In this document: one piece after another, positions 1 through 64,000 of the stretch
Layout: each line of letters begins with the position of its first letter
How positions within the stretch are numbered: the first letter of the stretch is position 1
Source of the DNA: a virus
Lineage: Duplodnaviria; Caudoviricetes
Reading direction: 5' to 3' (one strand)
DNA length: 64,000 nt
IMG/VR virus record: IMGVR_UViG_3300026085_000098
Span: 9,707 to 73,706 of that record
Notes under the pieces: generated by a model
Databases searched by the model: none
What the model saw: only the letters and a program-made list of their open reading frames with translations
What the model was told of the DNA's origin: nothing
Translations under genes and position numbers: made by a program

Positions 1-624
1 CCTACGTAGGTCTAAAACTACGCTATTTAATCTTGTAAGTTCATTATCTAAACTTTTAATTTCGTCATCATAGACTGCAACCCTGTCTTCTAACACTGAC
101 AATTGTGTTTGTATAATTGCATTTTGTTCATCGATAGCAGGTTGAATTCTTTGATATGCACTGTCTATGCGCTCTTGTTCTTTGTCAATTTGTGATTGTA
201 TATCGTCATTCAAATTGCCTGTGCTTGATTCTGCTTTTTGTATTTTTTCTTCCGCACGAACGATTATAGATTCTTGTCTAGCAATTTCAGTTTCTAGTCT
301 TTCTACTTGTTCTACACTTTCAATGCTTGCACTTGTTTGTTCAATGTGCGCTTTTGACAAGAAGCCAAAAATGCCCATGCTAGTAATAAACATAAGAACA
401 ACAACTGATAGAGCAAGATAGGTTCTAAGCCACCACTTGGCTCTTCCCCAGTAGCGATGTAGCCAAACTGCTGTAACAAGTTTACCAATTTCTAATGCAC
501 CGCCCATAATCATTATAGGTAAAGCGGCAGCCGCAAATATTGCGACTAGCCCTGCGATACTATAATAAATTGCTACTGCTGAAATTGTTAATGCAGTAAA
601 AAATACTAAAAAACCTAATACCAT
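1..624 (-). CDS. Membrane protein (3 N-terminal TM helices plus long coiled coil); 3' end runs off the window
   Basis: Hand-translated from ATG at 624: MVLGFLVFFTALTISAVAIYYSIAGLVAIFAAAALPIMIMGGALEIGKLVTAVWLHRYW...FGFLSKAHIEQ followed by an E/Q-rich heptad region; no stop found before position 1; start abuts the SleB stop. Not in ORF track. Confidence 0.8.
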   Translation of the reverse strand, partial: MVLGFLVFFTALTISAVAIYYSIAGLVAIFAAAALPIMIMGGALEIGKLVTAVWLHRYWGRAKWWLRTYLALSVVVLMFITSMGIFGFLSKAHIEQTSASIESVEQVERLETEIARQESIIVRAEEKIQKAESSTGNLNDDIQSQIDKEQERIDSAYQRIQPAIDEQNAIIQTQLSVLEDRVAVYDDEIKSLDNELTRLNSVVLDLRR

Positions 625-1128
625 TTATTCCCACCTATAAAAAATATGCACACCAATCCTTCCTACTAACTGTAAATCCTTTGCCCATCTTGGCTCTACG
701 TAGTTGGCATGATAATGAGTAGCACCTTCGGTAATACCTCTGTGTTTTCTATCCCATACCATAAACCATGCAATCTGTTGAGCATCTATCCATGCATCAG
801 TGTCTTGTGGACGATCTGATTTTCCATCACAATACCAACTAAATTGGCATTGATTGCGTTTCATACTTCCGTCTGGATGTTTGTTTCCTTGCTTGACGAC
901 TTCGCAAATACTATCTGGATATCGTGTATCTTCTACACGATTTATTACCACGTCTGCAACGGCTACTCGGTCTGCGTAATTACTTCCCCTTGTTTCATAA
1001 TATATATTTAGTGCGAGACAATACACCTGCGGATGTGTTTTCTCGCTGTATAACTCTGTCTTTTTTGTTGTTGCGTGTACACTTGTTGTAAGCATAATCG
1101 CAATTAAGCCTAAGATTATTCTTTTCAT
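625..1128 (-). CDS. Cell wall hydrolase, SleB/Hydrolase_2 family, with signal peptide
   Basis: Motifs NIYYETRG (catalytic Glu), CQFSWYCDGKSD, GATHYHA, IGVHIFY; hydrophobic N-terminus ending SVHA. Confidence 0.9.
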   Translation of the reverse strand: MKRIILGLIAIMLTTSVHATTKKTELYSEKTHPQVYCLALNIYYETRGSNYADRVAVADVVINRVEDTRYPDSICEVVKQGNKHPDGSMKRNQCQFSWYCDGKSDRPQDTDAWIDAQQIAWFMVWDRKHRGITEGATHYHANYVEPRWAKDLQLVGRIGVHIFYRWE

Positions 1129-1181
1129 TTCTGCCTCGTTTATATATTTAAGTGGTTTTTTGCATGTTTTTTATGCGTAGA

Positions 1182-1544
1182 TTAGTTTCTACGCATTTGT
1201 GCTATATCTTTAGCATCATCTTTCTTATCTGCAAACACAGGAACCATATTGCTCTTATGCATTGTTGCAACACCTAACAATGTACGCTCGCCTGAATATA
1301 CATTGCGTTCTTTTTGTGGTGCATGACCGTCAATACGATCACTAGTTGGAACTGTGTTAGCACTGCGATTACTATAGTCTGGCATTTCGTAACGATAGTC
1401 TGAACCTTTGCCAGTATAGCCCATAGACGCAAGCCATGTTTCATGCTCTGCTTGCGCACGTTGTAGTCTTTTGTTGTTAGATTTTTTCTGCTTACGATTG
1501 TACTTGGTTGTGGTCATATATGGACCTACAAGATGCATCGACAT
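1182..1544 (-). CDS. Conserved T4-like phage hypothetical protein (MHKSN motif)
   Basis: YSGERTLLGVATMHKSNMVPV motif; lies downstream of a sigma70-type promoter. Confidence 0.7.
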   Translation of the reverse strand: MSMHLVGPYMTTTKYNRKQKKSNNKRLQRAQAEHETWLASMGYTGKGSDYRYEMPDYSNRSANTVPTSDRIDGHAPQKERNVYSGERTLLGVATMHKSNMVPVFADKKDDAKDIAQMRRN

Positions 1545-1575
1545 AATAAACTCCTAGTTGTGTTACTACTAGTTT

Positions 1576-1603
1576 AATATAGCATCTTAAAATTATTTGT
1601 CAA
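1576..1603 (-). promoter_or_regulatory. Sigma70-type early promoter
   Basis: TTGACA-N16-TATATT with GC just upstream of the -10. Confidence 0.6.
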
Positions 1604-2156
1604 CCTCTTTAAATCTTACTAATACACTATTCCTATCATAACCTCTCTGCGCAACACTATGATAGGAATCTTCAGTATTTTCAAATACAGTACAACTATT
1701 GTTTATTAAAGGTAATTCTATAAATGGTTTTCTGTCAACACCATGCAAAATAGTGCCTCCATCAGGACGGTCTGCTACGCTAAAAAAATATTGAAATGTA
1801 AAACTCCGTCCTTTATCATCCCATACATCTCTATGTACTCGCTGAAGTTTCATCCAAGGTCTGTCCCTTTTAAATGAAGGGCCTTGATTTTCTAATTTCA
1901 TTAGTGTTTTTGATCTAAATTTTTCCTGTAATATTGGCGCAAGATCTAAAGCAAAAAAATCAAACAAGTCTCCTTGCGACATACCTTGCCACATACTTTC
2001 TTGGTTGTAATTACGCTTTGTCATTTTGTCTTTTTTATATTCCGACTTTATAAGTTTTTGGAATTCTAAAGGAAACAGATCCTTAACTACAAAATGAAGG
2101 AAAGGATCTGTTTTAAAAGGTTCTTGTAAAATTTTTTCTCTTACATCAACTATCAA
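1593..2156 (-). CDS. 2OG-Fe(II) oxygenase-like protein
   Basis: HRD, GGT, YHSV and distal R in the jelly-roll pattern HxD...H...R. Confidence 0.6.
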   Translation of the reverse strand: MIVDVREKILQEPFKTDPFLHFVVKDLFPLEFQKLIKSEYKKDKMTKRNYNQESMWQGMSQGDLFDFFALDLAPILQEKFRSKTLMKLENQGPSFKRDRPWMKLQRVHRDVWDDKGRSFTFQYFFSVADRPDGGTILHGVDRKPFIELPLINNSCTVFENTEDSYHSVAQRGYDRNSVLVRFKEVDK

Positions 2157-2598
2157 GAACTACAACACCCTCACGTAAAAGCTTTTCTCTGTTGGCCATG
2201 TGTTTCATTTGAATTTCTTCTTTGCTACCGCCAAAGTATGCTACAGCATGTCCCTCTTCAATAAGTATGTCAGTGGCTCTACGTACTTCGCCTTCCCACT
2301 CTTCGACAAGAAAGTCTCCCAAAATTCGTCCGAACTTACCTTTTTTATCTTCTCCGCTTTTATCAATCTCTGTTTTGAGAACTTGAATAGATCCAATAGG
2401 CAATAATTCTTTTAATCTATTTTTACTTGCAAGACCAAAAGCCTTTTCAGTTTCATCTCTTGTTCTAGATTCCGGAGTGTCGATACCCATCATTCGTACT
2501 CTTTCTTTGTGCAGCCAAACACCAAACCCTAAATCTATATCTATGTCAACAGTATCTCCGTCAACTACCCTTAAAATTTTACATTTATATTCATACAT
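2146..2598 (-). CDS. Thermonuclease (staphylococcal nuclease) family protein
   Basis: RVVDGDTVD, RVRMMGIDTPE, GKFGRILG motifs. Confidence 0.9.
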   Translation of the reverse strand: MYEYKCKILRVVDGDTVDIDIDLGFGVWLHKERVRMMGIDTPESRTRDETEKAFGLASKNRLKELLPIGSIQVLKTEIDKSGEDKKGKFGRILGDFLVEEWEGEVRRATDILIEEGHAVAYFGGSKEEIQMKHMANREKLLREGVVVLDS

Positions 2599-2615
2599 TT
2601 TTTTGTATTCCCTCT

Positions 2616-2771
2616 CTAAGCAGCCTTGCCTTGGCCTCTACTTGGCTTGTATGAACGTTTTTTATCTTTATTCATACTACTCAGTTTAATTGAACTTTTG
2701 GTTTTACCAATACTTGTTTTCTTTTTATATTTTTCTGGTTTCCATACTGCACCAGTTGTACCTTTAGCCAT
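2616..2771 (-). CDS. Small Lys-rich protein typical of T4-like phages
   Basis: Probable start MAKG at 2771; C-terminal KRSYKPSRGQGK. Confidence 0.6.
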   Translation of the reverse strand: MAKGTTGAVWKPEKYKKKTSIGKTKSSIKLSSMNKDKKRSYKPSRGQGKAA

Positions 2772-3093
2772 TGCCCTCTCCCCATTCATCCATAATAAAT
2801 TCTCCAAATGCCTGTCCAAATATCCACATCAGAACCAGCAAATGGGCTGCAATATATATTAACACTGGTATCACAACAAAACTCACCCAACGTGGCTTTT
2901 TTTCTAACCAATGTAATAACTGCTTGATCCTGTTCTTAACACCATCCATCAAATACTTGCCTACTACATAACGTATTACTCGCATTACAATAAGAATAGG
3001 TGAACTCAAAACGTCAAACAGTATTAAAAACAAATCAACAGAGACATCTACTATTGAATCTATGTTTAATTTTTTCTTAATACGTTGCCACAT
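2764..3093 (-). CDS. Hypothetical membrane protein
   Basis: Two hydrophobic segments; translationally coupled to neighbours. Confidence 0.65.
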   Translation of the reverse strand: MWQRIKKKLNIDSIVDVSVDLFLILFDVLSSPILIVMRVIRYVVGKYLMDGVKNRIKQLLHWLEKKPRWVSFVVIPVLIYIAAHLLVLMWIFGQAFGEFIMDEWGEGNG

Positions 3094-3287
3094 CAGCCAG
3101 ATGAGAACATATTAATTAGTTCTGGACCAAAGTTTCCTGCTGCCCAACCTAGTGCTACAATAGCAACAACACCCATGACTAACCATTTCATTTTAAAATC
3201 GTCTACGTCCATGCGTAATGCTACAAGTTCATTTCCAAGGATTCGAACACTTACTTCGAGCTTTCCTTTGTCGTCTACCTCTGACAT
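3093..3287 (-). CDS. Small membrane protein
   Basis: C-terminal TM helix; SD GGAG and late promoter AATAAATA (3315-3322) upstream. Confidence 0.7.
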   Translation of the reverse strand: MSEVDDKGKLEVSVRILGNELVALRMDVDDFKMKWLVMGVVAIVALGWAAGNFGPELINMFSSG

Positions 3288-3333
3288 AATAATGACTCCC
3301 TCTTAATATATGTGTATTTATTGTTATATTCAC

Positions 3334-3360
3334 AAAAAAAGAGCCCAGAGGCTCTTTCTT
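3334..3360. terminator. Intrinsic terminator after the porin gene (bidirectional)
   Basis: A7-GAGCC-caga-GGCTC-TTTCTT. Confidence 0.8.
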
Positions 3361-3379
3361 TTATTTTATGTTCTATAAA

Positions 3380-4168
3380 TTAGAAACTAAAACTTACGCC
3401 AACTGTTGGAGTAAAGTCTTCTGTGTCTACATTATAGTTTGCACCTGCTGATAGTTCAGCACCGCCAATACCATAAACATACTCACCACCAATGTTTTGT
3501 AGTGTGTCATCTTGATCACCATTAATGTATGCTGTTAGACCCATTGCTTTTGTAACACCTTCAAATGCAAACTTTTCTGCGTCTACATCATATGTTACTG
3601 TGCCGCCTAACGAAGCAACACCTAGATCAAGACCAGAGGCTGATGCACCTACCACAGTGTTTTCACTGTCAAGGTTGTAGTCGCCTGCAACTGTTAAAGC
3701 AAATGCACTTGTGTTGATTGTGTAAGCACCTTGGATGTTTGAGATGTCTGTGATGTCTGCTGTCCAGTCTGTGAAACCAACTGCTACTGCTGCTGCACCT
3801 ACAGTCAGTTTAACTGATTCTGCCATTGCTGGTGCTGCTAGTGTTTGCTCACCTTCTGCTCCAACAAATACACCATTGTCATCGCCAATAGCGACTCCGA
3901 TAGCATTTACAGTTGTGCCAACTGTCCAGTTATCAAGAGTAAGTGCACCACCGTCTGTTGCACTCATGTCTAGATCAACAGTTGCTAGACCTGATACGTC
4001 TACACCTAAGTCCAAACCCATTGCACCACCCCATTTATCTGTTGTAGCGTTTTGTGTGAACTTTAGTTCCACTTCACCTGATAGTACCGGGCCTGGTACT
4101 GCTGGTGTTTCAGCGTATGCCGCGCCTGCGAACATAACTGCTGCTATAATACTAAATACTTTGCGCAT
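3380..4168 (-). CDS. Outer-membrane beta-barrel porin-like protein
   Basis: Signal peptide MRKVFSIIAAVMFAGAAYA; alternating amphipathic beta pattern; Gly/Ala/Asp-rich; C-terminal beta-signal TVGVSFSF ending in Phe. Confidence 0.75.
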   Translation of the reverse strand: MRKVFSIIAAVMFAGAAYAETPAVPGPVLSGEVELKFTQNATTDKWGGAMGLDLGVDVSGLATVDLDMSATDGGALTLDNWTVGTTVNAIGVAIGDDNGVFVGAEGEQTLAAPAMAESVKLTVGAAAVAVGFTDWTADITDISNIQGAYTINTSAFALTVAGDYNLDSENTVVGASASGLDLGVASLGGTVTYDVDAEKFAFEGVTKAMGLTAYINGDQDDTLQNIGGEYVYGIGGAELSAGANYNVDTEDFTPTVGVSFSF

Positions 4169-4200
4169 AATATTTCCTTTTTGTTGTGTGTAAAAATAGT

Positions 4201-4239
4201 GGGCAAGAAGTAGTTGTTCTTGCCCACGTTTTATTTATA
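4201..4239 (-). promoter_or_regulatory. Late promoter TATAAATA (4232-4239) followed by a 5'-UTR hairpin for the porin mRNA
   Basis: Perfect 9-bp stem gggcaagaa/ttcttgccc (4201-4225) between promoter and SD. Confidence 0.7.
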
Positions 4240-4304
4240 TAAACTCCATGCTGCAACTGCACAATTATTAAACCAATAGTTACAATTGTTGCAAATATAC
4301 AACA

Positions 4305-4523
4305 TTATCCTCCTACATAAATTCCTTTGCTTGGCTTATACCAAACTTTTTGATGGTGTATACGTCCTAATAGTTCTTGTATCTCATGCATCTCATTTTT
4401 GAGTTGCTCGGATGTTTCTCCTTGGGCAATAGCAAGACCTCTACGACCTGCTTTTGCTCTAAGGGCATGTTCAATTATTTCAATATCACGAACAGTCAAT
4501 TCAAACTTTAGATTCGGTTTCAT
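4305..4523 (-). CDS. Hypothetical protein (FELTVRDIEIIEHAL...LLGRIHHQKVWYKP...YVGG)
   Basis: ORF track; overlaps upstream gene; pattern recalled from Rhodobacteraceae small proteins. Confidence 0.6.
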   Translation of the reverse strand: MKPNLKFELTVRDIEIIEHALRAKAGRRGLAIAQGETSEQLKNEMHEIQELLGRIHHQKVWYKPSKGIYVGG

Positions 4524-4737
4524 TTAATACTTCTTTCGTTATTTTATTAGCCGGCATACAAGCAACATTTACTATTGTATCGTTGAATCCTGCAACATTG
4601 ATAACTTCTATTGCAAGTCTATCGCTGTTAGCAGGATCGTTGATATATGCTTTACATTGGTTTTGTGTGTCAAATTGTAAACTTTTGATTGCAAATGGAT
4701 CTGCTTCCAACATTGCAAATACGATTAACCACTTCAT
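4501..4737 (-). CDS. Small exported or membrane-anchored protein with a Cys pair
   Basis: MKWLIVF N-terminus, FDTQNQC and VNVAC; paralog of 58546-58803. Confidence 0.65.
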   Translation of the reverse strand: MKWLIVFAMLEADPFAIKSLQFDTQNQCKAYINDPANSDRLAIEVINVAGFNDTIVNVACMPANKITKEVLNETESKV

Positions 4738-4943
4738 TTTTTAACATTCAAATTCATTGGAGAATATTGTTCTCCGTTATACCCGCTACCAGTGCCGTCT
4801 ACGCCTGAGTTGCAAGCAAATACAACAACACATAAAAAGAAAGCACTCCACAGTGTGGCACGTTTACTCCAAAGGATGAATCCATCCATTGCTTCTTCTG
4901 CTTGTTTTTGTGCTGCTGCTCTTACATCATCACTCATTGACAT
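4734..4943 (-). CDS. Single-TM small protein, weakly resembling aa3 cytochrome c oxidase subunit IV
   Basis: EEAMDGFILWSKRATLWSAFFLCVVVFACNS resembles the E..F.GF-then-TM-then-N pattern; by-eye similarity only. Confidence 0.35.
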   Translation of the reverse strand: MSMSDDVRAAAQKQAEEAMDGFILWSKRATLWSAFFLCVVVFACNSGVDGTGSGYNGEQYSPMNLNVKK

Positions 4944-5032
4944 AGATCCTCATACTTGGTAGTATGGGCTCTGTGTAATACACCGTTTGGCAGTTTTTCA
5001 GTGGTGAATAGTTTTAGAAAATATTTTAGCAT
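4934..5032 (-). CDS. 32-aa small protein
   Basis: Hand-translated MLKYFLKLFTTEKLPNGVLHRAHTTKYEDLCQ; strong SD AGGAGA; first gene after a sigma70 promoter. Not in ORF track. Confidence 0.65.
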   Translation of the reverse strand: MLKYFLKLFTTEKLPNGVLHRAHTTKYEDLCQ

Positions 5033-5055
5033 CTGTGTCTCCTGTGTGTATATAA

Positions 5056-5084
5056 TATATAGCAGGTCAACTGTGTAAAGTCAA
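5056..5084 (-). promoter_or_regulatory. Sigma70-type early promoter
   Basis: TTGACT-N17-TATATA. Confidence 0.65.
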
Positions 5085-5113
5085 CCTTACTTGGGTGTGT
5101 AAAATTGTAGCAG

Positions 5114-5458
5114 TTATTCAATATTACGAACTTGCCTTCCGCTATGACACATTTTTATACATAGCGGAGGAGGATTATCACTATTCCATGCTTTTTCACA
5201 ACAATGATTTTGATAGTAATCATGATTTACTATATCATATAAATCATAGTAATTTAAATTATTCCAATTAGGATCTTGCTCGAAAGCCTTGGTCAGTGCT
5301 TTATCAGACATTAAAGTGTTATCTGTAGGATGTGCATAACTTTCTACTAGGTAATGACAACAAGGCCATACTTTCCCATCAATGTTAATTTCCCAATCCC
5401 GTTCTATTGCATCATCAAATTCGTTATAACTCATACAATCTATATTATACATAGCCAT
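5114..5458 (-). CDS. Stand-alone SPASM/twitch-like Fe-S domain protein
   Basis: INIDGKVWPCC and C-terminal PLCIKMC; GAGGA SD 8 nt before the second ATG (5452). Confidence 0.65.
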   Translation of the reverse strand: MAMYNIDCMSYNEFDDAIERDWEINIDGKVWPCCHYLVESYAHPTDNTLMSDKALTKAFEQDPNWNNLNYYDLYDIVNHDYYQNHCCEKAWNSDNPPPLCIKMCHSGRQVRNIE

Positions 5459-6122
5459 ATTCCTCTAATAATGATGTTGCTTCGTCTATAATTAATTTAT
5501 CACACAAACCTTCGGCAGGATTATCTGTCCTGGTAATTTTAAATACTAGTTGCCTTTTTTCAAGCTTTAGTCCTTTAGCAATGCTGACTACTTCTGGTAT
5601 TGTTTTGTAGTTCCAATTAAAAAGAATATAATGCCATTCTATTCTGCCGCCGTTTTCATGAAATGCAATCATGTTATCCCATGCTTGTTGGAACTTTACA
5701 CCTTTTCTGTATTTCCAATTCATTTCATGATCTATTCCATCAATGCCAAATGCAATGGTTAGTTTTCTATTCTTTTTTGCCTGCGCTGCATACCAGTTCG
5801 GTCGACGTATCCCCCCGTTTGTATTAATTAGAACACCATTTACTATATTATAGTCAAAAGCAATATCCAAAATTTCGTCTATACAAGGATGCATCATAGG
5901 ATCACCTAACTCTCCGCATAGTTGTAATTGGCCAAACTTTTGCCATTTAGTGTAGCCACTATCTAAAAATTTTTTAAAGTTAGATGGGTCCATGTGAAAT
6001 TGATTTTTTTTAATCCAATTAGAAGGAGTACCGTCTTCGTTATTTCTTTGACACCCTGCACAGAAGGCTTGACAATAACTTGAAATAGTTATATCAAAAG
6101 AGTTAATTTGTTTTTTTACCAT
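5445..6122 (-). CDS. Radical SAM enzyme (core domain only)
   Basis: CQAFCAGC (CxxxCxxC), GELGDPMMHP, INTNGG, FGIDG. Confidence 0.85.
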   Translation of the reverse strand: MVKKQINSFDITISSYCQAFCAGCQRNNEDGTPSNWIKKNQFHMDPSNFKKFLDSGYTKWQKFGQLQLCGELGDPMMHPCIDEILDIAFDYNIVNGVLINTNGGIRRPNWYAAQAKKNRKLTIAFGIDGIDHEMNWKYRKGVKFQQAWDNMIAFHENGGRIEWHYILFNWNYKTIPEVVSIAKGLKLEKRQLVFKITRTDNPAEGLCDKLIIDEATSLLEEYGYV

Positions 6123-6129
6123 TAAGCCT

Positions 6130-6448
6130 ACTATATGTTATGCCACTTTCTGTTGCTAGGCTGTGGCCGCCCCCTTAATTATGCTGCTAGAGCGTAACCA
6201 GAAGGTGCAAAGTTTGAATTTGCATCTAGTTTTTTTGACCAATAACGCAGTCATCCGGTTAACTCCACTTCACTTTCACACCTGTCGATCCCATGTCAGG
6301 CCCATCATAAACGCACTTTCTTGGCTCGGTCAGGAGTTGTGTGCTGCACCACACCTATTATGCAGATAGGCGAAATGCGTTTATGGTGGACCTGCCCGGA
6401 ATTGAACCGGGGTCCAGTATGTGTCCACGTTGCTTCAACGCTAACAGT
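6130..6448 (-). ncRNA. ssrA: Circularly permuted two-piece tmRNA; tag peptide (A)ANSNFAPSGYALAA
   Basis: Order on the minus strand: acceptor piece with T-arm CCCCGG-TTCAATT-CCGGG and CAGGTCC-A-CCA end (3' end at 6384); intervening segment bounded by the inverted repeat cataaacgca/tgcgtttatg; coding piece starting GGGCCTGACATGGGATCGAC at 6303; G3:U70 in the acceptor stem; tag ORF 6223-6179; late promoter TATAAATA at 6450-6457. Outer ends are approximate. Confidence 0.95.
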
Positions 6449-7018
6449 TTATTTATAAAGTCTATATTTTATAGTGTCAACCACTCTTTTACTTAAAACA
6501 ATTTCGTAATGGTTTCTATCAATTGTTGTGTATTCTACATCGCCTCTGCAAGTCATTGAATGTCGTGTAACAATACCATCATTCTTTCCTGATAACCAAG
6601 GAACATCACCTGTTGTAGTAACAATTTGTAACCAAGGAACTTTTATTGAAAGTTTTCTACTGCCTTTTATAAACGCACTATGTGGCGTAATGTCTCTAAA
6701 TAATTGGTATCCTGGATTAAGTAAACCTCCCCAAGTTGCTATCTCGCTACCATTAAACGGTGTAGCAAGGCTAACTACACCTTTGATGTCAAATAAATTT
6801 TGTAAGTACGTTGCATATACTCCGCCTAAACTATGTGCAATGATACTAAAAGGCCCCTTGTTTTCCTTTAGGATTTCTTTCATTTCATCTAGATTTTCTT
6901 CAGCAGTTGTTTCTTTATCATAATTCAGAAAAATAGGATCTTTTGCTTTTATTTCTTTTTGAATATAAGCAAAACTTCTTTCGCTTGCTGTAGCGCCATG
7001 TATGAAAATTGTTTTCAT
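6449..7018 (-). CDS. Alpha/beta hydrolase (lipase/esterase-like)
   Basis: FIHG oxyanion motif, AHSLGG nucleophile elbow, LATPFNG, NDGIV, NHYEI; late promoter at 7023-7030. Confidence 0.85.
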   Translation of the reverse strand: MKTIFIHGATASERSFAYIQKEIKAKDPIFLNYDKETTAEENLDEMKEILKENKGPFSIIAHSLGGVYATYLQNLFDIKGVVSLATPFNGSEIATWGGLLNPGYQLFRDITPHSAFIKGSRKLSIKVPWLQIVTTTGDVPWLSGKNDGIVTRHSMTCRGDVEYTTIDRNHYEIVLSKRVVDTIKYRLYK

Positions 7019-7025
7019 ATATTAT

Positions 7026-7526
7026 TTATAGTGGGTTTTTGCAAACCATTATTATCAGTGTGCGTCTTTGCTCTATACAATCAATAGCATCAAAGTCATG
7101 CCAAGTTTGCTCACCTCTAAAGAATGCTGTGCCACCGTTTTGTATATAAGGGTTTTGATGAGAAAACTCTGTTTTATTTTTATAGATTTTTGTACCTGTG
7201 CCTGTGTCTGCTAAACCTAAAACAAAAGTAAAAATCTTTTTAGGATTGTCTGTATGTACTTTATTGTACTGCCAGTCTATATCAATATTATCAAATTGTA
7301 ATTCTAAGTAGTGTCTAGAAAAATCATACTTCAATATATCAGACAAATCTAGCATAGGTTCTTCTAGCAAATCATGCCATTTACCTTCCTTAAAAGGATG
7401 CATTGTACGTGAATCATAACGTGGTAAGTTTTTACTATATTCGTTAAACTCTTTAAACACATCTTGAGGAAGAAAATCATGTATTAGATATTGTTTCCAA
7501 GGGTGTTCTATTTTCTCAACTATCAT
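7026..7526 (-). CDS. 2OG-Fe(II) oxygenase-like protein
   Basis: VHTD, GTGT, TWHDF, RRTL. Confidence 0.65.
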   Translation of the reverse strand: MIVEKIEHPWKQYLIHDFLPQDVFKEFNEYSKNLPRYDSRTMHPFKEGKWHDLLEEPMLDLSDILKYDFSRHYLELQFDNIDIDWQYNKVHTDNPKKIFTFVLGLADTGTGTKIYKNKTEFSHQNPYIQNGGTAFFRGEQTWHDFDAIDCIEQRRTLIIMVCKNPL

Positions 7527-8062
7527 ACAAGAACACTTTCATCTCGCCATTGATCATTTACATAATTTACAATAACACTGATCCTATCATCTTGTAAAGG
7601 TTCTAGTTTGTGAGGTTCATTCCCTGTGTTTACAAAAAACCATCCACTACCTCTTTTGGCTCTTGTTTTTATATTGTTGAAAGTTGTGCTTGTTTCTTGG
7701 TAATCTAGATATAATTGCAATGAAAAAGTTTTGGCATCATCGTCACAATGATCTTCTAACCAACTACCTTTAAGATCTTTACAAAGTTCAATTCTCAATC
7801 TATCAGTTGTGTAATCTTTACCTACAGTTTCGCCAAACATTCTTCTTGTTTCGTACGAATCAAAAAACTCAATTAAGTCCCAAAAACAAGGATGTTCATA
7901 GTGATGCATCCAATGCCTAACATTTTTATCTGTTCGTTTACCATTCAATGATCCCCAGGAAAGCACTTCAGACTCGTTTATAATGCATCTTATAAGTTCA
8001 TCGCTTATAAGTTTTTCAAACTGCCAAATTGTGTAACCTACATTAACTGTGTTTAATATCAA
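7523..8062 (-). CDS. 2OG-Fe(II) oxygenase-like protein
   Basis: DHCD, FSLQLYL, EPHKL, RISVIVNY. Confidence 0.7.
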   Translation of the reverse strand: MILNTVNVGYTIWQFEKLISDELIRCIINESEVLSWGSLNGKRTDKNVRHWMHHYEHPCFWDLIEFFDSYETRRMFGETVGKDYTTDRLRIELCKDLKGSWLEDHCDDDAKTFSLQLYLDYQETSTTFNNIKTRAKRGSGWFFVNTGNEPHKLEPLQDDRISVIVNYVNDQWRDESVLV

Positions 8063-8789
8063 TTACCACTCTCCATTCTGTTCTAAATTTTTGGTATACC
8101 AATTGATTATCGACATAGACTCTGCCTTTAACAATCTTAAATTCTTTTGGAGGATTGTATAGTGTAGGATCGGCTAGTTCTTGCGGCCAATCTTCTATTA
8201 CCTCTTGAATATAACAAAGTCTATCTTTTGTTACCTTTTGTATTCCCCGCGGACAATTTTCAGCAAGGTTATCATAACTTACATAGTTTAAATTTTTGAT
8301 GCTAAATTCATGATCCTTAGGATCGCAAAATTTCATATGTGGAAAACGCTGCTGAATGTCTCCTTTGTAGTCTGTAAAAATAGCATACACAGGATAAGGA
8401 TATACTCTTTGAAAATATAATCTAGTGTTACCAGGATGACACGCAACTTTTTTGCCAAAGTAAACAACACACATTGGGTGTTTAATCCTTCCACCTTCGG
8501 CAATATCTTTTCCTATCACTGAAATTGCGTTTGTTTTTTCAAGTAAGTCAGCATTTGCTCTAGGATGGTTAGACAGAAATTTTGGTCCACAACGTTTTGT
8601 CATATCACTTACCATTTCTTCTATGTCATCTGAAATGCCGCTGTATGGTTTATTTCTAACAAGCCCTACATCTTCAAGTGTGGATTTTGCTACATAGGTT
8701 TTTGTGCCACAGAATCTATCAAAGTCTGCAAGTAGTTCTACTAGTTGGTCATATGATTTTAATTTTATGTGTTGATTTATAGGGCTCAT
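8043..8789 (-). CDS. Hypothetical protein, possibly ParB/Srx-like fold
   Basis: Likely start MSPIN at 8789, directly after the promoter; HPGNTRL motif. Confidence 0.55.
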   Translation of the reverse strand: MSPINQHIKLKSYDQLVELLADFDRFCGTKTYVAKSTLEDVGLVRNKPYSGISDDIEEMVSDMTKRCGPKFLSNHPRANADLLEKTNAISVIGKDIAEGGRIKHPMCVVYFGKKVACHPGNTRLYFQRVYPYPVYAIFTDYKGDIQQRFPHMKFCDPKDHEFSIKNLNYVSYDNLAENCPRGIQKVTKDRLCYIQEVIEDWPQELADPTLYNPPKEFKIVKGRVYVDNQLVYQKFRTEWRVVIDIKHS

Positions 8790-8796
8790 ACTAACT

Positions 8797-8825
8797 ATAT
8801 TACTACGTAAGCAATTGATTGTCAA
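8797..8825 (-). promoter_or_regulatory. Sigma70-type early promoter
   Basis: TTGACA-N17-TAATAT. Confidence 0.65.
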
Positions 8826-8859
8826 GAATTATTTTACTGATTGTCAAGAATTATTTTAC
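8816..8859. repeat. Exact 22-bp tandem duplication
   Basis: tgattgtcaagaattattttac twice (8816-8837, 8838-8859). Confidence 0.95.
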
Positions 8860-8863
8860 GTGT

Positions 8864-9190
8864 TCATTCGACGTGACTCTGGACCGTTATGTCTAACACT
8901 TGCTGTAGACTCATTCCTTGGTATTGAGGATTTAATCTTACAACTGCTCCTGCTTCGTCATCTTGATCTCTTTTATGTAAACCAAAATAAATTGTTAAAT
9001 CATCTTCGTCAATATCTTCTTGTCTTTTATTTGCTGCCCAAAGTGCTGACATTAAAAGTAACGATACTGTCAAAGGTTTATCTTCTATTTTTCGTTTGGT
9101 AATATACTCAATAGTGTTACGTCTAACTTGAGTATAATAGTTGGCTCTTGCTGCCAAATCGTTAAGGTATTTTACGTTTTCTCTATCCAT
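8864..9190 (-). CDS. Hypothetical protein
   Basis: ORF track; coupled to upstream gene. Confidence 0.6.
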   Translation of the reverse strand: MDRENVKYLNDLAARANYYTQVRRNTIEYITKRKIEDKPLTVSLLLMSALWAANKRQEDIDEDDLTIYFGLHKRDQDDEAGAVVRLNPQYQGMSLQQVLDITVQSHVE

Positions 9191-9461
9191 TTTTTACCAG
9201 CGGAGAATCAGGATGGAACCAGTACAGAAGACTACCGCCAGCTTCTAATTGTTTTAATAGATCATCAGTTCTATAGAATGTAGGAGTGTGTCCATGCATG
9301 TGTACTTCCCAATTGTCACTACCGCCTTCGTTAAACACATAACCAGGCTTAGATCTTTTGAACTGGATAAATTTATAATCTAAAGTTTCCCCATCATATT
9401 CTGTAGGGTGTACATTATACTCTGCTAATAAGTGCAATCTTAAATCTTCTACGGTATCCAT
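9183..9461 (-). CDS. Hypothetical protein
   Basis: SD AGGAGA and late promoter (9478-9485) upstream. Confidence 0.65.
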   Translation of the reverse strand: MDTVEDLRLHLLAEYNVHPTEYDGETLDYKFIQFKRSKPGYVFNEGGSDNWEVHMHGHTPTFYRTDDLLKQLEAGGSLLYWFHPDSPLVKNG

Positions 9462-9483
9462 TTATATCTCCTACATGTATTTA

Positions 9484-9663
9484 TTACATTTCCATTTTCT
9501 TATCTTGGATTTGTTTACGTCTTTGAGGTATAAGAGCCTTTAATTCATTGAGTGCCTGTCGTGCTCTTACAGCACTAACCTTAACACCTTCTTGTTCAAA
9601 TTTTTCTGATTCTCTAATATAGGTTGTGAATAGGGCTTTTAGTTCATCATGTAAGTCAGTCAT
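9484..9663 (-). CDS. Short histone H1-like (Hc1-type) helical basic protein, 59 aa
   Basis: Hand-translated MTDLHDELKALFTTYIRESEKFEQEGVKVSAVRARQALNELKALIPQRRKQIQDKKMEM; TAATG overlap with PAAR gene; G.K.SA.RAR.AL motif. Not in ORF track. Confidence 0.7.
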   Translation of the reverse strand: MTDLHDELKALFTTYIRESEKFEQEGVKVSAVRARQALNELKALIPQRRKQIQDKKMEM

Positions 9664-9974
9664 TAATCACCAATTATTACTGTTGATTGAGTAGAAGAGT
9701 TTATTTTATTTGCATCACATGCATCATTTACTCTTGCTGCTAATGCTGCTTCAATGTATACACTACCACTACTTCCTGCTATTGAAGCAGTATGTGGAAC
9801 ACAGGTTATTCCTGAGGTAATTTCATGTGATACAGTATTATCGCCTAAACGACATGCTAGAATACCCTCAACATAAACAGTCGACTGGCCAGGACTTGCT
9901 AGTGTAGTTGTACCATCACAACCGTGTCCTGTCAAAACACCATCACCTGCTCTTGCTGAAAGGTTATCTGCCAT
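9663..9974 (-). CDS. PAAR-repeat spike tip protein (T4 gp5.4-like)
   Basis: Three PAAR-like repeats: ARAGD, ACRLGD, AARVND; His/Cys metal ligands; GSSGSVYIE. Confidence 0.85.
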   Translation of the reverse strand: MADNLSARAGDGVLTGHGCDGTTTLASPGQSTVYVEGILACRLGDNTVSHEITSGITCVPHTASIAGSSGSVYIEAALAARVNDACDANKINSSTQSTVIIGD

Positions 9975-10264
9975 TATACCATTTGTACTCCGGTTGTACT
10001 TGTAATATACTGCTTGGCCATTTCTGTGTCAGTTTTAGCAACAAACAGAATACTATGTTTATTTAACCTAATATCTGCACCTTGAGGTACAGTGAAAGCA
10101 TATGGACCTAAGCCGATACCTTGTTGTGTTGCCATTAGAGCAAGTGGTTTTTGAATTGTAAGTGTTGTATCATTTTCTTCTACAAAACGACCTACAATTT
10201 CATCACCACTAGTAATTTTTACAGTAATGGTGTCGTGTTTTTTATATGGTGCTTCAATTAACAT
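9974..10264 (-). CDS. Sm-like beta-barrel protein (putative)
   Basis: TVKITSGDEIVGRFVEE..TLTIQKP matches Sm1-type strand pattern. Confidence 0.5.
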   Translation of the reverse strand: MLIEAPYKKHDTITVKITSGDEIVGRFVEENDTTLTIQKPLALMATQQGIGLGPYAFTVPQGADIRLNKHSILFVAKTDTEMAKQYITSTTGVQMV

Positions 10265-10515
10265 TATAATGTGTATCCTGTTCCGTTATAGCCTGTATCT
10301 TCGATATATTTTACAAATTGCTCGTAGCCTCCTACTTTAAGACCGTTTACAACAATCTGTGGAAATGTACGTGCTTCTGGAAACTCTGTTAGCACTTCGT
10401 CTCTGTCAAAGTCTTTTCCCAGTTCTCTGTATTTAAATGGATAGTTATATTTCTCGCATAATGCTTTTGCTTTTGTGCATGACGGACATGCTGGTTTACC
10501 CCAAATGTATATCAT
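10264..10515 (-). CDS. nrdC: Glutaredoxin (RNR electron donor)
   Basis: CPSC active site, RTFPQI, VGGY; adjacent to nrdB. Confidence 0.9.
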   Translation of the reverse strand: MIYIWGKPACPSCTKAKALCEKYNYPFKYRELGKDFDRDEVLTEFPEARTFPQIVVNGLKVGGYEQFVKYIEDTGYNGTGYTL

Positions 10516-11639
10516 AGTGAAAATCCTTTGAATGTATCTTCTGTTACGTCTTGTTTTGTACCACCGTTGATGTAACTGGTGATTTCTGTTTCTTGTGGAG
10601 CCACTTGTACGTCTGCACCACTAATCCATTTTTGTGTCCAAGGTAACGGATTTGTTTTGATTGTGTAAGGTGACTTTAATGCAACGTTTGTCATTCTGCG
10701 TGTGCAAATAAATTCAATGTAGTCACTTAGTAGTTGTGTGTTAAGTCCGATCATCGAACCATCTTTAAACAAATACTCTGCCCATGCTTTTTCTTGATCA
10801 ACTGCATCTACAAACATCTGAACGCATTCTTGTTCTGTTTCTTCTGCAATTTTAGCAAAGTCAGGATCATCTTTCTTAAGAAGTTTTAGCAACATCTGTG
10901 TTGATGCAAGATGTAGGTTTTCATCACGAGCAATTAGTTTGATAATCTTCGCATTACCTTCCATCTTCTTAAGTTCTGCAAACGCCCATGAGCAAGCAAA
11001 CGAAACATAAAAACGGACGCCTTCCAAAATGTTGACACTCATTAAGGTAAGCCAAAGCAGTTTTTTCATTTCATACAAATCAACTTTTACTTTTTTACCA
11101 TTGACAGTATGTGTGCCTTCACCTAGTAGATTGTAATAGCCTGACAGGTTAATCAATTGATCATAGTATTTTGAAATGTCACCTGCACAGTCTACAATTT
11201 CTTCAATGTTCATTAGTTCATCAAAAATTTTACTCGGGTTGCTGTAAACATTGCGGATGATATGTGTATAAGAACGTGAGTGAATAGTTTCTGAAAACGT
11301 CCATGTCATAATCCAATTTTCTAATTCAGGCAAAGAAACGATAGAACCAAATGCTTCTGCTGGTGCACGACCTTGTACTGAATCTAATAGAATTTGACGT
11401 TTTAGGTTTGACGTAAAGATATGCTGTTCAAAGTCTGTTAAGCCTTTAAAGTCTTTTGCATCTTTATAGATATCAACTTCTTCCGGGCGCCAAAAGAAGC
11501 CCAGTTGTTTATCAGTCAATTGATCAAACTGTTTATATTTCAGTGTGTCATATCGCTGAATTGTCGGGCCGCCTGTAGGATCTAAAAATGCTAGAACCTG
11601 TGTATGGTCGGCACGGTTAGTTGTGTCAAAAACGCTCAT
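10512..11639 (-). CDS. nrdB: Ribonucleotide reductase class Ia beta subunit
   Basis: FWRPEEV, ETIHSRSY (radical Tyr), ILEGVRFY, RDENLH. Confidence 0.97.
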   Translation of the reverse strand: MSVFDTTNRADHTQVLAFLDPTGGPTIQRYDTLKYKQFDQLTDKQLGFFWRPEEVDIYKDAKDFKGLTDFEQHIFTSNLKRQILLDSVQGRAPAEAFGSIVSLPELENWIMTWTFSETIHSRSYTHIIRNVYSNPSKIFDELMNIEEIVDCAGDISKYYDQLINLSGYYNLLGEGTHTVNGKKVKVDLYEMKKLLWLTLMSVNILEGVRFYVSFACSWAFAELKKMEGNAKIIKLIARDENLHLASTQMLLKLLKKDDPDFAKIAEETEQECVQMFVDAVDQEKAWAEYLFKDGSMIGLNTQLLSDYIEFICTRRMTNVALKSPYTIKTNPLPWTQKWISGADVQVAPQETEITSYINGGTKQDVTEDTFKGFSL

Positions 11640-11660
11640 GTGTGTCTATCCTTTTTTATT

Positions 11661-11688
11661 ATTATAATGATTTTAGGCTATTTGTCAA
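11661..11688 (-). promoter_or_regulatory. Sigma70-type promoter upstream of nrdB
   Basis: TTGACA-N16-TATAAT. Confidence 0.65.
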
Positions 11689-11689
11689 C

Positions 11690-12331
11690 CTATACTTTAA
11701 TTATCTCTAAAGGTTTGGATTGTTTCAGGAGAGAGTAAAATTTTTTCTTATGAACTGGGTGTTGCCTTGGATTTAATCTTTTATTGGGATGTCCTATCCC
11801 AATTGCCATCATAGGATCGAATTTTTTATTAGTATATCCATATAATAAATCTGCTAATGCATTTTGATCTAAACATATACAGTTACCTGTTCTTAGACCA
11901 ATTCTATTTGCTTCAAAGTTTATAATACCTGTAATTGTTCCTATAGCGATGTTTTTGAATTGTTCATATTCTTCTTCATCATCCCAATACTTGTGCATAT
12001 CTGTAGGAGTATTTTGGCATAGGATTGCAACACATGGAGCATCTACTTGAGGATTACCTAAAAATACTGCTTTGGGATCAGTTTGTTCTTTAAAAAACTC
12101 ATTATACTCTCTTACATGTCTTTGTTCATCAGGGTGACCTGATAGGCTATAAATATTTTTTATTAAATCTTTATTTTTAGTAAAGATCACTTTTACAAAA
12201 TTATAGCCATCTTTCATGTTTGCCCATTTTATACACTCTGCAAGATAATCTATAAGATGATCTGAAACTTCAGCATCATCGAAATTACGATGACAGATTT
12301 TCATATGTCTAATGTTTTCTAAATCACGCAT
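11690..12331 (-). CDS. Nitroreductase-family flavoprotein
   Basis: N-terminal RHMKICHRNFDDAEVSDHLIDYL, A.RIGLRTGNCIC, MAIGIGHP fit the nitroreductase FMN-binding layout. Confidence 0.65.
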   Translation of the reverse strand: MRDLENIRHMKICHRNFDDAEVSDHLIDYLAECIKWANMKDGYNFVKVIFTKNKDLIKNIYSLSGHPDEQRHVREYNEFFKEQTDPKAVFLGNPQVDAPCVAILCQNTPTDMHKYWDDEEEYEQFKNIAIGTITGIINFEANRIGLRTGNCICLDQNALADLLYGYTNKKFDPMMAIGIGHPNKRLNPRQHPVHKKKFYSLLKQSKPLEIIKV

Positions 12332-14634
12332 GTCTCACAGTACTCGTCTTCTTCAACTAAAGTATAACCATTTGCATCTGGCTCTTCTTGTTCCACAACA
12401 AGTTTTGAAATATCTAACTCTCCCTGCCCATCGTTTGTATTAAAGTAGTAGAGTTGTTTGCCTCCATACTTGTAAAACATAAGCAGGTGTTGTAACATTG
12501 TTGACATTGGAATCTTTTCATCATCGTAGAACACAGGGTTATAACTTGTGTTCACTGAAATACCTTGATCGATATATTTTTGTAGCACCGCCATAATTTT
12601 CAAATAACCTTCTGGCGATTGTTGGTCCCATAACAAATCATATTTGTTCTTAAGACGCTTGAATTCTGGAACTACTTGTTTCAGTACACCATGCTTTGAT
12701 TGCTTTACACTGATATATGCTCTTGGTGGTTCGATACCGTTTGTAGCGTTTGCAATCTGCGCACTTGTTTCACTCGGCATTAGAGCCATTAGTGTTGAGT
12801 TACGAATGCCTGTTTCTTTGAGTTGCTTGCGCAATCCTTTCCAGTCCATGCGTTCTTTGTGTTTCACAAGATCGTCTACATCTTTTTTGTATGTTTGATT
12901 AGGTGTAATACCTTGTCCATATTTTGTTTCTGGTGTGCCAGGACATGCACCTTGCTCTGCTGCAATATCAGCACTTGCTTTGATTAGATAGTAACTCCAT
13001 GCTTCAGCATATTCATCGATTAGTTCTAAACCAGCACTATTGATATTTTGATAATTAAGACCATGTTTTGCAAGCCAGTATGCAAAGTTAATAATACCAA
13101 CACCTAGCGGGCGGCGCTTTTCTGTTGAAAGTTGTGCAGCAAGAATTGGATAGTTTTGATAGCTTAGTAGTGCGTCTAAACCACGTACTGCCAGTGTACA
13201 TGCTTTTTCAAAATCTTCTGGTGTACGCACATTGCCCCAGTTGATTGCTGAAAGTGTACATAGTGAAATTTCACCCTCTGGATCATTCAAGTCATTTAGT
13301 GGCTTTGTTGGTAAGTTAATTTCTGCACATAAGTTTGACTGTCTAATAGGCGCAACTTCTGGTAGAAATGAGCCGTGGTCGTTTGCATTGTCTACATTCT
13401 GTAAATAGATACGTCCAGTACTTTTGCGCTCCTCCATAAACGATGCAAAAAGTGTAGCAGCAGGAATAGTTTTCTTACGTAGTCTAGTGTTTCTTTCTGC
13501 GTTTTCGTATAACTCTCTAAACTTATCTTGGTCGGCAAAGAAAGCATCATACAAACCAGGAACATCACTTGGTGAAAATAATGTAATGTTACCACCAGTA
13601 ATTAGTCTTTCGTACATTAACTTGTTGAACTGTACACCGTAGTCCATATGACGAACACGATTTTCTTCTGTGCCTTTATTGTTCTTTAGCACAAGAAGTT
13701 CTTCTGCTTCTAGGTGCCAAATTGGATAGTAGATAGTTGCTGCGCCGCCGCGCACTCCACCTTGGCTACATGACTTAGTTGCGGCTTGAAACATTTTATA
13801 GAAAGGAATAACACCTGTGTGATATGCATCTCCTTTGCGTATCGGTGAACCAATAGCACGAATACTTCCGCCACCGATACCAATGCCTGCTTTTTGACTT
13901 ACATATTTTACTATAGATGAACTAGTAGCGTTAATGCTGTCAAGGCTATCATCAGTTTCAATAAGTACGCAACTACTAAACTGTCTTTGCGGTGTACGTA
14001 CACCCGCCATAACAGGAGTAGGCAAACTTATGTCGTGTAAACTAATCGCATCATAATAATCTTTCACCCATTTCAATCTTGTTTCTTTTGGATAGTTTGC
14101 AAATAAACTTGCTGCAATAAGAATATAGCACATTTGTGGTGTTTCAAAGATCTCACCAGTTACTCTATTTTGGCAAAGATACTTACCACGCAACTGCTCC
14201 ATTGCAACATAGGTCAGGTTTTCATCACGCTCGTGTTTTACAAAGCCTTCGATTTTATCCCATTCTTCGTCGTTGTATGTTCCGAGCAATTCTGGATCAT
14301 AAAACCCTGCTTCTGTATTACGTTCTACTAATTCACGGACTGTGCATGGAGTATATCCGCCATAAACTTCTTTACGTAAATGATAATTGATAAGTCTACC
14401 GCCAACATACTGATAGTTAGGTGTTTCTTCTGTGATTAAATCTGCTGCGGCTTTAATCAATGTTTCTTGAATTTCGCTGGATTTCATTCCATTAAAAAAT
14501 TGGATTTGACTTTTGATTTCTACCTCGCTTGGACTAACACCAGTTGTGTCTTTACATGCATTAAAAACAACCTTATGTAGTTTTTCAATGTCTAGTGGTT
14601 CTTTTCGTCCATCTCGCTTGGTAACTTGAATCAT
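12319..14634 (-). CDS. nrdA: Ribonucleotide reductase class Ia alpha subunit with ATP cone
   Basis: Start MIQVTKRDG (SD AAGGA); FSSC, SNLCAEI, LYYFN, C-terminal CETC. Confidence 0.98.
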   Translation of the reverse strand: MIQVTKRDGRKEPLDIEKLHKVVFNACKDTTGVSPSEVEIKSQIQFFNGMKSSEIQETLIKAAADLITEETPNYQYVGGRLINYHLRKEVYGGYTPCTVRELVERNTEAGFYDPELLGTYNDEEWDKIEGFVKHERDENLTYVAMEQLRGKYLCQNRVTGEIFETPQMCYILIAASLFANYPKETRLKWVKDYYDAISLHDISLPTPVMAGVRTPQRQFSSCVLIETDDSLDSINATSSSIVKYVSQKAGIGIGGGSIRAIGSPIRKGDAYHTGVIPFYKMFQAATKSCSQGGVRGGAATIYYPIWHLEAEELLVLKNNKGTEENRVRHMDYGVQFNKLMYERLITGGNITLFSPSDVPGLYDAFFADQDKFRELYENAERNTRLRKKTIPAATLFASFMEERKSTGRIYLQNVDNANDHGSFLPEVAPIRQSNLCAEINLPTKPLNDLNDPEGEISLCTLSAINWGNVRTPEDFEKACTLAVRGLDALLSYQNYPILAAQLSTEKRRPLGVGIINFAYWLAKHGLNYQNINSAGLELIDEYAEAWSYYLIKASADIAAEQGACPGTPETKYGQGITPNQTYKKDVDDLVKHKERMDWKGLRKQLKETGIRNSTLMALMPSETSAQIANATNGIEPPRAYISVKQSKHGVLKQVVPEFKRLKNKYDLLWDQQSPEGYLKIMAVLQKYIDQGISVNTSYNPVFYDDEKIPMSTMLQHLLMFYKYGGKQLYYFNTNDGQGELDISKLVVEQEEPDANGYTLVEEDEYCETCVI

Positions 14635-14686
14635 TATCTTTTCCTTTTTAATAAAATGAGGCACCTACAACGCTGGTAGATGCCAA

Positions 14687-15112
14687 TTAACGTAACTTTA
14701 ATAATTGGTATTTATTATCTACAACAAGGTGGTCAGGTAAACTAGATGCTTTTACTGCTTTGCTTCTGTCAAAGCCAATTACAGCGTTATCTACACAAAG
14801 CAGGTGCATTAGTTCTGATTTCTCCCTATCAATGCATGTATGTATCTCGAATTGCTTCTGGGAAAAACGTTCGGTTAATTGAAGCGTATATGCTTTTCCT
14901 AGAATTGTTGCAAACTCGCAATACGAATTTTCGTAAATCAGTGTCCAAGGATCTGGCCACGTTTGTTCATCATATGGATCAATGTGTATACTGACTAAAG
15001 GTGCAGTATTATATAAATTTATTACATCTTGGATAGGATCCTTTGCAGTCTCCAAGCCTTCTCGAAATAATTTCCAAGCACGGAGTCTATCCTCATATTT
15101 TAAATCAAACAT
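14687..15112 (-). CDS. Hypothetical protein, possibly transglutaminase-like
   Basis: WPDPWTLIYENSYCE...MHLLCVD gives a possible Cys-His-Asp triad. Confidence 0.45.
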   Translation of the reverse strand: MFDLKYEDRLRAWKLFREGLETAKDPIQDVINLYNTAPLVSIHIDPYDEQTWPDPWTLIYENSYCEFATILGKAYTLQLTERFSQKQFEIHTCIDREKSELMHLLCVDNAVIGFDRSKAVKASSLPDHLVVDNKYQLLKLR

Positions 15113-16740
15113 TAAGACCTATAGTTTACTGTGTATACAAAATTATCGTTCGCTACTGGGATTGTGTTTTTTAATGTAATATGGATAGTGTCATCTGTGC
15201 CATCGCTGTTGTTATCAACAACAGATGCTGCCCATGTAAATGCTGTGTTATATAAAGCTGGCCCTGTATGTGTATATACATCGCTCAACTGTGGTGTTAC
15301 TAAACTTGCGTTATTAACAATCGAAAGTGTGCCTTCTCTTTGAATACCTTGTCCAGTTTCTGTATATAGATATTCAATTTCAATGACACCGTTTTCAATC
15401 AAAGGAACTTTTATCATTTCTTTAGCAGTGGTTTGTTGTCCAATTTCAAATTGGTTAGTAAATTTTCCTACTACTTTGGTTTGACCATCTACTTCTGGAT
15501 AGTAAACAGAATCAATAAAGAAGAAACCACCATCCGGGTTGTTAGGAAGTAACTTACCTGTTCTATCAAAGAAGTCTGTTTCACTTAGATTTGTGTTGCT
15601 CGAAAGTGCAATAACTGGACTTACTGTGCCGTCTGTTGTATCACCAAGATTTGTACCTACTTCAAAAAACTTATTATCTCTAGATACGTTGTATTCTCCG
15701 TGTACAATTTTTATACCTTCACGCTTTATCTGATCAAATTTACAATTTGATATAGTGCTAAACCGTGGACCATAGTTACTACCAGGAGTACCTAAACTCA
15801 TAGCCTCACCAAATGCCATTGCAACATCTCCATATGTAAATTCACAATCTTTCCATGTATTATCTCTAATATCATGATCACTATACACGTGATATTCAAA
15901 ACTGTCAATCATTATATTGTCAAACACATTACCGATACATGTAACTGAATCACTATCTGAGTTCATTTCGATTGCTTTTTGATTTCCTGTTGCTGATACT
16001 TTCCACTTACCTGTCATTTTAAGATTTTTGAATTCGCCAAATGCACAGTTGTTTAGGAATAGTATTCTTCCTGTTTCACCTTGATGTTCTAGATACATAT
16101 CACTTATACCAATAAATCTACACTGTTGTGGATTTATAGCATTGTAAGGCTCTGGACTATCTACTGGAATAACACCATTACCTGCATAATTACTGCTGAC
16201 TGTTTGAAACATAGGAGTGTTTGCCGCAGTCATTGTAATCTTCGTATTTTCAACACCTGCACCAATTAATTGTACAAACGGTGGAATCGGAATTGTTGCG
16301 TTGATAAAATAATTGCCTGCAGGAAAATATAATTTATATCTTAATGCACGATCTGTAAGTCCGTTTAAAAACAAAGAATCTATTGCTTGAATTAATTTTG
16401 TTGTAACATTTGTTCCATCTCCGATTACACCAAAGTCTGCAACAGAAACAAAATCATCTAATTTATCTTGTAAACTTCTTTTGTAAGGAGCACTCGTTCC
16501 CCAAATAGAACTAGTTTTTTTAAAACTATAAGAATCAGTAAAGTCAAATATATCATCATTTGCAGTTAGGATTTGTGTATTACCTACTGCCGGCGCACCT
16601 TCTGATACTGCGCCGTTACCAATGTATAATTTTTGTGTGTCAATTGCCCAACCAATTTCACCTGATGCGAGTTGTGGGATACCTGTTGTACCTTCACGCC
16701 CTCTACGTTGTTGAATTCTAGAAATTTGAATTACAGCCAC
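15112..16740 (-). CDS. Tail spike/fibre with Mtd-like N-terminus and pectate-lyase-type beta-helix
   Basis: IQISRIQQRRG...LASGEIGWAIDTQKLYIGNG; VSVADFGVIGDG; LYFPAGNY; late promoter CTAAATA at 16763-16769. Confidence 0.75.
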   Translation of the reverse strand: MAVIQISRIQQRRGREGTTGIPQLASGEIGWAIDTQKLYIGNGAVSEGAPAVGNTQILTANDDIFDFTDSYSFKKTSSIWGTSAPYKRSLQDKLDDFVSVADFGVIGDGTNVTTKLIQAIDSLFLNGLTDRALRYKLYFPAGNYFINATIPIPPFVQLIGAGVENTKITMTAANTPMFQTVSSNYAGNGVIPVDSPEPYNAINPQQCRFIGISDMYLEHQGETGRILFLNNCAFGEFKNLKMTGKWKVSATGNQKAIEMNSDSDSVTCIGNVFDNIMIDSFEYHVYSDHDIRDNTWKDCEFTYGDVAMAFGEAMSLGTPGSNYGPRFSTISNCKFDQIKREGIKIVHGEYNVSRDNKFFEVGTNLGDTTDGTVSPVIALSSNTNLSETDFFDRTGKLLPNNPDGGFFFIDSVYYPEVDGQTKVVGKFTNQFEIGQQTTAKEMIKVPLIENGVIEIEYLYTETGQGIQREGTLSIVNNASLVTPQLSDVYTHTGPALYNTAFTWAASVVDNNSDGTDDTIHITLKNTIPVANDNFVYTVNYRS

Positions 16741-16771
16741 TCGTCTTACTCCTTGCTAAATGTATTTAGCC

Positions 16772-16951
16772 TTATACCTTGACGAAGTAAGTCTGAGGAT
16801 ACCAATCATTCTCAGTTCCAGTTGGGGTTGTTACAGCAACAAAACACTTACCCGTGTCGCCGTCATTACGAACTTCTAAAATTGTTCCTTTATAAGTCGA
16901 ATATGGTCCTTCAACAAATTCTACATTATCACCGACTCTGTAATTTTCCAT
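16772..16951 (-). CDS. KOW-motif (NusG C-terminal domain-like) small protein, 59 aa
   Basis: Hand-translated MENYRVGDNVEFVEGPYSTYKGTILEVRNDGDTGKCFVAVTTPTGTENDWYPQTYFVKV; SD AAGGAG. Not in ORF track. Confidence 0.75.
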   Translation of the reverse strand: MENYRVGDNVEFVEGPYSTYKGTILEVRNDGDTGKCFVAVTTPTGTENDWYPQTYFVKV

Positions 16952-16972
16952 GATTTTCTCCTTGTATCGTAT

Positions 16973-17653
16973 TTATGCGTATTTTTCGTAATATGCATAA
17001 ACTCTATTCCACCATTCTTGTTCCCATTCGCCAAATTCATCTGGCCACAAATCAAACTGCTGGTACTCACCTGCACGACTACACATAAAGATATGTCCTT
17101 CACGTATGTTTGTGCCATGCACTTCGTTGTGTGCAATTGCATATGCTGTAAGTTGTAGGAAGTAATCTTCAACCCATTCAACTTTCTTAGGACGATTCGT
17201 CTGTTTAAAATCCATGATGCAAGGCTGTCCTTTGTATACTCCTACAAGATCTGTTGTACCTGCATACATCTGTGGAACATAGAGTGGAACTTCGCTACCC
17301 CATATCTCATCTACATGATCCATTGCATTTGCTTTAATCTGCTCTGCCATCATGTGTGCTTGCTGTGCATAAGGGTTGCTGCCAGGTTGTGGCCATTCTC
17401 CAAACTCAATGTAGTCTTCAAGATACTTGTGCATCCTTGTTCCTACACCTGCTGCTTCAGTTGTGATTTCTTGTGCTTTCTTTTCACCTACTCGTCTACG
17501 CCATTCGATAAGATGTGTCTTATCTTTTGTTTCGCCTAATATGGTAGTAACACTTGCTACTGGTGGGCCGCCTGGCGTTTCATACCTGCGCTTTCCGTTA
17601 ACTTCTACTCGTTTGAGTTTTTCGTATTTGTATTTTTCTAATATTAAGGACAT
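16973..17653 (-). CDS. PD-(D/E)XK exonuclease (phage/MGME1-like)
   Basis: SVTTIL, VGTRMH, SEVPLY, YAGTTDLVG, DFKQT, QLTAY; promoter TTGACT-N17-TATAAA immediately upstream. Confidence 0.85.
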   Translation of the reverse strand: MSLILEKYKYEKLKRVEVNGKRRYETPGGPPVASVTTILGETKDKTHLIEWRRRVGEKKAQEITTEAAGVGTRMHKYLEDYIEFGEWPQPGSNPYAQQAHMMAEQIKANAMDHVDEIWGSEVPLYVPQMYAGTTDLVGVYKGQPCIMDFKQTNRPKKVEWVEDYFLQLTAYAIAHNEVHGTNIREGHIFMCSRAGEYQQFDLWPDEFGEWEQEWWNRVYAYYEKYA

Positions 17654-17696
17654 AATATTTTATAGCATCTATTTTTAAATAAGTCAATATAATGTT

Positions 17697-18653
17697 TCAT
17701 GGTGCATGGTATAGTGTTACAATTTCTTTGATAGGACGATCCTTAAAAAGCGATTGATGTTTTTTTGCAATACTTACAAATAGATTGTAATTATGATTTA
17801 CAATATCTGTAAAATCTTGTGTGGCAAATAATTCTTTTGCAAATTTTATTCTTTCTATTATTTTATCCATATTACTTGCAAATGTTATATAAGGATATGG
17901 CAAGTATTTTTCAAATGTTTTAAAACCTAAGTTTTCTAACAACTCATTTGAGCCGTTACCCGCTATCAAAAGAAATGGACTATGATTAGCAATTGGCCAC
18001 CATGTTTTTTCTGTTATGATAGGATAAGAATGGCACCAAGTTTCTGATACTATTTCAAAATCAGTTTGTTTATATAATTTTTTGTTTCTTTTACCCATAG
18101 AATTAAAACTACCGTTTTCGTCAAAAGCTTTCTTCATATCTCTTATAGGAGCATGTTTATCTGCAAATCTAAAAAATTTTTTATCAACTTTAAATTCTGG
18201 AGGAGCATGTTCACCATTAAAACTCCAAAGATTACCTTGAAGCAAATTATTTTCGTGAAGTTGTTTCGCTACAGGATATCTATTGTCTTTCCAAACTTTC
18301 CCCATTAAAAATAAAAACTTTTTATGTCCGTAAGAATATGGTGCAGGCTTACCATTATGATCATAAACATACATCAAACAAGCAGGAATTATTCTTACTT
18401 CATCCCATAATGACAAATCAGTAGACTTTTTCCCACAAGGATGTAAAGGATGATACCAAGAATTAATTATCAAAATATGTTTACATTTTGGATATTTTTC
18501 TTTTGCTATAAATGCAAATTTATTGAAGTCTATGTTATAAACTTCTCTAGTTGCATTCCAGTAGATTTTATCATTACATACTTCTAATTCAAAGTTACCG
18601 TCGGAATAGTGTAATATTTCTAAGTCTACTACACTGTTGATAAAGTTTAGCAT
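17697..18653 (-). CDS. Glycosyltransferase-like phage family protein
   Basis: FEIVSET...ITEKTWWPI...PFLLIAG...LENLGFKTF; paralog of 60570-61865. Confidence 0.55.
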   Translation of the reverse strand: MLNFINSVVDLEILHYSDGNFELEVCNDKIYWNATREVYNIDFNKFAFIAKEKYPKCKHILIINSWYHPLHPCGKKSTDLSLWDEVRIIPACLMYVYDHNGKPAPYSYGHKKFLFLMGKVWKDNRYPVAKQLHENNLLQGNLWSFNGEHAPPEFKVDKKFFRFADKHAPIRDMKKAFDENGSFNSMGKRNKKLYKQTDFEIVSETWCHSYPIITEKTWWPIANHSPFLLIAGNGSNELLENLGFKTFEKYLPYPYITFASNMDKIIERIKFAKELFATQDFTDIVNHNYNLFVSIAKKHQSLFKDRPIKEIVTLYHAP

Positions 18654-18946
18654 TAATCAAAGTCGCCTACCTTTGTTGCCCTCTTTGCCATTTTAGAAAC
18701 AGTGTCTTTTTCTTTACGCTTCTTTTGTGGTAAATCATCTACTTCACTTGTTTTAAATTCGATTACATCTGCACTTGGATCTACATTTTTAATAGCATCA
18801 TTAATTCTAGGATCTTCTTTCATTGCCCTCATAAGAACATCACCATTGAATTGAGTTTCGCCTGCATTACGCATCAAGCGATCCATTTGTGAAATACTGA
18901 TTTGAGATACATCTTTGTCTCGTAAGATATTAATCACACGATACAT
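18653..18946 (-). CDS. Hypothetical protein
   Basis: ORF track; gene-dense operon. Confidence 0.6.
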   Translation of the reverse strand: MYRVINILRDKDVSQISISQMDRLMRNAGETQFNGDVLMRAMKEDPRINDAIKNVDPSADVIEFKTSEVDDLPQKKRKEKDTVSKMAKRATKVGDFD

Positions 18947-18969
18947 ATTAGTAGTGTCAATATTTTCAC

Positions 18970-19776
18970 TTACTTTTTTTTTGAAAGTGTTTGAGCAAGT
19001 TTACGTGGATTAACAGATTCTTTTTTTACTTTTTTAGTAATGCGTTCGATGCTTTCACGCTTTTCGCGACCTGCATCTTCTTCGCCGCCTGCTGCTGCTG
19101 CGTCTGCTCCAAACTGATCGTCTGAACCTTCTGCGTCACCATCTAGATCTGGCATGTCGTCCATGTCTGCTGTTGGTTCCATTTCTGGTTCCATGTCCAT
19201 GTCATCATCGCCCATCATGTCTGCTGGCTCTGCTTCGCCTGTTAGTTGGCCAACGCCACTTGTTAATGCAGCACGAGTTGATTCTAATGCACCATATAAT
19301 TCATCTAGTGCAGGTTTTACTGTTTGTGTAAATGTTTCTGCTGCTTCTGTACCCATTTCGTCACGAATTGCATCTGCAAGTTCTAGCATTGATTCTGACT
19401 GCATTTCTGCTGTGTCTTCCATCCAACCTGTAACTCTGTCAACCATATCTTTGGCTGCCATTACTAGTTCTGCTTCGTCTTCTGCACCTTCAGTTACAAC
19501 CGCTTCTTCCATTTCTTCAATGTCACCACGCTCTGATAGTTCTGCATTTAGAACATCAAGCATCATTCTTGATTTTTGATAATCATCACTTTCGATAACA
19601 TTGTTAAAACTTTCACTCATTTCAACTTGTGATAGTTTTGTACGGATTCTATTACGAACGTCCTGTAGTTGTTCTAGAGTAAACTGCTCTAGATTGATCT
19701 TTTTACCAAATCTCTTTCCTAGAGATTCGTTTAAACTTTTTGCTGTGATAGGTGTAGCGAACTCTTTTATTTGCAT
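18970..19776 (-). CDS. Acidic coiled-coil putative prohead core/internal head protein
   Basis: MQIKEF N-terminus; Glu/Asp/Met-rich; basic C-terminal tail; late promoter at 19806-19813. Confidence 0.55.
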   Translation of the reverse strand: MQIKEFATPITAKSLNESLGKRFGKKINLEQFTLEQLQDVRNRIRTKLSQVEMSESFNNVIESDDYQKSRMMLDVLNAELSERGDIEEMEEAVVTEGAEDEAELVMAAKDMVDRVTGWMEDTAEMQSESMLELADAIRDEMGTEAAETFTQTVKPALDELYGALESTRAALTSGVGQLTGEAEPADMMGDDDMDMEPEMEPTADMDDMPDLDGDAEGSDDQFGADAAAAGGEEDAGREKRESIERITKKVKKESVNPRKLAQTLSKKK

Positions 19777-19808
19777 TATTCTCTTCCTAATGGGTTTGTT
19801 ATAGTTAT

Positions 19809-20240
19809 TTATCTAATTTGTGATAATATTACGTTATCTAGAAGGCGAGTTGCTTGGTCAATTCTATCCTGTGCATCGTCTCTTCTGATTTCTAAATTAT
19901 ATTGTCTTTCGCTGTCTTCGGTAGATGCAATCACTGCATTATAAAAACAACAATCGTTAGTAAACTTTTCTATAATACTATCCTGTTGTTTAATAGTATA
20001 TGTTTGCGATTTGTTTAAATGTGCGTAAGATAATGCAATACCTGCAATTTTAGAAAAAACAACATCTACAGTTGTATTTTTACGTGTATCGATTATCACA
20101 TATCCATGACGTTTGCTTGGACGTATCATGTAATGACCTACACGAATTCTATTGCCTTTTTTAAAAGGTGCGATTACTTCCTTTGTCTTTTTATCAACAA
20201 TTTCTTGAAGTTCAGTGAGTGCTTGTTCCAGAGTTTTCAT
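19809..20240 (-). CDS. Hypothetical (putative virion internal) protein
   Basis: MKTLEQALTE N-terminus. Confidence 0.55.
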   Translation of the reverse strand: MKTLEQALTELQEIVDKKTKEVIAPFKKGNRIRVGHYMIRPSKRHGYVIIDTRKNTTVDVVFSKIAGIALSYAHLNKSQTYTIKQQDSIIEKFTNDCCFYNAVIASTEDSERQYNLEIRRDDAQDRIDQATRLLDNVILSQIR

Positions 20241-20433
20241 TGGGTTTTACCACCATCATACCTTTATAATTGACTCTAGTCAAGAGGCTTTTCTTGACTA
20301 AATTTTCAGCAACGAATTTTTCACGTTCTGTTAAGTTATCAATATAACAAGGACTATTGATCTTGTCAAGAAGATTTTGTTCTTCATTGGTGATAAAAAT
20401 ATCAAAGTCTGTTATAAGGTCGTTCATCTTCAT
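20212..20433 (-). CDS. Hypothetical protein
   Basis: ORF track; coupled operon. Confidence 0.55.
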   Translation of the reverse strand: MKMNDLITDFDIFITNEEQNLLDKINSPCYIDNLTEREKFVAENLVKKSLLTRVNYKGMMVVKPNENSGTSTH

Positions 20434-20858
20434 ACTGAAATTGATCTCTTAACGTCTGCTTTTTTATATGTTACACTATTAGGTTGTGATGGTGACTTTG
20501 TACCCTCTGGATTTTCCAATTCTACTTCGTCACCCTTGACTGCTTTTACTTTAAACTCTGTAGGGCCGCCTGCTTGCCCAGTTGGTAATTTTACTTTTTT
20601 ACCCGGTTGTAGTAATTTATCCTTTGCAGCATCTATTGCTGACGCTGCTGCTGTTCCAGTTGCTCCAACTGCTGTTCCGACGCCCTTTGCTGCTGCGCCT
20701 ACACCTTTTGCAATTCCGCCAACTGCTTTTCCAAGGCCACCAACTGCGCTTCCTACGCCGCCTACTGCCTTTGCTGCACCTACTGCTAATGGAACTGCTA
20801 ATAGAGGCAAAATTTCGTCTAATTTTTCTTTTTCTTCTATAAACTCTTCTGCTCTCAT
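20430..20858 (-). CDS. Putative internal virion protein with glycine-zipper repeat
   Basis: MRAEEFIEE; heptad repeats AVGGVGS/AVGGLGK/AVGGIAK/GVGAAAK/GVGTAVG. Confidence 0.65.
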   Translation of the reverse strand: MRAEEFIEEKEKLDEILPLLAVPLAVGAAKAVGGVGSAVGGLGKAVGGIAKGVGAAAKGVGTAVGATGTAAASAIDAAKDKLLQPGKKVKLPTGQAGGPTEFKVKAVKGDEVELENPEGTKSPSQPNSVTYKKADVKRSISV

Positions 20859-21175
20859 CTTCTTCTCTTTGTTTTAAGTCCACGTCTATACTTTGGACGT
20901 AACTTATTTAACCTCGTTATCTTATTTGCAGTAGGACGTCTGACTGTATGATAACGTCTAATACTTTGACTACGTGCTCTAGTGCGTCTAGTTTTCTTTG
21001 CTGAAATACTCTTTTTACCACTTATTGGTGTTGAACAAGTACTAGCTTTAGCGACAACTCGACCACGTTTTGCACCACTTGTACATCTATAACGCCTTAC
21101 CATTGTGCCTTTAGGACCACGTCCCCAAGTAGCACGAAAGTTTTCACCTATGTCTATGACTTCTGCTACGATCAT
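20855..21175 (-). CDS. Highly basic putative DNA-condensing internal protein
   Basis: WGRG...RRYRCTSGAKRGRVVAK...C..P; R/K-rich. Confidence 0.65.
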   Translation of the reverse strand: MIVAEVIDIGENFRATWGRGPKGTMVRRYRCTSGAKRGRVVAKASTCSTPISGKKSISAKKTRRTRARSQSIRRYHTVRRPTANKITRLNKLRPKYRRGLKTKRRR

Positions 21176-21993
21176 CTTCTTTTATTCAACTGTTTTAATC
21201 TTTTACTTGCAGGGTTGACACGCTTGGTTCTTTTTGCTTTACGTGCCATTTTTGTACCAATTGCCTTTTTTAGTCTTTTGAATCTTGCACTTTGTTTAAA
21301 GTCAAGTGGTGCAAAACATTGACTCATTTTGCTAACAATTCTGCCGTGTCTTCTTCCCCCAGAACATCTATACTTGCGGACAACTCTTTTACCTGTGCGT
21401 CCCCATACCTGCTTTTCGTCAAGAGATTCTTTTTTTGCTTTTTCTATTTCTTCTTGACCTTCTTCAGATTTAAACCAACTGATAATCCATTTACCCATTT
21501 TGTAAATAGTATAAATTGACAACAATCCAAGTCCAAGACCGACTAGTATTTTAAATGCAGTTTCACCTATTAAAGAAATTATCCATTCAATAATATCTTC
21601 TATAATATCTCCTGCTCTTCTTAACTTACGTCCTATGTTTCTTGGCGGACGATTATCCATTCCCATTTTCCTATCGATGGCTGCGGCTGCTGCAAGTTCG
21701 CTTGCTTTGACTCCATCTAAGTAGGCTTGTATATCTTCTACACTAACATCGTATGCTGTAGGAGGAAGCATGACTCCTGTAGGAATATCTATATTAGATT
21801 CTATGTCGTTTTTAAAATCTAAATCTATATTTGGAAATTCTATATCTGCTTGTTCAAGTGCTTTACTTGTGATATATGCTGCAAGAGTTATTCCGCCTGC
21901 TATTAACATTTGTGTTAAAATTTGTCCAAGAGGAATAGCAATTGCCACTTCGTCTATTTTTTGTTTTTCTGATATGAGGTCTCTTACTAGCAT
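21172..21993 (-). CDS. Putative internal virion protein: hydrophobic segments plus C-terminal basic domain paralogous to 20855-21175
   Basis: MLVRDLISE; WGRTGKRVVRKYRCSGGRRHGRIVSK...C..P; late promoter at 21998-22005. Confidence 0.65.
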   Translation of the reverse strand: MLVRDLISEKQKIDEVAIAIPLGQILTQMLIAGGITLAAYITSKALEQADIEFPNIDLDFKNDIESNIDIPTGVMLPPTAYDVSVEDIQAYLDGVKASELAAAAAIDRKMGMDNRPPRNIGRKLRRAGDIIEDIIEWIISLIGETAFKILVGLGLGLLSIYTIYKMGKWIISWFKSEEGQEEIEKAKKESLDEKQVWGRTGKRVVRKYRCSGGRRHGRIVSKMSQCFAPLDFKQSARFKRLKKAIGTKMARKAKRTKRVNPASKRLKQLNKRR

Positions 21994-22005
21994 GTAGTAT
22001 TTATG

Positions 22006-22242
22006 CTAGATTTGCATTATTATAACTACAATAGTGGATAGCAATCCTGCTACAATTGTTCCTGCGGCTCCAATAATGACCTTGGTCAAACTATTTTGTC
22101 CTGCTTGCATTTGATCCGCAATACCGTCTAGTTTATTTTCAACTGTAGTTAAACGCTTTTCAAACTGCTCGTAACGGAGGGCACACAGATCAACATGTGC
22201 TTCTAATGATTCTTTTTCTAATGCGGTTGATGTTAAAGACAT
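22006..22242 (-). CDS. Coiled-coil plus C-terminal TM protein (XhlA/holin-like)
   Basis: Heptads FEKRLTTVENKLD then VIIGAAGTIVAGLLSTIVVII. Confidence 0.5.
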   Translation of the reverse strand: MSLTSTALEKESLEAHVDLCALRYEQFEKRLTTVENKLDGIADQMQAGQNSLTKVIIGAAGTIVAGLLSTIVVIIMQI

Positions 22243-22319
22243 CTATTTTTATTCCTTGTAAGTAAACTCGAAGTTGGCCTTAATGTTGTAGATGCCTAAA
22301 TGTTTTTATAACACTAATA

Positions 22320-22706
22320 CTATTTATCTTTTATAACAAAAGTATTTCTATCTGCACTTCCATTAGTCAAAAATGCAGAAACCGTGAAATCATTTGTTTC
22401 CTCTAGATCAGTTATTATTGGAACTAAGTCAAAATCATTTATCAAATCTTCTAATGGAAATTCATTTTCATACTCAAAATCTAGTTGCCATACCTTTTGA
22501 ATACCTTTTATATTATTTCCAAAGTCTAGTTTATCTGTTTCTATTTCTGATACAATAGGTTGATTGTTAACGATAGCATTTGCCCTTAAACTTGCTGTTT
22601 GAATTACTGTAAGATAATTTTGCTGTTGCTTATATTCATAAGGATCATCGCCCCTTCGTGCATCAGTTCTTGTTATATCAACAAGGGTATACAAACTACA
22701 TCTCAT
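22320..22706 (-). CDS. Hypothetical late protein
   Basis: Likely start MRCSL at 22706, 4 nt after the AATAAGTA late-promoter variant. Confidence 0.65.
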   Translation of the reverse strand: MRCSLYTLVDITRTDARRGDDPYEYKQQQNYLTVIQTASLRANAIVNNQPIVSEIETDKLDFGNNIKGIQKVWQLDFEYENEFPLEDLINDFDLVPIITDLEETNDFTVSAFLTNGSADRNTFVIKDK

Positions 22707-22723
22707 ATTGTACTTATTCCATA

Positions 22724-22752
22724 AAAAAAGGGTCCACAAAATTGTGAACCCT
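22724..22752 (-). terminator. Intrinsic terminator
   Basis: aaaggg-tc-cacaa/ttgtg-aa-cccttt stem with T tract on the minus strand. Confidence 0.65.
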
Positions 22753-22774
22753 TTGGTTAGCCCTATTATGCTTA

Positions 22775-23158
22775 TTAAGCGATAGAAGCACCTGATGCAG
22801 TTAGTGCTGCGATTGTTGAAGTACCGCCTGTTGCTGCATCGATTGCTGCTTCTGCTGCACCCCATGAACCGTCAGCAGCACCTGCTGTTGAACCGTCGTT
22901 CATTGAATTTGCATTACATACAAACACAACGTTGTTTGATGCTGGTGTACCTACACCATATAGTTCTGCAAAACCTTCTAGTGCTGCAACTGCTTTGTGG
23001 AATGTGCTGTTTGCTGCTGTGTATCCTGTTTCGATACCTGTTAATGTGATTTTGAAGAAACCTAGTGCTGGTGTACCGTGGTCGAAACCAACTTCTGTTG
23101 TTCTTGCGTTAGCGCCAACTGTTGTTGAGCCAACTGATACTGAATATACGTCTGCCAT
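22775..23158 (-). CDS. Ala/Gly/Thr-rich structural protein (possible head decoration)
   Basis: Strong SD AAAGGAG, own late promoter (23217-23224) and terminator. Confidence 0.55.
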   Translation of the reverse strand: MADVYSVSVGSTTVGANARTTEVGFDHGTPALGFFKITLTGIETGYTAANSTFHKAVAALEGFAELYGVGTPASNNVVFVCNANSMNDGSTAGAADGSWGAAEAAIDAATGGTSTIAALTASGASIA

Positions 23159-23266
23159 TTTAATCTCCTTTAATTTACTCTATGGCTGTCCCACGCTCAG
23201 TGGAACTCTTATATTGTATTTACCATTTAGGAAAAATTATAGGGGTTTATGGCCGAAAAACGGAGT

Positions 23267-24355
23267 TTAATTGGGTCTCCAACGGTGTCTTGGCACTAAT
23301 TTTACTTTACCTGTAACGTAACCTTCACCGCCTTTTTCAGTACCAGTCATTTGCTTGATGTCAGCAGGCGCATCATCTAATTGATCAATAATATGATTCT
23401 TTACTGCTGCAACTTTGTTCAATAACGCAAAGATTGCAGGTAAACTTTTAGGACTTTGCTTGTGCTTTTCATATATTTTTACTTGTTTAGGTTGACTAAC
23501 TTTGCTTGTTTTCAGCCAATTAAAAAATCCATCTACATTAATTTGGTCTAGTTTTTGCGCTTTGACTGTTTGGTTACTAAATGTGTAGATAATGTTTTTA
23601 AGATCTGATAAGCCCGGTTGTGATTCTAAGAAATTATCAATAAATTTTGCATTGGCTTTTGCCATTTGTCTAATTTCATTTGTTTCTTTTGTATCTACTG
23701 TAGGTGTATGTGGTACATAGGTTTGTGCAAATGCAACAAGATCATTTGTTTGTATACCTTTAACATCATCTAAAGGTTGTCCTACTTTTGCACCAAAACT
23801 ATCATATTTGCCATGTAATGCTACACCTACTTTACTATTTGCAATACGTTTGCCAATTTCGCTGTTAGGATCTACACTGTAAGTAACCTTGTTAGGAGTA
23901 AATTCAATTCCTGATTTGCCTTTTGTTGCTGGCTTTCTTGGTGTGTAGAGCAAGTCTCCGTAGACATAGCCTTCAAAGTCCTTCGGAAATCCCGCTTCAA
24001 TAATTTTAAATAGATCTGACATCTCCGCAGCAAAATCTTTTCTCCATGGTTCCTGTTCAGCACCTTTGCCTGTGTTCATAATAAACTGTGCTAGATCATT
24101 AGCATCAGTACTCATGTTTTTGCCCCAGCCGTTTTTACCAGTAAGTACGAACGTACCGTCAGGCTCGCGGCCAAAATATACAGTTGGATTGCCGTCCCAT
24201 TTAATAGCAACTTTGCCTTGTCCTTGACCTAGTTGATCTAATGTGTCAGCAGCTTTCATTGCACCTGCTGCACCATCAAAAAATACAAGATCTTCAAGGT
24301 GATTATATTCTCTACCTTGCTGTGTTTCTACTAAACGGAACTCTCTATATCTCAC
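23267..24355 (-). CDS. ATP-dependent ligase-fold protein (RNA-ligase-like; DUF6267-like)
   Basis: Motif I KWDG, III YGDL, IV EGYV, V KLV; N-terminal NHLED. Confidence 0.6.
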   Translation of the reverse strand: MRYREFRLVETQQGREYNHLEDLVFFDGAAGAMKAADTLDQLGQGQGKVAIKWDGNPTVYFGREPDGTFVLTGKNGWGKNMSTDANDLAQFIMNTGKGAEQEPWRKDFAAEMSDLFKIIEAGFPKDFEGYVYGDLLYTPRKPATKGKSGIEFTPNKVTYSVDPNSEIGKRIANSKVGVALHGKYDSFGAKVGQPLDDVKGIQTNDLVAFAQTYVPHTPTVDTKETNEIRQMAKANAKFIDNFLESQPGLSDLKNIIYTFSNQTVKAQKLDQINVDGFFNWLKTSKVSQPKQVKIYEKHKQSPKSLPAIFALLNKVAAVKNHIIDQLDDAPADIKQMTGTEKGGEGYVTGKVKLVPRHRWRPN

Positions 24356-25187
24356 TGATAAGTTCCTTAATTCTTCTTAGGTGCTTGTCTGATAAACTTT
24401 CATTAGGTAGGCCTTTGCCTTCTTTTTCCATTGTATCTAGCCAAGGACCAACTAATGTTTCAAAGTTTGGATCCTTTCTAAGAAATGCAATTATGCTTTC
24501 AACAGTATAAGTATCTTTTTCTGTTGCACCTTTTCCGAGCAGTAATTCTGCGATGTCGTTCCAATTGTTAGCAATAACTTTATCACCTTGTGCTGGATCA
24601 ACTACGCCAAACTTAGGACTAAATTTATATCCTCTACCTCTTGCTATACTAGACAATAGAATTGCTCTATCTTTACCACTGTAGGCTGCTGTTCCACCAC
24701 GCTTTGCTCCACGTTGATAATCAGGGTCATCTGTAAGCATGAAGTCAGTTTGCACAAATCCTTTGCCGCCTTGAATAGGCATACGGAAGTGTACTTGGTC
24801 GCCAGCATCGTGAATATAACCGCCTGTAAATGGTACTGCGCTTTTATCACCAGTTTTAGCAATCATGTCCTTTTTGCTCATGTTCATGATTTGATCATCT
24901 GGAATGCCTTGCTTCTTGCACCAAGCGACAAGTTTTGCTTTTAATTCTTCTTTGCTTATTTTGTTTAGGTCAGTGTTTAGATCTAAGTCACCAGAACTAT
25001 TCTTTTCAAATGTTCCATCAGGATCTACTTTCTTGCCTGTTGTACCTAGCAAGTCATCGTCGACAAACTCTAAACCTACAATCTTTTCAATCGCAGCAAC
25101 CGTAGGTCTTACTGCTGGTGTAGGAATACGCTGTGTGAGTGGTCCTTCGGTTGTTTTAAAAACATTGCCGCCTTCTTTAAGAATCAT
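24345..25187 (-). CDS. Pol-beta superfamily nucleotidyltransferase
   Basis: LGTTGKK...SGDLD and third acidic motif QTDFM. Confidence 0.7.
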   Translation of the reverse strand: MILKEGGNVFKTTEGPLTQRIPTPAVRPTVAAIEKIVGLEFVDDDLLGTTGKKVDPDGTFEKNSSGDLDLNTDLNKISKEELKAKLVAWCKKQGIPDDQIMNMSKKDMIAKTGDKSAVPFTGGYIHDAGDQVHFRMPIQGGKGFVQTDFMLTDDPDYQRGAKRGGTAAYSGKDRAILLSSIARGRGYKFSPKFGVVDPAQGDKVIANNWNDIAELLLGKGATEKDTYTVESIIAFLRKDPNFETLVGPWLDTMEKEGKGLPNESLSDKHLRRIKELISEI

Positions 25188-25437
25188 TCTTTTGTGACTC
25201 CTTGATTTTTTCTACACCTGTAGAGAATTTTCTCGGATTAGAATTACGTATACTATTAAGAAATCTGCGCTCTAGGTCAAGTGCTTGTTCTTGTGGATAG
25301 GTATCATAAATTTTTCCTAAAAGATTGATTGCGCTTTCAATAATATTAGTACCCGTAGTCTGAATAAACTCGTTACTGTTATCTTTGCGATGTATATTAT
25401 TAAGTTCTTCAAGTATGCTTCTTGTTTTTTTTCTCAT
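25177..25437 (-). CDS. Hypothetical late protein
   Basis: Late promoter GCTAAATA at 25459-25466. Confidence 0.6.
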   Translation of the reverse strand: MRKKTRSILEELNNIHRKDNSNEFIQTTGTNIIESAINLLGKIYDTYPQEQALDLERRFLNSIRNSNPRKFSTGVEKIKESQKNDS

Positions 25438-25477
25438 TGGCTTAATTCCCTGATATAGTATTTAGCCTAGTTTAAGA

Positions 25478-25501
25478 AAGAGGGGCTCACCGTTGGCCCC
25501 T
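25478..25501 (-). terminator. Intrinsic terminator after ugd
   Basis: GGGGC-N9-GCCCC-TCTTTCTT on the minus strand. Confidence 0.65.
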
Positions 25502-25569
25502 GCGTGTTTATTGCGTAACAACCCGGATTGTATCAATCTATTATTATATAACATATAACAATGCCTATG

Positions 25570-26313
25570 TCAACTTCTAATTTTAAGGTTGTAGTTAATT
25601 GCTTCTTGTAGTATTGATAAGTCAATTCCTGCAGATTTTGCAGTTTTAATTATTGCCGATGTATCTTTAGGAAAACAGTGGCCGCCAAAGCCTCGTTCTT
25701 CTGTAACTTGTGTGTGACTTTCTGTAATGCGTTCATCTTGTGCAATTTCTTTTCTAACAGGTTCATAATCAATACCAAATTCTTCGCAAAGATCAAAGAT
25801 CTGATTGAAAAATGCAACCTTTGTGGCAAGAAAACTGTTGCGGAAATATTTAATTAATATAAGTTGCTCAACATCATGCACTCTAATGTCTATACAACCT
25901 AAGAGTTCTAAGAAAAGACTTTGCCAATGATGGTACCCATTGCCGCCTATAAGTATGGTATTACAATTTTTAAAATCTTGTAATGCAGATGCTGCTCTTA
26001 GAAACTCAGGTGAAAAACAAATTTCTCTATCAGGATAAAGTTCTTGTATTGTGTTCCAACCTTCTAAACTAATTGTGCTTTTAATAAGAATAGGTACGTC
26101 TGGAGCGTTGCGTAACACATCTAAAACATTGCTCATGTCACAACTGCCGTTATCTGCTTCTGGAGTAGACACGCAAACAATAATCATATCAGCATGTCGC
26201 AAATCGCCATAGTGTTCCTTAACAGGATCACTTATAATTACAGTATGAGATTGCTTAAAGATGCTTTCGTGTGCTTGTCCTACAAACCCGTAGCCTGCAA
26301 TTCCTATTTTCAT
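25570..26313 (-). CDS. ugd: UDP-glucose/GDP-mannose dehydrogenase, short form lacking the C-terminal domain
   Basis: GYGFVG, ICVSTP-like VCVSTP, KSTI, SPEFL, KYFRNSFLATK, GFGGHCFPKD. Confidence 0.85.
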   Translation of the reverse strand: MKIGIAGYGFVGQAHESIFKQSHTVIISDPVKEHYGDLRHADMIIVCVSTPEADNGSCDMSNVLDVLRNAPDVPILIKSTISLEGWNTIQELYPDREICFSPEFLRAASALQDFKNCNTILIGGNGYHHWQSLFLELLGCIDIRVHDVEQLILIKYFRNSFLATKVAFFNQIFDLCEEFGIDYEPVRKEIAQDERITESHTQVTEERGFGGHCFPKDTSAIIKTAKSAGIDLSILQEAINYNLKIRS

Positions 26314-26480
26314 TCGTTTTCTTTTCTCGCAAATTTAATATCACAATAACCACAAACTACATAACCGTCGTGTGGCACTTTGTAATATGTAAGAGGGTGA
26401 TCGTTGTTTTCACCAGAACACTTTGCAGTGTCACCATCTACATATACAATACGTTCTTCGTAACCTTTTACTCTATTCAT
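26310..26480 (-). CDS. zf-CHCC zinc-finger protein (NDUFS6/NUMM-like), 56 aa
   Basis: Hand-translated MNRVKGYEERIVYVDGDTAKCSGENNDHPLTYYKVPHDGYVVCGYCDIKFARKENE; C-x-G..HP..Y..CxYC..F; ATGA overlaps at both ends. Not in ORF track. Confidence 0.85.
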   Translation of the reverse strand: MNRVKGYEERIVYVDGDTAKCSGENNDHPLTYYKVPHDGYVVCGYCDIKFARKENE

Positions 26481-26713
26481 CGTTTACCTAATGCTCTCAA
26501 CATCATTTGTTGATCATGTTTCTTTAGATATTCTTCTTCTATAGTTCCATAAGAACCGCATTTGTCTAATTCATTTTGTACATAAAATAATAAATCATAA
26601 AGTTCTCTTTTGCAATCCCAAGTAACGTAACCGTCCATTCTTGGATCTGTTGCTGCAAAAGTTATTTTACCTATTAATCTACATATTTCTTTAGTATTCC
26701 AATCTTTGATCAT
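26477..26713 (-). CDS. Hypothetical protein
   Basis: Likely start MIKDW at 26713, just after the pstB stop. Confidence 0.6.
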   Translation of the reverse strand: MIKDWNTKEICRLIGKITFAATDPRMDGYVTWDCKRELYDLLFYVQNELDKCGSYGTIEEEYLKKHDQQMMLRALGKR

Positions 26714-26723
26714 ATTGTATATA

Positions 26724-27512
26724 TTAACCAAAGTCTCCTGATACGTAAGCTTTGGTTTTACGATGGTTAGGATTCTCAAAGATTTTCTTTGTGCTGCCCT
26801 TTTCGATGATCTCTCCCAAATGAAAGTATGCTGTGGTATCAGAGATACGTCTAGCCTGTTGCATATTGTGCGTCACAATAACAATAGTATAGTTTTTCTT
26901 CAACTCTAGTATCAGTTCTTCAATGGCATTGGTTGAGATTGGATCCAATGCTGAACACGGTTCGTCTAAAAGTAAAATCTGTGGATCTACTGCAATACTT
27001 CTAGCAAAGCATAATCGCTGTTGCTGTCCACCTGATAGTCCAAACGCATTGTCGTTAAGTCTATCCTTGACTTCGCTCCATAGGTTTGCTTTCTTTAAAC
27101 TGTCTTCTACGATAGCATCTAATTGCTCTCGTGTTTCTGCCATACGATGTAGTCTAGGACCATACGCAATGTTTTCGTAAATGCTCTTGGGAAAAGGATT
27201 AGGCTTTTGGAACACCATTCCAACTGATTTGCGTAGGTTGTTCACATTTGTGTATTGTGTTCTATAGATGTCTGTGCCATCAATATCAACGCTACCTTTG
27301 GTAACACAATCATCAATAAAGTCGTTCATCCTGTTAAGGGCTCTAAGGAATGTACTCTTGCCACAGCCACTTGGACCAATCAGTGCTGTTACATTGTTCT
27401 TGCGTATGTCCAAGTCCGCATTAATAATAGCGTGATTGTCTCCGTACCAGATGTTCAATCCTCGCACGTTCATCTTCGCACTCTTGTTAAGTTCTAGTGT
27501 GTCTCTTACCAT
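26724..27512 (-). CDS. pstB: Phosphate ABC transporter ATP-binding subunit
   Basis: [45 protein letters not shown]. Confidence 0.97.
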
Positions 27513-28705
27513 TTTATTTCAAACCTCTTTCGTAACCAGATTGCTAATAAGTTTAATGCCACTAGGGCAACAAGTAGAACAAGGATAGCCGCACTGGTTT
27601 TCTCGGCAAAGCCTCGCTCGGGTGAGTCTGCCCATAGGAAGATTTGGACAGGTAATGTTGTAGCACTGTCTAATACACTGCTAGGAGGAACAAGAATAAA
27701 CGCAACCATACCAATCATCAGTAGTGGAGCCGATTCGCCTATGGCTCTGGCAATACCAATAATGGTTCCTGTGATAATACCAGGCATTGCCGCGGGCAAC
27801 ACTTGATAAATTGTTGTTTGTAATCTACTAGCACCAAGTCCATTTGATGCGTCACGTATTGCTTGTGGCACTGTTCTCAAGGCTGTCCTTGCTGAGATTA
27901 CGATTACGGGCAACACCAACACAGCCAGTGTGATGGCTCCAACGATACTGGCACTACGAGGCATACCAAAGAAGTTGATCAGCACTGCTAGGCCAAGCAA
28001 ACCATACACAATACTAGGTACAGCCGCTAGGTTGTTGATGTTTATCTCCATAAAGTCTCTGTAACGTCTCCAGCCTGAGCCTTTGCGTTTGGGGAACTCC
28101 TCCATATAGGTAGCACAACCTACACCTATGGGAAATGCTATACAAATAGCCAAGCCAATAGTGTAAACTGTACCTACTACTGCTCCCCAGATGCCTGCTA
28201 TCTCAGGGCTTCTACTATCTGAGTTCGTCCAGAAGTCCCAATTCCATGTGCGATAGATCGTACCTCGTTCTATTTCAGCATCAACGATATTACGCTGTGC
28301 ATCTGATAATTTATCGTATACACCTTTGACATACATATCAACATCTGTGTGTGCTACTAAAGTATATGTGCCTGGTGTTGTGATGTCTATTGTTGAATAG
28401 GCATTAGGTGTAACAAGTCCACGCAAGTTCTTCTTGCCTGTTCTATTCAGTTCTCCTACATAACCTTCGCCTACATCATATAATGCACTGTTGATTGTAC
28501 TCTTGGTACTCGACTCTATCTGTGTTACAGTTAGATCAATCTTTGTTTGTGTGAACGCACCGATGCCTCTGTAACCTAGTGTTGTAAAGAACACAATCAT
28601 TAAAACTGTGGTAAGAGTCAATGCTGCTTTACACGCATACTCAAGGCCTTTTTGTAGGCGTCTGCGTTTGCCGCTTAGTTTACTGTTTAAGTCTATCGAT
28701 TGCAT
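27506..28705 (-). CDS. pstA: Phosphate ABC transporter permease
   Basis: [51 protein letters not shown]. Confidence 0.95.
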
Positions 28706-29627
28706 TCTTATAATTCCTATATGCTATCCAGTTAAGGATGAACGTTACAACGAACAGTGTAAACGCAAGAGCAAATGCACTAAGGGTTTTCGCACTGTCA
28801 AACTCTTGGTCGCCTATGAGTAGTGTGACGATTTGAACTGTGACTGTTGTGACTGCGTTTAGAGGATTGGCTGTTAGATTTGCTGCAAGACCTGCTGCCA
28901 TAACCACAATCATAGTTTCACCGATTGCTCTTGCGATTGCCATAATAAATCCAGCGACAATGCCTGGTAATGCTGCTGGCAATATAATATCTTTTATACA
29001 CTCTTCTCGTGTGGCACCAATACCTCTAGCACCATCACGCATAGCACTGGGCACTGCTTTTATAACATCATCTGTGATTGAACTAATCAGTGGTATAATC
29101 ATTATACCCATTACTAGTCCTGCGGCCAGTGCTGACTCTGTAGCAACATCTAATCCAAATGTTACACCTATACTTCGCAGCCAAGGGCCTAGTACAATTG
29201 CAGCAAAGAATCCATATACCACTGTAGGAATTCCTGCAAGTATTTCAAGCAATGGCTTAACTATCATTCTCTGTGCAGGTTTAAGATATTCTGCCGTGTA
29301 TATTGCACTTAATAATCCTATAGGAGCAGCAATACACATTGCTATAATGGTTATAAAAAGTGTGCCCCATAACAATGGAACAAATCCAAACTCGCCTGAT
29401 GATCCTACTGAATCTGCTCTAAAGGCTGTTTGTGGGCTCCAAGTAGTATTAAAGAAAAAGTCCTGTGGTGGGACCATGGTAAAAAATTTGATTGTTTCGT
29501 AACTCAAACTTGCGACGATCGCAAATGTAATACCAATGGTGATCCAAGAACTTAAACGAAAGAAGCCTTTTAATAAATCTTCGTTGAGACCATTTTGTCT
29601 CTGTTTTGGTCCTATCCATATAAACAT
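28680..29627 (-). CDS. pstC: Phosphate ABC transporter permease
   Basis: WSPQTAFRAD, KPLLEILAGIPTVVYGFFA, RAIGETMIVVMAAG, IGDQEFDS. Confidence 0.95.
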   Translation of the reverse strand: MFIWIGPKQRQNGLNEDLLKGFFRLSSWITIGITFAIVASLSYETIKFFTMVPPQDFFFNTTWSPQTAFRADSVGSSGEFGFVPLLWGTLFITIIAMCIAAPIGLLSAIYTAEYLKPAQRMIVKPLLEILAGIPTVVYGFFAAIVLGPWLRSIGVTFGLDVATESALAAGLVMGIMIIPLISSITDDVIKAVPSAMRDGARGIGATREECIKDIILPAALPGIVAGFIMAIARAIGETMIVVMAAGLAANLTANPLNAVTTVTVQIVTLLIGDQEFDSAKTLSAFALAFTLFVVTFILNWIAYRNYKNAIDRLKQ

Positions 29628-29642
29628 CTATAACCTCATTGC

Positions 29643-29664
29643 GGAGTGGGCCGAAACCCACTCC
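29643..29664 (-). promoter_or_regulatory. pstS-pstC intergenic hairpin (mRNA stabiliser or differential expression)
   Basis: 8-bp stem ggagtggg/cccactcc with no U tract on the coding strand. Confidence 0.55.
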
Positions 29665-29674
29665 TTTTATGATC

Positions 29675-30670
29675 TTATTGTAACACGTTTGCACGTACTG
29701 TGTCAAGCTCTTTCTGTGGTAGAGGAATAAGTCCTGCATCACCTAATGAACCATCTGCACCTGCCAAGTCGTCTGACAAGTATAGTTCCATGAACTCACG
29801 CATACCTGGAATAACACCCATATGCTCTTTTTTAGCATATACATATAGTCCACGGCTTGCTGGATATGAACCGTCTGCGATTGATTCAAATGTTGGTGCT
29901 ACGCCTGAGATAGGAGAGCCCTGAATAACATCTGTGTTTTGGTCTAGGAATGAATAACCAAAGATACCATAAGCATTTGGATTGTTAGCAAGTTTCTGAA
30001 TGATAAGGTTATCATTTTCACCTGCTTCTACATACGCACCATCTTCACGGATACCATGACAGATACCTTTGAATGCTTTTTTGTCTTTTAGTTCTTTGAC
30101 CCACTTGTAAGTCTTACAACCTGATTCCATTACCAGTTCGCTCCACGCATCACGTGTTCCTGAACTTGGCGGAGGACCTAGCACTTCGATTTTAATTTTT
30201 GGGAATTTAGGATTAATTTCGCTCCAATATGTAAATGGGTTTGGAACAAGATTACCATTCTCTTGTGGAACATCTTTTGCCAGTGCTTGGAATAGTTCAC
30301 GTGGTGTGATTTCCAATGCTTCACCTGTGTTTGCCACTGCGAACACAATACCGTCATAACCCACTTTCATCTCTAGTGGTGTTACACCGTTTGCTGCACA
30401 AGTTTCTGCTTCGCTTGATTTGATTGCTCTTGAAGCATTTGTGAAGTCTGGGTGATCAACACCTGTGCCAGCACAGAATAGTTTCATACCACCGCCGGTG
30501 CCTGTTGATTCAATAACAGGAGCAGTGTTGCCCTCTGCAGCAAATGTTTCTGCTACGATTGTTGTGAAAGGATATACTGTAGAACTACCTACAACTCTAA
30601 TTTCTCGTGCTTCTGCGACAGTCGCCACAGCAAAAACGGCCACGAGTGCCGCTAACATTGATTTAACCAT
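29675..30670 (-). CDS. pstS: Phosphate-binding periplasmic protein
   Basis: Start MVKS at 30670 (SD AGGAGA); signal peptide; VGSSTVYPF, STGTGGG, NASRAIK, GPPPSSGTRD, YPASRGLYVY. Confidence 0.97.
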   Translation of the reverse strand: MVKSMLAALVAVFAVATVAEAREIRVVGSSTVYPFTTIVAETFAAEGNTAPVIESTGTGGGMKLFCAGTGVDHPDFTNASRAIKSSEAETCAANGVTPLEMKVGYDGIVFAVANTGEALEITPRELFQALAKDVPQENGNLVPNPFTYWSEINPKFPKIKIEVLGPPPSSGTRDAWSELVMESGCKTYKWVKELKDKKAFKGICHGIREDGAYVEAGENDNLIIQKLANNPNAYGIFGYSFLDQNTDVIQGSPISGVAPTFESIADGSYPASRGLYVYAKKEHMGVIPGMREFMELYLSDDLAGADGSLGDAGLIPLPQKELDTVRANVLQ

Positions 30671-30741
30671 TTTTTTCTCCTTATATGGTTTGCCCTGTTG
30701 GGCCATCATAAAATAAAGATGTAGAGTTGCCCCTACGCCGT

Positions 30742-30787
30742 TATTTATAATTTACTATAACATAAGTTTGTAACAGAAATATGACAA
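30742..30787 (-). promoter_or_regulatory. Pho box promoter plus nested T4-type late promoter for pstSCAB
   Basis: TTGTCAT-ATTT-CTGTTAC (30787-30770), exactly 10 nt upstream of a -10 TATAGT (30759-30754); TATAAATA at 30749-30742. Confidence 0.85.
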
Positions 30788-30923
30788 TACCTTTTTGCAT
30801 ATCGGGTATATCAAAATAACATAGCAAAACGGTCAGTTTTTATGCTATATAATATTGTAGAAGGAGAAAAACTAGCACTTGCTAGACTCGGATCACACAT
30901 ACATATATAGATTGGAAAACAAA

Positions 30924-31163
30924 ATGACAACTTTAGTTGCGAACACATTTGGTTGGTTAGGTTTTGCGGGCCTTGCTAACTGGTTCAAAAAATTGGCTGT
31001 AAAACTACAAGCACGTAGATTAGCCAACATCACCGTAAACGAATTATCAAGACTTTCAGACAGAGAATTAAACGATATGGGTCTTTCACGCTGTGACATT
31101 CGTTATGTTGCCGAAAAGCATTATGAAGATACTGTAAACGCAAACTTGAAAGGATGGGTGTAA
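30924..31163 (+). CDS. DUF1127 family protein
   Basis: RRLANITVNELSRLSDRELNDMGLSRCDI motif; likely start MTTLV at 30924. Confidence 0.9.
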   Translation: MTTLVANTFGWLGFAGLANWFKKLAVKLQARRLANITVNELSRLSDRELNDMGLSRCDIRYVAEKHYEDTVNANLKGWV

Positions 31164-31342
31164 TGGCTGAAGCAATTATGAAATACACATTCGCACCACT
31201 CCAAGGATTTTGGGCAGGGTTTTATAACTTCTGTGAAATCGCAGGTTATGCAAGAGCAGCATCAGAACTAGCACGCCATGGCTACTATGAAGAAGCAAAG
31301 AACTGTATGATGCAAGTTTCGAGACTACGCAATGACAGGTGA
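31163..31342 (+). CDS. Small protein coupled to DUF1127 ([19 protein letters not shown])
   Basis: TAATG overlap; start MAEA. Confidence 0.7.
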
Positions 31343-31568
31343 TATTGTAACTATGGGCGCCTACATTGGCGCAGGATTTGCTTGTTTGGGCATGGGCCTT
31401 GCAGCAATAGGTGTAGGACAAATTGTAGGTCAGTTTTTGAACGCCGCAATGGCTATGCCGCATCGTAGCACAGAACAAAACGCAAACCTATTTGTAGGTA
31501 TTGCTTTTGCCGAAGCACTTGGAATCTTTTCATTCTTAGTAGCATTGTTGTTGATGTTTGCAAGTTGA
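31332..31568 (+). CDS. atpE: F0F1 ATP synthase subunit c with a divergent polar loop
   Basis: [19 protein letters not shown] helix 1 and [24 protein letters not shown] helix 2 (proton-carrying Glu) of Rhodobacter type; loop AMAMPHRST instead of ALRNPSAA. Confidence 0.93.
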
Positions 31569-31569
31569 T

Positions 31570-31800
31570 ATGCAACCTCAAGGACCGATGTCTGCAGAGA
31601 TAGTAGACAAACTCGGAGTTATCTCATTTATAATGATGACGACTCTGATAATGGTTTGTATCCTAATTGGATTCTACGCTGTGTTTGATAGTTATTCAAC
31701 ACCACAACCAAATTGGAAAGCCGCTTGTATCGAAGCAGGCGGAGTTCCAGTTCAACTAGGATCAGACTATTTCGATTGTAAAGTAATAGAAAAGTCTTGA
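31570..31800 (+). CDS. Single-TM protein with a periplasmic Cys pair
   Basis: TM helix then WKAAC...YFDC. Confidence 0.6.
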   Translation: MQPQGPMSAEIVDKLGVISFIMMTTLIMVCILIGFYAVFDSYSTPQPNWKAACIEAGGVPVQLGSDYFDCKVIEKS

Positions 31801-31825
31801 CATAAATACAATTTGCTAGTATGTT
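31797..31825 (+). promoter_or_regulatory. Sigma70 promoter with embedded late promoter
   Basis: TTGACA-N17-TATGTT; CATAAATA at 31801-31808. Confidence 0.65.
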
Positions 31826-31862
31826 AAATTATTAGCCAACATTCACACACAGGAGACACACA

Positions 31863-32159
31863 ATGAATGATATGACAAAACAAATGGAGCAATTCGCTGA
31901 CATGTTCAAATCAGCAATTCCACAAGTCAAAACTAACAAAAACGGATACGAAATCCGCACAAAGGTATTAGAGTTCGCACAGAACCAAACATGGCAAGAC
32001 TATCACGCCAAGTGGGGTCAGTTCGAAACTACTGTTAAAAAAGACGGTGACGAAGTCGTTACTGAAGTAACAATGCCAGAAGTGCCTGGCGCTGATAAAG
32101 TGCTAGAAGCAGCCGAAAAGTTCTATAACTTTGTAAGCGGTAACATAAATAAAAAGTAA
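31863..32159 (+). CDS. Conserved T4-like hypothetical protein (NGYEIR...AEKFYNFV)
   Basis: Strong SD AGGAGA in a CA-rich leader. Confidence 0.75.
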   Translation: MNDMTKQMEQFADMFKSAIPQVKTNKNGYEIRTKVLEFAQNQTWQDYHAKWGQFETTVKKDGDEVVTEVTMPEVPGADKVLEAAEKFYNFVSGNINKK

Positions 32160-32216
32160 TATAGTTTACACTAAAGTATTTTTTGGGCATAGCCTGTATA
32201 GTAATATTAAAAAAAG

Positions 32217-32282
32217 CCCTTGTTAGCAAAATCTCAAGTGCCTAGACTTTGACCCTCTAGCACTTGTAAAAGTTAGCAGGGG
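32217..32282 (+). ncRNA. Candidate structured RNA element
   Basis: 11-bp outer stem 32217-32227/32272-32282 with 3 G:U pairs plus a 7-bp inner stem caagtgc/gcacttg. Confidence 0.45.
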
Positions 32283-32299
32283 TTAACCTTGGAGTAAGT

Positions 32300-32509
32300 A
32301 TGCAAACCAAAACAAATGTTTTTTACGAAGTTTATGAATGTGTTGACGAGGAAAATGACGAATGGGCAATCCGTTCAAGTCACATGGAAGAAGAAGTTGC
32401 AGAGAAATGGATTATGGATCTTATTAAAGATAATCCCAAGTACGAAGATGTTAATTTTAGAGTTGATGAATGTACAGAGGAAACATTAACCGATCCAAAT
32501 CTGACGTGA
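32300..32509 (+). CDS. Small acidic hypothetical protein
   Basis: SD GGAG; ORF track. Confidence 0.6.
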   Translation: MQTKTNVFYEVYECVDEENDEWAIRSSHMEEEVAEKWIMDLIKDNPKYEDVNFRVDECTEETLTDPNLT

Positions 32510-35500
32510 TGGTTCTTGTGTTTGTCCTGAAACTTTGAGACCATCGCCCTCACCCTTTAAAACTATTTCAATTGTATCATTTGCATAAATTTGTTTAAAC
32601 TTGGTATAGTAATATTGATTAGTAATACTACTAAATTCTAGTGGCGCAGTTGTTCTACGACTGACACTTTGATTGATATTGTCTTGTACTTCTGTTTCTA
32701 AGAACGCCTGCGGTGTAAAGTTAAAGATAACATCTATTTCATCTGTTGCTGCAAATCCTAGTTCACCTTCATTATCAATGTTAACCATTATCTCTGTGCT
32801 TGCTGCAACAAATGTTACAAAATCTGCATCATCGATAAATTGTCTTGTACTACTTTGTGTAGAACTATCACTAAGTTCTGTAGCAGTTGTGCTATCAATA
32901 TTATAAATTACATCTATATCTTCTGTAGCTGCAAACGATACAAACTCTACATTTTCAAAATTGTAGATAAATTCTGTATCAGTTGCGCCTAATACACCAA
33001 GTTCTACTGTATCTTCAAAATTAAATGTTTTTGCTACAGTTGCTAGAGCATCTAGTTCTAGTTCACCTGTAGTTACAGGTAATGCGTATAACTGGTTGTG
33101 AGGACCGTCTACTTCAACTTCTATAAGTGGTGTTTCTACACTGTTTAATGTAGAACTTTGAGTTTGTATTGCATTAAATGTCACAAACTCTACATCTGCA
33201 AAGACATAGATAATTTGTTGATCACTTGCTGTAACAACACCTAGTTCAGCATCATCAACATAGTTGTAGATTACTTTCTCTACAGAAGTTGTTGCAATTT
33301 CTAGTTCTACAAGTGCATCTCTATTGGTTGTAAATGATGTATCAACTACCCCTAGTTTGACAAAATCTGCTGTATCATCATAAACAAAAACCCTACTTAC
33401 GGCTGCACTTGCTTCTAATTCTAATAGTTCAGTATTAGCAAACGCAAATGTATTCTCTTGAGAACTGCTTGGATCAATTTCAAGTTCTGCTTCAAACGTT
33501 GGATAGTCATAAATGATGTTTAATACTTCGCTAGATTCAATTTCCAATGCAACAGTTGTTTGAATATTACGTATAATATCTTCGTCAACTGCAACCAGTG
33601 CTTTGAATATCGCATCGTCATCAAACTCGAATATCTGTACGATAGTATCACTTGCTGCAATTTCTAATGCGCCAGTTGTTTGAACATTGCGTATAATATC
33701 TTCGTCAACTGCAACCAGTGCTTTGAATATTGCATCGTCATCAAATTCAAATATCTGTACAATAGTATCACTGGCTTCAATTTCCAATGCAATAGTTGTT
33801 TGAACATTGCGTATAATATCTTCGTCAACTGCAACCAGTGCTTTGAATATTGCATCGTCATCAAATTCAAATATCTGTACAATAGTATCACTTGCTGCAA
33901 TTTCTAAGTTTGCTGTATCTTCTATGTCATAAATGACTTTTAATACTTCACTGGCTTCGATTTCTAAGTTTGTTGTATCTTCTATGTCATAGATTATATC
34001 AGTGTCAGTTGCGCCAAGTTTGATAAATGTTGCACTATCTGCAAATACATGTGTTGTACTTGTTGTATGTGTTTCTCCTATTTCAAGTGATGGAGAATCA
34101 GTATAGTTGTAGATAATATTAGTAACATCAGTTTCACTTATTTCTAGTGTGCCTGTATCTGATACTGCAACCGTAATTTCAAACGGATAAAGAGCATCGA
34201 TTTCTAGTGCGCCTGTTGTAGTACTAGCATAACTTTGCGTACTAACATCACTAGCATCAATTTCTAGTGCGCCTGTTGTAGTACTAGCATAACTTTGCGT
34301 ACTAACATCACTAGCATCGATTTCTAATTCACCTAGGTTATGCGTATAGTCAGTATAGTTGAATAGCACCGTTTGTGTGGCTGCATCACCTAATTCAAGT
34401 TCACCTAAATTGTGTGTATAATCTGTATAATTGTATAGTATTTCAAATGCGTCTGCATCGCCAATAACAAGCGGTGTTGTATCAATGCTACCAAGTGTTA
34501 CAACAATACCTGTCGCGCCGCCTTTGATAAATGCACCTGTGTCAACAAAGTCATAAAGTGTTTTTGTTGTAAAGGTTGTACCTATTTCAAGTTCTGCGGT
34601 GTTATCTAATCCAATGTAACTTACTAGGTGCGGTGAAGTTGCATCAATCTCAAGTTCACCTAAGTTATGAGTATAATCAGTATAGTTGTATATTAAGCCT
34701 GCACTTGCATCTGCTTCAACTTCTATATCTCTCGCAACACTTGTAGACCATAGAAGCATATCATCAAGATTAGCAGGATCACCTTGATAATATCTTATCT
34801 CATCAAATTGAAAACCTGAAGTTGTTAAGTTATAAGTTTGGTTATTAAAGGTTGCTGCAACAAAACTTAAACCACGAGGATTAGTATCTAACAGAATTGC
34901 CTGTTTTCCATTACGTGTAATTGCAGTTGCCCTAGGCTTGTCATAATTATAATAACTACGTGTACCTAATACTGTTTGACTATTAGACAGATGTCTGATT
35001 GCATGTTGTATAACACCTGCTTTCCAAAACGTTATGTAAACTTCATTGTCGTTTAAATCATAGCCTGTTTCATTTACCGCTGTATTGATATTTGCTATCA
35101 TATCATTAACAAATGGACTGTTTGTAGAACTAAATTCTAAAACATATTCATAGACACTTTGTGATGATAGTCTATAAGAACTAGACACTGAAAGAACTTC
35201 AACAGGATTAAATCCTTGTCTAGGTTTGTATGTTGTAGAAATAGAATCATCTGCGTCAATTTCTGTAGTAATAGTGTCTGTAGGTATATTGTATCTTACA
35301 TTTGTTTCCGCTTGAGATGTTTCAAGTTCTAATTCAACAGTAGTTACAATATTATAAACTTTTTCTATCACACTTGTTACACCAATCAATAATGGTGTAA
35401 CTTCTACGGTTGCACTGATTGATACAATAGATGTAGGTGTTATAAGAGCAAACTGTGCTGTATCATCATAAACAAACTTTTTGCCAACGGTATCAGACGC

Positions 35501-45220: not shown

Positions 45221-47203
45221 TTAACTATAGGCTCCAGCATCCAATCTTGTTACTGTTGCCCAACCTCCTGTTAGAGTAAATTGATTTGAATCAAAACTTG
45301 CAAGACCTAGATCACTTTGTGCGATCCCTGTTGAATTTGCTCTAGTACTTGCTGCGTTCATGTTCAGTTTGCTTTGTACAATTGCTGCACTTGCAGATAC
45401 TTTTGCGTTTGTTATAGCACTATCTTTTACTTGTAATTCATCACTACCGTTTATTTCAATAGTTGTATCGTCTACATTGACATCAAGTGTACTGCCTGTT
45501 TTGTCTAAACCAGCACCTGCTGTGATTTGTCCAGCACCTGAGAACTGTTCAAATGTAACATCGTCTGTACCTAGTGTAGGTGTACCGTTATGTGTTGCAA
45601 CAAAACCTGCATCAGCATGAACAGTACCTTGCTCTACGAAGAAGAATGTACCACCTGTCATTTCTGCTGCTGTATCTGCATCAGGTGCTCTTGTTAGAAC
45701 AAAAGCACTTACACCATCTACACCTACAGTGGTAACTTTATAGATACCGTTTTCTGTAGCATCACTTTGGTTTTTGACAAGCACTCTATCATTTTGTACA
45801 AGTGTAACACCGTCTAATGTAATTGCTCCGTTTGCATTGCCAGTTAAAGTTCCTGCTGAATTATTATATGTGGCAGTTAGGTTTGCTGTAGTTGCTGCTT
45901 TAACTGATTCTTTAACATCAAGTCCTTGAGCAACTTGGTCGACGTATTTTTTGTTAACAAGTGTATCATCGTCAAATCCTGTGCGACCTTCATAACCCGA
46001 CGGCACTTTTACAACACCTTCACCATTTGGTGAAAGATCTAAATTACCGTCTGTGTCGGTTGTTGTGATTGCATTACCGTCAACTGTGATATTATCAACA
46101 TCTAAACTTGTTAAACCGTTTATATCAGTAATAGTTGTGCCAAGTGCTGTTGCATCAGAACCAATTGTGATGCTATCATTTGCTAGTTTAGCATTCGTAA
46201 CATTAGCATCAGTAATTTTTGCTGTAGTCACTGCGTTTGATGCAAGTTTTGCTGTCGTGACTTGACTGTCTGCAATTTTAAGAGTTGTGATTGCGTTGGT
46301 TGCAATTTTAGCTGTTGTGACATTACCGTCGGCAATTTTACCTGTTGTGACGTTAGCATCGGCAATTTTTGTTGTAGTAACTGCACCAGTAGCAAGTTTG
46401 GCTTCGGTGACATTAGCATCAGTAATTTTTACAGTAGTTACTGCATCATCGGCAAGTTTTGATGTAGTAACATTAGCATCGGTAATTTTTGCTGTTGTGA
46501 CAGAGTTAGAAGCAAGTTTTGCATCTGTGACATTTGCGTCAACAATTTTAGCAGTAGTTACAGAATCATCTGCTAGTTTCGCAGTTGTAACATTTGCATC
46601 AGCAATGTTTGCTGTTTCAACTGCACCGGCAGCAAGTTTGGCTGCTGTCACAGCATCGTCTGTTATCTGTGCAGTATCAATGCTTGCGGCTGTAACTGCT
46701 ATAGTGCTAGTGCCCGCTGCATCGTCATATGTAATTGTAATTGATTGTCCTGCAACAACACTTCCGCCTGTAATATCTTCGATATATTCTTCTAGTGATG
46801 TGTTAGCATCTCCTACATAGATGTTTCCAATGACGGTTTTACCAGTTCCGTTTGGGGAGATTGTAATGTTACCATTTGTATCAGTTGAACTAAACGTGTT
46901 TCCGTCTAGTTTTAAATTATCAACATTCCATTCGCTAATCTTTTTGTTAGCGTCAAGCAATGCTGCTGCACTTGCTGTAGCAGTACCAAGTGTATGGTCC
47001 ATCAATCCAGTGTAGTATTCTCCGCCGATCTTAATTGGAGTGTTAGTATTAGTAGTTGGATCACCAATCATTAATCTGCCGCCGTTACCCCCGGCTGCAC
47101 TGTCTGTGTTGCTTGTATCGTAAATATATACAAATTCACCTTGGTCTAGTGTAGAAGGTAAGTTTGCAGTATTAGTACGTTTAATCTGTAAAACTGTTGC
47201 CAT
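45221..47203 (-). CDS. Tail fibre with decapeptide repeats
   Basis: LQIKRT..LPSTLDQGE N-terminus; about 16 copies of VTxAK[IL]xDxx; NKKYVDQVAQGLDVKESV. Confidence 0.75.
   Translation of the reverse strand: MATVLQIKRTNTANLPSTLDQGEFVYIYDTSNTDSAAGGNGGRLMIGDPTTNTNTPIKIGGEYYTGLMDHTLGTATASAAALLDANKKISEWNVDNLKLDGNTFSSTDTNGNITISPNGTGKTVIGNIYVGDANTSLEEYIEDITGGSVVAGQSITITYDDAAGTSTIAVTAASIDTAQITDDAVTAAKLAAGAVETANIADANVTTAKLADDSVTTAKIVDANVTDAKLASNSVTTAKITDANVTTSKLADDAVTTVKITDANVTEAKLATGAVTTTKIADANVTTGKIADGNVTTAKIATNAITTLKIADSQVTTAKLASNAVTTAKITDANVTNAKLANDSITIGSDATALGTTITDINGLTSLDVDNITVDGNAITTTDTDGNLDLSPNGEGVVKVPSGYEGRTGFDDDTLVNKKYVDQVAQGLDVKESVKAATTANLTATYNNSAGTLTGNANGAITLDGVTLVQNDRVLVKNQSDATENGIYKVTTVGVDGVSAFVLTRAPDADTAAEMTGGTFFFVEQGTVHADAGFVATHNGTPTLGTDDVTFEQFSGAGQITAGAGLDKTGSTLDVNVDDTTIEINGSDELQVKDSAITNAKVSASAAIVQSKLNMNAASTRANSTGIAQSDLGLASFDSNQFTLTGGWATVTRLDAGAYS
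46170..46680. repeat. 30-bp-period repeat encoding VTTAKIADAN-type decapeptides
   Basis: Seen in translation and as recurring gcatcagtaattttt / gcaagtttt in DNA. Confidence 0.9.
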
Positions 47204-47239
47204 TGTTTTTTCCTCTAAAGCTGATGCTAAACATATTTA

Positions 47240-47716
47240 TTAAAAAGATCCTCCGTTTAACCGTAAGGTTCCTGTTGTTGTGTCAATATTGTTAGTTGCT
47301 TGCCATTCAGTGCCGTTGTATTGCAATAAAGAGCCTGCATTTGGATTGTTTGCAGACACGTCATTTAAATCTGCAAGGTTTGATGCGCCTCCGCCACTAC
47401 TATTGCCTACTTGAAGTTCAGACCAATTTCCTGCATTGTTAGGCATTTCTCCTGTGGCTTGGTTTCGTGATTCTCCTGATAGTAGTTCGTAGGTATAATA
47501 TTTGCCGCCTGTAAAACCAGTATAGGAGTTTGCTACAAAAACAATCATTCCAGGTTGTAGTCTTTGTCGCGGAATATCCTGAAGCGTATCTCCTGTTACG
47601 CCTTCTACATATTGTAAGCCGCCCCTTAATTCGTTTGATAGAGCAATAGGATGATCACCATCCGGGCTCCAAGTCCCAGGCCATGTATTTCGTGTTAAAC
47701 CATCATAGTTTGCCAT
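47240..47716 (-). CDS. Tail fibre-associated protein
   Basis: LADLNDV, LLQYNGTEW, LNGGSF C-terminus. Confidence 0.6.
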   Translation of the reverse strand: MANYDGLTRNTWPGTWSPDGDHPIALSNELRGGLQYVEGVTGDTLQDIPRQRLQPGMIVFVANSYTGFTGGKYYTYELLSGESRNQATGEMPNNAGNWSELQVGNSSGGGASNLADLNDVSANNPNAGSLLQYNGTEWQATNNIDTTTGTLRLNGGSF

Positions 47717-50595
47717 TAACTAATCCTTACATATGTGTTGCCAGGCTGCAATACTATACCATACAAATTGTAGGTCACTGGACTATAATCTGATGGCGCA
47801 TTGTCTGGCGCTAAATTTAATGTTGCAGTTGTTTTACTAACTGAACTTAATAAACTGCTAGTTGCACCTGTTTCAAACGTAGATGGTTGAGTAGCAAAAG
47901 AACTTACACCAAACCAAAATACTTTGGGAACATTTGCACTATTGGTTATTGTTGTATTTATTGAGCGTCCGTGATGTGCTGTAGTGGTAACGTCACTATG
48001 AAAAACATTTCCGTCTACAACATCTGTTCTTGTAGGAACATCTGTAACACTGTCACTGAAATAATAAAAACTAGGATACTGCCACACTGTAGAAATTGTA
48101 GTTTGCGATGTATCAGTATCAGTTACTGTATAAGAAGTCCCTGTTACACCTTGTGGTCTTGTAAAGTCCACACTCAAAGCCAATGTTCTGCCGGTGTTGT
48201 TATCTTTATGCAAGGGTGTAGTAAAATTAAATGTCCCACTACCACTTGCATTTGTTACTGTACCACCTGTAGGCGTAACAGTTGCACTATAGTTCGAACT
48301 ATTTGCAATACCCGAAATATTGACATTATATCCTACAGAAGTTATAGTTGATAAGAAAAGTGTATTAGGTGCTGACTGCATTGATATTAATGCATTAGCG
48401 TTTGCCCAATTTGCTCTAGCAACAACAGGATTACTAAACGTAATCAAATCATCGTTAGCATCTACAAAGTTTACTGTAGCAGATGCACTCCCGCCCGAAA
48501 GTGTAGTAGAACTAGATCTAATAAATCCATCGGCTTGATTGGTAAAAGTTTGTGTCCAGTCTACACCGCCTGCTGGTGCCGGCGCAGGGGCCGTTGAAAA
48601 ATATGAACCAACATTAGCAGGATCACCATTAGCAAGAACAAATCCTACTTGATTAGATAGACTATAGACTTCGGCAACATAATTTGAAGTAAAATCATCC
48701 GGGTTATCAACTGTTACAGAAAACTGTGTTGCCACTTCATCCCACTGTAAATTTGTTTGTGATGCAGAACAGTTAGGAGTAAAAGATGCTATCTCTAATT
48801 CTAGTAAATCATTAGTGTTAATAAACACTTCACGTATTGTGTATTCAACACCATCTTCATTAAAAATTGTACCTACTCTAGAAGTGCCGCTGCCTGAAAA
48901 CTTTAATCCATTAGATGATGCACTCCCTCCGCCACCGGCTACATCACTAGAAATAATAGCACTAGGTGCCCATTCTGTGCCGTTCCATTTTAAATACATG
49001 CCTGAAGTTAACGTAACGCTAGTGTCGACATCATTTAGATCATTGATACTTAGAGTTTGACCTCCACCGCCCGAACCTGTTGCCAATGTAGCAAAAGAAA
49101 AGTTTCCTTGTCCATCTGTAGTAAGCACCTGTCCATTTGTACCATCTTCAATACCTAGTTGTGTAAGACGTTCAGGCAAATCTGCTTCTAGTCTAGTGAT
49201 TCTAACGTCTTGAGATGTTTGTGTAGTTGTGATTGTTCCAACAGTGGTTGTTAATCCTGCAATCGAATCAGCATTATCTTGTATTAAATCTGCTTGAGCC
49301 GAATGTTTGGTGTTAAGATCTGTTATTGCTGTATTTGCAGTTGCAATATTAGCAGTATTGGTCGCAGTCGTTGTTTTTAATACTGCTATGTCAGATGCGT
49401 TTGACTGTGCCAATCTATTTTCTAACGTTTCGATATCAGTTTCATTTGCACTTACCCTTATAGTAAGGGCCGAAAGGTCTGCTGTAAGTGTTGTTACATT
49501 ACCTTCAATGGTTGTGATATCTCCTTCAATGGTTGTGATATCTCCTTCAATGGTTAGAATATCGTTATTGATAGTAGTAATGTTGTTATTAATAGTAGTA
49601 ACATCGCCTTGCAGATTTGTAATATTTGTTTGGTTTGTTGTATTGTTTTCTACAAGAGTAGTTTGTGTGGCAGTTAGATTAGTTATATTACTCACGGCAG
49701 TGTTGAGTGTACTTGTCATGTTTGTAATATTAGTTGTGTTGTTACTAACCGCAGTATCTATTCTTGTAATGCTAGTTGAATTATCTTCAATAGTGTTTTC
49801 AGCAGCATCTATTCTAGTTGTGTGTTCTAAGGTAAGAGAATTTAAGGTAGTAATGCTTGAAGCATTACTTGCAATATTAGTTGTGTTGGTTGTAACAGAA
49901 CTGTTTAGATCAACTACATCCTCTTTTAATTGATCTATGTCGCCTTGAATTGTTTCTACATCTGATACTAAATCATTATTGTGTATCCAAAGACCATTTG
50001 TTGCACTATACATTAGAACTGCATTATTTGCAGCATCTCCTGATGTTACATTTGACAAGTCGCCTAATTGAGCAGGAACATCTCCTAGTTCATCAAACTT
50101 TCCATCAACATAAGAAGTTGTTGCATATTCTAATCCTAGATCAATGCCTGCTAAAACTGTTGACCAATCTATACTATCTAGATCTACAGTAGCTATAGGT
50201 TCTACTCTAGTACCGTCTGCATTACGCATTACTGTGCCAGCAGGTATCTCAAGACGTCCACTTGTATCTTCTTTTAGTGTAAGGTTGCCTAGATAGATTG
50301 TTGTACCAGACAAATATAAATCACGCCATTTTTTTGTAGAGTGTCCTAGATCTTGCTCGCCTGATACTGCTGGTCGTAAATGATGATTAGCATTAAGTGT
50401 TAGAATATTTCCAGAGTATGTAAATGGTAAACTAGCATCACCAATTACAACACCACCAGGTGTCACACCGTCACTAATACGGAGTGCTCCTAATTCATCT
50501 TTTCCGAAAAATATATCGCCAGGATCGCCAACAAAACTTGTTTTATCGGCCATCGGTCGGTAACCAAACCCTAGTCTATAAATGCCCCCGGCCAA
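47716..50595 (-). CDS. Long tail fibre with N/T-rich trimeric coiled coil
   Basis: LRISDGVTPGG N-terminus; DITTIEG heptads (21-bp repeats at 49502-49560); DGTNGQVLTTDG; C-terminal Ig-like region. Confidence 0.75.
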   Translation of the reverse strand: MAGGIYRLGFGYRPMADKTSFVGDPGDIFFGKDELGALRISDGVTPGGVVIGDASLPFTYSGNILTLNANHHLRPAVSGEQDLGHSTKKWRDLYLSGTTIYLGNLTLKEDTSGRLEIPAGTVMRNADGTRVEPIATVDLDSIDWSTVLAGIDLGLEYATTSYVDGKFDELGDVPAQLGDLSNVTSGDAANNAVLMYSATNGLWIHNNDLVSDVETIQGDIDQLKEDVVDLNSSVTTNTTNIASNASSITTLNSLTLEHTTRIDAAENTIEDNSTSITRIDTAVSNNTTNITNMTSTLNTAVSNITNLTATQTTLVENNTTNQTNITNLQGDVTTINNNITTINNDILTIEGDITTIEGDITTIEGNVTTLTADLSALTIRVSANETDIETLENRLAQSNASDIAVLKTTTATNTANIATANTAITDLNTKHSAQADLIQDNADSIAGLTTTVGTITTTQTSQDVRITRLEADLPERLTQLGIEDGTNGQVLTTDGQGNFSFATLATGSGGGGQTLSINDLNDVDTSVTLTSGMYLKWNGTEWAPSAIISSDVAGGGGSASSNGLKFSGSGTSRVGTIFNEDGVEYTIREVFINTNDLLELEIASFTPNCSASQTNLQWDEVATQFSVTVDNPDDFTSNYVAEVYSLSNQVGFVLANGDPANVGSYFSTAPAPAPAGGVDWTQTFTNQADGFIRSSSTTLSGGSASATVNFVDANDDLITFSNPVVARANWANANALISMQSAPNTLFLSTITSVGYNVNISGIANSSNYSATVTPTGGTVTNASGSGTFNFTTPLHKDNNTGRTLALSVDFTRPQGVTGTSYTVTDTDTSQTTISTVWQYPSFYYFSDSVTDVPTRTDVVDGNVFHSDVTTTAHHGRSINTTITNSANVPKVFWFGVSSFATQPSTFETGATSSLLSSVSKTTATLNLAPDNAPSDYSPVTYNLYGIVLQPGNTYVRIS

Positions 50596-50606
50596 TGCTC
50601 AACCCC

Positions 50607-50837
50607 CTATGCTATTTCATCCTCTTCTGGCTCGTCAGTTAGTTGAGATATTGCAACAGACTTTTTGCCCTGTTCTGCTTTAGCAAGTTCTAGTTCTTGC
50701 TGTTGCGGGGGGATCATTGCATCTGGCTTCTCGCCTGCGTCTGGCTCGTCAGTTAATGGCATATCAATCTCAGGATCTCCGTCACCGTTGATCTTGATGT
50801 TAATAGGCACATTAATTGTAAATTCTCTTGCTCGCAT
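50607..50837 (-). CDS. Small acidic putative internal virion protein
   Basis: Likely start MRAREF at 50837; PPQQQELEL.K. Confidence 0.6.
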   Translation of the reverse strand: MRAREFTINVPINIKINGDGDPEIDMPLTDEPDAGEKPDAMIPPQQQELELAKAEQGKKSVAISQLTDEPEEDEIA

Positions 50838-50841
50838 TAGG

Positions 50842-51000
50842 TTATTCTTCTTTTGCTGCTTCTTTTTTAGCAAGTTCTTCTGCTTCGTCCCAAACTGTAC
50901 TGCCTCCGTCGGCTCCTTCAGGTTGAAGTTGACCAAGTTCTTCTGCAAGTGCTTTTGTTTGTGCTTTGTTATCCCACACTACATGTTTTTCCCAAGCCAT
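50842..51000 (-). CDS. 52-aa hypothetical protein
   Basis: Hand-translated MAWEKHVVWDNKAQTKALAEELGQLQPEGADGGSTVWDEAEELAKKEAAKEE; SD AGGAGA; late promoter at 51023-51030. Not in ORF track. Confidence 0.7.
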   Translation of the reverse strand: MAWEKHVVWDNKAQTKALAEELGQLQPEGADGGSTVWDEAEELAKKEAAKEE

Positions 51001-51158
51001 TTGATATCTCCTATTATGTTATTATTTATTATAATTTAAGGACTTCTAAAATTAAGATGAGTTTGATTATCCATTTCGTGCAGTATGCCTTCAGCAAACA
51101 CACCCATTTCGTGTGTGCCCGACACAGGAGTTAACTGCATTTGGATGTCAAAGGTTGA

Positions 51159-52757
51159 TTACAGTTCAATCCAGTTTAGGCTGGCACGAACACTACCAAT
51201 ATTTTGTCCGCTGAGTATGCCTATGCTGAGGAAGTCTCCTGGAGGAATGCTCAAGTCTAGATTGGTTAAATCCCATGTGATATTGCCGTTGATGGGCAAG
51301 GTGAACACTCCCAATGGTTTGTGATTGGCAATGGTTATGTCTCCGGACACAATGTCTCTGCTCACGCTACTGTGTGTGCCTACTGAAGTCCATTCGCTAG
51401 TGCCTGTGTGAGTACCGTTTAGGAACAGATACACCACCGCAGGGTCATTGCCCTGGAACGCTATGCTCATTGACTTTAACTTCATCAGTCGTAGATTGAT
51501 CTTGTCCTTGTAGATCCGTTTGTTTTTGAAACTCACAATATGGTGTGCTGTGGTTGTGGTATGACCTAACGAAGACTTTTCATTGCTGGGATAGCCAACA
51601 CTAAAAGTATTGTCCTTGGCTATACCTTCCAGTGCTATCATCATACTAGCACCTGAACAGTGAGCATCTGTAACAGTACTGCCTGTGAGGTTAGCCGCCA
51701 CATAACCAATCTTGAAACAGGGGTTGTCTGTGTGAACATCTGTGACACGACCGGAGAAGTGACTGTGATGTACAAATATCATATCGCCTGTGAGGGGATT
51801 TTCAACGGCCCAACGTATCTCACCTGCTCCCAACCAACGGAAGTTGATCTGAAACACATTCAGTTTGGTAAAGTCAAGTGTGACTCCGCTTGGACCTGTG
51901 CCGTCCATCTTGTCCACGTCCCAATCTTCTTGGTAGGTCCATGTTTCTGTTTGTGCCACGCCTGCTTGTGCTGTTGCTATTGTATAAGTGCCTGTGCCTG
52001 TGGCTGTGAACGCACCTGCTTTAGCACCAAGGCTGGTGGATAGGAAACGCACTTCGTTGCCCAACTGTTCTGTGATCCAACCTGTGAATGTTGCCGCGGC
52101 TATGGTTGCCGCCACTGTTGTGGTGTTGGTTGAACTGATAGCAACCACTGTGGCTACACCGTTGAGTGTGATTGTAACATTGCCTGTGCCGCCTGCTGTG
52201 ACTGTTAGCGTTTCAATGTGTGCTTTACCACCGTTGGCAATCATTACACCAAACTTGCCTGTGGCCGAATCACGGCCAAACTGCATTGCCTGTTCCTGTG
52301 CGAACAAGCCTGCTCTCAGTGTAACGCCTGGGTTCACTCCTTCGCTGACGCCTTCAAACATTGCTGTGAATCTTGCCATCATACCCTGTCCAGGACGATA
52401 ACGAGCAACACGATTGCTTCTTACCACACCGTAACCATAAGCACCCGTGCCCGTGTGTGTTTTCATCAATGTGCCTGTGCTTTCAATAAAACCTGTGCCA
52501 AAGTTAAATGTTTCAAACTCGTAAGGATCGTCTATGCCATACAAGCCGTCCAACTGTATGATAGGAGTGACGGGTACTGCGATGTTTTCACCAAACGCAC
52601 TGTATGCCGCGGCATTACCACCGTGGGCAATATTAGTAATACCTACACGTAGAGTGGGTTGCCCATTGCTGTTGTAGTCTAGAGCGTGAATTAGATCATT
52701 GGTGTTAGGCTCAAATGTATGAGTATAGTTCGTGCTGTTTGGATTTAGATTTGGCAC
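51159..52757 (-). CDS. Virion structural protein paralogous to the C-terminal domain of the 2263-aa protein
   Basis: RYRPGQG vs RYQSGKG; LDFTKLNVFQINFRWLGAGEIRW vs LDITKIQMAYMDYSWYGAGKIRF. Confidence 0.7.
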   Translation of the reverse strand: MPNLNPNSTNYTHTFEPNTNDLIHALDYNSNGQPTLRVGITNIAHGGNAAAYSAFGENIAVPVTPIIQLDGLYGIDDPYEFETFNFGTGFIESTGTLMKTHTGTGAYGYGVVRSNRVARYRPGQGMMARFTAMFEGVSEGVNPGVTLRAGLFAQEQAMQFGRDSATGKFGVMIANGGKAHIETLTVTAGGTGNVTITLNGVATVVAISSTNTTTVAATIAAATFTGWITEQLGNEVRFLSTSLGAKAGAFTATGTGTYTIATAQAGVAQTETWTYQEDWDVDKMDGTGPSGVTLDFTKLNVFQINFRWLGAGEIRWAVENPLTGDMIFVHHSHFSGRVTDVHTDNPCFKIGYVAANLTGSTVTDAHCSGASMMIALEGIAKDNTFSVGYPSNEKSSLGHTTTTAHHIVSFKNKRIYKDKINLRLMKLKSMSIAFQGNDPAVVYLFLNGTHTGTSEWTSVGTHSSVSRDIVSGDITIANHKPLGVFTLPINGNITWDLTNLDLSIPPGDFLSIGILSGQNIGSVRASLNWIEL

Positions 52758-52760
52758 AGA

Positions 52761-53786
52761 TTATAGCCCCCATTTGTTTGATAGATAGTTTTCCACGTTA
52801 GAATATTCTGTACTAGTAAGAACTCTATTGAATATAATAACTTCTGCAACATAGCCACTGAGTCCACCTGTTTGCGCATCATTGTCTCCAATGTAGAATG
52901 TGCCAGCGGCTCCTGTGGTTGCTGGAACACTACCTGAACTTGCTGCTGTGCCTGCTGTGGTTTTGTCCAGTCTATAAGTTAAACTTGTGCTACCGCCATC
53001 ATATATCAATGTGTGTTGATGCCAAGTGTCTGCACTAACGGTTGCATCTGTGGTTCTTGTGTATCCGCCACTCATTGTAAGTTTCATTGTGCCACCATCA
53101 CTGAACATACCAAAGTCTGCTGTGTCAGTGTCAGTCATATATTCTGTGCCTGTTGCTGTAAGAACGTTGCTTACAACAAAGATTGTAAATCCTGTTGCAC
53201 CGTTCAATTGAGTAAACGGATTAACATTCAAGTTGTCATTGCCATCAAATTCAATATAACCATATCCGTTTTGTAGTGTTGTGTTTTCATATGTAGGTTT
53301 AGCACTGCCGCCGTTAGGATTAGCATTGTGAGCAAAGTTAGATTTGTCTGTCCATTGTGTGATCTGTCCTTCGTCTGTAGCACTCGGAACATATGTTGTT
53401 GTGTCAGCACCATCGTACCAAATCTGTAGGTCAGCAAGTGAATCACCGCCAACTGATTCCTGAATACTTTCTGGTGCAGCAATAGCACCTACTGCAATCC
53501 ACGGACGTTTTTGCAGCAATCCATCAGGGTTTGGATTGTCATCTGCTCCTGGAACGTTGCCATTGTATATGTCCGGCAATGAACTTATATCGTATGTGTT
53601 GTTTGAACGATAATAGTTTACTGTATCATTGTCAGTGCCATCGTCACTCCATGTGCCGTATACACCTACAACACCACCCGGATCGTCCGTGATAACTCTG
53701 CCTTTGCGTTTGGCTTGAGCATATTCTAATTTAGCAACCTGTCTTTCTTGTTTAGTTGCGAGTGTTGATATACCGTTCGCTGCCAT
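52761..53786 (-). CDS. Structural protein with LamG/concanavalin-like C-terminal domain
   Basis: LQIWYDG, QWTDKS, IEFDGND, FTIFVV, WHQHTLIY, FYIG, GYVAEVIIFNRVL, NYLSNKWG. Confidence 0.75.
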   Translation of the reverse strand: MAANGISTLATKQERQVAKLEYAQAKRKGRVITDDPGGVVGVYGTWSDDGTDNDTVNYYRSNNTYDISSLPDIYNGNVPGADDNPNPDGLLQKRPWIAVGAIAAPESIQESVGGDSLADLQIWYDGADTTTYVPSATDEGQITQWTDKSNFAHNANPNGGSAKPTYENTTLQNGYGYIEFDGNDNLNVNPFTQLNGATGFTIFVVSNVLTATGTEYMTDTDTADFGMFSDGGTMKLTMSGGYTRTTDATVSADTWHQHTLIYDGGSTSLTYRLDKTTAGTAASSGSVPATTGAAGTFYIGDNDAQTGGLSGYVAEVIIFNRVLTSTEYSNVENYLSNKWGL

Positions 53787-54031
53787 TATTCGTATCCTCT
53801 CGGGTCTTTTACTCTAATATCTGCAGGATGCTTAGGCTTATTAGGGCCGCCGCCAGCTAATGATGTTATTCTATCTACATTGGCGACAATTTCATTAGGA
53901 GTATTACTATACATTCCTTGTGAAGGATTGTCAATCATATCTTGAACCATGTGCTTACCGTCTTCTTGGTCCATCTTTTCTTGGGCATCAATATAATCAA
54001 TTAGGCCACGTAATATATCTTGAATTCGCAT
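53786..54031 (-). CDS. Small putative internal virion protein
   Basis: MRIQDIL; GGPNKPKHPADIR; SD AGGAG; late promoter at 54049-54056. Confidence 0.65.
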   Translation of the reverse strand: MRIQDILRGLIDYIDAQEKMDQEDGKHMVQDMIDNPSQGMYSNTPNEIVANVDRITSLAGGGPNKPKHPADIRVKDPRGYE

Positions 54032-54066
54032 TTATAACTCCTATACACTATTTAGTTAAATACGGT

Positions 54067-54264
54067 ATGTTCAAACTTATAAAAAAATGGTTGCATGAAT
54101 ATAACAAATATCAAAAAGACATGAGAGACATGGGATATTTTTATCATATACACGGGTGGGGCGTATACTCACACTTTGATAGAGAAACCTATGAAGCATG
54201 GCTAAGTAAAATGCATGATAGACACAAAACCATTCAAACAACTTCTAAGCACACTAAAGAGTGA
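54067..54264 (+). CDS. Hypothetical protein
   Basis: Likely start MFKL at 54067, 4 nt after GTTAAATA. Confidence 0.55.
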
Positions 54265-55414
54265 AGGAAAATACAGAGTTTTCAACGACATTGTTAGAGA
54301 ACGAGGAGATTTTCCTAAGTCTATCTGGTATGGCCCTTACAGTATAAAAAATATTATAAACTGGTGTTCCAACGATTACCTCGGTATGGGCCAACACAAA
54401 GTTGTGATAGATGCAATGCACACAGCATTGGACCAGACAGGTGCTGGCTCAGGTGGTACTCGCAACATAGGCGGTACATCTCACTATCACGTCGCACTAG
54501 AACATGAACTTGCCCGTTTGCATAGCAAACCCCAGGCTCTATTGTTTTCTAGTGCTTATGTCGCAAATGAATGGAGTCTAATCTCCCTAAGCAAGATCGT
54601 TCCCAACATTGTGTTTTTGAGTGACTCAAAGAATCACGCAAGCCTCATACAGGGTATCCGACACAGTGGTGCGCCTAAATCAATTTGGACCCACAACGAT
54701 ATGGACGAGTTAGAATCTCAACTGGCGAAAATTTCCACGCTGAACCAAACACCTTGTATAGTGTTCGAATCCGTGTATAGCATGGACGGTGACGTATCGC
54801 CTGTTGAGACTATTTGCGATCTAGCAGACAAGTACGGTGCTATTACCTACATTGATGAAGTCCATGCGGTAGGATTGTATGGAGAGCATGGAGCAGGTTA
54901 TCTAGAACTATTAGGTATTCAAGATAGGGTAGACATCGTAAATGGAACACTTGGAAAAGCATTTGGCGTTACAGGCGGGTACATAGCGGCTGATTCATTA
55001 GTCATCGATGCAATTAGATCAGTGGCAAGCGGGTTTATCTTTACCACTTCGCTAAGTCCTGTCCTTTGTGCTGGTGCGTTGGCCAGTATCAAATATCTAT
55101 CGGACCACAACGAACTTCGTCTTCGGCATCAGGCTCAGGCAAACAAATTGAAACAAGAATTTGCTAAGGTCGGAGTAGAAGTACACGATAAAGCCTGTAC
55201 TCACATCGTACCTGTAATGGTTAGAGATGCTTTAAAATGTAAAGGTTTGAGTGATAGGTTGTTAGATGACTATGGAATATATGTACAACCTATCAACTAC
55301 CCAACTGTTGCTGTAGGAGAAGAGCGTCTTCGCTTTGCTCCTACACCTTTACATAACGATTCAATGATATTAGACTGTGTAGATGCAGTCAGAAAGGTTA
55401 TAGATGAATATTAA
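54215..55414 (+). CDS. hemA: 5-aminolevulinate synthase (PLP-dependent, Shemin C4 pathway)
   Basis: [56 protein letters not shown] (PLP Lys), [23 protein letters not shown]. Confidence 0.96.
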
Positions 55415-55820
55415 AAAGATGTTTTGGGCTGGTGCCGGCTTTACATTACTAGGGATTGCATATTTAGGAGTAATACTTCCGGGTCTACCCTGGAGTATCT
55501 TTGTAGTTATGTCGGCCTACTGTTTTGCAAAGTCTAGCGATCGTATGCACAATTGGCTTTACAGCCATAAGTTGTTCGGTCCGTTTTTAACAAACTGGGC
55601 AACAAAGAAAGTGTTTCCTCTTAAACTAAAATATTTTATGATTGCTACTATGGCAACCACAGTTGCGTTCACTTATTTTGCAACTGGCAATGAAAAAGCT
55701 GCACTATGGACAGGAGGTTTTATGATCCTTGTTGCTGTTTACTGTTGGAGATATCCTAGCACTACAGAAGAATACGACAGACGAAAGGCTGCTGGTGAAA
55801 AGATTGCGTGGTTCAAATGA
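55404..55820 (+). CDS. ybaN: YbaN/DUF454 inner membrane protein
   Basis: [32 protein letters not shown]. Confidence 0.9.
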
Positions 55821-55975
55821 GTGGCGAGTTTGAAGTATGGTCGGTGCAGGAACTTTTCGAATCTGAACTAGAGGGTATTGAAGAAATGCTAGAAGAAACA
55901 GACGACGAAACCATAAAGCTAATGCTCGAACAAACCAAGTTATACCTAGAGGCAAGGTTGAATGGATCTCTCTAG
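55817..55975 (+). CDS. 52-aa highly acidic protein
   Basis: Hand-translated [52 protein letters not shown]; ATGA overlap with ybaN. Not in ORF track. Confidence 0.7.
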   Translation: MSGEFEVWSVQELFESELEGIEEMLEETDDETIKLMLEQTKLYLEARLNGSL

Positions 55976-56609
55976 ATTAAAAGCACAAGTACAGGCTTAC
56001 GACGACAAATACAATAGCACCCATTGGGTATATCAAGGTACATTAAACGACATTAGTATCTTTGACCCTTTTTCCCACACAGACCTTGCCGGTATGGATT
56101 TTTTAGAAGACTGGCAAAAAGGAACATTGTTGCGTAAAATGGTCAAGCAATATAAATTATGGCTAGATCTAAAACAAGGAAAAACATTCTTTGGTAATTG
56201 TGTAATAGTCTTATGGGATGACATGCCTTTTCTAGCACCTGGTGGTAATAGAGCAATGTTTGCAAGTCAGTACCCTGATATGCCTTGCCTATACATCCTG
56301 CAGGATTACACAGGACTAGCACAAAATTTTAATGCACCTTTAAAACGTTTGGTAGATAGTGAATTTCCTATACATGACAATTTTAAAACACCTATAGTCA
56401 ACACAAAAACAAGGAACGGAGAACAGAGAATCTTGCTAGACTGGGAGCAATTTGATTGGCAAGAAGAACTTTATGAGGAAGCAGTAACTATGAGTTACAA
56501 TCCACAAGTGATTGAATATGAAGATAGATTTGAGTGTGAAGTTGAAGGTGTTGCGTTTCTTACTTTTTGGAAACTACCAGGAGGTTTAGTACGTCCTGAA
56601 TTTGGTTGA
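55962..56609 (+). CDS. Hypothetical protein
   Basis: ORF track; LAPGGNRAMF motif. Confidence 0.6.
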   Translation: MDLSRLKAQVQAYDDKYNSTHWVYQGTLNDISIFDPFSHTDLAGMDFLEDWQKGTLLRKMVKQYKLWLDLKQGKTFFGNCVIVLWDDMPFLAPGGNRAMFASQYPDMPCLYILQDYTGLAQNFNAPLKRLVDSEFPIHDNFKTPIVNTKTRNGEQRILLDWEQFDWQEELYEEAVTMSYNPQVIEYEDRFECEVEGVAFLTFWKLPGGLVRPEFG

Positions 56610-56648
56610 GAGGATAACAAATGCTATCCTCTCAGTTCGTGTGTATGA

Positions 56649-56879
56649 TTACTTACGCTGCCAAATTGCGTATAGTACCCAGATTGCAATCAACCCCATT
56701 AGGCCTTCTGCACCAAGTGTACCGAGCATTGCGCTTACATTTGCAACAACGCTTACTTCTGGGAAGAATGGAATAGCACCTACGCCTAGTACTTCTACAA
56801 TGATCATCAATGCTGCAAGGCTTACACCTAGTTCTGCTAGAGCGCCTGCCCATCCTTTTACTTTATTTAAGATATCCAT
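56649..56879 (-). CDS. Small two-TM membrane protein
   Basis: Strong SD AAGGAG; two hydrophobic helices. Confidence 0.75.
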   Translation of the reverse strand: MDILNKVKGWAGALAELGVSLAALMIIVEVLGVGAIPFFPEVSVVANVSAMLGTLGAEGLMGLIAIWVLYAIWQRK

Positions 56880-57035
56880 ATGTTATCTCCTTCTTGTTGG
56901 CTACAATCAGCATTTTCTTGCTGATGTAAGTTTACTTAATTAACAAAATGTAACAATTATGTTATGCTTTTTGAATTAACACTACACTAAATTACCCAAT
57001 TCTGTTGTAAAAGTAGCACATAATTGCCATCTTTT

Positions 57036-57545
57036 TTATAGCCATTGCTGCCAACTAGGGTGCTTAACTTGAAAATCTAACTGTTTGCGTTTTGATACTA
57101 GTTCATAGTAATCGGGTTCATATGGTTTGATTTTTGGTTTCATGATTGTTTTATTGCTCTTTTGAGTGTTACATTTTTGACATGCTGCAACAATATTTTC
57201 CCATTTTGTTCTGCCTCCTTTTGAAAGAGGTATTACGTGATCTAGTGTGAGATCCTTGCGAGCAAATTGATTAGAACAGTATTGACAATGGTAAAGATCA
57301 CGTATGTATAAATTTGTTTTACTAAACCTAGGCCGTCGCCGTCGCCGCATAAATTCTTTTAACATGATAACACTGGGTACACGAGTTTCCCAATTTGCAC
57401 TGCTCACAACCCAATCGTCGTACCAATCAAGCACAGTACATTTATCTAGATACATGTAGGTGATTGCTTCTTTCCACTGAATAGCGGACAAAGGTAGATA
57501 ACTCACAGGTTGTGCATCGGCGTTCAACATTAATACGTCAGACAC
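57036..57545 (-). CDS. HNH endonuclease (McrA-like)
   Basis: Likely GTG start at 57545 after AGGAG; VLMLNAD, RD..CQYC, TLDHVIP.SKGG, WENIVAAC.KCN.QK. Confidence 0.9.
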   Translation of the reverse strand: MSDVLMLNADAQPVSYLPLSAIQWKEAITYMYLDKCTVLDWYDDWVVSSANWETRVPSVIMLKEFMRRRRRPRFSKTNLYIRDLYHCQYCSNQFARKDLTLDHVIPLSKGGRTKWENIVAACQKCNTQKSNKTIMKPKIKPYEPDYYELVSKRKQLDFQVKHPSWQQWL

Positions 57546-57572
57546 TGTTTTTATTCTCCTAATCAATTTTAT

Positions 57573-58337
57573 TTATAATTGTGCTTTCAGTTGTTCTGCT
57601 AAAAGTTCTGCTGCATTCCTTGCAGTGTTTATCCCTGTATGGCCACTAGGACCCTCATCTCTTGATGCTTCAACGTCTCTAGCCCTATCTACTTTTTCAA
57701 CCATAGGAATGTCAGGAACAAGTTGTGTTGTGCGCTGGAACCATGTGCATTCTGCATAGGCTGTAACTGACTTCCACATCAGTCTATCTGTTTCGATATA
57801 AAACTTACTGCGGTTGTGCCAATATGCCTGTGCGTTAAATCTTCTATTGCGATAATAATGGTCATCCATGGGGTGCAATGATATACCCTCTCCGCTATCT
57901 TGTAAAAAAGTATACCTATCAACATTGGTCCAACAGTGTACAATAGATTTAGGCACAGGATAGTTTTTGCGAAGTATTGTACTATTCCAACAGTTATGAT
58001 CAACTGCACTGCCGCACACACCTAGATTGATTACAGGTATATCAATAATTGCTTCTAGTTGCTTTGCTACAGTGTCTTCTTCTGCTAGTCCTTCTCCGTA
58101 GGTATAGGAACACCCAAACATTACAATTGAGTCTGGCCAATATACGTCATTTAATTCTTGTGTTCTAAAACCTTGACTGTTGTGTTTATAGCGAATAGGC
58201 TTGGTATGATAAATCCAATCACTAGGCAAAGCTTTACGATTACGTTTAAATTTCTCTTCTGTGTCGCCAGAGAAAAAAGGCTCATCAATATAGGGCTCTT
58301 GGAAAAGAGACATTAAAGAATCTGTTAACATAGCCAT
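57573..58337 (-). CDS. SGNH/GDSL hydrolase-like protein
   Basis: NSQGFR, FGCSYTYGEGL, VINLGVCG, GHTG; start near 58337/58331 at a TATAAATA promoter. Confidence 0.7.
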   Translation of the reverse strand: MAMLTDSLMSLFQEPYIDEPFFSGDTEEKFKRNRKALPSDWIYHTKPIRYKHNSQGFRTQELNDVYWPDSIVMFGCSYTYGEGLAEEDTVAKQLEAIIDIPVINLGVCGSAVDHNCWNSTILRKNYPVPKSIVHCWTNVDRYTFLQDSGEGISLHPMDDHYYRNRRFNAQAYWHNRSKFYIETDRLMWKSVTAYAECTWFQRTTQLVPDIPMVEKVDRARDVEASRDEGPSGHTGINTARNAAELLAEQLKAQL

Positions 58338-58339
58338 AT

Positions 58340-58549
58340 TTATAGCGTGGTTTTTTCCTGTGCCACACAAACGGCTTGCATACCATATGGAAAGTATCCA
58401 CCTTGGCCGCCTACATCTTGACTGAGTACTTCTCTTGCTCGAAAGCATTCATACATATCTGGAAACGTATGACCAGGACCATATGCATTCACAGCATATA
58501 CGTCCTGTCCTTGTATCATAATATAGACCAATGTCCAAACTACGTTCAC
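58340..58549 (-). CDS. Small exported protein with a Cys pair
   Basis: VWTLVYI, FPDMYEC, MQAVC. Confidence 0.6.
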   Translation of the reverse strand: MNVVWTLVYIMIQGQDVYAVNAYGPGHTFPDMYECFRAREVLSQDVGGQGGYFPYGMQAVCVAQEKTTL

Positions 58550-58803
58550 GCTTTTTCACCTTTTTTTACTTCGCCCTGGTATTCTTCTAGTATCTCATTT
58601 ATTTTATCTTCTTGCAAACAATTCACTGCCATTATTGGCATAGGTTTCTTGTATTCCATAACTAGTTTTTGGATATACTTTTTTTGATCTTCTTTGTTGT
58701 AAACACTGGCCATACACTCATCTCTAGTGTCAAATGTAGGGTCTGTGAAAATGTAAACATCACCTGCCATGGTTTGAAACAAAACTACGATTAACCACTT
58801 CAT
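58546..58803 (-). CDS. Small exported protein with a Cys pair
   Basis: MKWLIVV, FDTRDEC, MAVNC. Confidence 0.65.
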   Translation of the reverse strand: MKWLIVVLFQTMAGDVYIFTDPTFDTRDECMASVYNKEDQKKYIQKLVMEYKKPMPIMAVNCLQEDKINEILEEYQGEVKKGEKA

Positions 58804-59168
58804 CCTTTTTCTCCCTCTTTAGGCTCTTCATCCCAAGGCTGTTTACCCCCATAGGGTGCAAAGTCTCTGCCTGACTGCATTAGACATGCTACACCATCAC
58901 CATAGATGTTGATAATACTATAGGTTCCTGTGTCTTGATTAACAAAGAAAAACATACCGCCAGTAAATGGTTGTCCATTGGCAGTTGCAAATTGCAATCC
59001 TGTGCCTGTGAAAAGCATTGCTTCTTTGTATTTTTTGGGAGTGTTCATTACATCTTCCCATGGTCCACAAAACTGTGTTGTGATGAACATTTTATCTTGG
59101 CTTTGAGCGACTGCCATAGCCGCAGAAACTAGCAAGATAAAACATGCTGTTGCGGCTATTTTTAACAT
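58800..59168 (-). CDS. Secreted/periplasmic protein
   Basis: Signal peptide ending AMAVA; Cys pair (QFCG, VACL). Confidence 0.6.
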   Translation of the reverse strand: MLKIAATACFILLVSAAMAVAQSQDKMFITTQFCGPWEDVMNTPKKYKEAMLFTGTGLQFATANGQPFTGGMFFFVNQDTGTYSIINIYGDGVACLMQSGRDFAPYGGKQPWDEEPKEGEKG

Positions 59169-59179
59169 GATCGTCTCTC

Positions 59180-59737
59180 CTAAATAAACTTGGCGAACAT
59201 TTTATTCCCTATTAATTCTATAGCACGATACCATTGAGCATCTCCGCTCATAGTCAAAACTTGATCTAGTTCTAAATCTCCTAATAACCAAAAACCTCGT
59301 TTGAATTCACTATCTAATTGTCCAGGACCCCATACACTAGCCCCTGTCGTCAATCTAAAGTACGCAGGTTGTTCTCCTGATGCTAGTCTATGTATCATCT
59401 CCGTGTCTGAGGATATGTCTAAAGCGGCTTGTGTATGAAATGTGTTTTGACTTTGAAAGTCTGGAGTATGAACGAGACTTACCGCGTTCTCGTTCACAGG
59501 CCCTCCTCGAAAAACCTTAATATCATCATACCCACAGTTTACACCAACCTGTGCAGCCATATGCCTAAGAGTAATAGGGGTAGGTTCATTTAGAGCAACG
59601 CCTGCTGTACCTTGAGGCCCGTCCTCGTAAATATATACAACACTTTTAGAGAAAAATCCCTGTTGTATATTAGGACGAGCAACTAAAAATTTTCCAACTC
59701 TATTGGAACTAACTCCAATCTGGAAGCGGCCCACCAT
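59180..59737 (-). CDS. yqgE: YqgE/AlgH (DUF179) family protein
   Basis: FSKSVVYI, GTAGVALNEP, VFRGGPV, GASVWGPGQLDSE. Confidence 0.85.
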   Translation of the reverse strand: MVGRFQIGVSSNRVGKFLVARPNIQQGFFSKSVVYIYEDGPQGTAGVALNEPTPITLRHMAAQVGVNCGYDDIKVFRGGPVNENAVSLVHTPDFQSQNTFHTQAALDISSDTEMIHRLASGEQPAYFRLTTGASVWGPGQLDSEFKRGFWLLGDLELDQVLTMSGDAQWYRAIELIGNKMFAKFI

Positions 59738-59951
59738 GCGCTTTACCTTTTATTTTCTTACCGCCAACTTTTACTCTACGTTTTCCAATCTTGTGGCTTT
59801 TATTCCCTGACCGTGCCATAAGACCTTTGCTCTTGCAACTTGCTCTTGCACTAGCACCGATGTCGCTTTTCTTTTTGCAGGTACTGGCTTTTGCCCCTGT
59901 AAACAATTCATCAAGGTCTTTGTCGTCTAATAAGAGTTGTTCTATTCTCAT
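59709..59951 (-). CDS. Small basic putative internal virion protein
   Basis: MRIEQLL; K/G-rich; GGPLPDWS; late promoter at 59957-59964. Confidence 0.6.
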   Translation of the reverse strand: MRIEQLLLDDKDLDELFTGAKASTCKKKSDIGASARASCKSKGLMARSGNKSHKIGKRRVKVGGKKIKGKAHGGPLPDWS

Positions 59952-59959
59952 GCAATTAT

Positions 59960-60190
59960 TTATCGGTAATTGCTGTCAAATTCTCTAGGTGCTGGTATTG
60001 AGAACGTAAGAGCGTTTCGTGGTCCTTTTGTTGTTCCTAAACTGATTATTCCTGATTTTTCGTGATATTCGATTTTTGTAATTTCTGCTGGTTCTTTCTT
60101 TTTGCCAACAAGAATGGTTTGCCCTAGTTCTAAGTCTAGGGAAATTGAACGTAATTTACTCATTTTAGGATACTCCGTTTTAGGTGACAA
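59960..60190 (-). CDS. Hypothetical protein
   Basis: Late promoter TATAAATA at 60203-60210. Confidence 0.55.
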   Translation of the reverse strand: MSPKTEYPKMSKLRSISLDLELGQTILVGKKKEPAEITKIEYHEKSGIISLGTTKGPRNALTFSIPAPREFDSNYR

Positions 60191-60220
60191 TCGTCACACA
60201 AATATTTATATAAGTACAGT

Positions 60221-60754
60221 ATGTCAGAAAAAGGTTTATATTTTATCAGCAAACAAAAGCTTACCTACGGGCGTTGGCGAGCAAAAGACGCAGAACGAGG
60301 TTTGATAGTTGACAGTCGCGATCGTCTAGTAGCAGTTGTACCTAAAAAACAACCTACCATTACAGTTGATTCAGCCATACGCATTGGAGGTAACACATCA
60401 CCTTGGCCTGACCTATCAGAAGAATGGATCTATGACGATGAACACGAAGGCAACGTGGCTCTAATTGCTTGTGCTCCTGAACTCCTAGCCGCACTCAAAG
60501 AGGCGGCGTATCACTTGGATCGAGCGGGCATACCTTTGCATGACGAGTATTATGACCTAATCAATCGTGCTAGTACTGGTGTTGCTGAAATTCGTGCAAT
60601 CTCGCCTGGTCACGCTCCCGCTGCGGCCAACCCTCAATCTGCTGAATGTTCCACCAATCACGCTCCAACACCTGACGATTGTGCTCAAGAACGTGCAAAT
60701 GACGGAAACGCCAAGCAATCCGTTCACGATGGTTCATACGAGAGAGATCTCTAA
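60221..60754 (+). CDS. Hypothetical phage protein (ALIACAPELLAAL motif)
   Basis: TATAAGTA 4 nt upstream; 3' end overlaps the opposite-strand ORF. Confidence 0.55.
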   Translation: MSEKGLYFISKQKLTYGRWRAKDAERGLIVDSRDRLVAVVPKKQPTITVDSAIRIGGNTSPWPDLSEEWIYDDEHEGNVALIACAPELLAALKEAAYHLDRAGIPLHDEYYDLINRASTGVAEIRAISPGHAPAAANPQSAECSTNHAPTPDDCAQERANDGNAKQSVHDGSYERDL

Positions 60755-61865
60755 CTAGATCACGTAGGCTGTTGATCATAAGGGCTGTACGACGATAGGG
60801 ATTGGGTTCCCAGTCCCATGACATGTCTCCAAAGTAGTCTTCATAGGTTCTAAAGCCCAGTTCTCTTATGCGATGATTAACACCTGGTGCACCTTGTATA
60901 ACACAAGGCAAGAAGTAGTACATAGGATAGTAGGTTTTCTCTGAGTAGGTCACTGCTTGATCAAGATGGTCAACCGGATGTGGTTCTGAGTCTACTCTAG
61001 TTTCCTGTACGATTTGAAAACACGCTCGTCTTGCGTTTGAGCGTTGATCGTGATAGGTCCATAGTTCGTTAAAGTCGTGTTGATCTATGGTTCTTGGTAG
61101 ACTTTTGCGCCAACGCTTGTACTGTTTGTTTATCTTGTCTCCAGGTACTCTTACTACATCCCAAACTGCTGCGTTCATTTCTATATAGTCTAGAGGCTCG
61201 TGTACATAACCATGTGAGTATAACAGTGACTCACCATAGGTACGCTGTGCAAAAAACGTAGCAAATTGACGCAAGGGTCTGGTTATGCGACTCTGCATCA
61301 GCACAGGATGTGTTGGCGTGCAACGATTGCAAGCACTCGCAAGAGTTTCTTCTCCGCCTAGGTTTTGTATGGTTCCTGTTACCAGTGGTATGCAAGCCTG
61401 TAGTACCAGCACCTGTACATAAAAACCTGTAGAGTGGTAGTATCTATCTCTGTTTGCATAGTCTTCTAGGTTGCCTGATAGATATAGCACGTTGCGTTCG
61501 GGTATGCCCCAACGTTCACATGACTGTTGAATCATTTCAAAATGATTGTTGCGCCACTCTGTGGGAACAAAACCTTCGTCTGATCTGTCCCATACCACAA
61601 GGTGCGATCCCTGTCGAGCAAGATCTACTAGCCTAGGATCCAGTCGACCAAACAAATCAAAACCCACAAATCCTTCTCGTGGATACTGCACATTGTACTG
61701 TGAGAATGAACGGTATGGCCACCCATCTGTGCGACTCCACAACCAGTTTTCGTGGACACTTACACCAAACTCTGTGGGTATAAAGTATTCCCATGGACGT
61801 CTCGGTCCCTGCGAGTGTTCTGCCCTCACATCATAGATGTATTTCACTCTGAGAATAGATCCCAA
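60570..61865 (-). CDS. Glycosyltransferase-like phage family protein
   Basis: FQIVQET...YSEKTYYP...PC.I.G..G...RELGFRTY; paralog of 17697-18653. Confidence 0.6.
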   Translation of the reverse strand: MGSILRVKYIYDVRAEHSQGPRRPWEYFIPTEFGVSVHENWLWSRTDGWPYRSFSQYNVQYPREGFVGFDLFGRLDPRLVDLARQGSHLVVWDRSDEGFVPTEWRNNHFEMIQQSCERWGIPERNVLYLSGNLEDYANRDRYYHSTGFYVQVLVLQACIPLVTGTIQNLGGEETLASACNRCTPTHPVLMQSRITRPLRQFATFFAQRTYGESLLYSHGYVHEPLDYIEMNAAVWDVVRVPGDKINKQYKRWRKSLPRTIDQHDFNELWTYHDQRSNARRACFQIVQETRVDSEPHPVDHLDQAVTYSEKTYYPMYYFLPCVIQGAPGVNHRIRELGFRTYEDYFGDMSWDWEPNPYRRTALMINSLRDLVRDLSRMNHRERIAWRFRHLHVLEHNRQVLERDWWNIQQIEGWPQRERDQARLHEFQQHQY

Positions 61866-62200
61866 TCTTCTGAGTCATCGTCTGACCAATCTGCATCGTC
61901 ACTCCATACAGTGCCGTCTTGAGGAGCAAGCAGAGGATCTGAATCAGGCAAAGGAATGATCAACTGTTTCTCGTCCCAATACTGCCAAAATGCAGTTTCT
62001 ATGCTCGCATACAACTCAACCAGTTCTGAGTCTGGCATATGTGCAACTCCCACAAACCCTGTGTGATACCAATCCCATATGCGACTGTAGTTGCCCTCGT
62101 TACAGTCATACCATGCTCGTGTGCATACTGTGCTTGATACACGATATTCTACAAGTTCTCTAGTCAGACGTTCTGCGGTGTGTTTACAAATGATATCCAT
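61844..62200 (-). CDS. Acidic hypothetical protein
   Basis: SD AGGAG; late promoter at 62219-62226. Confidence 0.65.
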   Translation of the reverse strand: MDIICKHTAERLTRELVEYRVSSTVCTRAWYDCNEGNYSRIWDWYHTGFVGVAHMPDSELVELYASIETAFWQYWDEKQLIIPLPDSDPLLAPQDGTVWSDDADWSDDDSEDWDLFSE

Positions 62201-62272
62201 GTTGTGTTCTCCTACAGTTATTTATCGCCAGACTCTAAATAAAACACCCAGTTTTTGAGTATAAATACTACC

Positions 62273-63154
62273 ATGAACTACATTGCACAAGATAGACGTT
62301 CCATGTATGCACCTATGGAAAACCGTATGACTGTGGAAGATCCCTTTAGTTCGCTAATGCTCATAGACATCATGGCTACAGAACTATGTAATTTAACCTG
62401 TGAGTTTTGTCCTAGAGCACACGGCTATCCAAACCAAAACCTACATATGGATTTGAGTATCGTAGACCGAGTCAGCAGAGATCTAGCCAACAGTCATTAT
62501 CAAAACAGAATACTATACTGCGGCTTTGGCGAAAGTTTGTTGTACCGAGATCTTACGGCGAGCATACGTCTATTCAAACGTCATATGCCTTGGCAGGAAA
62601 ACATACACCTAGTAACCAACGGTGATAGGCTTACACTGGCGAAGATGCAGGAATTGCGAGATGCAGGTGTAAACAAGTTCTTTGTATCAATGTATGATGG
62701 TGCACACCAAGAAGATCATTTTCGAGAACTTTTTGAACGTGCAGGTGTTGACGTCTCATGTTACATACTTCAGCACTACTACAAACCACCAGAAGAAAAC
62801 TATGGCTTTCTTTATCTAAGCAACAGAGCAGGTTATTTGTTTGAAGAAGAACAGGTCACGCTAGGTTGCAACATTCCATTCTATGCAATGAGTTTACATT
62901 GGAACGGAGATGTATTACTGTGTTCGCATGATTGGGAAAAGAAACAAGTGATGGGCAATGTAATGACCACGAGCATAGTAGACATTTGGTTACACTCAAA
63001 ACGTCTATGGGAGTTTAGACGTAAATTGGCCAAAGGTAGAACATGTGATCCTTGTAACCGTTGTAACATCAAAGGCGTACTATATGGAGATAGTTCACGA
63101 GAGACACTGATGGAGGCCCCGCTGTTGATTCCAACTGAACCGCACCTGAGTTAA
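62273..63154 (+). CDS. Radical SAM/SPASM domain enzyme
   Basis: CNLTCEFC, CGFGESL, LVTNGD, SMYDG, NRAG, SPASM C..P...WNGDVLLC..D...C..CNRC; start at 62273 after TATAAATA. Confidence 0.9.
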   Translation: MNYIAQDRRSMYAPMENRMTVEDPFSSLMLIDIMATELCNLTCEFCPRAHGYPNQNLHMDLSIVDRVSRDLANSHYQNRILYCGFGESLLYRDLTASIRLFKRHMPWQENIHLVTNGDRLTLAKMQELRDAGVNKFFVSMYDGAHQEDHFRELFERAGVDVSCYILQHYYKPPEENYGFLYLSNRAGYLFEEEQVTLGCNIPFYAMSLHWNGDVLLCSHDWEKKQVMGNVMTTSIVDIWLHSKRLWEFRRKLAKGRTCDPCNRCNIKGVLYGDSSRETLMEAPLLIPTEPHLS

Positions 63155-63190
63155 CTACACCACTGGCCCCGCTGTTGTATAAGTAGAACT

Positions 63191-63364
63191 ATGCAGAAAA
63201 CATACGATCTCCTAGACGAATGGGGCAACCTTGTACAAGAGAATCTTCCCACATACGAAGCAGCCTTTGACACTGCACTACACCTGAACCTCCGTGACTG
63301 GGACATAGTTGTTCGTGAAGTAAGTAGTGTACGAGGCTACGGGAGAGATCCTGATCTACACTAA
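63191..63364 (+). CDS. 57-aa hypothetical protein
   Basis: Hand-translated MQKTYDLLDEWGNL...RGYGRDPDLH; TATAAGTA at 63178-63185. Not in ORF track. Confidence 0.65.
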   Translation: MQKTYDLLDEWGNLVQENLPTYEAAFDTALHLNLRDWDIVVREVSSVRGYGRDPDLH

Positions 63365-64000
63365 GGGAACGGCAGTTCAAACTATAACAGTACTAGTAGT
63401 AAAGACTGTAGTAGTAGTGTAGTGGAAATATTCAACGCTATTAGAAGAGGTAGTTGAGAGATTGAGGAAGTATTTGAACTATGCCTGCCGCGACCTCAGC
63501 CAAAACTTTTTTCTAGCGTTATAAATCTTTGAAACTATTAGAGAAATTCACTTTTAACGTGAGATTCACCTGGTCAAACGGTGTCATTTGACGCTTCAAA
63601 CGGTATCGATTTCAATGGCTTACACGGTGATCCTCAGGTGGCCCCCCAGGGGCCTCACATGGGAATCATCACATTAAGTTCACCTGCTAACCGTTTGAAT
63701 TTTAAGAGAAAATCCTCTGCGGGGTCAGAAGGTTATTGTTTACTACTAGACTCTCTACTACTATAACTACACTGTGTAACTGTTTGAAAATGAAAGAAAA
63801 AACCTCGCCTCCGGCCCCTACTACTACTATAAGTTCAAGTTCATGTAGTACATTACTACTAGTATACAACTCATGCCTTTCTAAGTCTTTGTTTCTTTTG
63901 GATTCTTTTGGCTGCTAAGTGTTTGAAACTATTGGATTCTTTTTTTCATTTTCCAGTAAAATAAAGCTTGCGTATATGTGTAGTTGTGTTATAACAGTAG
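63365..64000. other. Long non-coding region with AGT/ACT triplet tracts, TTTGAA[A]CTAT repeats and nested inverted repeats
   Basis: No credible ORF; agtagtag tracts at 63390-63425, ctactact tracts at 63740-63865; stem ttcaaacggt/accgtttgaa (63595-63604/63690-63699). Confidence 0.6.

Follow-up and report, generated by a model that had tools for sequence, protein, structure and literature searches.

Phages are well known to manipulate the energy conversion of their hosts where cyanobacterial photosynthesis is concerned; far less has been documented for respiration in heterotrophs, the organisms that dominate bacterial biomass turnover in the ocean. The cyanophage photosynthesis genes are functional replacements of fast-turnover core subunits. 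Among the respiratory proteins relevant here, CtaH is subunit IV of the aa3-type oxidase (1qle chain D, 7ate chain D), and we know of no function for it. Phage 5-aminolevulinate synthase (ALAS, encoded by valaS) has already been published (Wegner et al. 2024, Nat Commun, PMC11480375), with ALAS activity, the condensation of glycine with succinyl-CoA to 5-aminolevulinate, shown for the enzyme of another phage, a freshwater member. In Paracoccus complex I, an Asp of the NDUFS6 subunit bridges Ca2+ to NDUFS8 (PMC11522691).

The window analysed here (the whole stretch of 64,000 nucleotides) comes from IMG/VR virus record IMGVR_UViG_3300026085_000098 (73.7 kb), an uncultured marine T4-like phage whose host is probably an alphaproteobacterium. 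Virion proteins, tail-fibre proteins and RNR are encoded in the record, and T4 RegA, gp33-like and clamp-loader genes are present in relatives of the phage. An earlier note on this DNA had proposed that five dispersed genes constitute a respiratory-chain toolkit, a heterotroph-phage counterpart of the cyanophage photosynthesis set aimed at oxidative phosphorylation. Open reading frames are indeed present at all five positions (4734, 26310, 31332, 54215 and 55404), among about 90 genes; they fall into four transcription units on both strands, at most 50 kb apart. The five genes and their relevant neighbours are as follows:

4305..4737, minus strand: pair of small genes (products of 72 and 78 aa), often found near the CtaH-like gene
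4734..4943, minus strand: 69-aa CtaH-like single-pass membrane protein (family-level assignment, PF07835)
26310..26480, minus strand: zf-CHCC zinc-finger protein of the bacterial NDUFS6 type (PF10276), overlapping both neighbours
30924..31163, plus strand: DUF1127-like small protein, first in the atpE cassette (homology to a relative's copy)
31154..31342, plus strand: 62-aa soluble protein directly upstream of atpE and overlapping it (conserved neighbourhood)
31332..31568, plus strand: ATP synthase c subunit variant, atpE (PF00137, NF005733)
31558..31800, plus strand: membrane protein of 80 aa with one membrane-spanning segment and two Cys in its periplasmic tail; the gene follows atpE directly and overlaps it
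54215..55414, plus strand: 5-aminolevulinate synthase, phage valaS/hemA (TIGR01821)
55404..55820, plus strand: DUF454 (YbaN-like) four-helix membrane protein (PF04304), overlapping the end of hemA

The phage ALAS and its DUF454 partner

In a profile search, the hemA product matched TIGR01821 over residues 7–398 of 399 (553.4 bits, cut-off 338.55). It also matched the solved ALAS structures 7x98 (E 1e-129) and 2bwn, with its PLP-lysine motif GTLGKAFG aligned to GTLAKAFG of 7x98. Judged by these matches the product is an ALAS, as had been proposed. Relatives at 71–83% identity occur on 460 IMG/VR contigs, and the best cellular relatives reach only 51–58%. Like the published valaS, this is a full-length ALAS on marine T4-like (pelagimyophage-like) contigs, in a clade apart from bacterial ALAS. 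The window gene stands alone, as do some published examples, and unlike other published valaS it has no hemO or pcyX cassette beside it.

The protein encoded next to hemA scored 97.5 bits on PF04304 (cut-off 35.1). It has the same Pfam family and length as E. coli YbaN (NCBIfam PRK10527), but by the equivalog rule it is not a YbaN orthologue (59.3 bits, 163 needed), and of the YbaN identity given previously only the DUF454 domain stands. The accompanying link to haem or iron use fares less well: in the literature on the family no established role of this kind was found, only one mention in an iron-starvation transcriptome.

DUF454 is present on 22 of the 23 hemA contigs of at least 40 kb, and the sole exception stops 67 bases past hemA. 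It adjoins hemA in 55 of 80 loci, and the pairing persists through a change in gene order (48 downstream, 7 upstream); both genes are kept on some contigs despite a separation of 24–26 kb. No DUF454 gene was found within 4 kb of any of the 80 closest bacterial ALAS genes. Among the five genes, hemA and DUF454 are the only linked pair. This near-constant partner of phage ALAS is previously unremarked; the main text of the published valaS study (PMC11480375) mentions neither DUF454/YbaN nor ATP synthase. The linkage offers a lead toward the function of a widespread membrane-protein family.

Small proteins related to subunits of complexes V, IV and I

The atpE product exceeds the cut-offs of both PF00137 (40.5 bits vs 24) and NF005733 (87.5 vs 85), is 65–71% identical to Rhodobacteraceae AtpE, and agrees with the earlier call of a c subunit variant. 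The phage protein shares with Rhodobacterales AtpE its two helices, the region of the glycine motif and the Glu in AFAEALG. This proton-binding Glu (GIAFAEALG, helix 2) is invariant in the window protein and in 80 of 80 phage copies, whose helices are likewise almost invariant and Rhodobacteraceae-like. The polar loop, which in ordinary c subunits couples the ring to F1 gamma/epsilon, in contrast reads A-M-P-H-R-S in the window protein, with A-M-P where cellular relatives have R-N-P (GALRNPSAA or a near variant in those of the Rhodobacteraceae type), and GMGG has become GMGL. An R-N/Q-P loop is found in 0 of 80 phage c subunits, among which the loop varies in both length and sequence. From E. 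coli genetics, a c subunit that lacks this loop is not expected to be a working spare part.

Unlike Rhodobacterales AtpE, the phage gene has neither atpB nor atpF beside it, its flanking genes gave no Pfam match to other ATP-synthase families, and it lies in a phage-only cassette. The first protein of this cassette is 33% identical (E 5e-9) to a relative's copy that itself scores 33.4 bits on PF06568, and a DUF1127-like homologue occurs near atpE in 65 of the 80 phage loci. Homologues of the 62-aa protein, which has no match in Pfam or PHROG, stand beside atpE in 75 of these loci, and those of the 80-aa membrane protein in 60. In the closest relatives of the window phage (L369, L370 and L372), the DUF1127 gene, the 62-aa gene and a homologue of the gene at 31863 are kept, while atpE and the 80-aa gene are both absent. 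The four genes are a genuine cassette unit.

The CtaH-like protein is the most diverged member of a family present on 531 viral contigs, and the evidence for its identity differs between family and single copy. Alone, the window copy gave no family match (PF07835, E up to 1), and PF07835 found nothing in the whole phage record at E up to 10, in a search whose control recovered the family in 15 of 16 alphaproteobacterial genomes. In a search with a CtaH model, the family's ORFs outranked 4807 background ORFs with the exception of the window copy (10.4 bits, E 0.14), which came behind two unrelated ORFs. At the level of the family, PF07835 (COX4_pro_2) is the best match for 12 of 13 phage members, one of which lies above the cut-off (25.7 vs 22). 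An hhalign comparison of the phage family with COX4_pro_2 gave 95.7%, the top three hits of a PDB search were Paracoccus subunit IV, and when the phage family profile was run against 16 alphaproteobacterial genomes, its genome-wide best match was the ctaH locus in 6. CtaH and the phage family have in common a cytoplasmic E-x-T-F-x-G-F-I followed by one helix; the window copy has A-M instead of T-F and falls below every threshold when taken alone. The CtaH-like assignment, put forward earlier as a weak one, holds at family level on these profile comparisons and fails for the window copy by itself.

In the phage family an invariant Cys is followed by about 25 extra conserved residues, a tail with the periplasmic motif C-N-x-G-V ... 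Y-N-G-E-x-Y-x-P, whereas COX4_pro_2 proteins end shortly after the single helix. Homologues of the neighbouring 72-aa and 78-aa proteins, which have no match in Pfam or PHROG, lie within 10 kb on the same strand in 26 and 24 of 78 CtaH-like loci, respectively.

The protein encoded at 26310 scores 36.7 bits on PF10276 (cut-off 27), and its PDB matches are all NDUFS6 or zf-CHCC proteins, in line with the earlier NDUFS6-like call. Among them is the complex I subunit of Paracoccus denitrificans (8qby chain R; PMC11522691), which matches it in size and likewise consists of one zf-CHCC domain, although similarity between the two is low (23 bits, E 7e-4). The zinc ligands C21, H28, C43 and C46 align with those of 8qby_R, and the Asp following CGYC, equivalent to P. 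denitrificans Asp48, is retained. These features make the phage protein a candidate complex I binder. Relatives occur on 19 viral contigs; in the window the gene has a 100-aa ORF on one side and a truncated UDP-glucose-dehydrogenase-like gene on the other.

Distribution of the five genes and alternative explanations

Co-occurrence across relatives, the check named in the earlier note, gave a divided answer: it was found for hemA and DUF454, and was lacking for atpE, the CtaH-like gene and the zf-CHCC gene, an outcome that the note itself had counted against its proposal. On the 23 hemA contigs of at least 40 kb, the CtaH-like gene occurs seven times, atpE three times and zf-CHCC never. Within 10 kb of the 80 atpE loci, hemA was found in 4, the CtaH-like gene in 12 and zf-CHCC in none; no hemA, atpE or zf-CHCC gene lies within 10 kb of the 78 CtaH-like loci, and none of the other four genes within 10 kb of the 19 zf-CHCC loci. 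Most relative contigs are fragments (6–77% complete), so that many absences are weak evidence, and the contigs of the closest relatives stop before the position of hemA. Of the five, a complete relative of 221 kb (G050) has only atpE, hemA and DUF454, and in the relative G005, whose atpE is 97% identical, zf-CHCC is absent though its flanking genes are present. The distribution of each of the three genes is independent both of hemA and of the other two.

On this evidence it is improbable that the five genes form one coordinated, co-selected toolkit sustaining or boosting host oxidative phosphorylation in the cyanophage manner; as a co-inherited set, the toolkit is not solid and is largely refuted. 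All five identities hold, and four of the genes (atpE, CtaH-like, hemA and DUF454) occur together on G002, G003 and G005, which amount to about two independent cases because G002 and G003 are near-identical. Against this, co-occurrence fails in every anchored search and in the complete genome, the genes are spread over four units, and the loss of the R-N/Q-P loop from every phage c subunit speaks against a working spare part. A looser respiratory theme, which may be non-random, survives. Across relatives, all five families and an alternative oxidase (PTOX/AOX family) fall in one variable island within 10 kb of hemA, and since relatives add this oxidase, the accessory gene pool of the lineage repeatedly touches the respiratory chain. 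A contig that is chimeric or wrongly classified, with the respiratory-type genes being host DNA, is scarcely credible. In favour of this, the genes have clear alphaproteobacterial homologues, and the right part of the window, where hemA sits, is slightly richer in G+C (0.43 vs about 0.37). Against it, closer relatives of each gene are found on tens to hundreds of other viral contigs with conserved phage synteny, phage copies of ALAS are up to 83% identical where the best cellular one is 58% identical, and phage genes flank the five on both sides.

The homologies could also be real and the small proteins act outside respiration, an explanation we regard as unlikely. The c subunit and its membrane partner would then serve as a proton leak or pore, either timing lysis or keeping out superinfecting phages, with the CtaH-like protein as a small lipoprotein precursor and the zf-CHCC protein as a generic zinc ribbon. 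In all members of the 4734 family the helix is immediately followed by a lipobox-like V/L-x-G/A/S-C and then by the conserved tail, which would suit a lipoprotein, yet the family's cytoplasmic E-x-T/A-F/M-x-x-F-I is the CtaH hallmark and not the usual n-region of a signal peptide. Phage-only partners always accompany the c subunit, and other atp genes never do, but its near-invariant helices and Glu fit entry into the host c-ring. Likewise, the zf-CHCC gene is surrounded by sugar-nucleotide and phosphate-uptake genes, not respiratory ones, while its product keeps the Asp that in Paracoccus makes the Ca2+ bridge to NDUFS8.

Proposed separately mobile modules and comparison with known systems

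We favour the reading, at a probability of roughly 0.6, that the five genes are independent accessory genes in separately mobile modules, each presumably acting by itself on host energy metabolism. The four modules would be valaS–DUF454, the DUF1127/62-aa/c subunit/80-aa cassette, the CtaH-like gene and the zf-CHCC gene. ALAS would be expected to raise 5-aminolevulinate and hence tetrapyrrole supply, with DUF454 as its constant membrane partner. The c subunit, CtaH-like and zf-CHCC proteins appear to derive from peripheral subunits that belong to the host's complexes V, IV and I, respectively, and most likely insert into or bind these complexes. For the first two, loss of the F1-coupling loop from the c subunit and the extra conserved tail of the CtaH-like protein make it probable that they modify the host complexes and are not substitutes for worn parts.

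A more far-reaching version is subunit mimicry by marine T4-like alphaproteobacterial phages. Altered subunits of complexes I, IV and V would assemble into host enzymes, where electron flow and ATP coupling would be re-tuned or short-circuited by them, adjustment of haem supply and electron exit would fall to ALAS–DUF454 and the alternative oxidase, and the genes would be drawn as needed from a shared variable island and not inherited as a block; we consider this speculative and rather doubtful. If the small proteins do become part of host complexes I, IV and V, they could serve as natural probes of subunits with unclear roles and as a handle on infection-altered respiration and carbon use in marine alphaproteobacteria. 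The solid elements are the published phage ALAS with its constant DUF454, a c subunit that is widespread and lacks the loop, a family of CtaH-like proteins found on more than 500 viral contigs, and an NDUFS6-type zinc finger encoded by phages.

Like the cyanophage psbA, psbD and PTOX sets, these genes derive from hosts, serve the membrane system on which the host mainly relies for energy conversion and sit in variable regions of T4-like phage genomes, and a PTOX/AOX-family oxidase is found both in the cyanophage sets and in the relatives of the window phage. For the c subunit and the CtaH-like protein, comparison with psbA-type replacement is doubtful, because both look altered and not like spare parts. 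Unlike the cyanophage sets, the candidates described here are small subunits from the periphery of their complexes, two of which show clear alterations, and they are not co-inherited.

Linkage among the five genes

An earlier note had read five genes of the window as a coordinated respiratory-chain toolkit. All five reading frames are open over the coordinates listed here, and the ALAS (HemA), ATP synthase c-subunit and zf-CHCC/NDUFS6-type assignments passed their profile cut-offs; the observation was essentially right, including the CtaH-like call that had been flagged as weak.

54215-55414, ALAS (hemA): TIGR01821, 553 bits against a cut-off of 338
55404-55820, DUF454 protein: Pfam DUF454, 97.5 bits
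31332-31568, c subunit (atpE): PF00137 passed; NF005733 narrowly passed, 87.5 against 85
26310-26480, zf-CHCC protein: PF10276, 36.7 against 27
4734-4943, CtaH-like protein: no Pfam, NCBIfam or PHROG family matched

Coordination of the five as one kit was not supported. Across relatives hemA kept company with DUF454 (22 of 23 contigs), seldom with atpE (3) or the CtaH-like gene (7) and never with zf-CHCC (0). The actual units are a linked pair, a cassette built around the c subunit, and two small genes that stand alone.

Co-occurrence of the five genes on related phage contigs
23 hemA contigs of at least 40 kb, whole contig searched: DUF454 22, CtaH-like 7, atpE 3, zf-CHCC 0
80 atpE loci, within 10 kb: DUF454 4, CtaH-like 12, zf-CHCC 0, hemA 4
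78 CtaH-like loci, within 10 kb: DUF454 0, atpE 0, zf-CHCC 0, hemA 0
19 zf-CHCC loci, within 10 kb: DUF454 0, CtaH-like 0, atpE 0, hemA 0

Over its full length the window's ALAS can be aligned with solved structures of the enzyme (E 1e-129), PLP-lysine motif included. Its relatives occur on 460 viral contigs at 71-83% identity, and cellular ALAS reaches 58% at most; phage ALAS has already been published (Wegner et al. 2024, PMC11480375). DUF454 adjoins hemA in 55 of 80 loci, downstream in 48 (within 900 bases, and within 50 bases in 41) and upstream in seven, so the pairing outlasts a swap of gene order. Where separated, the two genes are still on the same contig, and the single hemA contig lacking DUF454 stops 67 bases past hemA. 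The linkage holds in one direction: DUF454 occurs without hemA on five phage contigs (19-68% complete), and on these grounds it was rejected as specific to hemA phages. Among the 80 closest bacterial ALAS genes, no homologue of the phage DUF454 was detected within 4 kb. The name YbaN, proposed earlier together with a link to haem or iron use, holds at the level of the Pfam family but misses the YbaN equivalog cut-off (59 vs 163 bits). The literature searched yielded no function for DUF454, and its sole haem/iron link there is up-regulation in one iron-starved bacterium.

To the right of the pair lie an HNH endonuclease (57036-57566), an AlgH-like DUF179 protein (59180-59737) and a radical SAM/SPASM protein (62255-63154); in many relatives, homologues of the HNH and AlgH-like genes adjoin hemA-DUF454.

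The variable island and its phage

Gene maps of the relatives share a conserved backbone whose two arms are homologous to 22006-25437 and to 57036-60190. The arms enclose a variable island of small genes, 6-8 kb long, with hemA-DUF454 at its end. Each of atpE, the CtaH-like gene with a homologue of its small neighbour at 4305, zf-CHCC and pstSCAB lies in this island in at least one relative. The most widely kept small island gene encodes a 98-aa protein (31863-32159, plus strand) that belongs to no Pfam or PHROG family; it was found in 48 of 80 hemA loci and in 10 of 10 backbone-anchored loci, the latter being those with enough flank and too few for statistics.

In the window the island is split by a 21-kb block (32486-53786, minus strand), and 26 kb separate the CtaH-like gene from atpE. 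The block encodes giant virion structural proteins (2263 and 1429 aa), a 660-aa tail fibre, further virion and tail-fibre genes (959 and 532 aa) and a Laminin_G_3 protein. Most relatives have just the 6-8-kb island at this position, between the 25177 homologue and hemA, and the block resembles a large insertion, or a rearrangement, within a host-range region.

Individual genomes differ in what they retain. In the closest relatives (L369, L370 and L372), whose backbone proteins reach 97% identity, the DUF1127 gene, the 62-aa gene and the 31863 homologue are retained, and atpE, its 80-aa partner and pstSCAB are missing; their contigs stop short of the hemA position and are thus uninformative on hemA. 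Related contig G005 carries atpE (97% identity) and has the flanking genes but no zf-CHCC, while the sole complete genome (G050, 221 kb) combines atpE, hemA and DUF454 without zf-CHCC or the CtaH-like gene. An alternative oxidase (PF01786, 249-278 bits) is present on 4 of 36 related contigs, among them loci L387, L388 and L389; the last (G017:C1:11182-11754) lies 1.5 kb from hemA-DUF454. Conserved small ORFs in the vicinity of hemA and atpE in relatives, 99 clusters in all, yielded no further respiratory subunit in a Pfam search, which identified glutaredoxin, IscU, ClpS, RegA, gp33-like, PAAR, DUF1127 and a marginal DoxX. Such ORFs at L039:7688-8071, L190:6933-7232 and L243:4313-4720, placed by reading the sequences rather than from a per-protein table, include IscU (NifU_N, E 2e-51), ClpS, glutaredoxins and a marginal DoxX-like membrane protein. 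The variable gene pool of this lineage is visibly rich in respiratory-chain look-alikes, and each phage draws on it independently.

The window's phosphate transporter block pstSCAB (26724-30709, minus strand) has Pfam-confirmed pstB (ABC_tran) and pstS (PBP_like_2) with two permease-sized ORFs in between. For the T4-type late motif TATAAATA, 9 occurrences compare with 6.4 expected. One sits directly upstream of pstS (30742-30749), and none was found upstream of the 4734 gene, hemA or the atpE cassette. TGCTATATA stands ahead of the atpE cassette and of the 4734 unit, but two matches do not exceed chance, and a sigma-70 scan around hemA gave no excess over shuffles.

The source record is a 73.7-kb linear IMG/VR virus, 35% complete by CheckV, of which the window covers bases 9707-73706, and G+C across the window is 0.35-0.43. 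The window also encodes a class I ribonucleotide reductase and a tail-fibre-like protein that contains an Mtd_N domain. Genes for T4 RegA, a gp33-like coactivator of late transcription and subunit A of the clamp loader are found in relatives, and the phage is therefore T4-like. Host contamination was rejected as the origin of the respiratory-type genes. In the search for cultured relatives, 12 kb of the window were compared by megablast with 50,697 phage records without a match, and tblastn of ALAS against the same records returned only Kbl/BioF-type paralogues, mostly in records resembling bacterial contamination. PHROGs offered no informative name for any of the five genes or for the small genes beside them. 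ARAGORN located a permuted (two-piece) tmRNA at 6088-6477 (minus strand) with the tag peptide ANSNFAPSGYALAA; permuted tmRNA is typical of Alphaproteobacteria, in agreement with the inferred host group.

The c-subunit cassette and the zf-CHCC protein

The nearest cellular relatives of the c subunit are Rhodobacteraceae and Paracoccaceae AtpE (65-71% identity), nearly all of which have the loop GALRNPSAA where the window protein has AAMAMPHRS. R-N/Q-P is absent from all 80 phage copies, which were recovered from 82 viral contigs. The loop varies among them in sequence and length (whole protein 72-78 aa), with hardly any variation in the two helices and the Glu. The gene travels in a cassette: of 80 loci, 75 have a gene for a 62-aa protein upstream of it, 60 have one for an 80-aa single-pass membrane protein downstream, and 65 have a DUF1127 gene. 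In the window the DUF1127-like protein is the plus-strand 30924-31163 frame; the overlapping minus-strand ORF 30893-31099 is probably spurious.

PDB matches of the zf-CHCC protein are exclusively NDUFS6 or zf-CHCC proteins, including a 62-aa subunit from complex I of Paracoccus denitrificans (8qby_R, E 7e-4), with which the four zinc ligands and the Asp after CGYC are aligned. In 8qby this Asp bridges Ca2+ to NDUFS8 (PMC11522691). Directly downstream is a short protein (247 aa; 25570-26313, minus strand) resembling UDP-glucose/GDP-mannose dehydrogenase, whose N-terminal and central domains both match just partially, suggesting a truncated or derived enzyme.

The CtaH-like family

PF07835 found no match in the whole record up to E 10, and the same search recovered ctaH in 15 of 16 alphaproteobacterial genomes. 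The window copy alone matches no family, but its phage family, present on 531 viral contigs, resembles CtaH. PF07835 is the best Pfam match in 12 of 13 members, one exceeding its gathering score, and hhalign gave 95.7% probability. A model built from 14 bacterial CtaH sequences, searched against 4807 background ORFs, gave its first 16 ranks to the remaining ORFs of the family, with the window copy at just E 0.14, right after two unrelated ORFs. Conversely, the family profile had the ctaH locus as best match in 6 of 16 whole six-frame genomes, and its top three matches in the whole PDB were Paracoccus aa3 subunit IV. We regard the family, with moderate confidence, as a derived CtaH homologue, and treat the window copy as its most diverged branch.

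The roles of these genes' products are only inferred, and the proteins may act outside respiration. CtaH and the phage family have in common a cytoplasmic E-x-T-F-x-G-F-I motif and a helix; in the phage proteins these are supplemented by a conserved tail, C-N-x-G-V ... Y-N-G-E-x-Y-x-P, whose invariant Cys has a lipobox-like context. Together, the changed c-subunit loop and this added tail suggest that the proteins may modify host complexes rather than replace their parts.

Follow-up and report, generated by a model that had tools for sequence, protein, structure and literature searches.

A large uncultured marine phage with a complete pstSCAB phosphate importer in a variable phosphate-uptake slot and a DUF1127 gene as frequent neighbour

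The window analysed here, the whole stretch of 64,000 nucleotides, genuinely belongs to a large marine phage that has not been cultured, and it carries a complete and intact phosphate importer, PstSCAB, that by its sequence looks able to work. From the gene order in related phages, the transporter and the DUF1127 gene beside it are often found next to each other at a phosphate-uptake slot with variable contents, and do not make up a fixed two-part control module. The explanation that we favour and consider reasonably probable is that of a slot-borne, PhoU-free importer with a phage leader and a DUF1127/orf62 pair as backbone neighbour. The genes concerned are the following.

26477-26779, minus strand: orf100, phage backbone gene at the distal edge of the slot
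26724-27512, minus strand: pstB, ABC ATPase subunit, 262 aa (NCBIfam TIGR00972, 387.6 bits, cut-off 343.2)
27506-28705, minus strand: pstA, permease, 399 aa, with a long extension at the N-terminus (NCBIfam TIGR00974, 217.8 bits, cut-off 193.45; Pfam BPD_transp_1)
28680-29627, minus strand: pstC, permease, 315 aa (NCBIfam TIGR02138, 265.6 bits, cut-off 196.45)
29643-29664, no strand given: GC-rich hairpin in the pstS-pstC spacer (terminator scan; 8-bp stem, 6 GC pairs)
29675-30670, minus strand: pstS, periplasmic phosphate-binding protein with a signal peptide, 331 aa (Pfam PBP_like_2, E 4.8e-46)
30924-31163, plus strand: phage-type DUF1127 gene, 79 aa (Pfam PF06568, E 2.7e-12, above gathering score; phrog_26566)
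31154-31342, plus strand: orf62, small partner of DUF1127, overlapping the DUF1127 stop codon

PstC, PstA and PstB pass the NCBIfam equivalog cut-offs, and PstS scores 145 bits against TIGR02136, under the subfamily cut-off of 206.6. The motifs of PstB are complete (Walker motif, Walker B ILLLDEP and H-loop), and PstS combines its signal peptide with the motifs GSSTVYP, STGTGGG and SSGTRD. The true start of pstS is the ATG at 30670, which sits behind AAGGAG; the ATG at 30709, which opens the longest reading frame, was rejected. We infer that the spacer hairpin might help to set the ratio of pstS to pstCAB.

The contig comes from a virus, and the cassette did not get there by a chimeric join, since phage backbone genes lie on both sides of it and the same cassette recurs in many related viral contigs; the first-pass annotation had asked for this to be confirmed. 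The record is classed as viral, and its context includes RNR genes, tail-fibre and virion proteins. The cassette was found in 10 contigs by a PstA search and in further contigs by the leader 17-mer described below; it is present in at least 13 other viral contigs and is flanked in relatives by the same backbone genes (orf100, UGDH, p280 and p362). Its G+C content (0.40-0.41), slightly above that of most of the flanks (0.35-0.38), is what host DNA misassembled onto phage DNA, or a recent non-functional capture, might leave behind. This reading is nevertheless already contradicted, and we regard it as extremely improbable: contigs obtained independently from many samples show this cassette with the same phage genes on either side, its leader is specific to phages and missing from bacterial pst loci, and the phage copies are far from any bacterium. 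Indeed, in the PstC tree the eight phage copies group together as a single clade (SH-aLRT 100), on a long branch that falls outside the 80 closest Pseudomonadota sequences, the nearest bacterial PstC being 57-66% identical. Strong purifying selection at a dS of about 1 also argues against it. Among the phage copies, dN/dS is 0.06 for pstB, 0.08 for pstC, 0.11 for pstA and 0.14 for pstS, dS is ~0.8-1.4 and stop codons occur in no copy; judged by these substitution rates, the cassette is under purifying selection. The Pst proteins are of the proteobacterial type, and pstSCAB entered the phage lineage a single time, long ago, from a source of proteobacterial type, and has been kept under that selection.

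Upstream of pstS, the region contains the following elements.

30770-30787, minus strand: Pho-box-like site, TTGTCATATTTCTGTTAC, the only degenerate Pho-box match in 64 kb (0.29 expected)
30754-30759, minus strand: TATAGT, -10-like hexamer that the Pho box would serve (read from the sequence)
30742-30749, minus strand: TATAAATA, putative -10-type or late-type promoter element, ATAAATA core invariant in 13 leaders
30721-30736, minus strand: 5′ leader stem-loop, with a hairpin at the same position in 13/13 leaders
30691-30707, minus strand: GATGGCCCAACAGGGCA, invariant 17-nt leader element, a mini-hairpin (GCCC/AACA/GGGC) followed by the Shine-Dalgarno

Judging by the leaders compared, the conserved control element of the cassette is the phage leader, and not the Pho box. 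Its elements run in the order TATAAATA, a stem-loop whose structure is kept and whose sequence varies, the invariant 17-mer, and the Shine-Dalgarno. The full TATAAATA is found in 12 of 13 leaders and, in 11 of those 12, sits 2-5 nt before the hairpin; in four relatives TTGAC(T/G) lies 16-18 nt upstream of it. It is not enriched over the whole window (9 found for 6.4 expected), and it is its fixed position that suggests a promoter. The leader hairpins differ in sequence, range from 7 to 13 bp, and are each more stable than their shuffles (mean z -4.3). The 17-nt element is identical in 13 distinct phage leaders with variable flanks and is unique in the window; searched in bacterial genomes, it gave only chance-level matches and one contig that bears the phage cassette and is probably misbinned. 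The leader may provide a transcription start, stabilise the mRNA and perhaps offer a binding site.

A Pho box lying 10 nt upstream of a -10 had been annotated at first reading, and the candidate TTGTCATATTTCTGTTAC does end exactly 10 nt before TATAGT. It agrees with CTGTCAT-N4-CTGTCAT at 11 of 14 positions; of random 150-nt windows drawn from these phage loci, 0.76% reach that score. On present comparisons the Pho box is lineage-specific: it is common to the window phage and its nearest relative (L002), and an analogous form, TTGTAATgaaaTTGTAAT-N10-TATAAT, occurs in one further contig (L117), with about one score of at least 10/14 expected by chance among the 16 leaders tested. The Pho-box case is thus made by one lineage and one analogous case. 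In the window phage and its nearest relative, host PhoB~P would probably add phosphate-starvation induction of pst.

The four pst genes adjoin neither phoU nor phoB, as first annotated, and a phoU was likewise sought elsewhere: PhoU, PhoH and PhoB-type (Trans_reg_C) domains were not found in the whole 73.7-kb viral record, which by CheckV is only 35% complete for an estimated genome of 200 kb, so that phoU, phoB or phoR could lie in the remainder. phoU is absent from all six pst-bearing phage contigs searched and directly follows pstB in the five closest bacterial pst loci (5/5). With no cognate PhoU, uptake via the phage transporter would probably not be reported to PhoR in the normal way.

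By comparison of gene order, the cassette occupies a phage-backbone slot for phosphate uptake whose contents vary. In relatives, this position or its vicinity is taken by a divergent PiT-type permease or by a small outer-membrane-like protein, or is empty; one relative has pstS alone, its upstream context not having been recovered. In ~9 lineages the slot beside DUF1127 is filled by genes for phosphate uptake, which are of two unrelated kinds (PstSCAB or a PiT-like permease). In four pst-less relatives (L016, L017, L020 and L024) the orf100 homologue adjoins the PiT-like gene or UGDH, and a 323-aa permease lies between this homologue and DUF1127; in L025 and L026 it lies between a lipase gene and DUF1127, and in all six DUF1127 is its divergent neighbour. 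Within the PiT-like family, 16 of 22 members touch Pfam PHO4 (best E 1.2e-6), and the sole PDB match of the family profile is the Thermotoga maritima PiT structure 6L85 (E 0.0011), with GANDVANA-type signatures aligned. As for pst, DUF1127 is directly divergent from pstS in the window, where the intergenic region, put at about 250 bp in the first-pass annotation, measures 253 bp, and in L002; it lies ~0.7-1.8 kb off, with genes between, in L115, L010 and L195. Some pst cassettes sit elsewhere, beside MazG or 15 kb from DUF1127. The slot also houses genes that are not related to phosphate (lipase, rubrerythrin-like) and borders on a UGDH gene. Conserved structured leaders precede pstS, the outer-membrane-like gene, the PiT-like gene and DUF1127 itself (~150 nt in relatives); the window's own DUF1127 gene is without the long leader.

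The phage DUF1127 subfamily is known from metagenomes only; its members have 69-136 aa, mostly 74-87 aa, are hydrophobic at the N-terminus and share a conserved NLKGWV tail. orf62, which has no family hit, co-occurs with DUF1127 in most of the ~24 contigs that bear it. Its start overlaps the DUF1127 stop in 8/11 aligned pairs, window included, its MGVM/MGIM start is kept in 10/11, and its RAA-EL-R-G--EAK core is conserved. The pair is found without any transporter in ~10 lineages, about half of the related ones, and in other contexts; near the DUF1127 genes of cultured alphaproteobacterial phages no phosphate genes were found, and among 80 bacterial pst loci there is not one with DUF1127 next to it. 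This distribution points to DUF1127 and orf62 as a backbone pair conserved independently of pst, not an obligate transporter partner; the pair flanks the slot. Of the proposed pstSCAB-DUF1127 module, what stands is that the two are frequent neighbours and that the slot repeatedly takes phosphate cargo; the fixed association does not stand.

Could the phage DUF1127 protein, perhaps with orf62, nonetheless bind host PhoR, retune the Pho regulon and be selected beside the PhoU-free transporter, so that transport and sensing would both be controlled? Agrobacterium SDPs and E. coli YjiS bind to PhoR and change both the expression of pst and uptake (PMC12501420), as the first-pass annotation had it for Agrobacterium, and by analogy the phage protein may bind PhoR or another membrane sensor kinase; its hydrophobic N-terminus fits a membrane-associated protein. 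DUF1127 also neighbours two non-homologous phosphate importers, an adjacency that arose in phages, as none of the 80 bacterial pst loci shows it. We nevertheless consider such a module rather unlikely, in view of the ~10 lineages with the pair and no transporter nearby, the pst cassettes away from DUF1127, the other phage DUF1127 genes without phosphate genes nearby and the non-phosphate cargo of the slot. Moreover, the phage protein has 79 aa and 7.6% Arg, whereas the proteins tested have fewer than 50 aa and ~14% Arg. Published DUF1127 proteins dampen or restrain the Pho regulon (PMC12501420); a simple mimic would therefore lower the phage's own Pho-box expression and oppose Pho-box-driven pstS, not boost uptake, and any effect of the phage DUF1127 protein could thus go either way. 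That DUF1127 recurs beside two phosphate transporters unrelated to each other could stem from a real functional link that the backbone-neighbour reading underrates.

A more conjectural proposal, which we hold to be improbable, is that the phage protein would act as an RNA-binding factor on the structured phage leaders, namely its own ~150-nt leader in relatives and the invariant elements of the pstS and PiT-like leaders. R. sphaeroides CcaF1, a DUF1127 protein of 71 aa and hence of similar length, binds RNA and affects RNA stability (summarised in PMC12501420), and the four kinds of leaders noted above would offer targets. However, the two leader types share no binding motif, protein and leaders do not co-vary, and the long leader is missing from the window's own DUF1127 gene. 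The slot-borne importer with a backbone neighbour is the reading that we retain.

The phage most likely infects an alphaproteobacterium, as suggested by a permuted alpha-type tmRNA above the Rfam gathering score and by the other phages that carry DUF1127, which are those of Sinorhizobium and Roseobacter. The proteobacterial-type Pst proteins are a further signal of such a host. One virion protein links the phage to the Synechococcus phage S-T4/S-B43 group.

Compared with known systems, the relatives' permease shares with PiT/PHO4 permeases such as that of T. maritima two GANDVANA-like signatures and a PxSTT motif that align, but it is very divergent (10.3 bits as query for a gathering score of 33.7) and has 323 aa and not ~400. 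The DUF1127 protein has the core LSxLSDRELxDxGLxRxDI, above gathering threshold, of the small proteins A. tumefaciens SDP1-3, E. coli/Salmonella YjiS and R. sphaeroides CcaF1 (PMC12501420); it differs from them by its size, hydrophobic N-terminal segment, NLKGWV tail and lower arginine content, by an overlapping partner, orf62, in most contigs, and by belonging to a metagenome-only subfamily.

As in the pstSCAB-phoU operon of Pseudomonadota (E. coli, Sinorhizobium meliloti type), there are four subunits in the same order, with equivalog-level PstC, PstA and PstB, a PstS with signal peptide, a hairpin downstream of pstS and a predicted Pho box replacing the -35, 10 nt from the -10. Unlike that operon, the phage version is without phoU, has no phoBR nearby, is at most 66% identical to any bacterial PstC and has a phage-specific leader. 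Cyanophage pstS is reportedly driven by host PhoBR (Zeng and Chisholm, 2012); here too a phage phosphate-binding protein gene would be under the host phosphate-starvation regulator, but a whole transporter is present and not pstS alone, and the predicted Pho box has the proteobacterial CTGTCAT form. The window PstS has no cyanophage match at E 1e-5, its best isolate match being Pelagibacter phage Mosig (46%). Finally, the first-pass annotation had it that phages usually carry only pstS or phoH; complete Pst systems are already published, for four viral OTUs from soil and for one public phage genome, their pstS, pstC, pstA and pstB being proposed as an auxiliary phosphate-uptake system (Nat Commun 2024, PMC10987575). 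The same four genes are phage-borne here; by description, the window lineage stands apart as one of large marine phages whose cassette is monophyletic, of long residence and neighboured by DUF1127, with its own conserved leader and with PiT-type genes as alternative cargo of the slot.

Consistent with the first-pass annotation, the window was found to carry a complete pstSCAB transporter. All four subunits (4/4) are intact, and their genes lie side by side (S-C-A-B) between 26724 and 30670, with short or overlapping junctions:

26724-27512 (-), pstB (Pfam and NCBIfam)
27506-28705 (-), pstA (Pfam and NCBIfam)
28680-29627 (-), pstC (Pfam and NCBIfam)
30670 (-), 5′ end (ATG) of pstS, behind AAGGAG

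A longer pstS reading frame, up to 30709, only reads through a conserved leader element, and 30670 is the true start. PstB (387.6 bits), PstC (265.6 bits) and PstA (217.8 bits) exceed the NCBIfam equivalog cut-offs of 343.2, 196.45 and 193.45, respectively, and the Walker A, Walker B, LSGGQ signature and H-loop motifs of PstB are all intact. PstS retains its signal peptide and phosphate-binding motifs and strongly matches Pfam PBP_like_2 (E 4.8e-46), while its score of 145 bits against NCBIfam TIGR02136 lies under the subfamily cut-off of 206.6. At the 3′ end of pstS, we noted a near-consensus sigma-70-like site (TTGACA-18-TACAAT with TG, 29677-29706 (-)) and, in the pstS-pstC spacer, a GC-rich hairpin (29643-29664), which together might uncouple the levels of pstS and pstCAB; sites of this sigma-70-like kind are not enriched in the region.

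A PstA search retrieved the cassette from 10 other viral contigs at 76-87% identity. Among the phage pst copies, none of which contains stop codons, pairwise dN/dS is 0.06-0.14 for a dS of about 0.8-1.4. In bacteria, the PstC proteins most similar to the phage ones come from alpha- and gammaproteobacteria (57-66% identity). A PstC tree of 8 phage and 80 bacterial sequences groups all the phage copies in a single clade (SH-aLRT 100), which a long branch sets apart from 80/80 bacterial sequences, and no donor clade is resolved in this tree. Altogether, the dN/dS and dS values, the absence of stops and the single long-branch clade argue for an old, monophyletic and phage-adapted cassette with no chimeric junction. 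The purifying selection also indirectly supports phosphate transport by the predicted importer. Beyond pstB, relatives keep the phage backbone genes orf100, UGDH, p280 and p362. Directly 3′ of the cassette, and kept in relatives, lie genes for a small zf-CHCC (NDUFS6-like) protein (26310-26480 (-)) and a short UDP-glucose dehydrogenase-like protein (25570-26313 (-)).

The contig is viral and the cassette is not a host-phage chimera, since phage genes lie on both sides of it, it recurs in independent viral contigs and it evolved within a phage lineage. The flanking phage genes and a tmRNA of the same window are as follows:

10.5-14.7 kb of the window, ribonucleotide reductase
45-54 kb of the window, tail-fibre and virion proteins
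6139-6484 (-), permuted (two-piece) alpha-type tmRNA with tag ANSNFAPSGYALAA (Rfam)

The window corresponds to positions 9707-73706 of an IMG/VR virus record of 73.7 kb; CheckV estimates the completeness of this record at 35%, which implies a genome of roughly 200 kb. One virion protein is 42-44% identical to its counterparts in Synechococcus phages S-T4, S-B43 and S-B05. For both tmRNA_permuted and alpha_tmRNA, the tmRNA exceeds the Rfam gathering score; in the related phage contig L006, a tmRNA is located directly 3′ of pstB (4810-5212). The alpha-type tmRNA, the presence of DUF1127 genes in alphaproteobacterial phages, the Pelagibacter phage PstS that is the closest isolate relative of the window's PstS and a proteobacterial-type Pho box point to an alphaproteobacterial rather than a cyanobacterial host, despite the structural kinship to cyanomyoviruses.

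The lack of phoU next to the cassette, also part of the initial description, extends to the whole record: no PF01895 match was detected in the 73.7 kb (35% complete), nor in 5 further phage contigs with pst (together with the record about 396 kb, all fragments). In 5/5 bacterial genomes with a close PstC, phoU was found about 1.8-2.3 kb downstream of pstC, a distance that fits a gene immediately following pstB. The phage cassette thus differs from the canonical pst-phoU signalling operon, in which phoU accompanies pstB. The 73.7-kb record likewise yielded no PhoH or PhoB-type domain.

We identified a shared leader architecture upstream of phage pstS in 13 distinct leaders, and it is this architecture, not the Pho box, that is the conserved feature of the cassette. 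From 5′ to 3′, it comprises a TATAAATA-type element, a stem-loop, an AU-rich spacer, the 17-mer GATGGCCCAACAGGGCA (30691-30707 (-) in the window), a Shine-Dalgarno sequence and the ATG. The ATAAATA core of the first element and the 17-mer are both invariant over the 13 leaders. The stem-loop, which in most of them follows TATAAATA by 2-5 nt, measures 7-13 bp and varies in sequence by lineage. When the 13 leaders were aligned with MAFFT, RNAalifold detected the invariant mini-hairpin only and missed the variable stem-loop because its arms are unaligned; per-sequence folds compared with shuffles were used instead, and all 13 stem-loops proved more stable than their own shuffles (mean z -4.3). 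The sequence 5′ of TATAAATA is lineage-dependent, with a TTGAC(T/G) -35-like hexamer 16-18 nt upstream in 4 leaders. We infer that TATAAATA is a core -10 or late-type promoter and that the stem-loop would act as a 5′-terminal stabiliser of the transcript.

As a general late promoter, TATAAATA was discarded, its 9 matches in the window not differing significantly from the 6.4 expected. Identity of the leader with the IMES-2 RNA (RF02035) was also rejected: it scores 25.9 bits against an Rfam gathering score of 54.7, the other phage leaders have no match, and genuine Pelagibacterales loci (11/121 genomes) stand alone with no pstS nearby. A scan of 185,579 genomes for a donor or host of the 17-mer returned chance-level matches and one contig carrying the phage cassette, and on this basis the 17-mer is phage-specific. 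This contig, L195 (PBPT01000067.1, 12.5 kb), bears phage pstSCAB with its leader and is binned in a 'Candidatus Neomarinimicrobiota' MAG; its placement in a bacterial MAG is probably a binning error.

The Pho-box-like site proposed upstream of pstS is present: TTGTCATATTTCTGTTAC lies at 30770-30787 (-) and is followed, after 10 nt, by TATAGT. It reads TTGTCAT-ATTT-CTGTTAC, a pair of CTGTCAT-like 7-bp direct repeats separated by 4 bp, and scores 11/14 against the proteobacterial-type consensus CTGTCAT-N4-CTGTCAT; of random 150-nt windows drawn from the same phage loci, 0.76% score as high. A degenerate pattern matches only this site in the 64-kb window. The geometry is promoter-like, with the box in the place of a -35 and exactly 10 nt from the -10-like hexamer, and the same arrangement occurs in the related contig L117 (TTGTAATgaaaTTGTAAT-N10-TATAAT). 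Across orthologous leaders, the box is not conserved: it is restricted to the window, its nearest relative L002 and, in a different form, L117. In its place, 4 leaders carry the TTGAC(T/G) hexamer; the others have a half-site, as in the MazG-adjacent type, or nothing. Pho control, via this candidate PhoB site, would then be a lineage-specific addition to the cassette.

As initially noted, a DUF1127 gene diverges from pstS; it starts at 30924 (+) after a gap of 253 bp and encodes 79 aa (Pfam PF06568, 46.7 bits against a gathering score of 23.3, E 2.7e-12). Its stop codon is overlapped by the start of orf62, a 62-aa ORF. The subfamily, found in metagenomes only, ranges from 69 to 136 aa (mostly 74-87 aa) and combines a hydrophobic N-terminal segment, a canonical core and a conserved NLKGWV tail, the codons of which overlap the MGVM start of orf62 in most lineages, including the window. 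In the contig L027, a tandem orf62 paralogue (8362-8523 (+)) that keeps the A--L-R-G-Y-EA motif follows orf62. In most relatives (L016, L017, L018, L021-L027, L115 and L012), the roughly 150 nt upstream of DUF1127 form a long, conserved and structured leader that comprises three hairpins and a CACACATACACATATA box, with repeated ATGCAAAAA boxes further upstream; the window, L002 and L019 have a shorter version, and the L115 copy has no Rfam match.

The small DUF1127 proteins that bind PhoR (SDP/YjiS type) are about 47-54 aa long with about 14% Arg (PMC12501420), whereas the phage protein, with 79 aa and 6 Arg (7.6%), lacks this size and Arg-rich hallmark. In Agrobacterium and E. coli, loss of the DUF1127 protein increases pst expression and phosphate uptake (PMC12501420). 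Consequently, a faithful phage mimic would dampen PhoB-dependent promoters, the phage's own included, and an antagonist would do the opposite.

The DUF1127 search gave 20 viral contigs. Synteny mapping distinguished three groups according to the slot, a variable backbone site between an orf100 homologue and the DUF1127/orf62 pair. The pstSCAB cassette is directly divergent from DUF1127 (0.25 kb) in the window and L002, 0.7 kb away in L115 and 1.75 kb away in L010 and L195, where an outer-membrane-like (OMP-like) gene and others lie between; L122 is a possible further case. In the pst-less relatives L016, L017, L020, L024, L025 and L026, a 323-aa permease occupies the same place, also divergent from DUF1127. 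No transporter is found near DUF1127 in L012-L015, L018, L019, L021, L023 and L027-L031, some of these loci being in an Hsp20-ClpS-GuaC context. PstC is absent throughout three larger contigs of this last kind (L019, L027 and L028), and throughout L025 and L026, which carry the permease. The contig L119 encodes pstS only (265-1263 (+), 49% identity, same leader, no pstCAB within 13 kb), so that the lineage covers pstS-only, full Pst and PiT-type states. Other neighbours include an alternative oxidase (AOX/PTOX, Pfam E 2e-76) following DUF1127-orf62 in L010 (3494-4087 (-)) and also present in L022, L026 and L027, and an ATP synthase subunit c-like gene two genes past DUF1127 (31332-31568 (+), Pfam ATP-synt_C E 3.3e-10), present in the window alone among the first 31 loci compared.

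The permease and the genes and leaders associated with it are located as follows:

L017 6652-7623 (-), PiT/PHO4-like permease, 323 aa; also in L016, L020, L024, L025, L026, L022 and L004
L010 5399-5950 (+), L024 7065-7607 (-) and L195, 183-aa OMP-like gene
L017 7624-7720 (-), L024 6975-7060 (-) and 7610-7700 (-), second leader type

A single permease sequence has no match in PDB or NCBIfam, and none in Pfam at E 0.01. In metagenomes, the family has over 7,700 relatives, almost all of which lack annotation and fall short of the Pfam thresholds. Pfam PHO4 is touched by 16/22 family members (best E 1.2e-6), the family profile has the T. maritima PiT structure (6L85) as its sole match (E 0.0011) with GANDVANA-type signatures aligned, and phosphate/sulfate permease is the name of the closest Atlas clusters. 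On this signal, which comes from family-level tests only, the permease is predicted to be a divergent PiT/PHO4 protein. L004 carries both pstSCAB and the PiT-like gene. In L010, L024 and L195, the 183-aa OMP-like gene stands ahead of pstS or of the PiT-like gene and shares their leader elements. Its product has a signal peptide and no Pfam match; the Atlas points to DUF2490, a family of outer-membrane beta-barrels, so that the protein may be an outer-membrane phosphate channel. The second leader type, upstream of the PiT-like and OMP-like genes, consists of a variable hairpin, a conserved GTGAGCGACGGGGTAAAGCCGTCAA and a Shine-Dalgarno sequence; its layout is analogous to that of the pstS leader but its sequence is different.

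The slot beside DUF1127 thus repeatedly holds predicted phosphate-uptake cargo of two unrelated kinds, and nothing else argues as strongly that DUF1127 and phosphate are functionally linked. On the other hand, the DUF1127/orf62 pair persists without any transporter, slot contents also include genes unrelated to phosphate, and the pst cassettes of L003 and L008 adjoin MazG and have no DUF1127 within 6 kb, the L003 contig having its DUF1127 15 kb away. In Sinorhizobium phage phiM12 and Roseobacter phage CRP-345, DUF1127 sits among small hypothetical genes and no phosphate link was seen. An HMM that detects both of these (E 1e-13 and 1e-11, respectively) found DUF1127 within about 6 kb of bacterial pst in 0/80 loci (901 kb). 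The first-pass annotation had combined its observations, all confirmed here, into a possible module for phosphate uptake and PhoR control; this interpretation is supported in part, by the recurrent Pst or PiT-like cargo beside DUF1127, and is weakened by the pair without transporter, the pst cassettes located elsewhere and the lineage-limited Pho box.

In its fullest form, the proposal is that of a swap-in phosphate island whose cargo (PstSCAB, a PiT-type permease, an outer-membrane channel or pstS alone) would be expressed under phage-specific structured mRNA leaders, while a phage-only DUF1127 protein with orf62, as mimic or antagonist of host DUF1127 proteins, would modulate PhoR/PhoB. The virus would then control both transport and sensing without PhoU. 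We regard this reading as unlikely, albeit conceivable.

Marine heterotrophs are often phosphate-limited and phage replication is phosphate-demanding; in cyanophages, a single pstS gene is known. A PhoU-less importer kept under selection, and swapped for a PiT-type one in relatives, indicates a viral reprogramming of phosphate uptake well beyond cyanophage pstS. Furthermore, the recurrent DUF1127 neighbour offers a concrete and cheap test of whether viruses exploit the newly described DUF1127-PhoR interaction, and the invariant elements of the leader are candidates for new cis-regulatory RNAs.

For 4 soil viral OTUs and 1 public phage genome, complete Pst systems are already published (PMC10987575). 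Among GenBank phage isolates, a search for pstC matched short metagenomic or unannotated, host-like records and no related phage. Each component taken singly is known or expected: phages can carry Pst, phage pstS can have a Pho box, and alphaproteobacterial phages can encode DUF1127. What appears to be new is a PhoU-less, monophyletic cassette in a lineage of large marine phages, a slot alternating between Pst and PiT-type importers, conserved leader elements and a recurrent, non-obligate DUF1127/orf62 neighbour.

Follow-up and report, generated by a model that had tools for sequence, protein, structure and literature searches.

An overlapping alaS–DUF454 gene pair in a T4-like phage and its candidate role in tetrapyrrole metabolism

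The locus and its genomic setting

The DNA analysed here (the window; 64,000 nt) covers bases 9707–73706 of a 73.7-kb IMG/VR virus record (IMGVR_UViG_3300026085_000098) with a CheckV completeness estimate of 35%, and carries on its plus strand a gene for a 399-aa phage 5-aminolevulinate synthase (ALAS; valaS for the viral gene; 54215–55414 including the stop codon), assigned by TIGR01821 and PDB matches, followed by a gene for a 138-aa YbaN-like protein of the DUF454 family, predicted to be a small inner-membrane protein (55404–55820 including the stop codon; PF04304). Direct reading of the sequence shows an 11-nt overlap between the alaS stop and the DUF454 start (ATGAATATTAA; 55404–55414, plus strand), and a putative Shine–Dalgarno-like element, AAAGG, lies within the end of alaS at 55393–55397 on the same strand, 6 nt 5′ of the DUF454 ATG. 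Both ORFs are real and the two genes are translationally coupled; the overlap and the tight coupling described in the original prediction were both confirmed.

The record is that of a marine-type, T4-like virus in which the minus strand holds most genes, including those for ribonucleotide reductase (RNR), tail fibres and a number of large virion structural proteins assigned to PHROGs of T4-like phages; one 532-aa structural protein has its closest isolate matches in T4-like phages of Synechococcus (42–44% identity). A bacterial origin of the contig was considered and rejected because of these virion genes. That alaS is phage-borne, as had been claimed, agrees with the virion structural PHROGs, the tail-fibre and RNR genes and the IMG/VR virus record itself. 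The G+C content at the alaS/DUF454 locus (0.41) is inside the range of the window, and PHROGs holds a family for neither the ALAS nor the DUF454 protein.

The pair belongs to a short plus-strand block of five ORFs between two minus-strand blocks. Upstream lies a candidate 65-aa ORF of uncertain status (54067–54264, plus strand, read from its ATG), which overlaps the start of alaS by 50 nt; its longer GTG form had no match in Pfam and PHROG searches, and it shows 37% identity to two records, each represented by a pair of locus numbers (L005/L089 and L006/L090), where the similar sequence sits approximately 400 nt upstream of alaS. Downstream, the ORF list gives an acidic 55-aa ORF that overlaps the DUF454 stop (55808–55975, plus strand; no Pfam match) and a 215-aa ORF, the final gene of the block (55962–56609, plus strand; no Pfam or PHROG match), and neither of these two had a homologue among 111 related loci. 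An HNH endonuclease gene follows on the minus strand (57036–57566; PF14279, PF01844 and phrog_16726). Two further tetrapyrrole genes are found on the same record but outside the window, approximately 60 kb from valaS, namely hemO (PF01126, 55.2 bits; G000:C1:4202–4720) and a pcyX-type bilin reductase gene (Fe_bilin_red, PF05996, 57.6 bits; C1:3516–4070).

A late-type promoter had also been proposed upstream of alaS. The exact motif TATAAATA is absent from the plus strand between 54032 and 54214, where the sole near match to the T4-type late promoter motif, TATAAAAA with one mismatch (54078–54085, plus strand), is found 130 nt 5′ of the ATG. One-mismatch TATAAATA sites occur in the window at the frequency expected by chance (150 found, 149 expected), as do the hits of a sigma-70-like scan (11 found, 10.9 expected), and the opposite-strand TATAAATG at 54029–54036 represents the ribosome site and start of the divergently oriented gene. 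A promoter upstream of alaS is therefore unsupported, and this element of the original prediction had to be dropped.

Identity of the 399-aa protein

The 399-aa protein scored 553.4 bits against TIGR01821 (5-aminolevulinate synthase; cutoff 338.55) over residues 7–398, and this was the only equivalog model passed among the ALAS, KBL, BioF and serine palmitoyltransferase (SPT) models, the sister models all remaining below their cutoffs (KBL 320.8 versus 460; BioF 305.9 versus 426.45; SPT models 189–232 versus 500–670). In a PDB search bacterial ALAS structures ranked first, followed by human and yeast ALAS, with KBL at 1e-60; the bacterial ALAS 7x98 aligned with phage residues 7–394 (E 1e-129) and the Rhodobacter capsulatus ALAS 2bwn with residues 11–389 (E 1e-125). 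Placement with KBL or BioF, the outcome named beforehand as the one that would speak against an ALAS, was seen neither in the model scores nor in the PDB search, and the ALAS call stands because that placement fails.

The residues agree with this assignment. The PLP lysine (K248 in R. capsulatus numbering) shows no variation among 34 phage ALAS sequences, the phage GTLGKAFGV aligns with GTLAKAYGV of 2bwn, the ERLR block is conserved, the frame is intact and the blocks surrounding PLP are identical to those of 2bwn or conservatively replaced. Identical in the two proteins are also R21, N53, T82-R83-N84, H141, D214, H217 and R373, which we take, from the structural literature, to be active-site residues in ALAS. 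The 399-aa ORF is a 5-aminolevulinate synthase, and catalysis is predicted from these features; as originally claimed, it is a true ALAS rather than a KBL or BioF, in view of both the TIGR01821 cutoff and the PDB matches. It resembles the R. capsulatus enzyme in its PLP lysine, in the glycine- and succinyl-CoA-site blocks and in aligning over its full length, whilst differing in being encoded by a phage instead of a cell, in having Lys341 for His342 and in lacking a counterpart of Cys400.

Relatives are numerous in environmental sequence collections. In IMG/VR, 460 stretches encode relatives of valaS, the best 80 of the 460 being 69–81% identical to it, and metagenomic proteins reach 97% identity to the phage ALAS. 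GenBank phage records contained no ALAS above 36% identity, the matches there being KBL or BioF, mostly in mislabelled bacterial records, and contained no phage-type DUF454 either; a megablast search with the alaS/DUF454 locus returned zero matches, the collections searched possibly leaving out entries close to the genome from which the window comes.

Haem feedback and relation to published valaS genes

According to the text of Wegner et al. (2024; Nat Commun 15:8783; PMC11480375), viral alaS (‘valaS’) occurs in marine and freshwater pelagimyophage-type contigs, either alone or in cassettes, complete or broken, that also contain hemO and pcyA/X. The vAlaS of the freshwater phage CB_2 rescued an ALA auxotroph of E. 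coli in that work, a K250A variant serving as control, and this is the complementation test named in the original prediction. His342 and Cys400 are reported to bind inhibitory haem in R. capsulatus ALAS, and Wegner et al. note that many viral AlaS proteins lack His342 and/or Cys400. In the 2bwn alignment His342 corresponds to Lys341 of the phage enzyme, and the last 11 residues of the phage enzyme contain no Cys, the position of Cys400 having been extrapolated without gaps from an alignment that ends at residue 389; with both residues absent on this reading, the phage enzyme falls outside the haem-feedback-regulated R. capsulatus type. It would, judging from these residues, be insensitive to haem feedback. 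Both features (Lys341 and no C-terminal Cys) fit the suggestion in the original prediction that the phage may bypass host control of tetrapyrrole flux. The idea itself is not new.

The window shares with the contigs of Wegner et al. a T4-like myophage background, the presence of hemO and pcyX elsewhere on the record, conserved catalytic residues, the missing His342/Cys400 site and the role proposed for valaS, a sustained supply of tetrapyrrole during infection. It differs from them in that valaS here overlaps a DUF454 gene, and the enzyme tested in that work was that of CB_2. A phage with the committed tetrapyrrole enzyme is hence already in print and experimentally backed; the phage-ALAS interpretation is sound and already published, and the window adds one further member. 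Neither DUF454 nor YbaN occurs in the main text or the 11 supplementary files of PMC11480375, as covered by a text search that leaves out the figures. The partnership of DUF454 with valaS, touched on only briefly in the original prediction, appears to be undescribed so far and is what seems novel in the case.

The hemO, pebS, pcyA and pcyX genes of cyanophages and pelagiphages are comparable to valaS as phage genes that rewire tetrapyrrole metabolism, and hemO and a bilin reductase gene are present here too. Those genes act after haem, whereas valaS acts at the first committed step and the DUF454 protein is not one of the pathway's enzymes.

The DUF454 protein

The 138-aa protein matched Pfam DUF454 (PF04304) with 97.5 bits (cutoff 35.1), profile positions 1–114 of 115 being covered by residues 5–118, whilst its score against the YbaN equivalog (NCBIfam PRK10527) was 59.3 bits, well short of the cutoff of 163. 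It shares with E. coli YbaN and PF04304 the whole domain, the P..P turn, S45, H55, the GP pair and K76. Besides falling below the YbaN cutoff, it differs from YbaN in that H49 is invariant and that a further conserved tail is present at the C terminus.

An AF2 model of the protein (mean pLDDT 89.5) has long hydrophobic helices at residues 3–24, 31–44, 73–94 and 97–115, two short helices within the loop that follows helix 2, and a further helix at the C terminus, so that the protein is modelled as a small polytopic membrane protein with four long hydrophobic helices. The conserved basic loop, which includes H55, and the tail lie outside the long helices and, judging from the distribution of Lys and Arg, probably face the cytoplasm. 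A Foldseek search of the PDB with the model gave nothing meaningful (best E 2), and a wide VIA-align search recovered helical hairpins only (best Z 7.4), no similar solved fold being found. In the papers listed by our literature searches no function is assigned to DUF454/YbaN.

In order to place the phage protein within its family we compared 68 sequences in a tree, comprising 38 phage-type rows (24 viral loci including the window's protein, eight genome-collection contigs and six metagenomic proteins of unknown origin) and 30 cellular rows chosen from approximately 135 matches (10 hemO-linked copies, nine second copies and 11 others). All phage-type rows group in a single, long-branched clade (100/100 support), and the hemO-linked copies fall into two other clades. 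Across the 68 rows P26 and P29 are conserved, as are G59 and P60 (one exception), H55 (67 of 68) and K76 (or R), and the N-terminal MNIKK..W is conserved in the homologues. H49 is invariant in the phage clade only, where the C-terminal tail WRYPxSxEEYxRRxxxGxKIAWxK is also conserved; this tail is missing from eight of the 10 hemO-linked copies and from 17–20 of 20 other bacterial copies. Against 301 genomes the window's protein reached 57% identity on a phage-like contig and at most 41% elsewhere (residues 3–96).

Recurrence of the alaS–DUF454 pair in phages

The best 80 of the 460 valaS viral loci were examined for a neighbouring DUF454 gene. In 22 of the 80 such a gene lies within 4 kb, nine times just downstream of alaS, once just upstream and 12 times convergent at 0.5–3 kb; the other 58 have none within 4 kb, some of these loci ending near alaS. 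Conversely, alaS was found within 5 kb in 14 of 23 DUF454 viral loci and was not nearby in nine, and five of the DUF454 records lacking a nearby alaS hold no ALAS anywhere, these records being 19–68% complete. DUF454 is consequently a non-obligate partner of valaS. Many of the loci repeat one another almost exactly across samples; the number of independent lineages is thus smaller than the number of loci, and relatedness inflates the counts.

Where the two genes occur together they often overlap or abut, in either gene order: DUF454 relatives 88–93% identical to the window's protein lie downstream of alaS in L089/L090 and upstream of it in L084–L088. Three loci have the order DUF454-alaS-pcyX (with the reductase confirmed by Pfam in L092), one (L103) has DUF454-alaS-DUF454, and in another a gene for serine hydroxymethyltransferase, a source of glycine, lies 2.9 kb downstream. 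The genes around the pair vary by lineage (RNR, sugar enzymes, tail genes, HNH), HNH genes standing beside the pair or within approximately 1 kb of it in L004, L040, L070, L080, L090 and L096. Because these flanking genes vary and the rest of the plus-strand block is unconserved in the 111 related loci, alaS and DUF454 behave as a unit. The neighbours of DUF454 at loci without alaS are genes for NADAR, ClpP, a porin, AhpC, Hsp20 and endolysin.

A scan of genome contigs with the single DUF454 protein gave zero matches, and a scan with an alignment (A1) recovered eight short contigs in metagenome-assembled genomes (MAGs) of unrelated taxa, three of which carry alaS-DUF454 and are probably phage fragments.

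Contigs from four metatranscriptome libraries, each of a different study, cover alaS and DUF454; two of them bridge the junction, and several RNA-library contigs are near-identical to the window (one difference in 151–246 bases). These data are compatible with co-transcription of alaS and DUF454 in nature but do not amount to proof of it, since DNA can persist in such libraries and the contigs come without strand or end information; stretches of the window that lack such contigs carry no weight either way.

DUF454 in cellular genomes

The cellular sample comprised 301 genomes of a single phylum (Pseudomonadota) searched for three families, and contained DUF454 in 121 genomes, ALAS in 94 and hemO in 28. 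Both DUF454 and ALAS are held by 38 of the 301, with a lone case of adjacency, on a short, MAG-assigned, phage-like contig (G001:C75, the same as L107); in none of the remaining 37 does DUF454 lie within 5 kb of ALAS, the nearest pairs being 8.4, 13.3 and 43 kb apart. DUF454 and hemO are held together by 19 genomes of the sample, and 10 of these 19 have the two genes on the same strand with less than 300 bp between them, DUF454 being the downstream one in nine of the 10. A TonB-dependent receptor with an STN domain is encoded directly upstream in seven of the 10 hemO-DUF454 loci and FecR in three, as assigned by Pfam to the ORFs submitted from these loci, some others having been displaced by spurious opposite-strand ORFs. 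A second DUF454 copy is present elsewhere in nine of the 10 hemO-linked genomes.

The hemO-linked genes of Pseudomonadota thus resemble the phage gene in that members of the same Pfam family stand beside the gene of a haem-pathway enzyme on the same strand. They differ from it in their partners (heme oxygenase and a TonB-dependent receptor), in falling into separate clades, in mostly lacking the phage tail and in lacking H49. Since the phage clade is separate from the hemO-linked copies, the link to hemO transfers at the level of the family only. In a preprint (bioRxiv 10.1101/2024.09.26.615229) DUF454 and heme oxygenase are among the domains that co-occur with T11SS genes, and a transcriptome study (PMC7970244) describes a DUF454 gene of Avibacterium that is induced by iron restriction; a paper on the Acinetobacter baumannii hemO locus is, in the text available, silent on any DUF454 gene.

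A candidate tetrapyrrole module and its alternatives

We consider it probable that the locus serves the phage as an auxiliary metabolic module, its two translationally coupled genes being a feedback-free valaS and a tetrapyrrole-handling DUF454. The valaS product would, as a PLP enzyme, condense glycine and succinyl-CoA into ALA, the committed tetrapyrrole precursor, and because the haem-binding feedback residues are absent, production would be expected to continue, so that the infected cell would keep gaining ALA from valaS whatever the haem level of the host; this is the mechanism already published, which we accept. With hemO and the pcyX-type reductase on the same record, the phage would control both the entry into the haem route (ALA) and the exit from it (haem to bilin). 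The DUF454 protein may handle haem, or a tetrapyrrole related to it, at the inner membrane, where it would bind the compound, hand it over or transport it, and could in this way let the extra valaS flux be used or disposed of. Such a putative role would best account for its associations with three different haem-pathway genes, alaS and pcyX in phages and hemO in bacteria.

A broader proposal, which we put forward tentatively and at rather less than an even chance, is that DUF454/YbaN is a haem- or tetrapyrrole-handling inner-membrane family, of which the phage clade would be the fixed partner of a feedback-free ALAS in a mobile two-gene module, other clades would be paired with heme oxygenase in bacterial haem-uptake operons, and the invariant loop His, probably on the cytoplasmic side, would be the ligand-binding residue.

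The main rival, which we judge unlikely, accepts valaS as a working auxiliary metabolic gene and treats DUF454 as a hitch-hiker in a variable accessory island, with an unrelated membrane or exclusion function, both genes perhaps being moved by an HNH homing endonuclease. The 58 of 80 valaS loci without DUF454 within 4 kb would suit such a passenger, as would the nine of 23 DUF454 loci that stand without alaS amongst genes such as those for NADAR, ClpP and Hsp20, the recurrence of HNH endonuclease genes beside the pair, and the distinctness of the phage clade from the hemO-linked bacterial DUF454. A mere passenger fits poorly, however, with a pair that is kept in either gene order and in unrelated neighbourhoods, the stop of one gene often overlapping the start of the other, with the two DUF454 copies that flank alaS in one phage and the three DUF454-alaS-pcyX loci, with the conservation of DUF454 alongside alaS when the other genes of the plus-strand block are not conserved with it, and with the independent tie of the family to heme oxygenase in bacteria.

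Less likely still is that DUF454 is a membrane anchor or regulator which binds valaS through its cytoplasmic loop and phage tail, so placing ALA synthesis at the membrane or modulating it, and is not a handler of tetrapyrroles. Translational coupling of the two genes is in keeping with this, as are the conservation in the phage clade of a tail that is mostly missing from bacterial copies and the position of bacterial family members next to another soluble haem enzyme, HemO. Contact between DUF454 and valaS is, however, postulated, phage DUF454 is also found in records without any ALAS, and ALAS is not known to need a membrane partner in any organism studied. That the 399-aa protein is instead another alpha-oxoamine synthase (KBL, BioF or serine palmitoyltransferase) or an inactive relic, as a fold common to all these families and strong PF00155 and NCBIfam matches across them might suggest, is very improbable and stands refuted unless enzymology reveals another substrate preference, given that TIGR01821 alone exceeded its curated cutoff, that the ALAS matches in the PDB are approximately 70 orders of magnitude better than KBL, and that the frame is intact with K248 and the active-site blocks invariant across the 34 phage homologues.

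Two independent lines of gene neighbourhood point from DUF454/YbaN to haem, namely valaS and pcyX in phages, and hemO and TonB-dependent receptors in bacteria, and these make the function of DUF454 directly testable by simple genetics and spectroscopy. They suggest that the manipulation of haem flux by phages includes a membrane step that is left out of current valaS models.

Heme oxygenase genes in the virus and in bacteria

The virus record that includes the window also carries a heme oxygenase gene (hemO; PF01126, 55.2 bits) directly followed by a gene for a bilin reductase resembling PcyX (PF05996, 57.6 bits), both recognised by Pfam and located outside the window on the minus strand (G000:C1:3516-4720, locus L002), ~60 kb from the phage alaS. 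In the Pseudomonadota loci L115-L124, DUF454 recurs in an operon with the order FecR, TonB-dependent receptor with an STN domain, heme oxygenase and DUF454, and the gap between DUF454 and hemO was <300 bp in 10 of the 19 genomes of the Pseudomonadota sample that hold both genes. One bacterial genome (G177:C1:987521-997102) has a DUF454 domain within a 1038-aa open frame, with a partial ALAS-like match (model positions 2-293) 8.4 kb away.

Gene arrangements around the viral alaS

One viral contig (L103:4113-6128) has alaS between two DUF454 genes with overlapping ends. In another, a serine hydroxymethyltransferase gene (L106:6721-7878; PF00464, 491.6 bits) sits downstream of alaS at a distance of 2.9 kb and is separated from DUF454 by 1.3 kb. 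Serine hydroxymethyltransferase is a source of glycine, an ALAS substrate.

Late promoter motif, tmRNA and possible mobility of the gene pair

Exact copies of the T4-type late promoter motif TATAAATA showed no excess over chance in the window (9 found versus 6.4 expected), at positions 4232, 6450, 7023, 30742, 57570, 58337 and 60203 on the minus strand and 12148 and 62260 on the plus strand. Several of these copies precede the start of a minus-strand ORF by 5-65 nt.

ARAGORN and Rfam identified a permuted two-piece tmRNA of alphaproteobacterial type at window 6139-6484 on the minus strand (RF04321, 107.3 bits; RF01849 alpha_tmRNA, 76.6 bits), with the tag peptide ANSNFAPSGYALAA according to ARAGORN. 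This tmRNA type is a hint that the host may be an alphaproteobacterium.

An HNH endonuclease gene lies near the alaS/DUF454 pair (window 57036-57566, minus strand), and in several lineages such a gene adjoins the pair or sits at most about 1 kb away, relatives carrying it at L004:5825-6343, L040:6076-6588, L070:7173-7682, L080:8409-8924, L090:5958-6470 and L096:6384-6890. Its product might be a homing endonuclease that aids transfer of the alaS/DUF454 pair among phage genomes.
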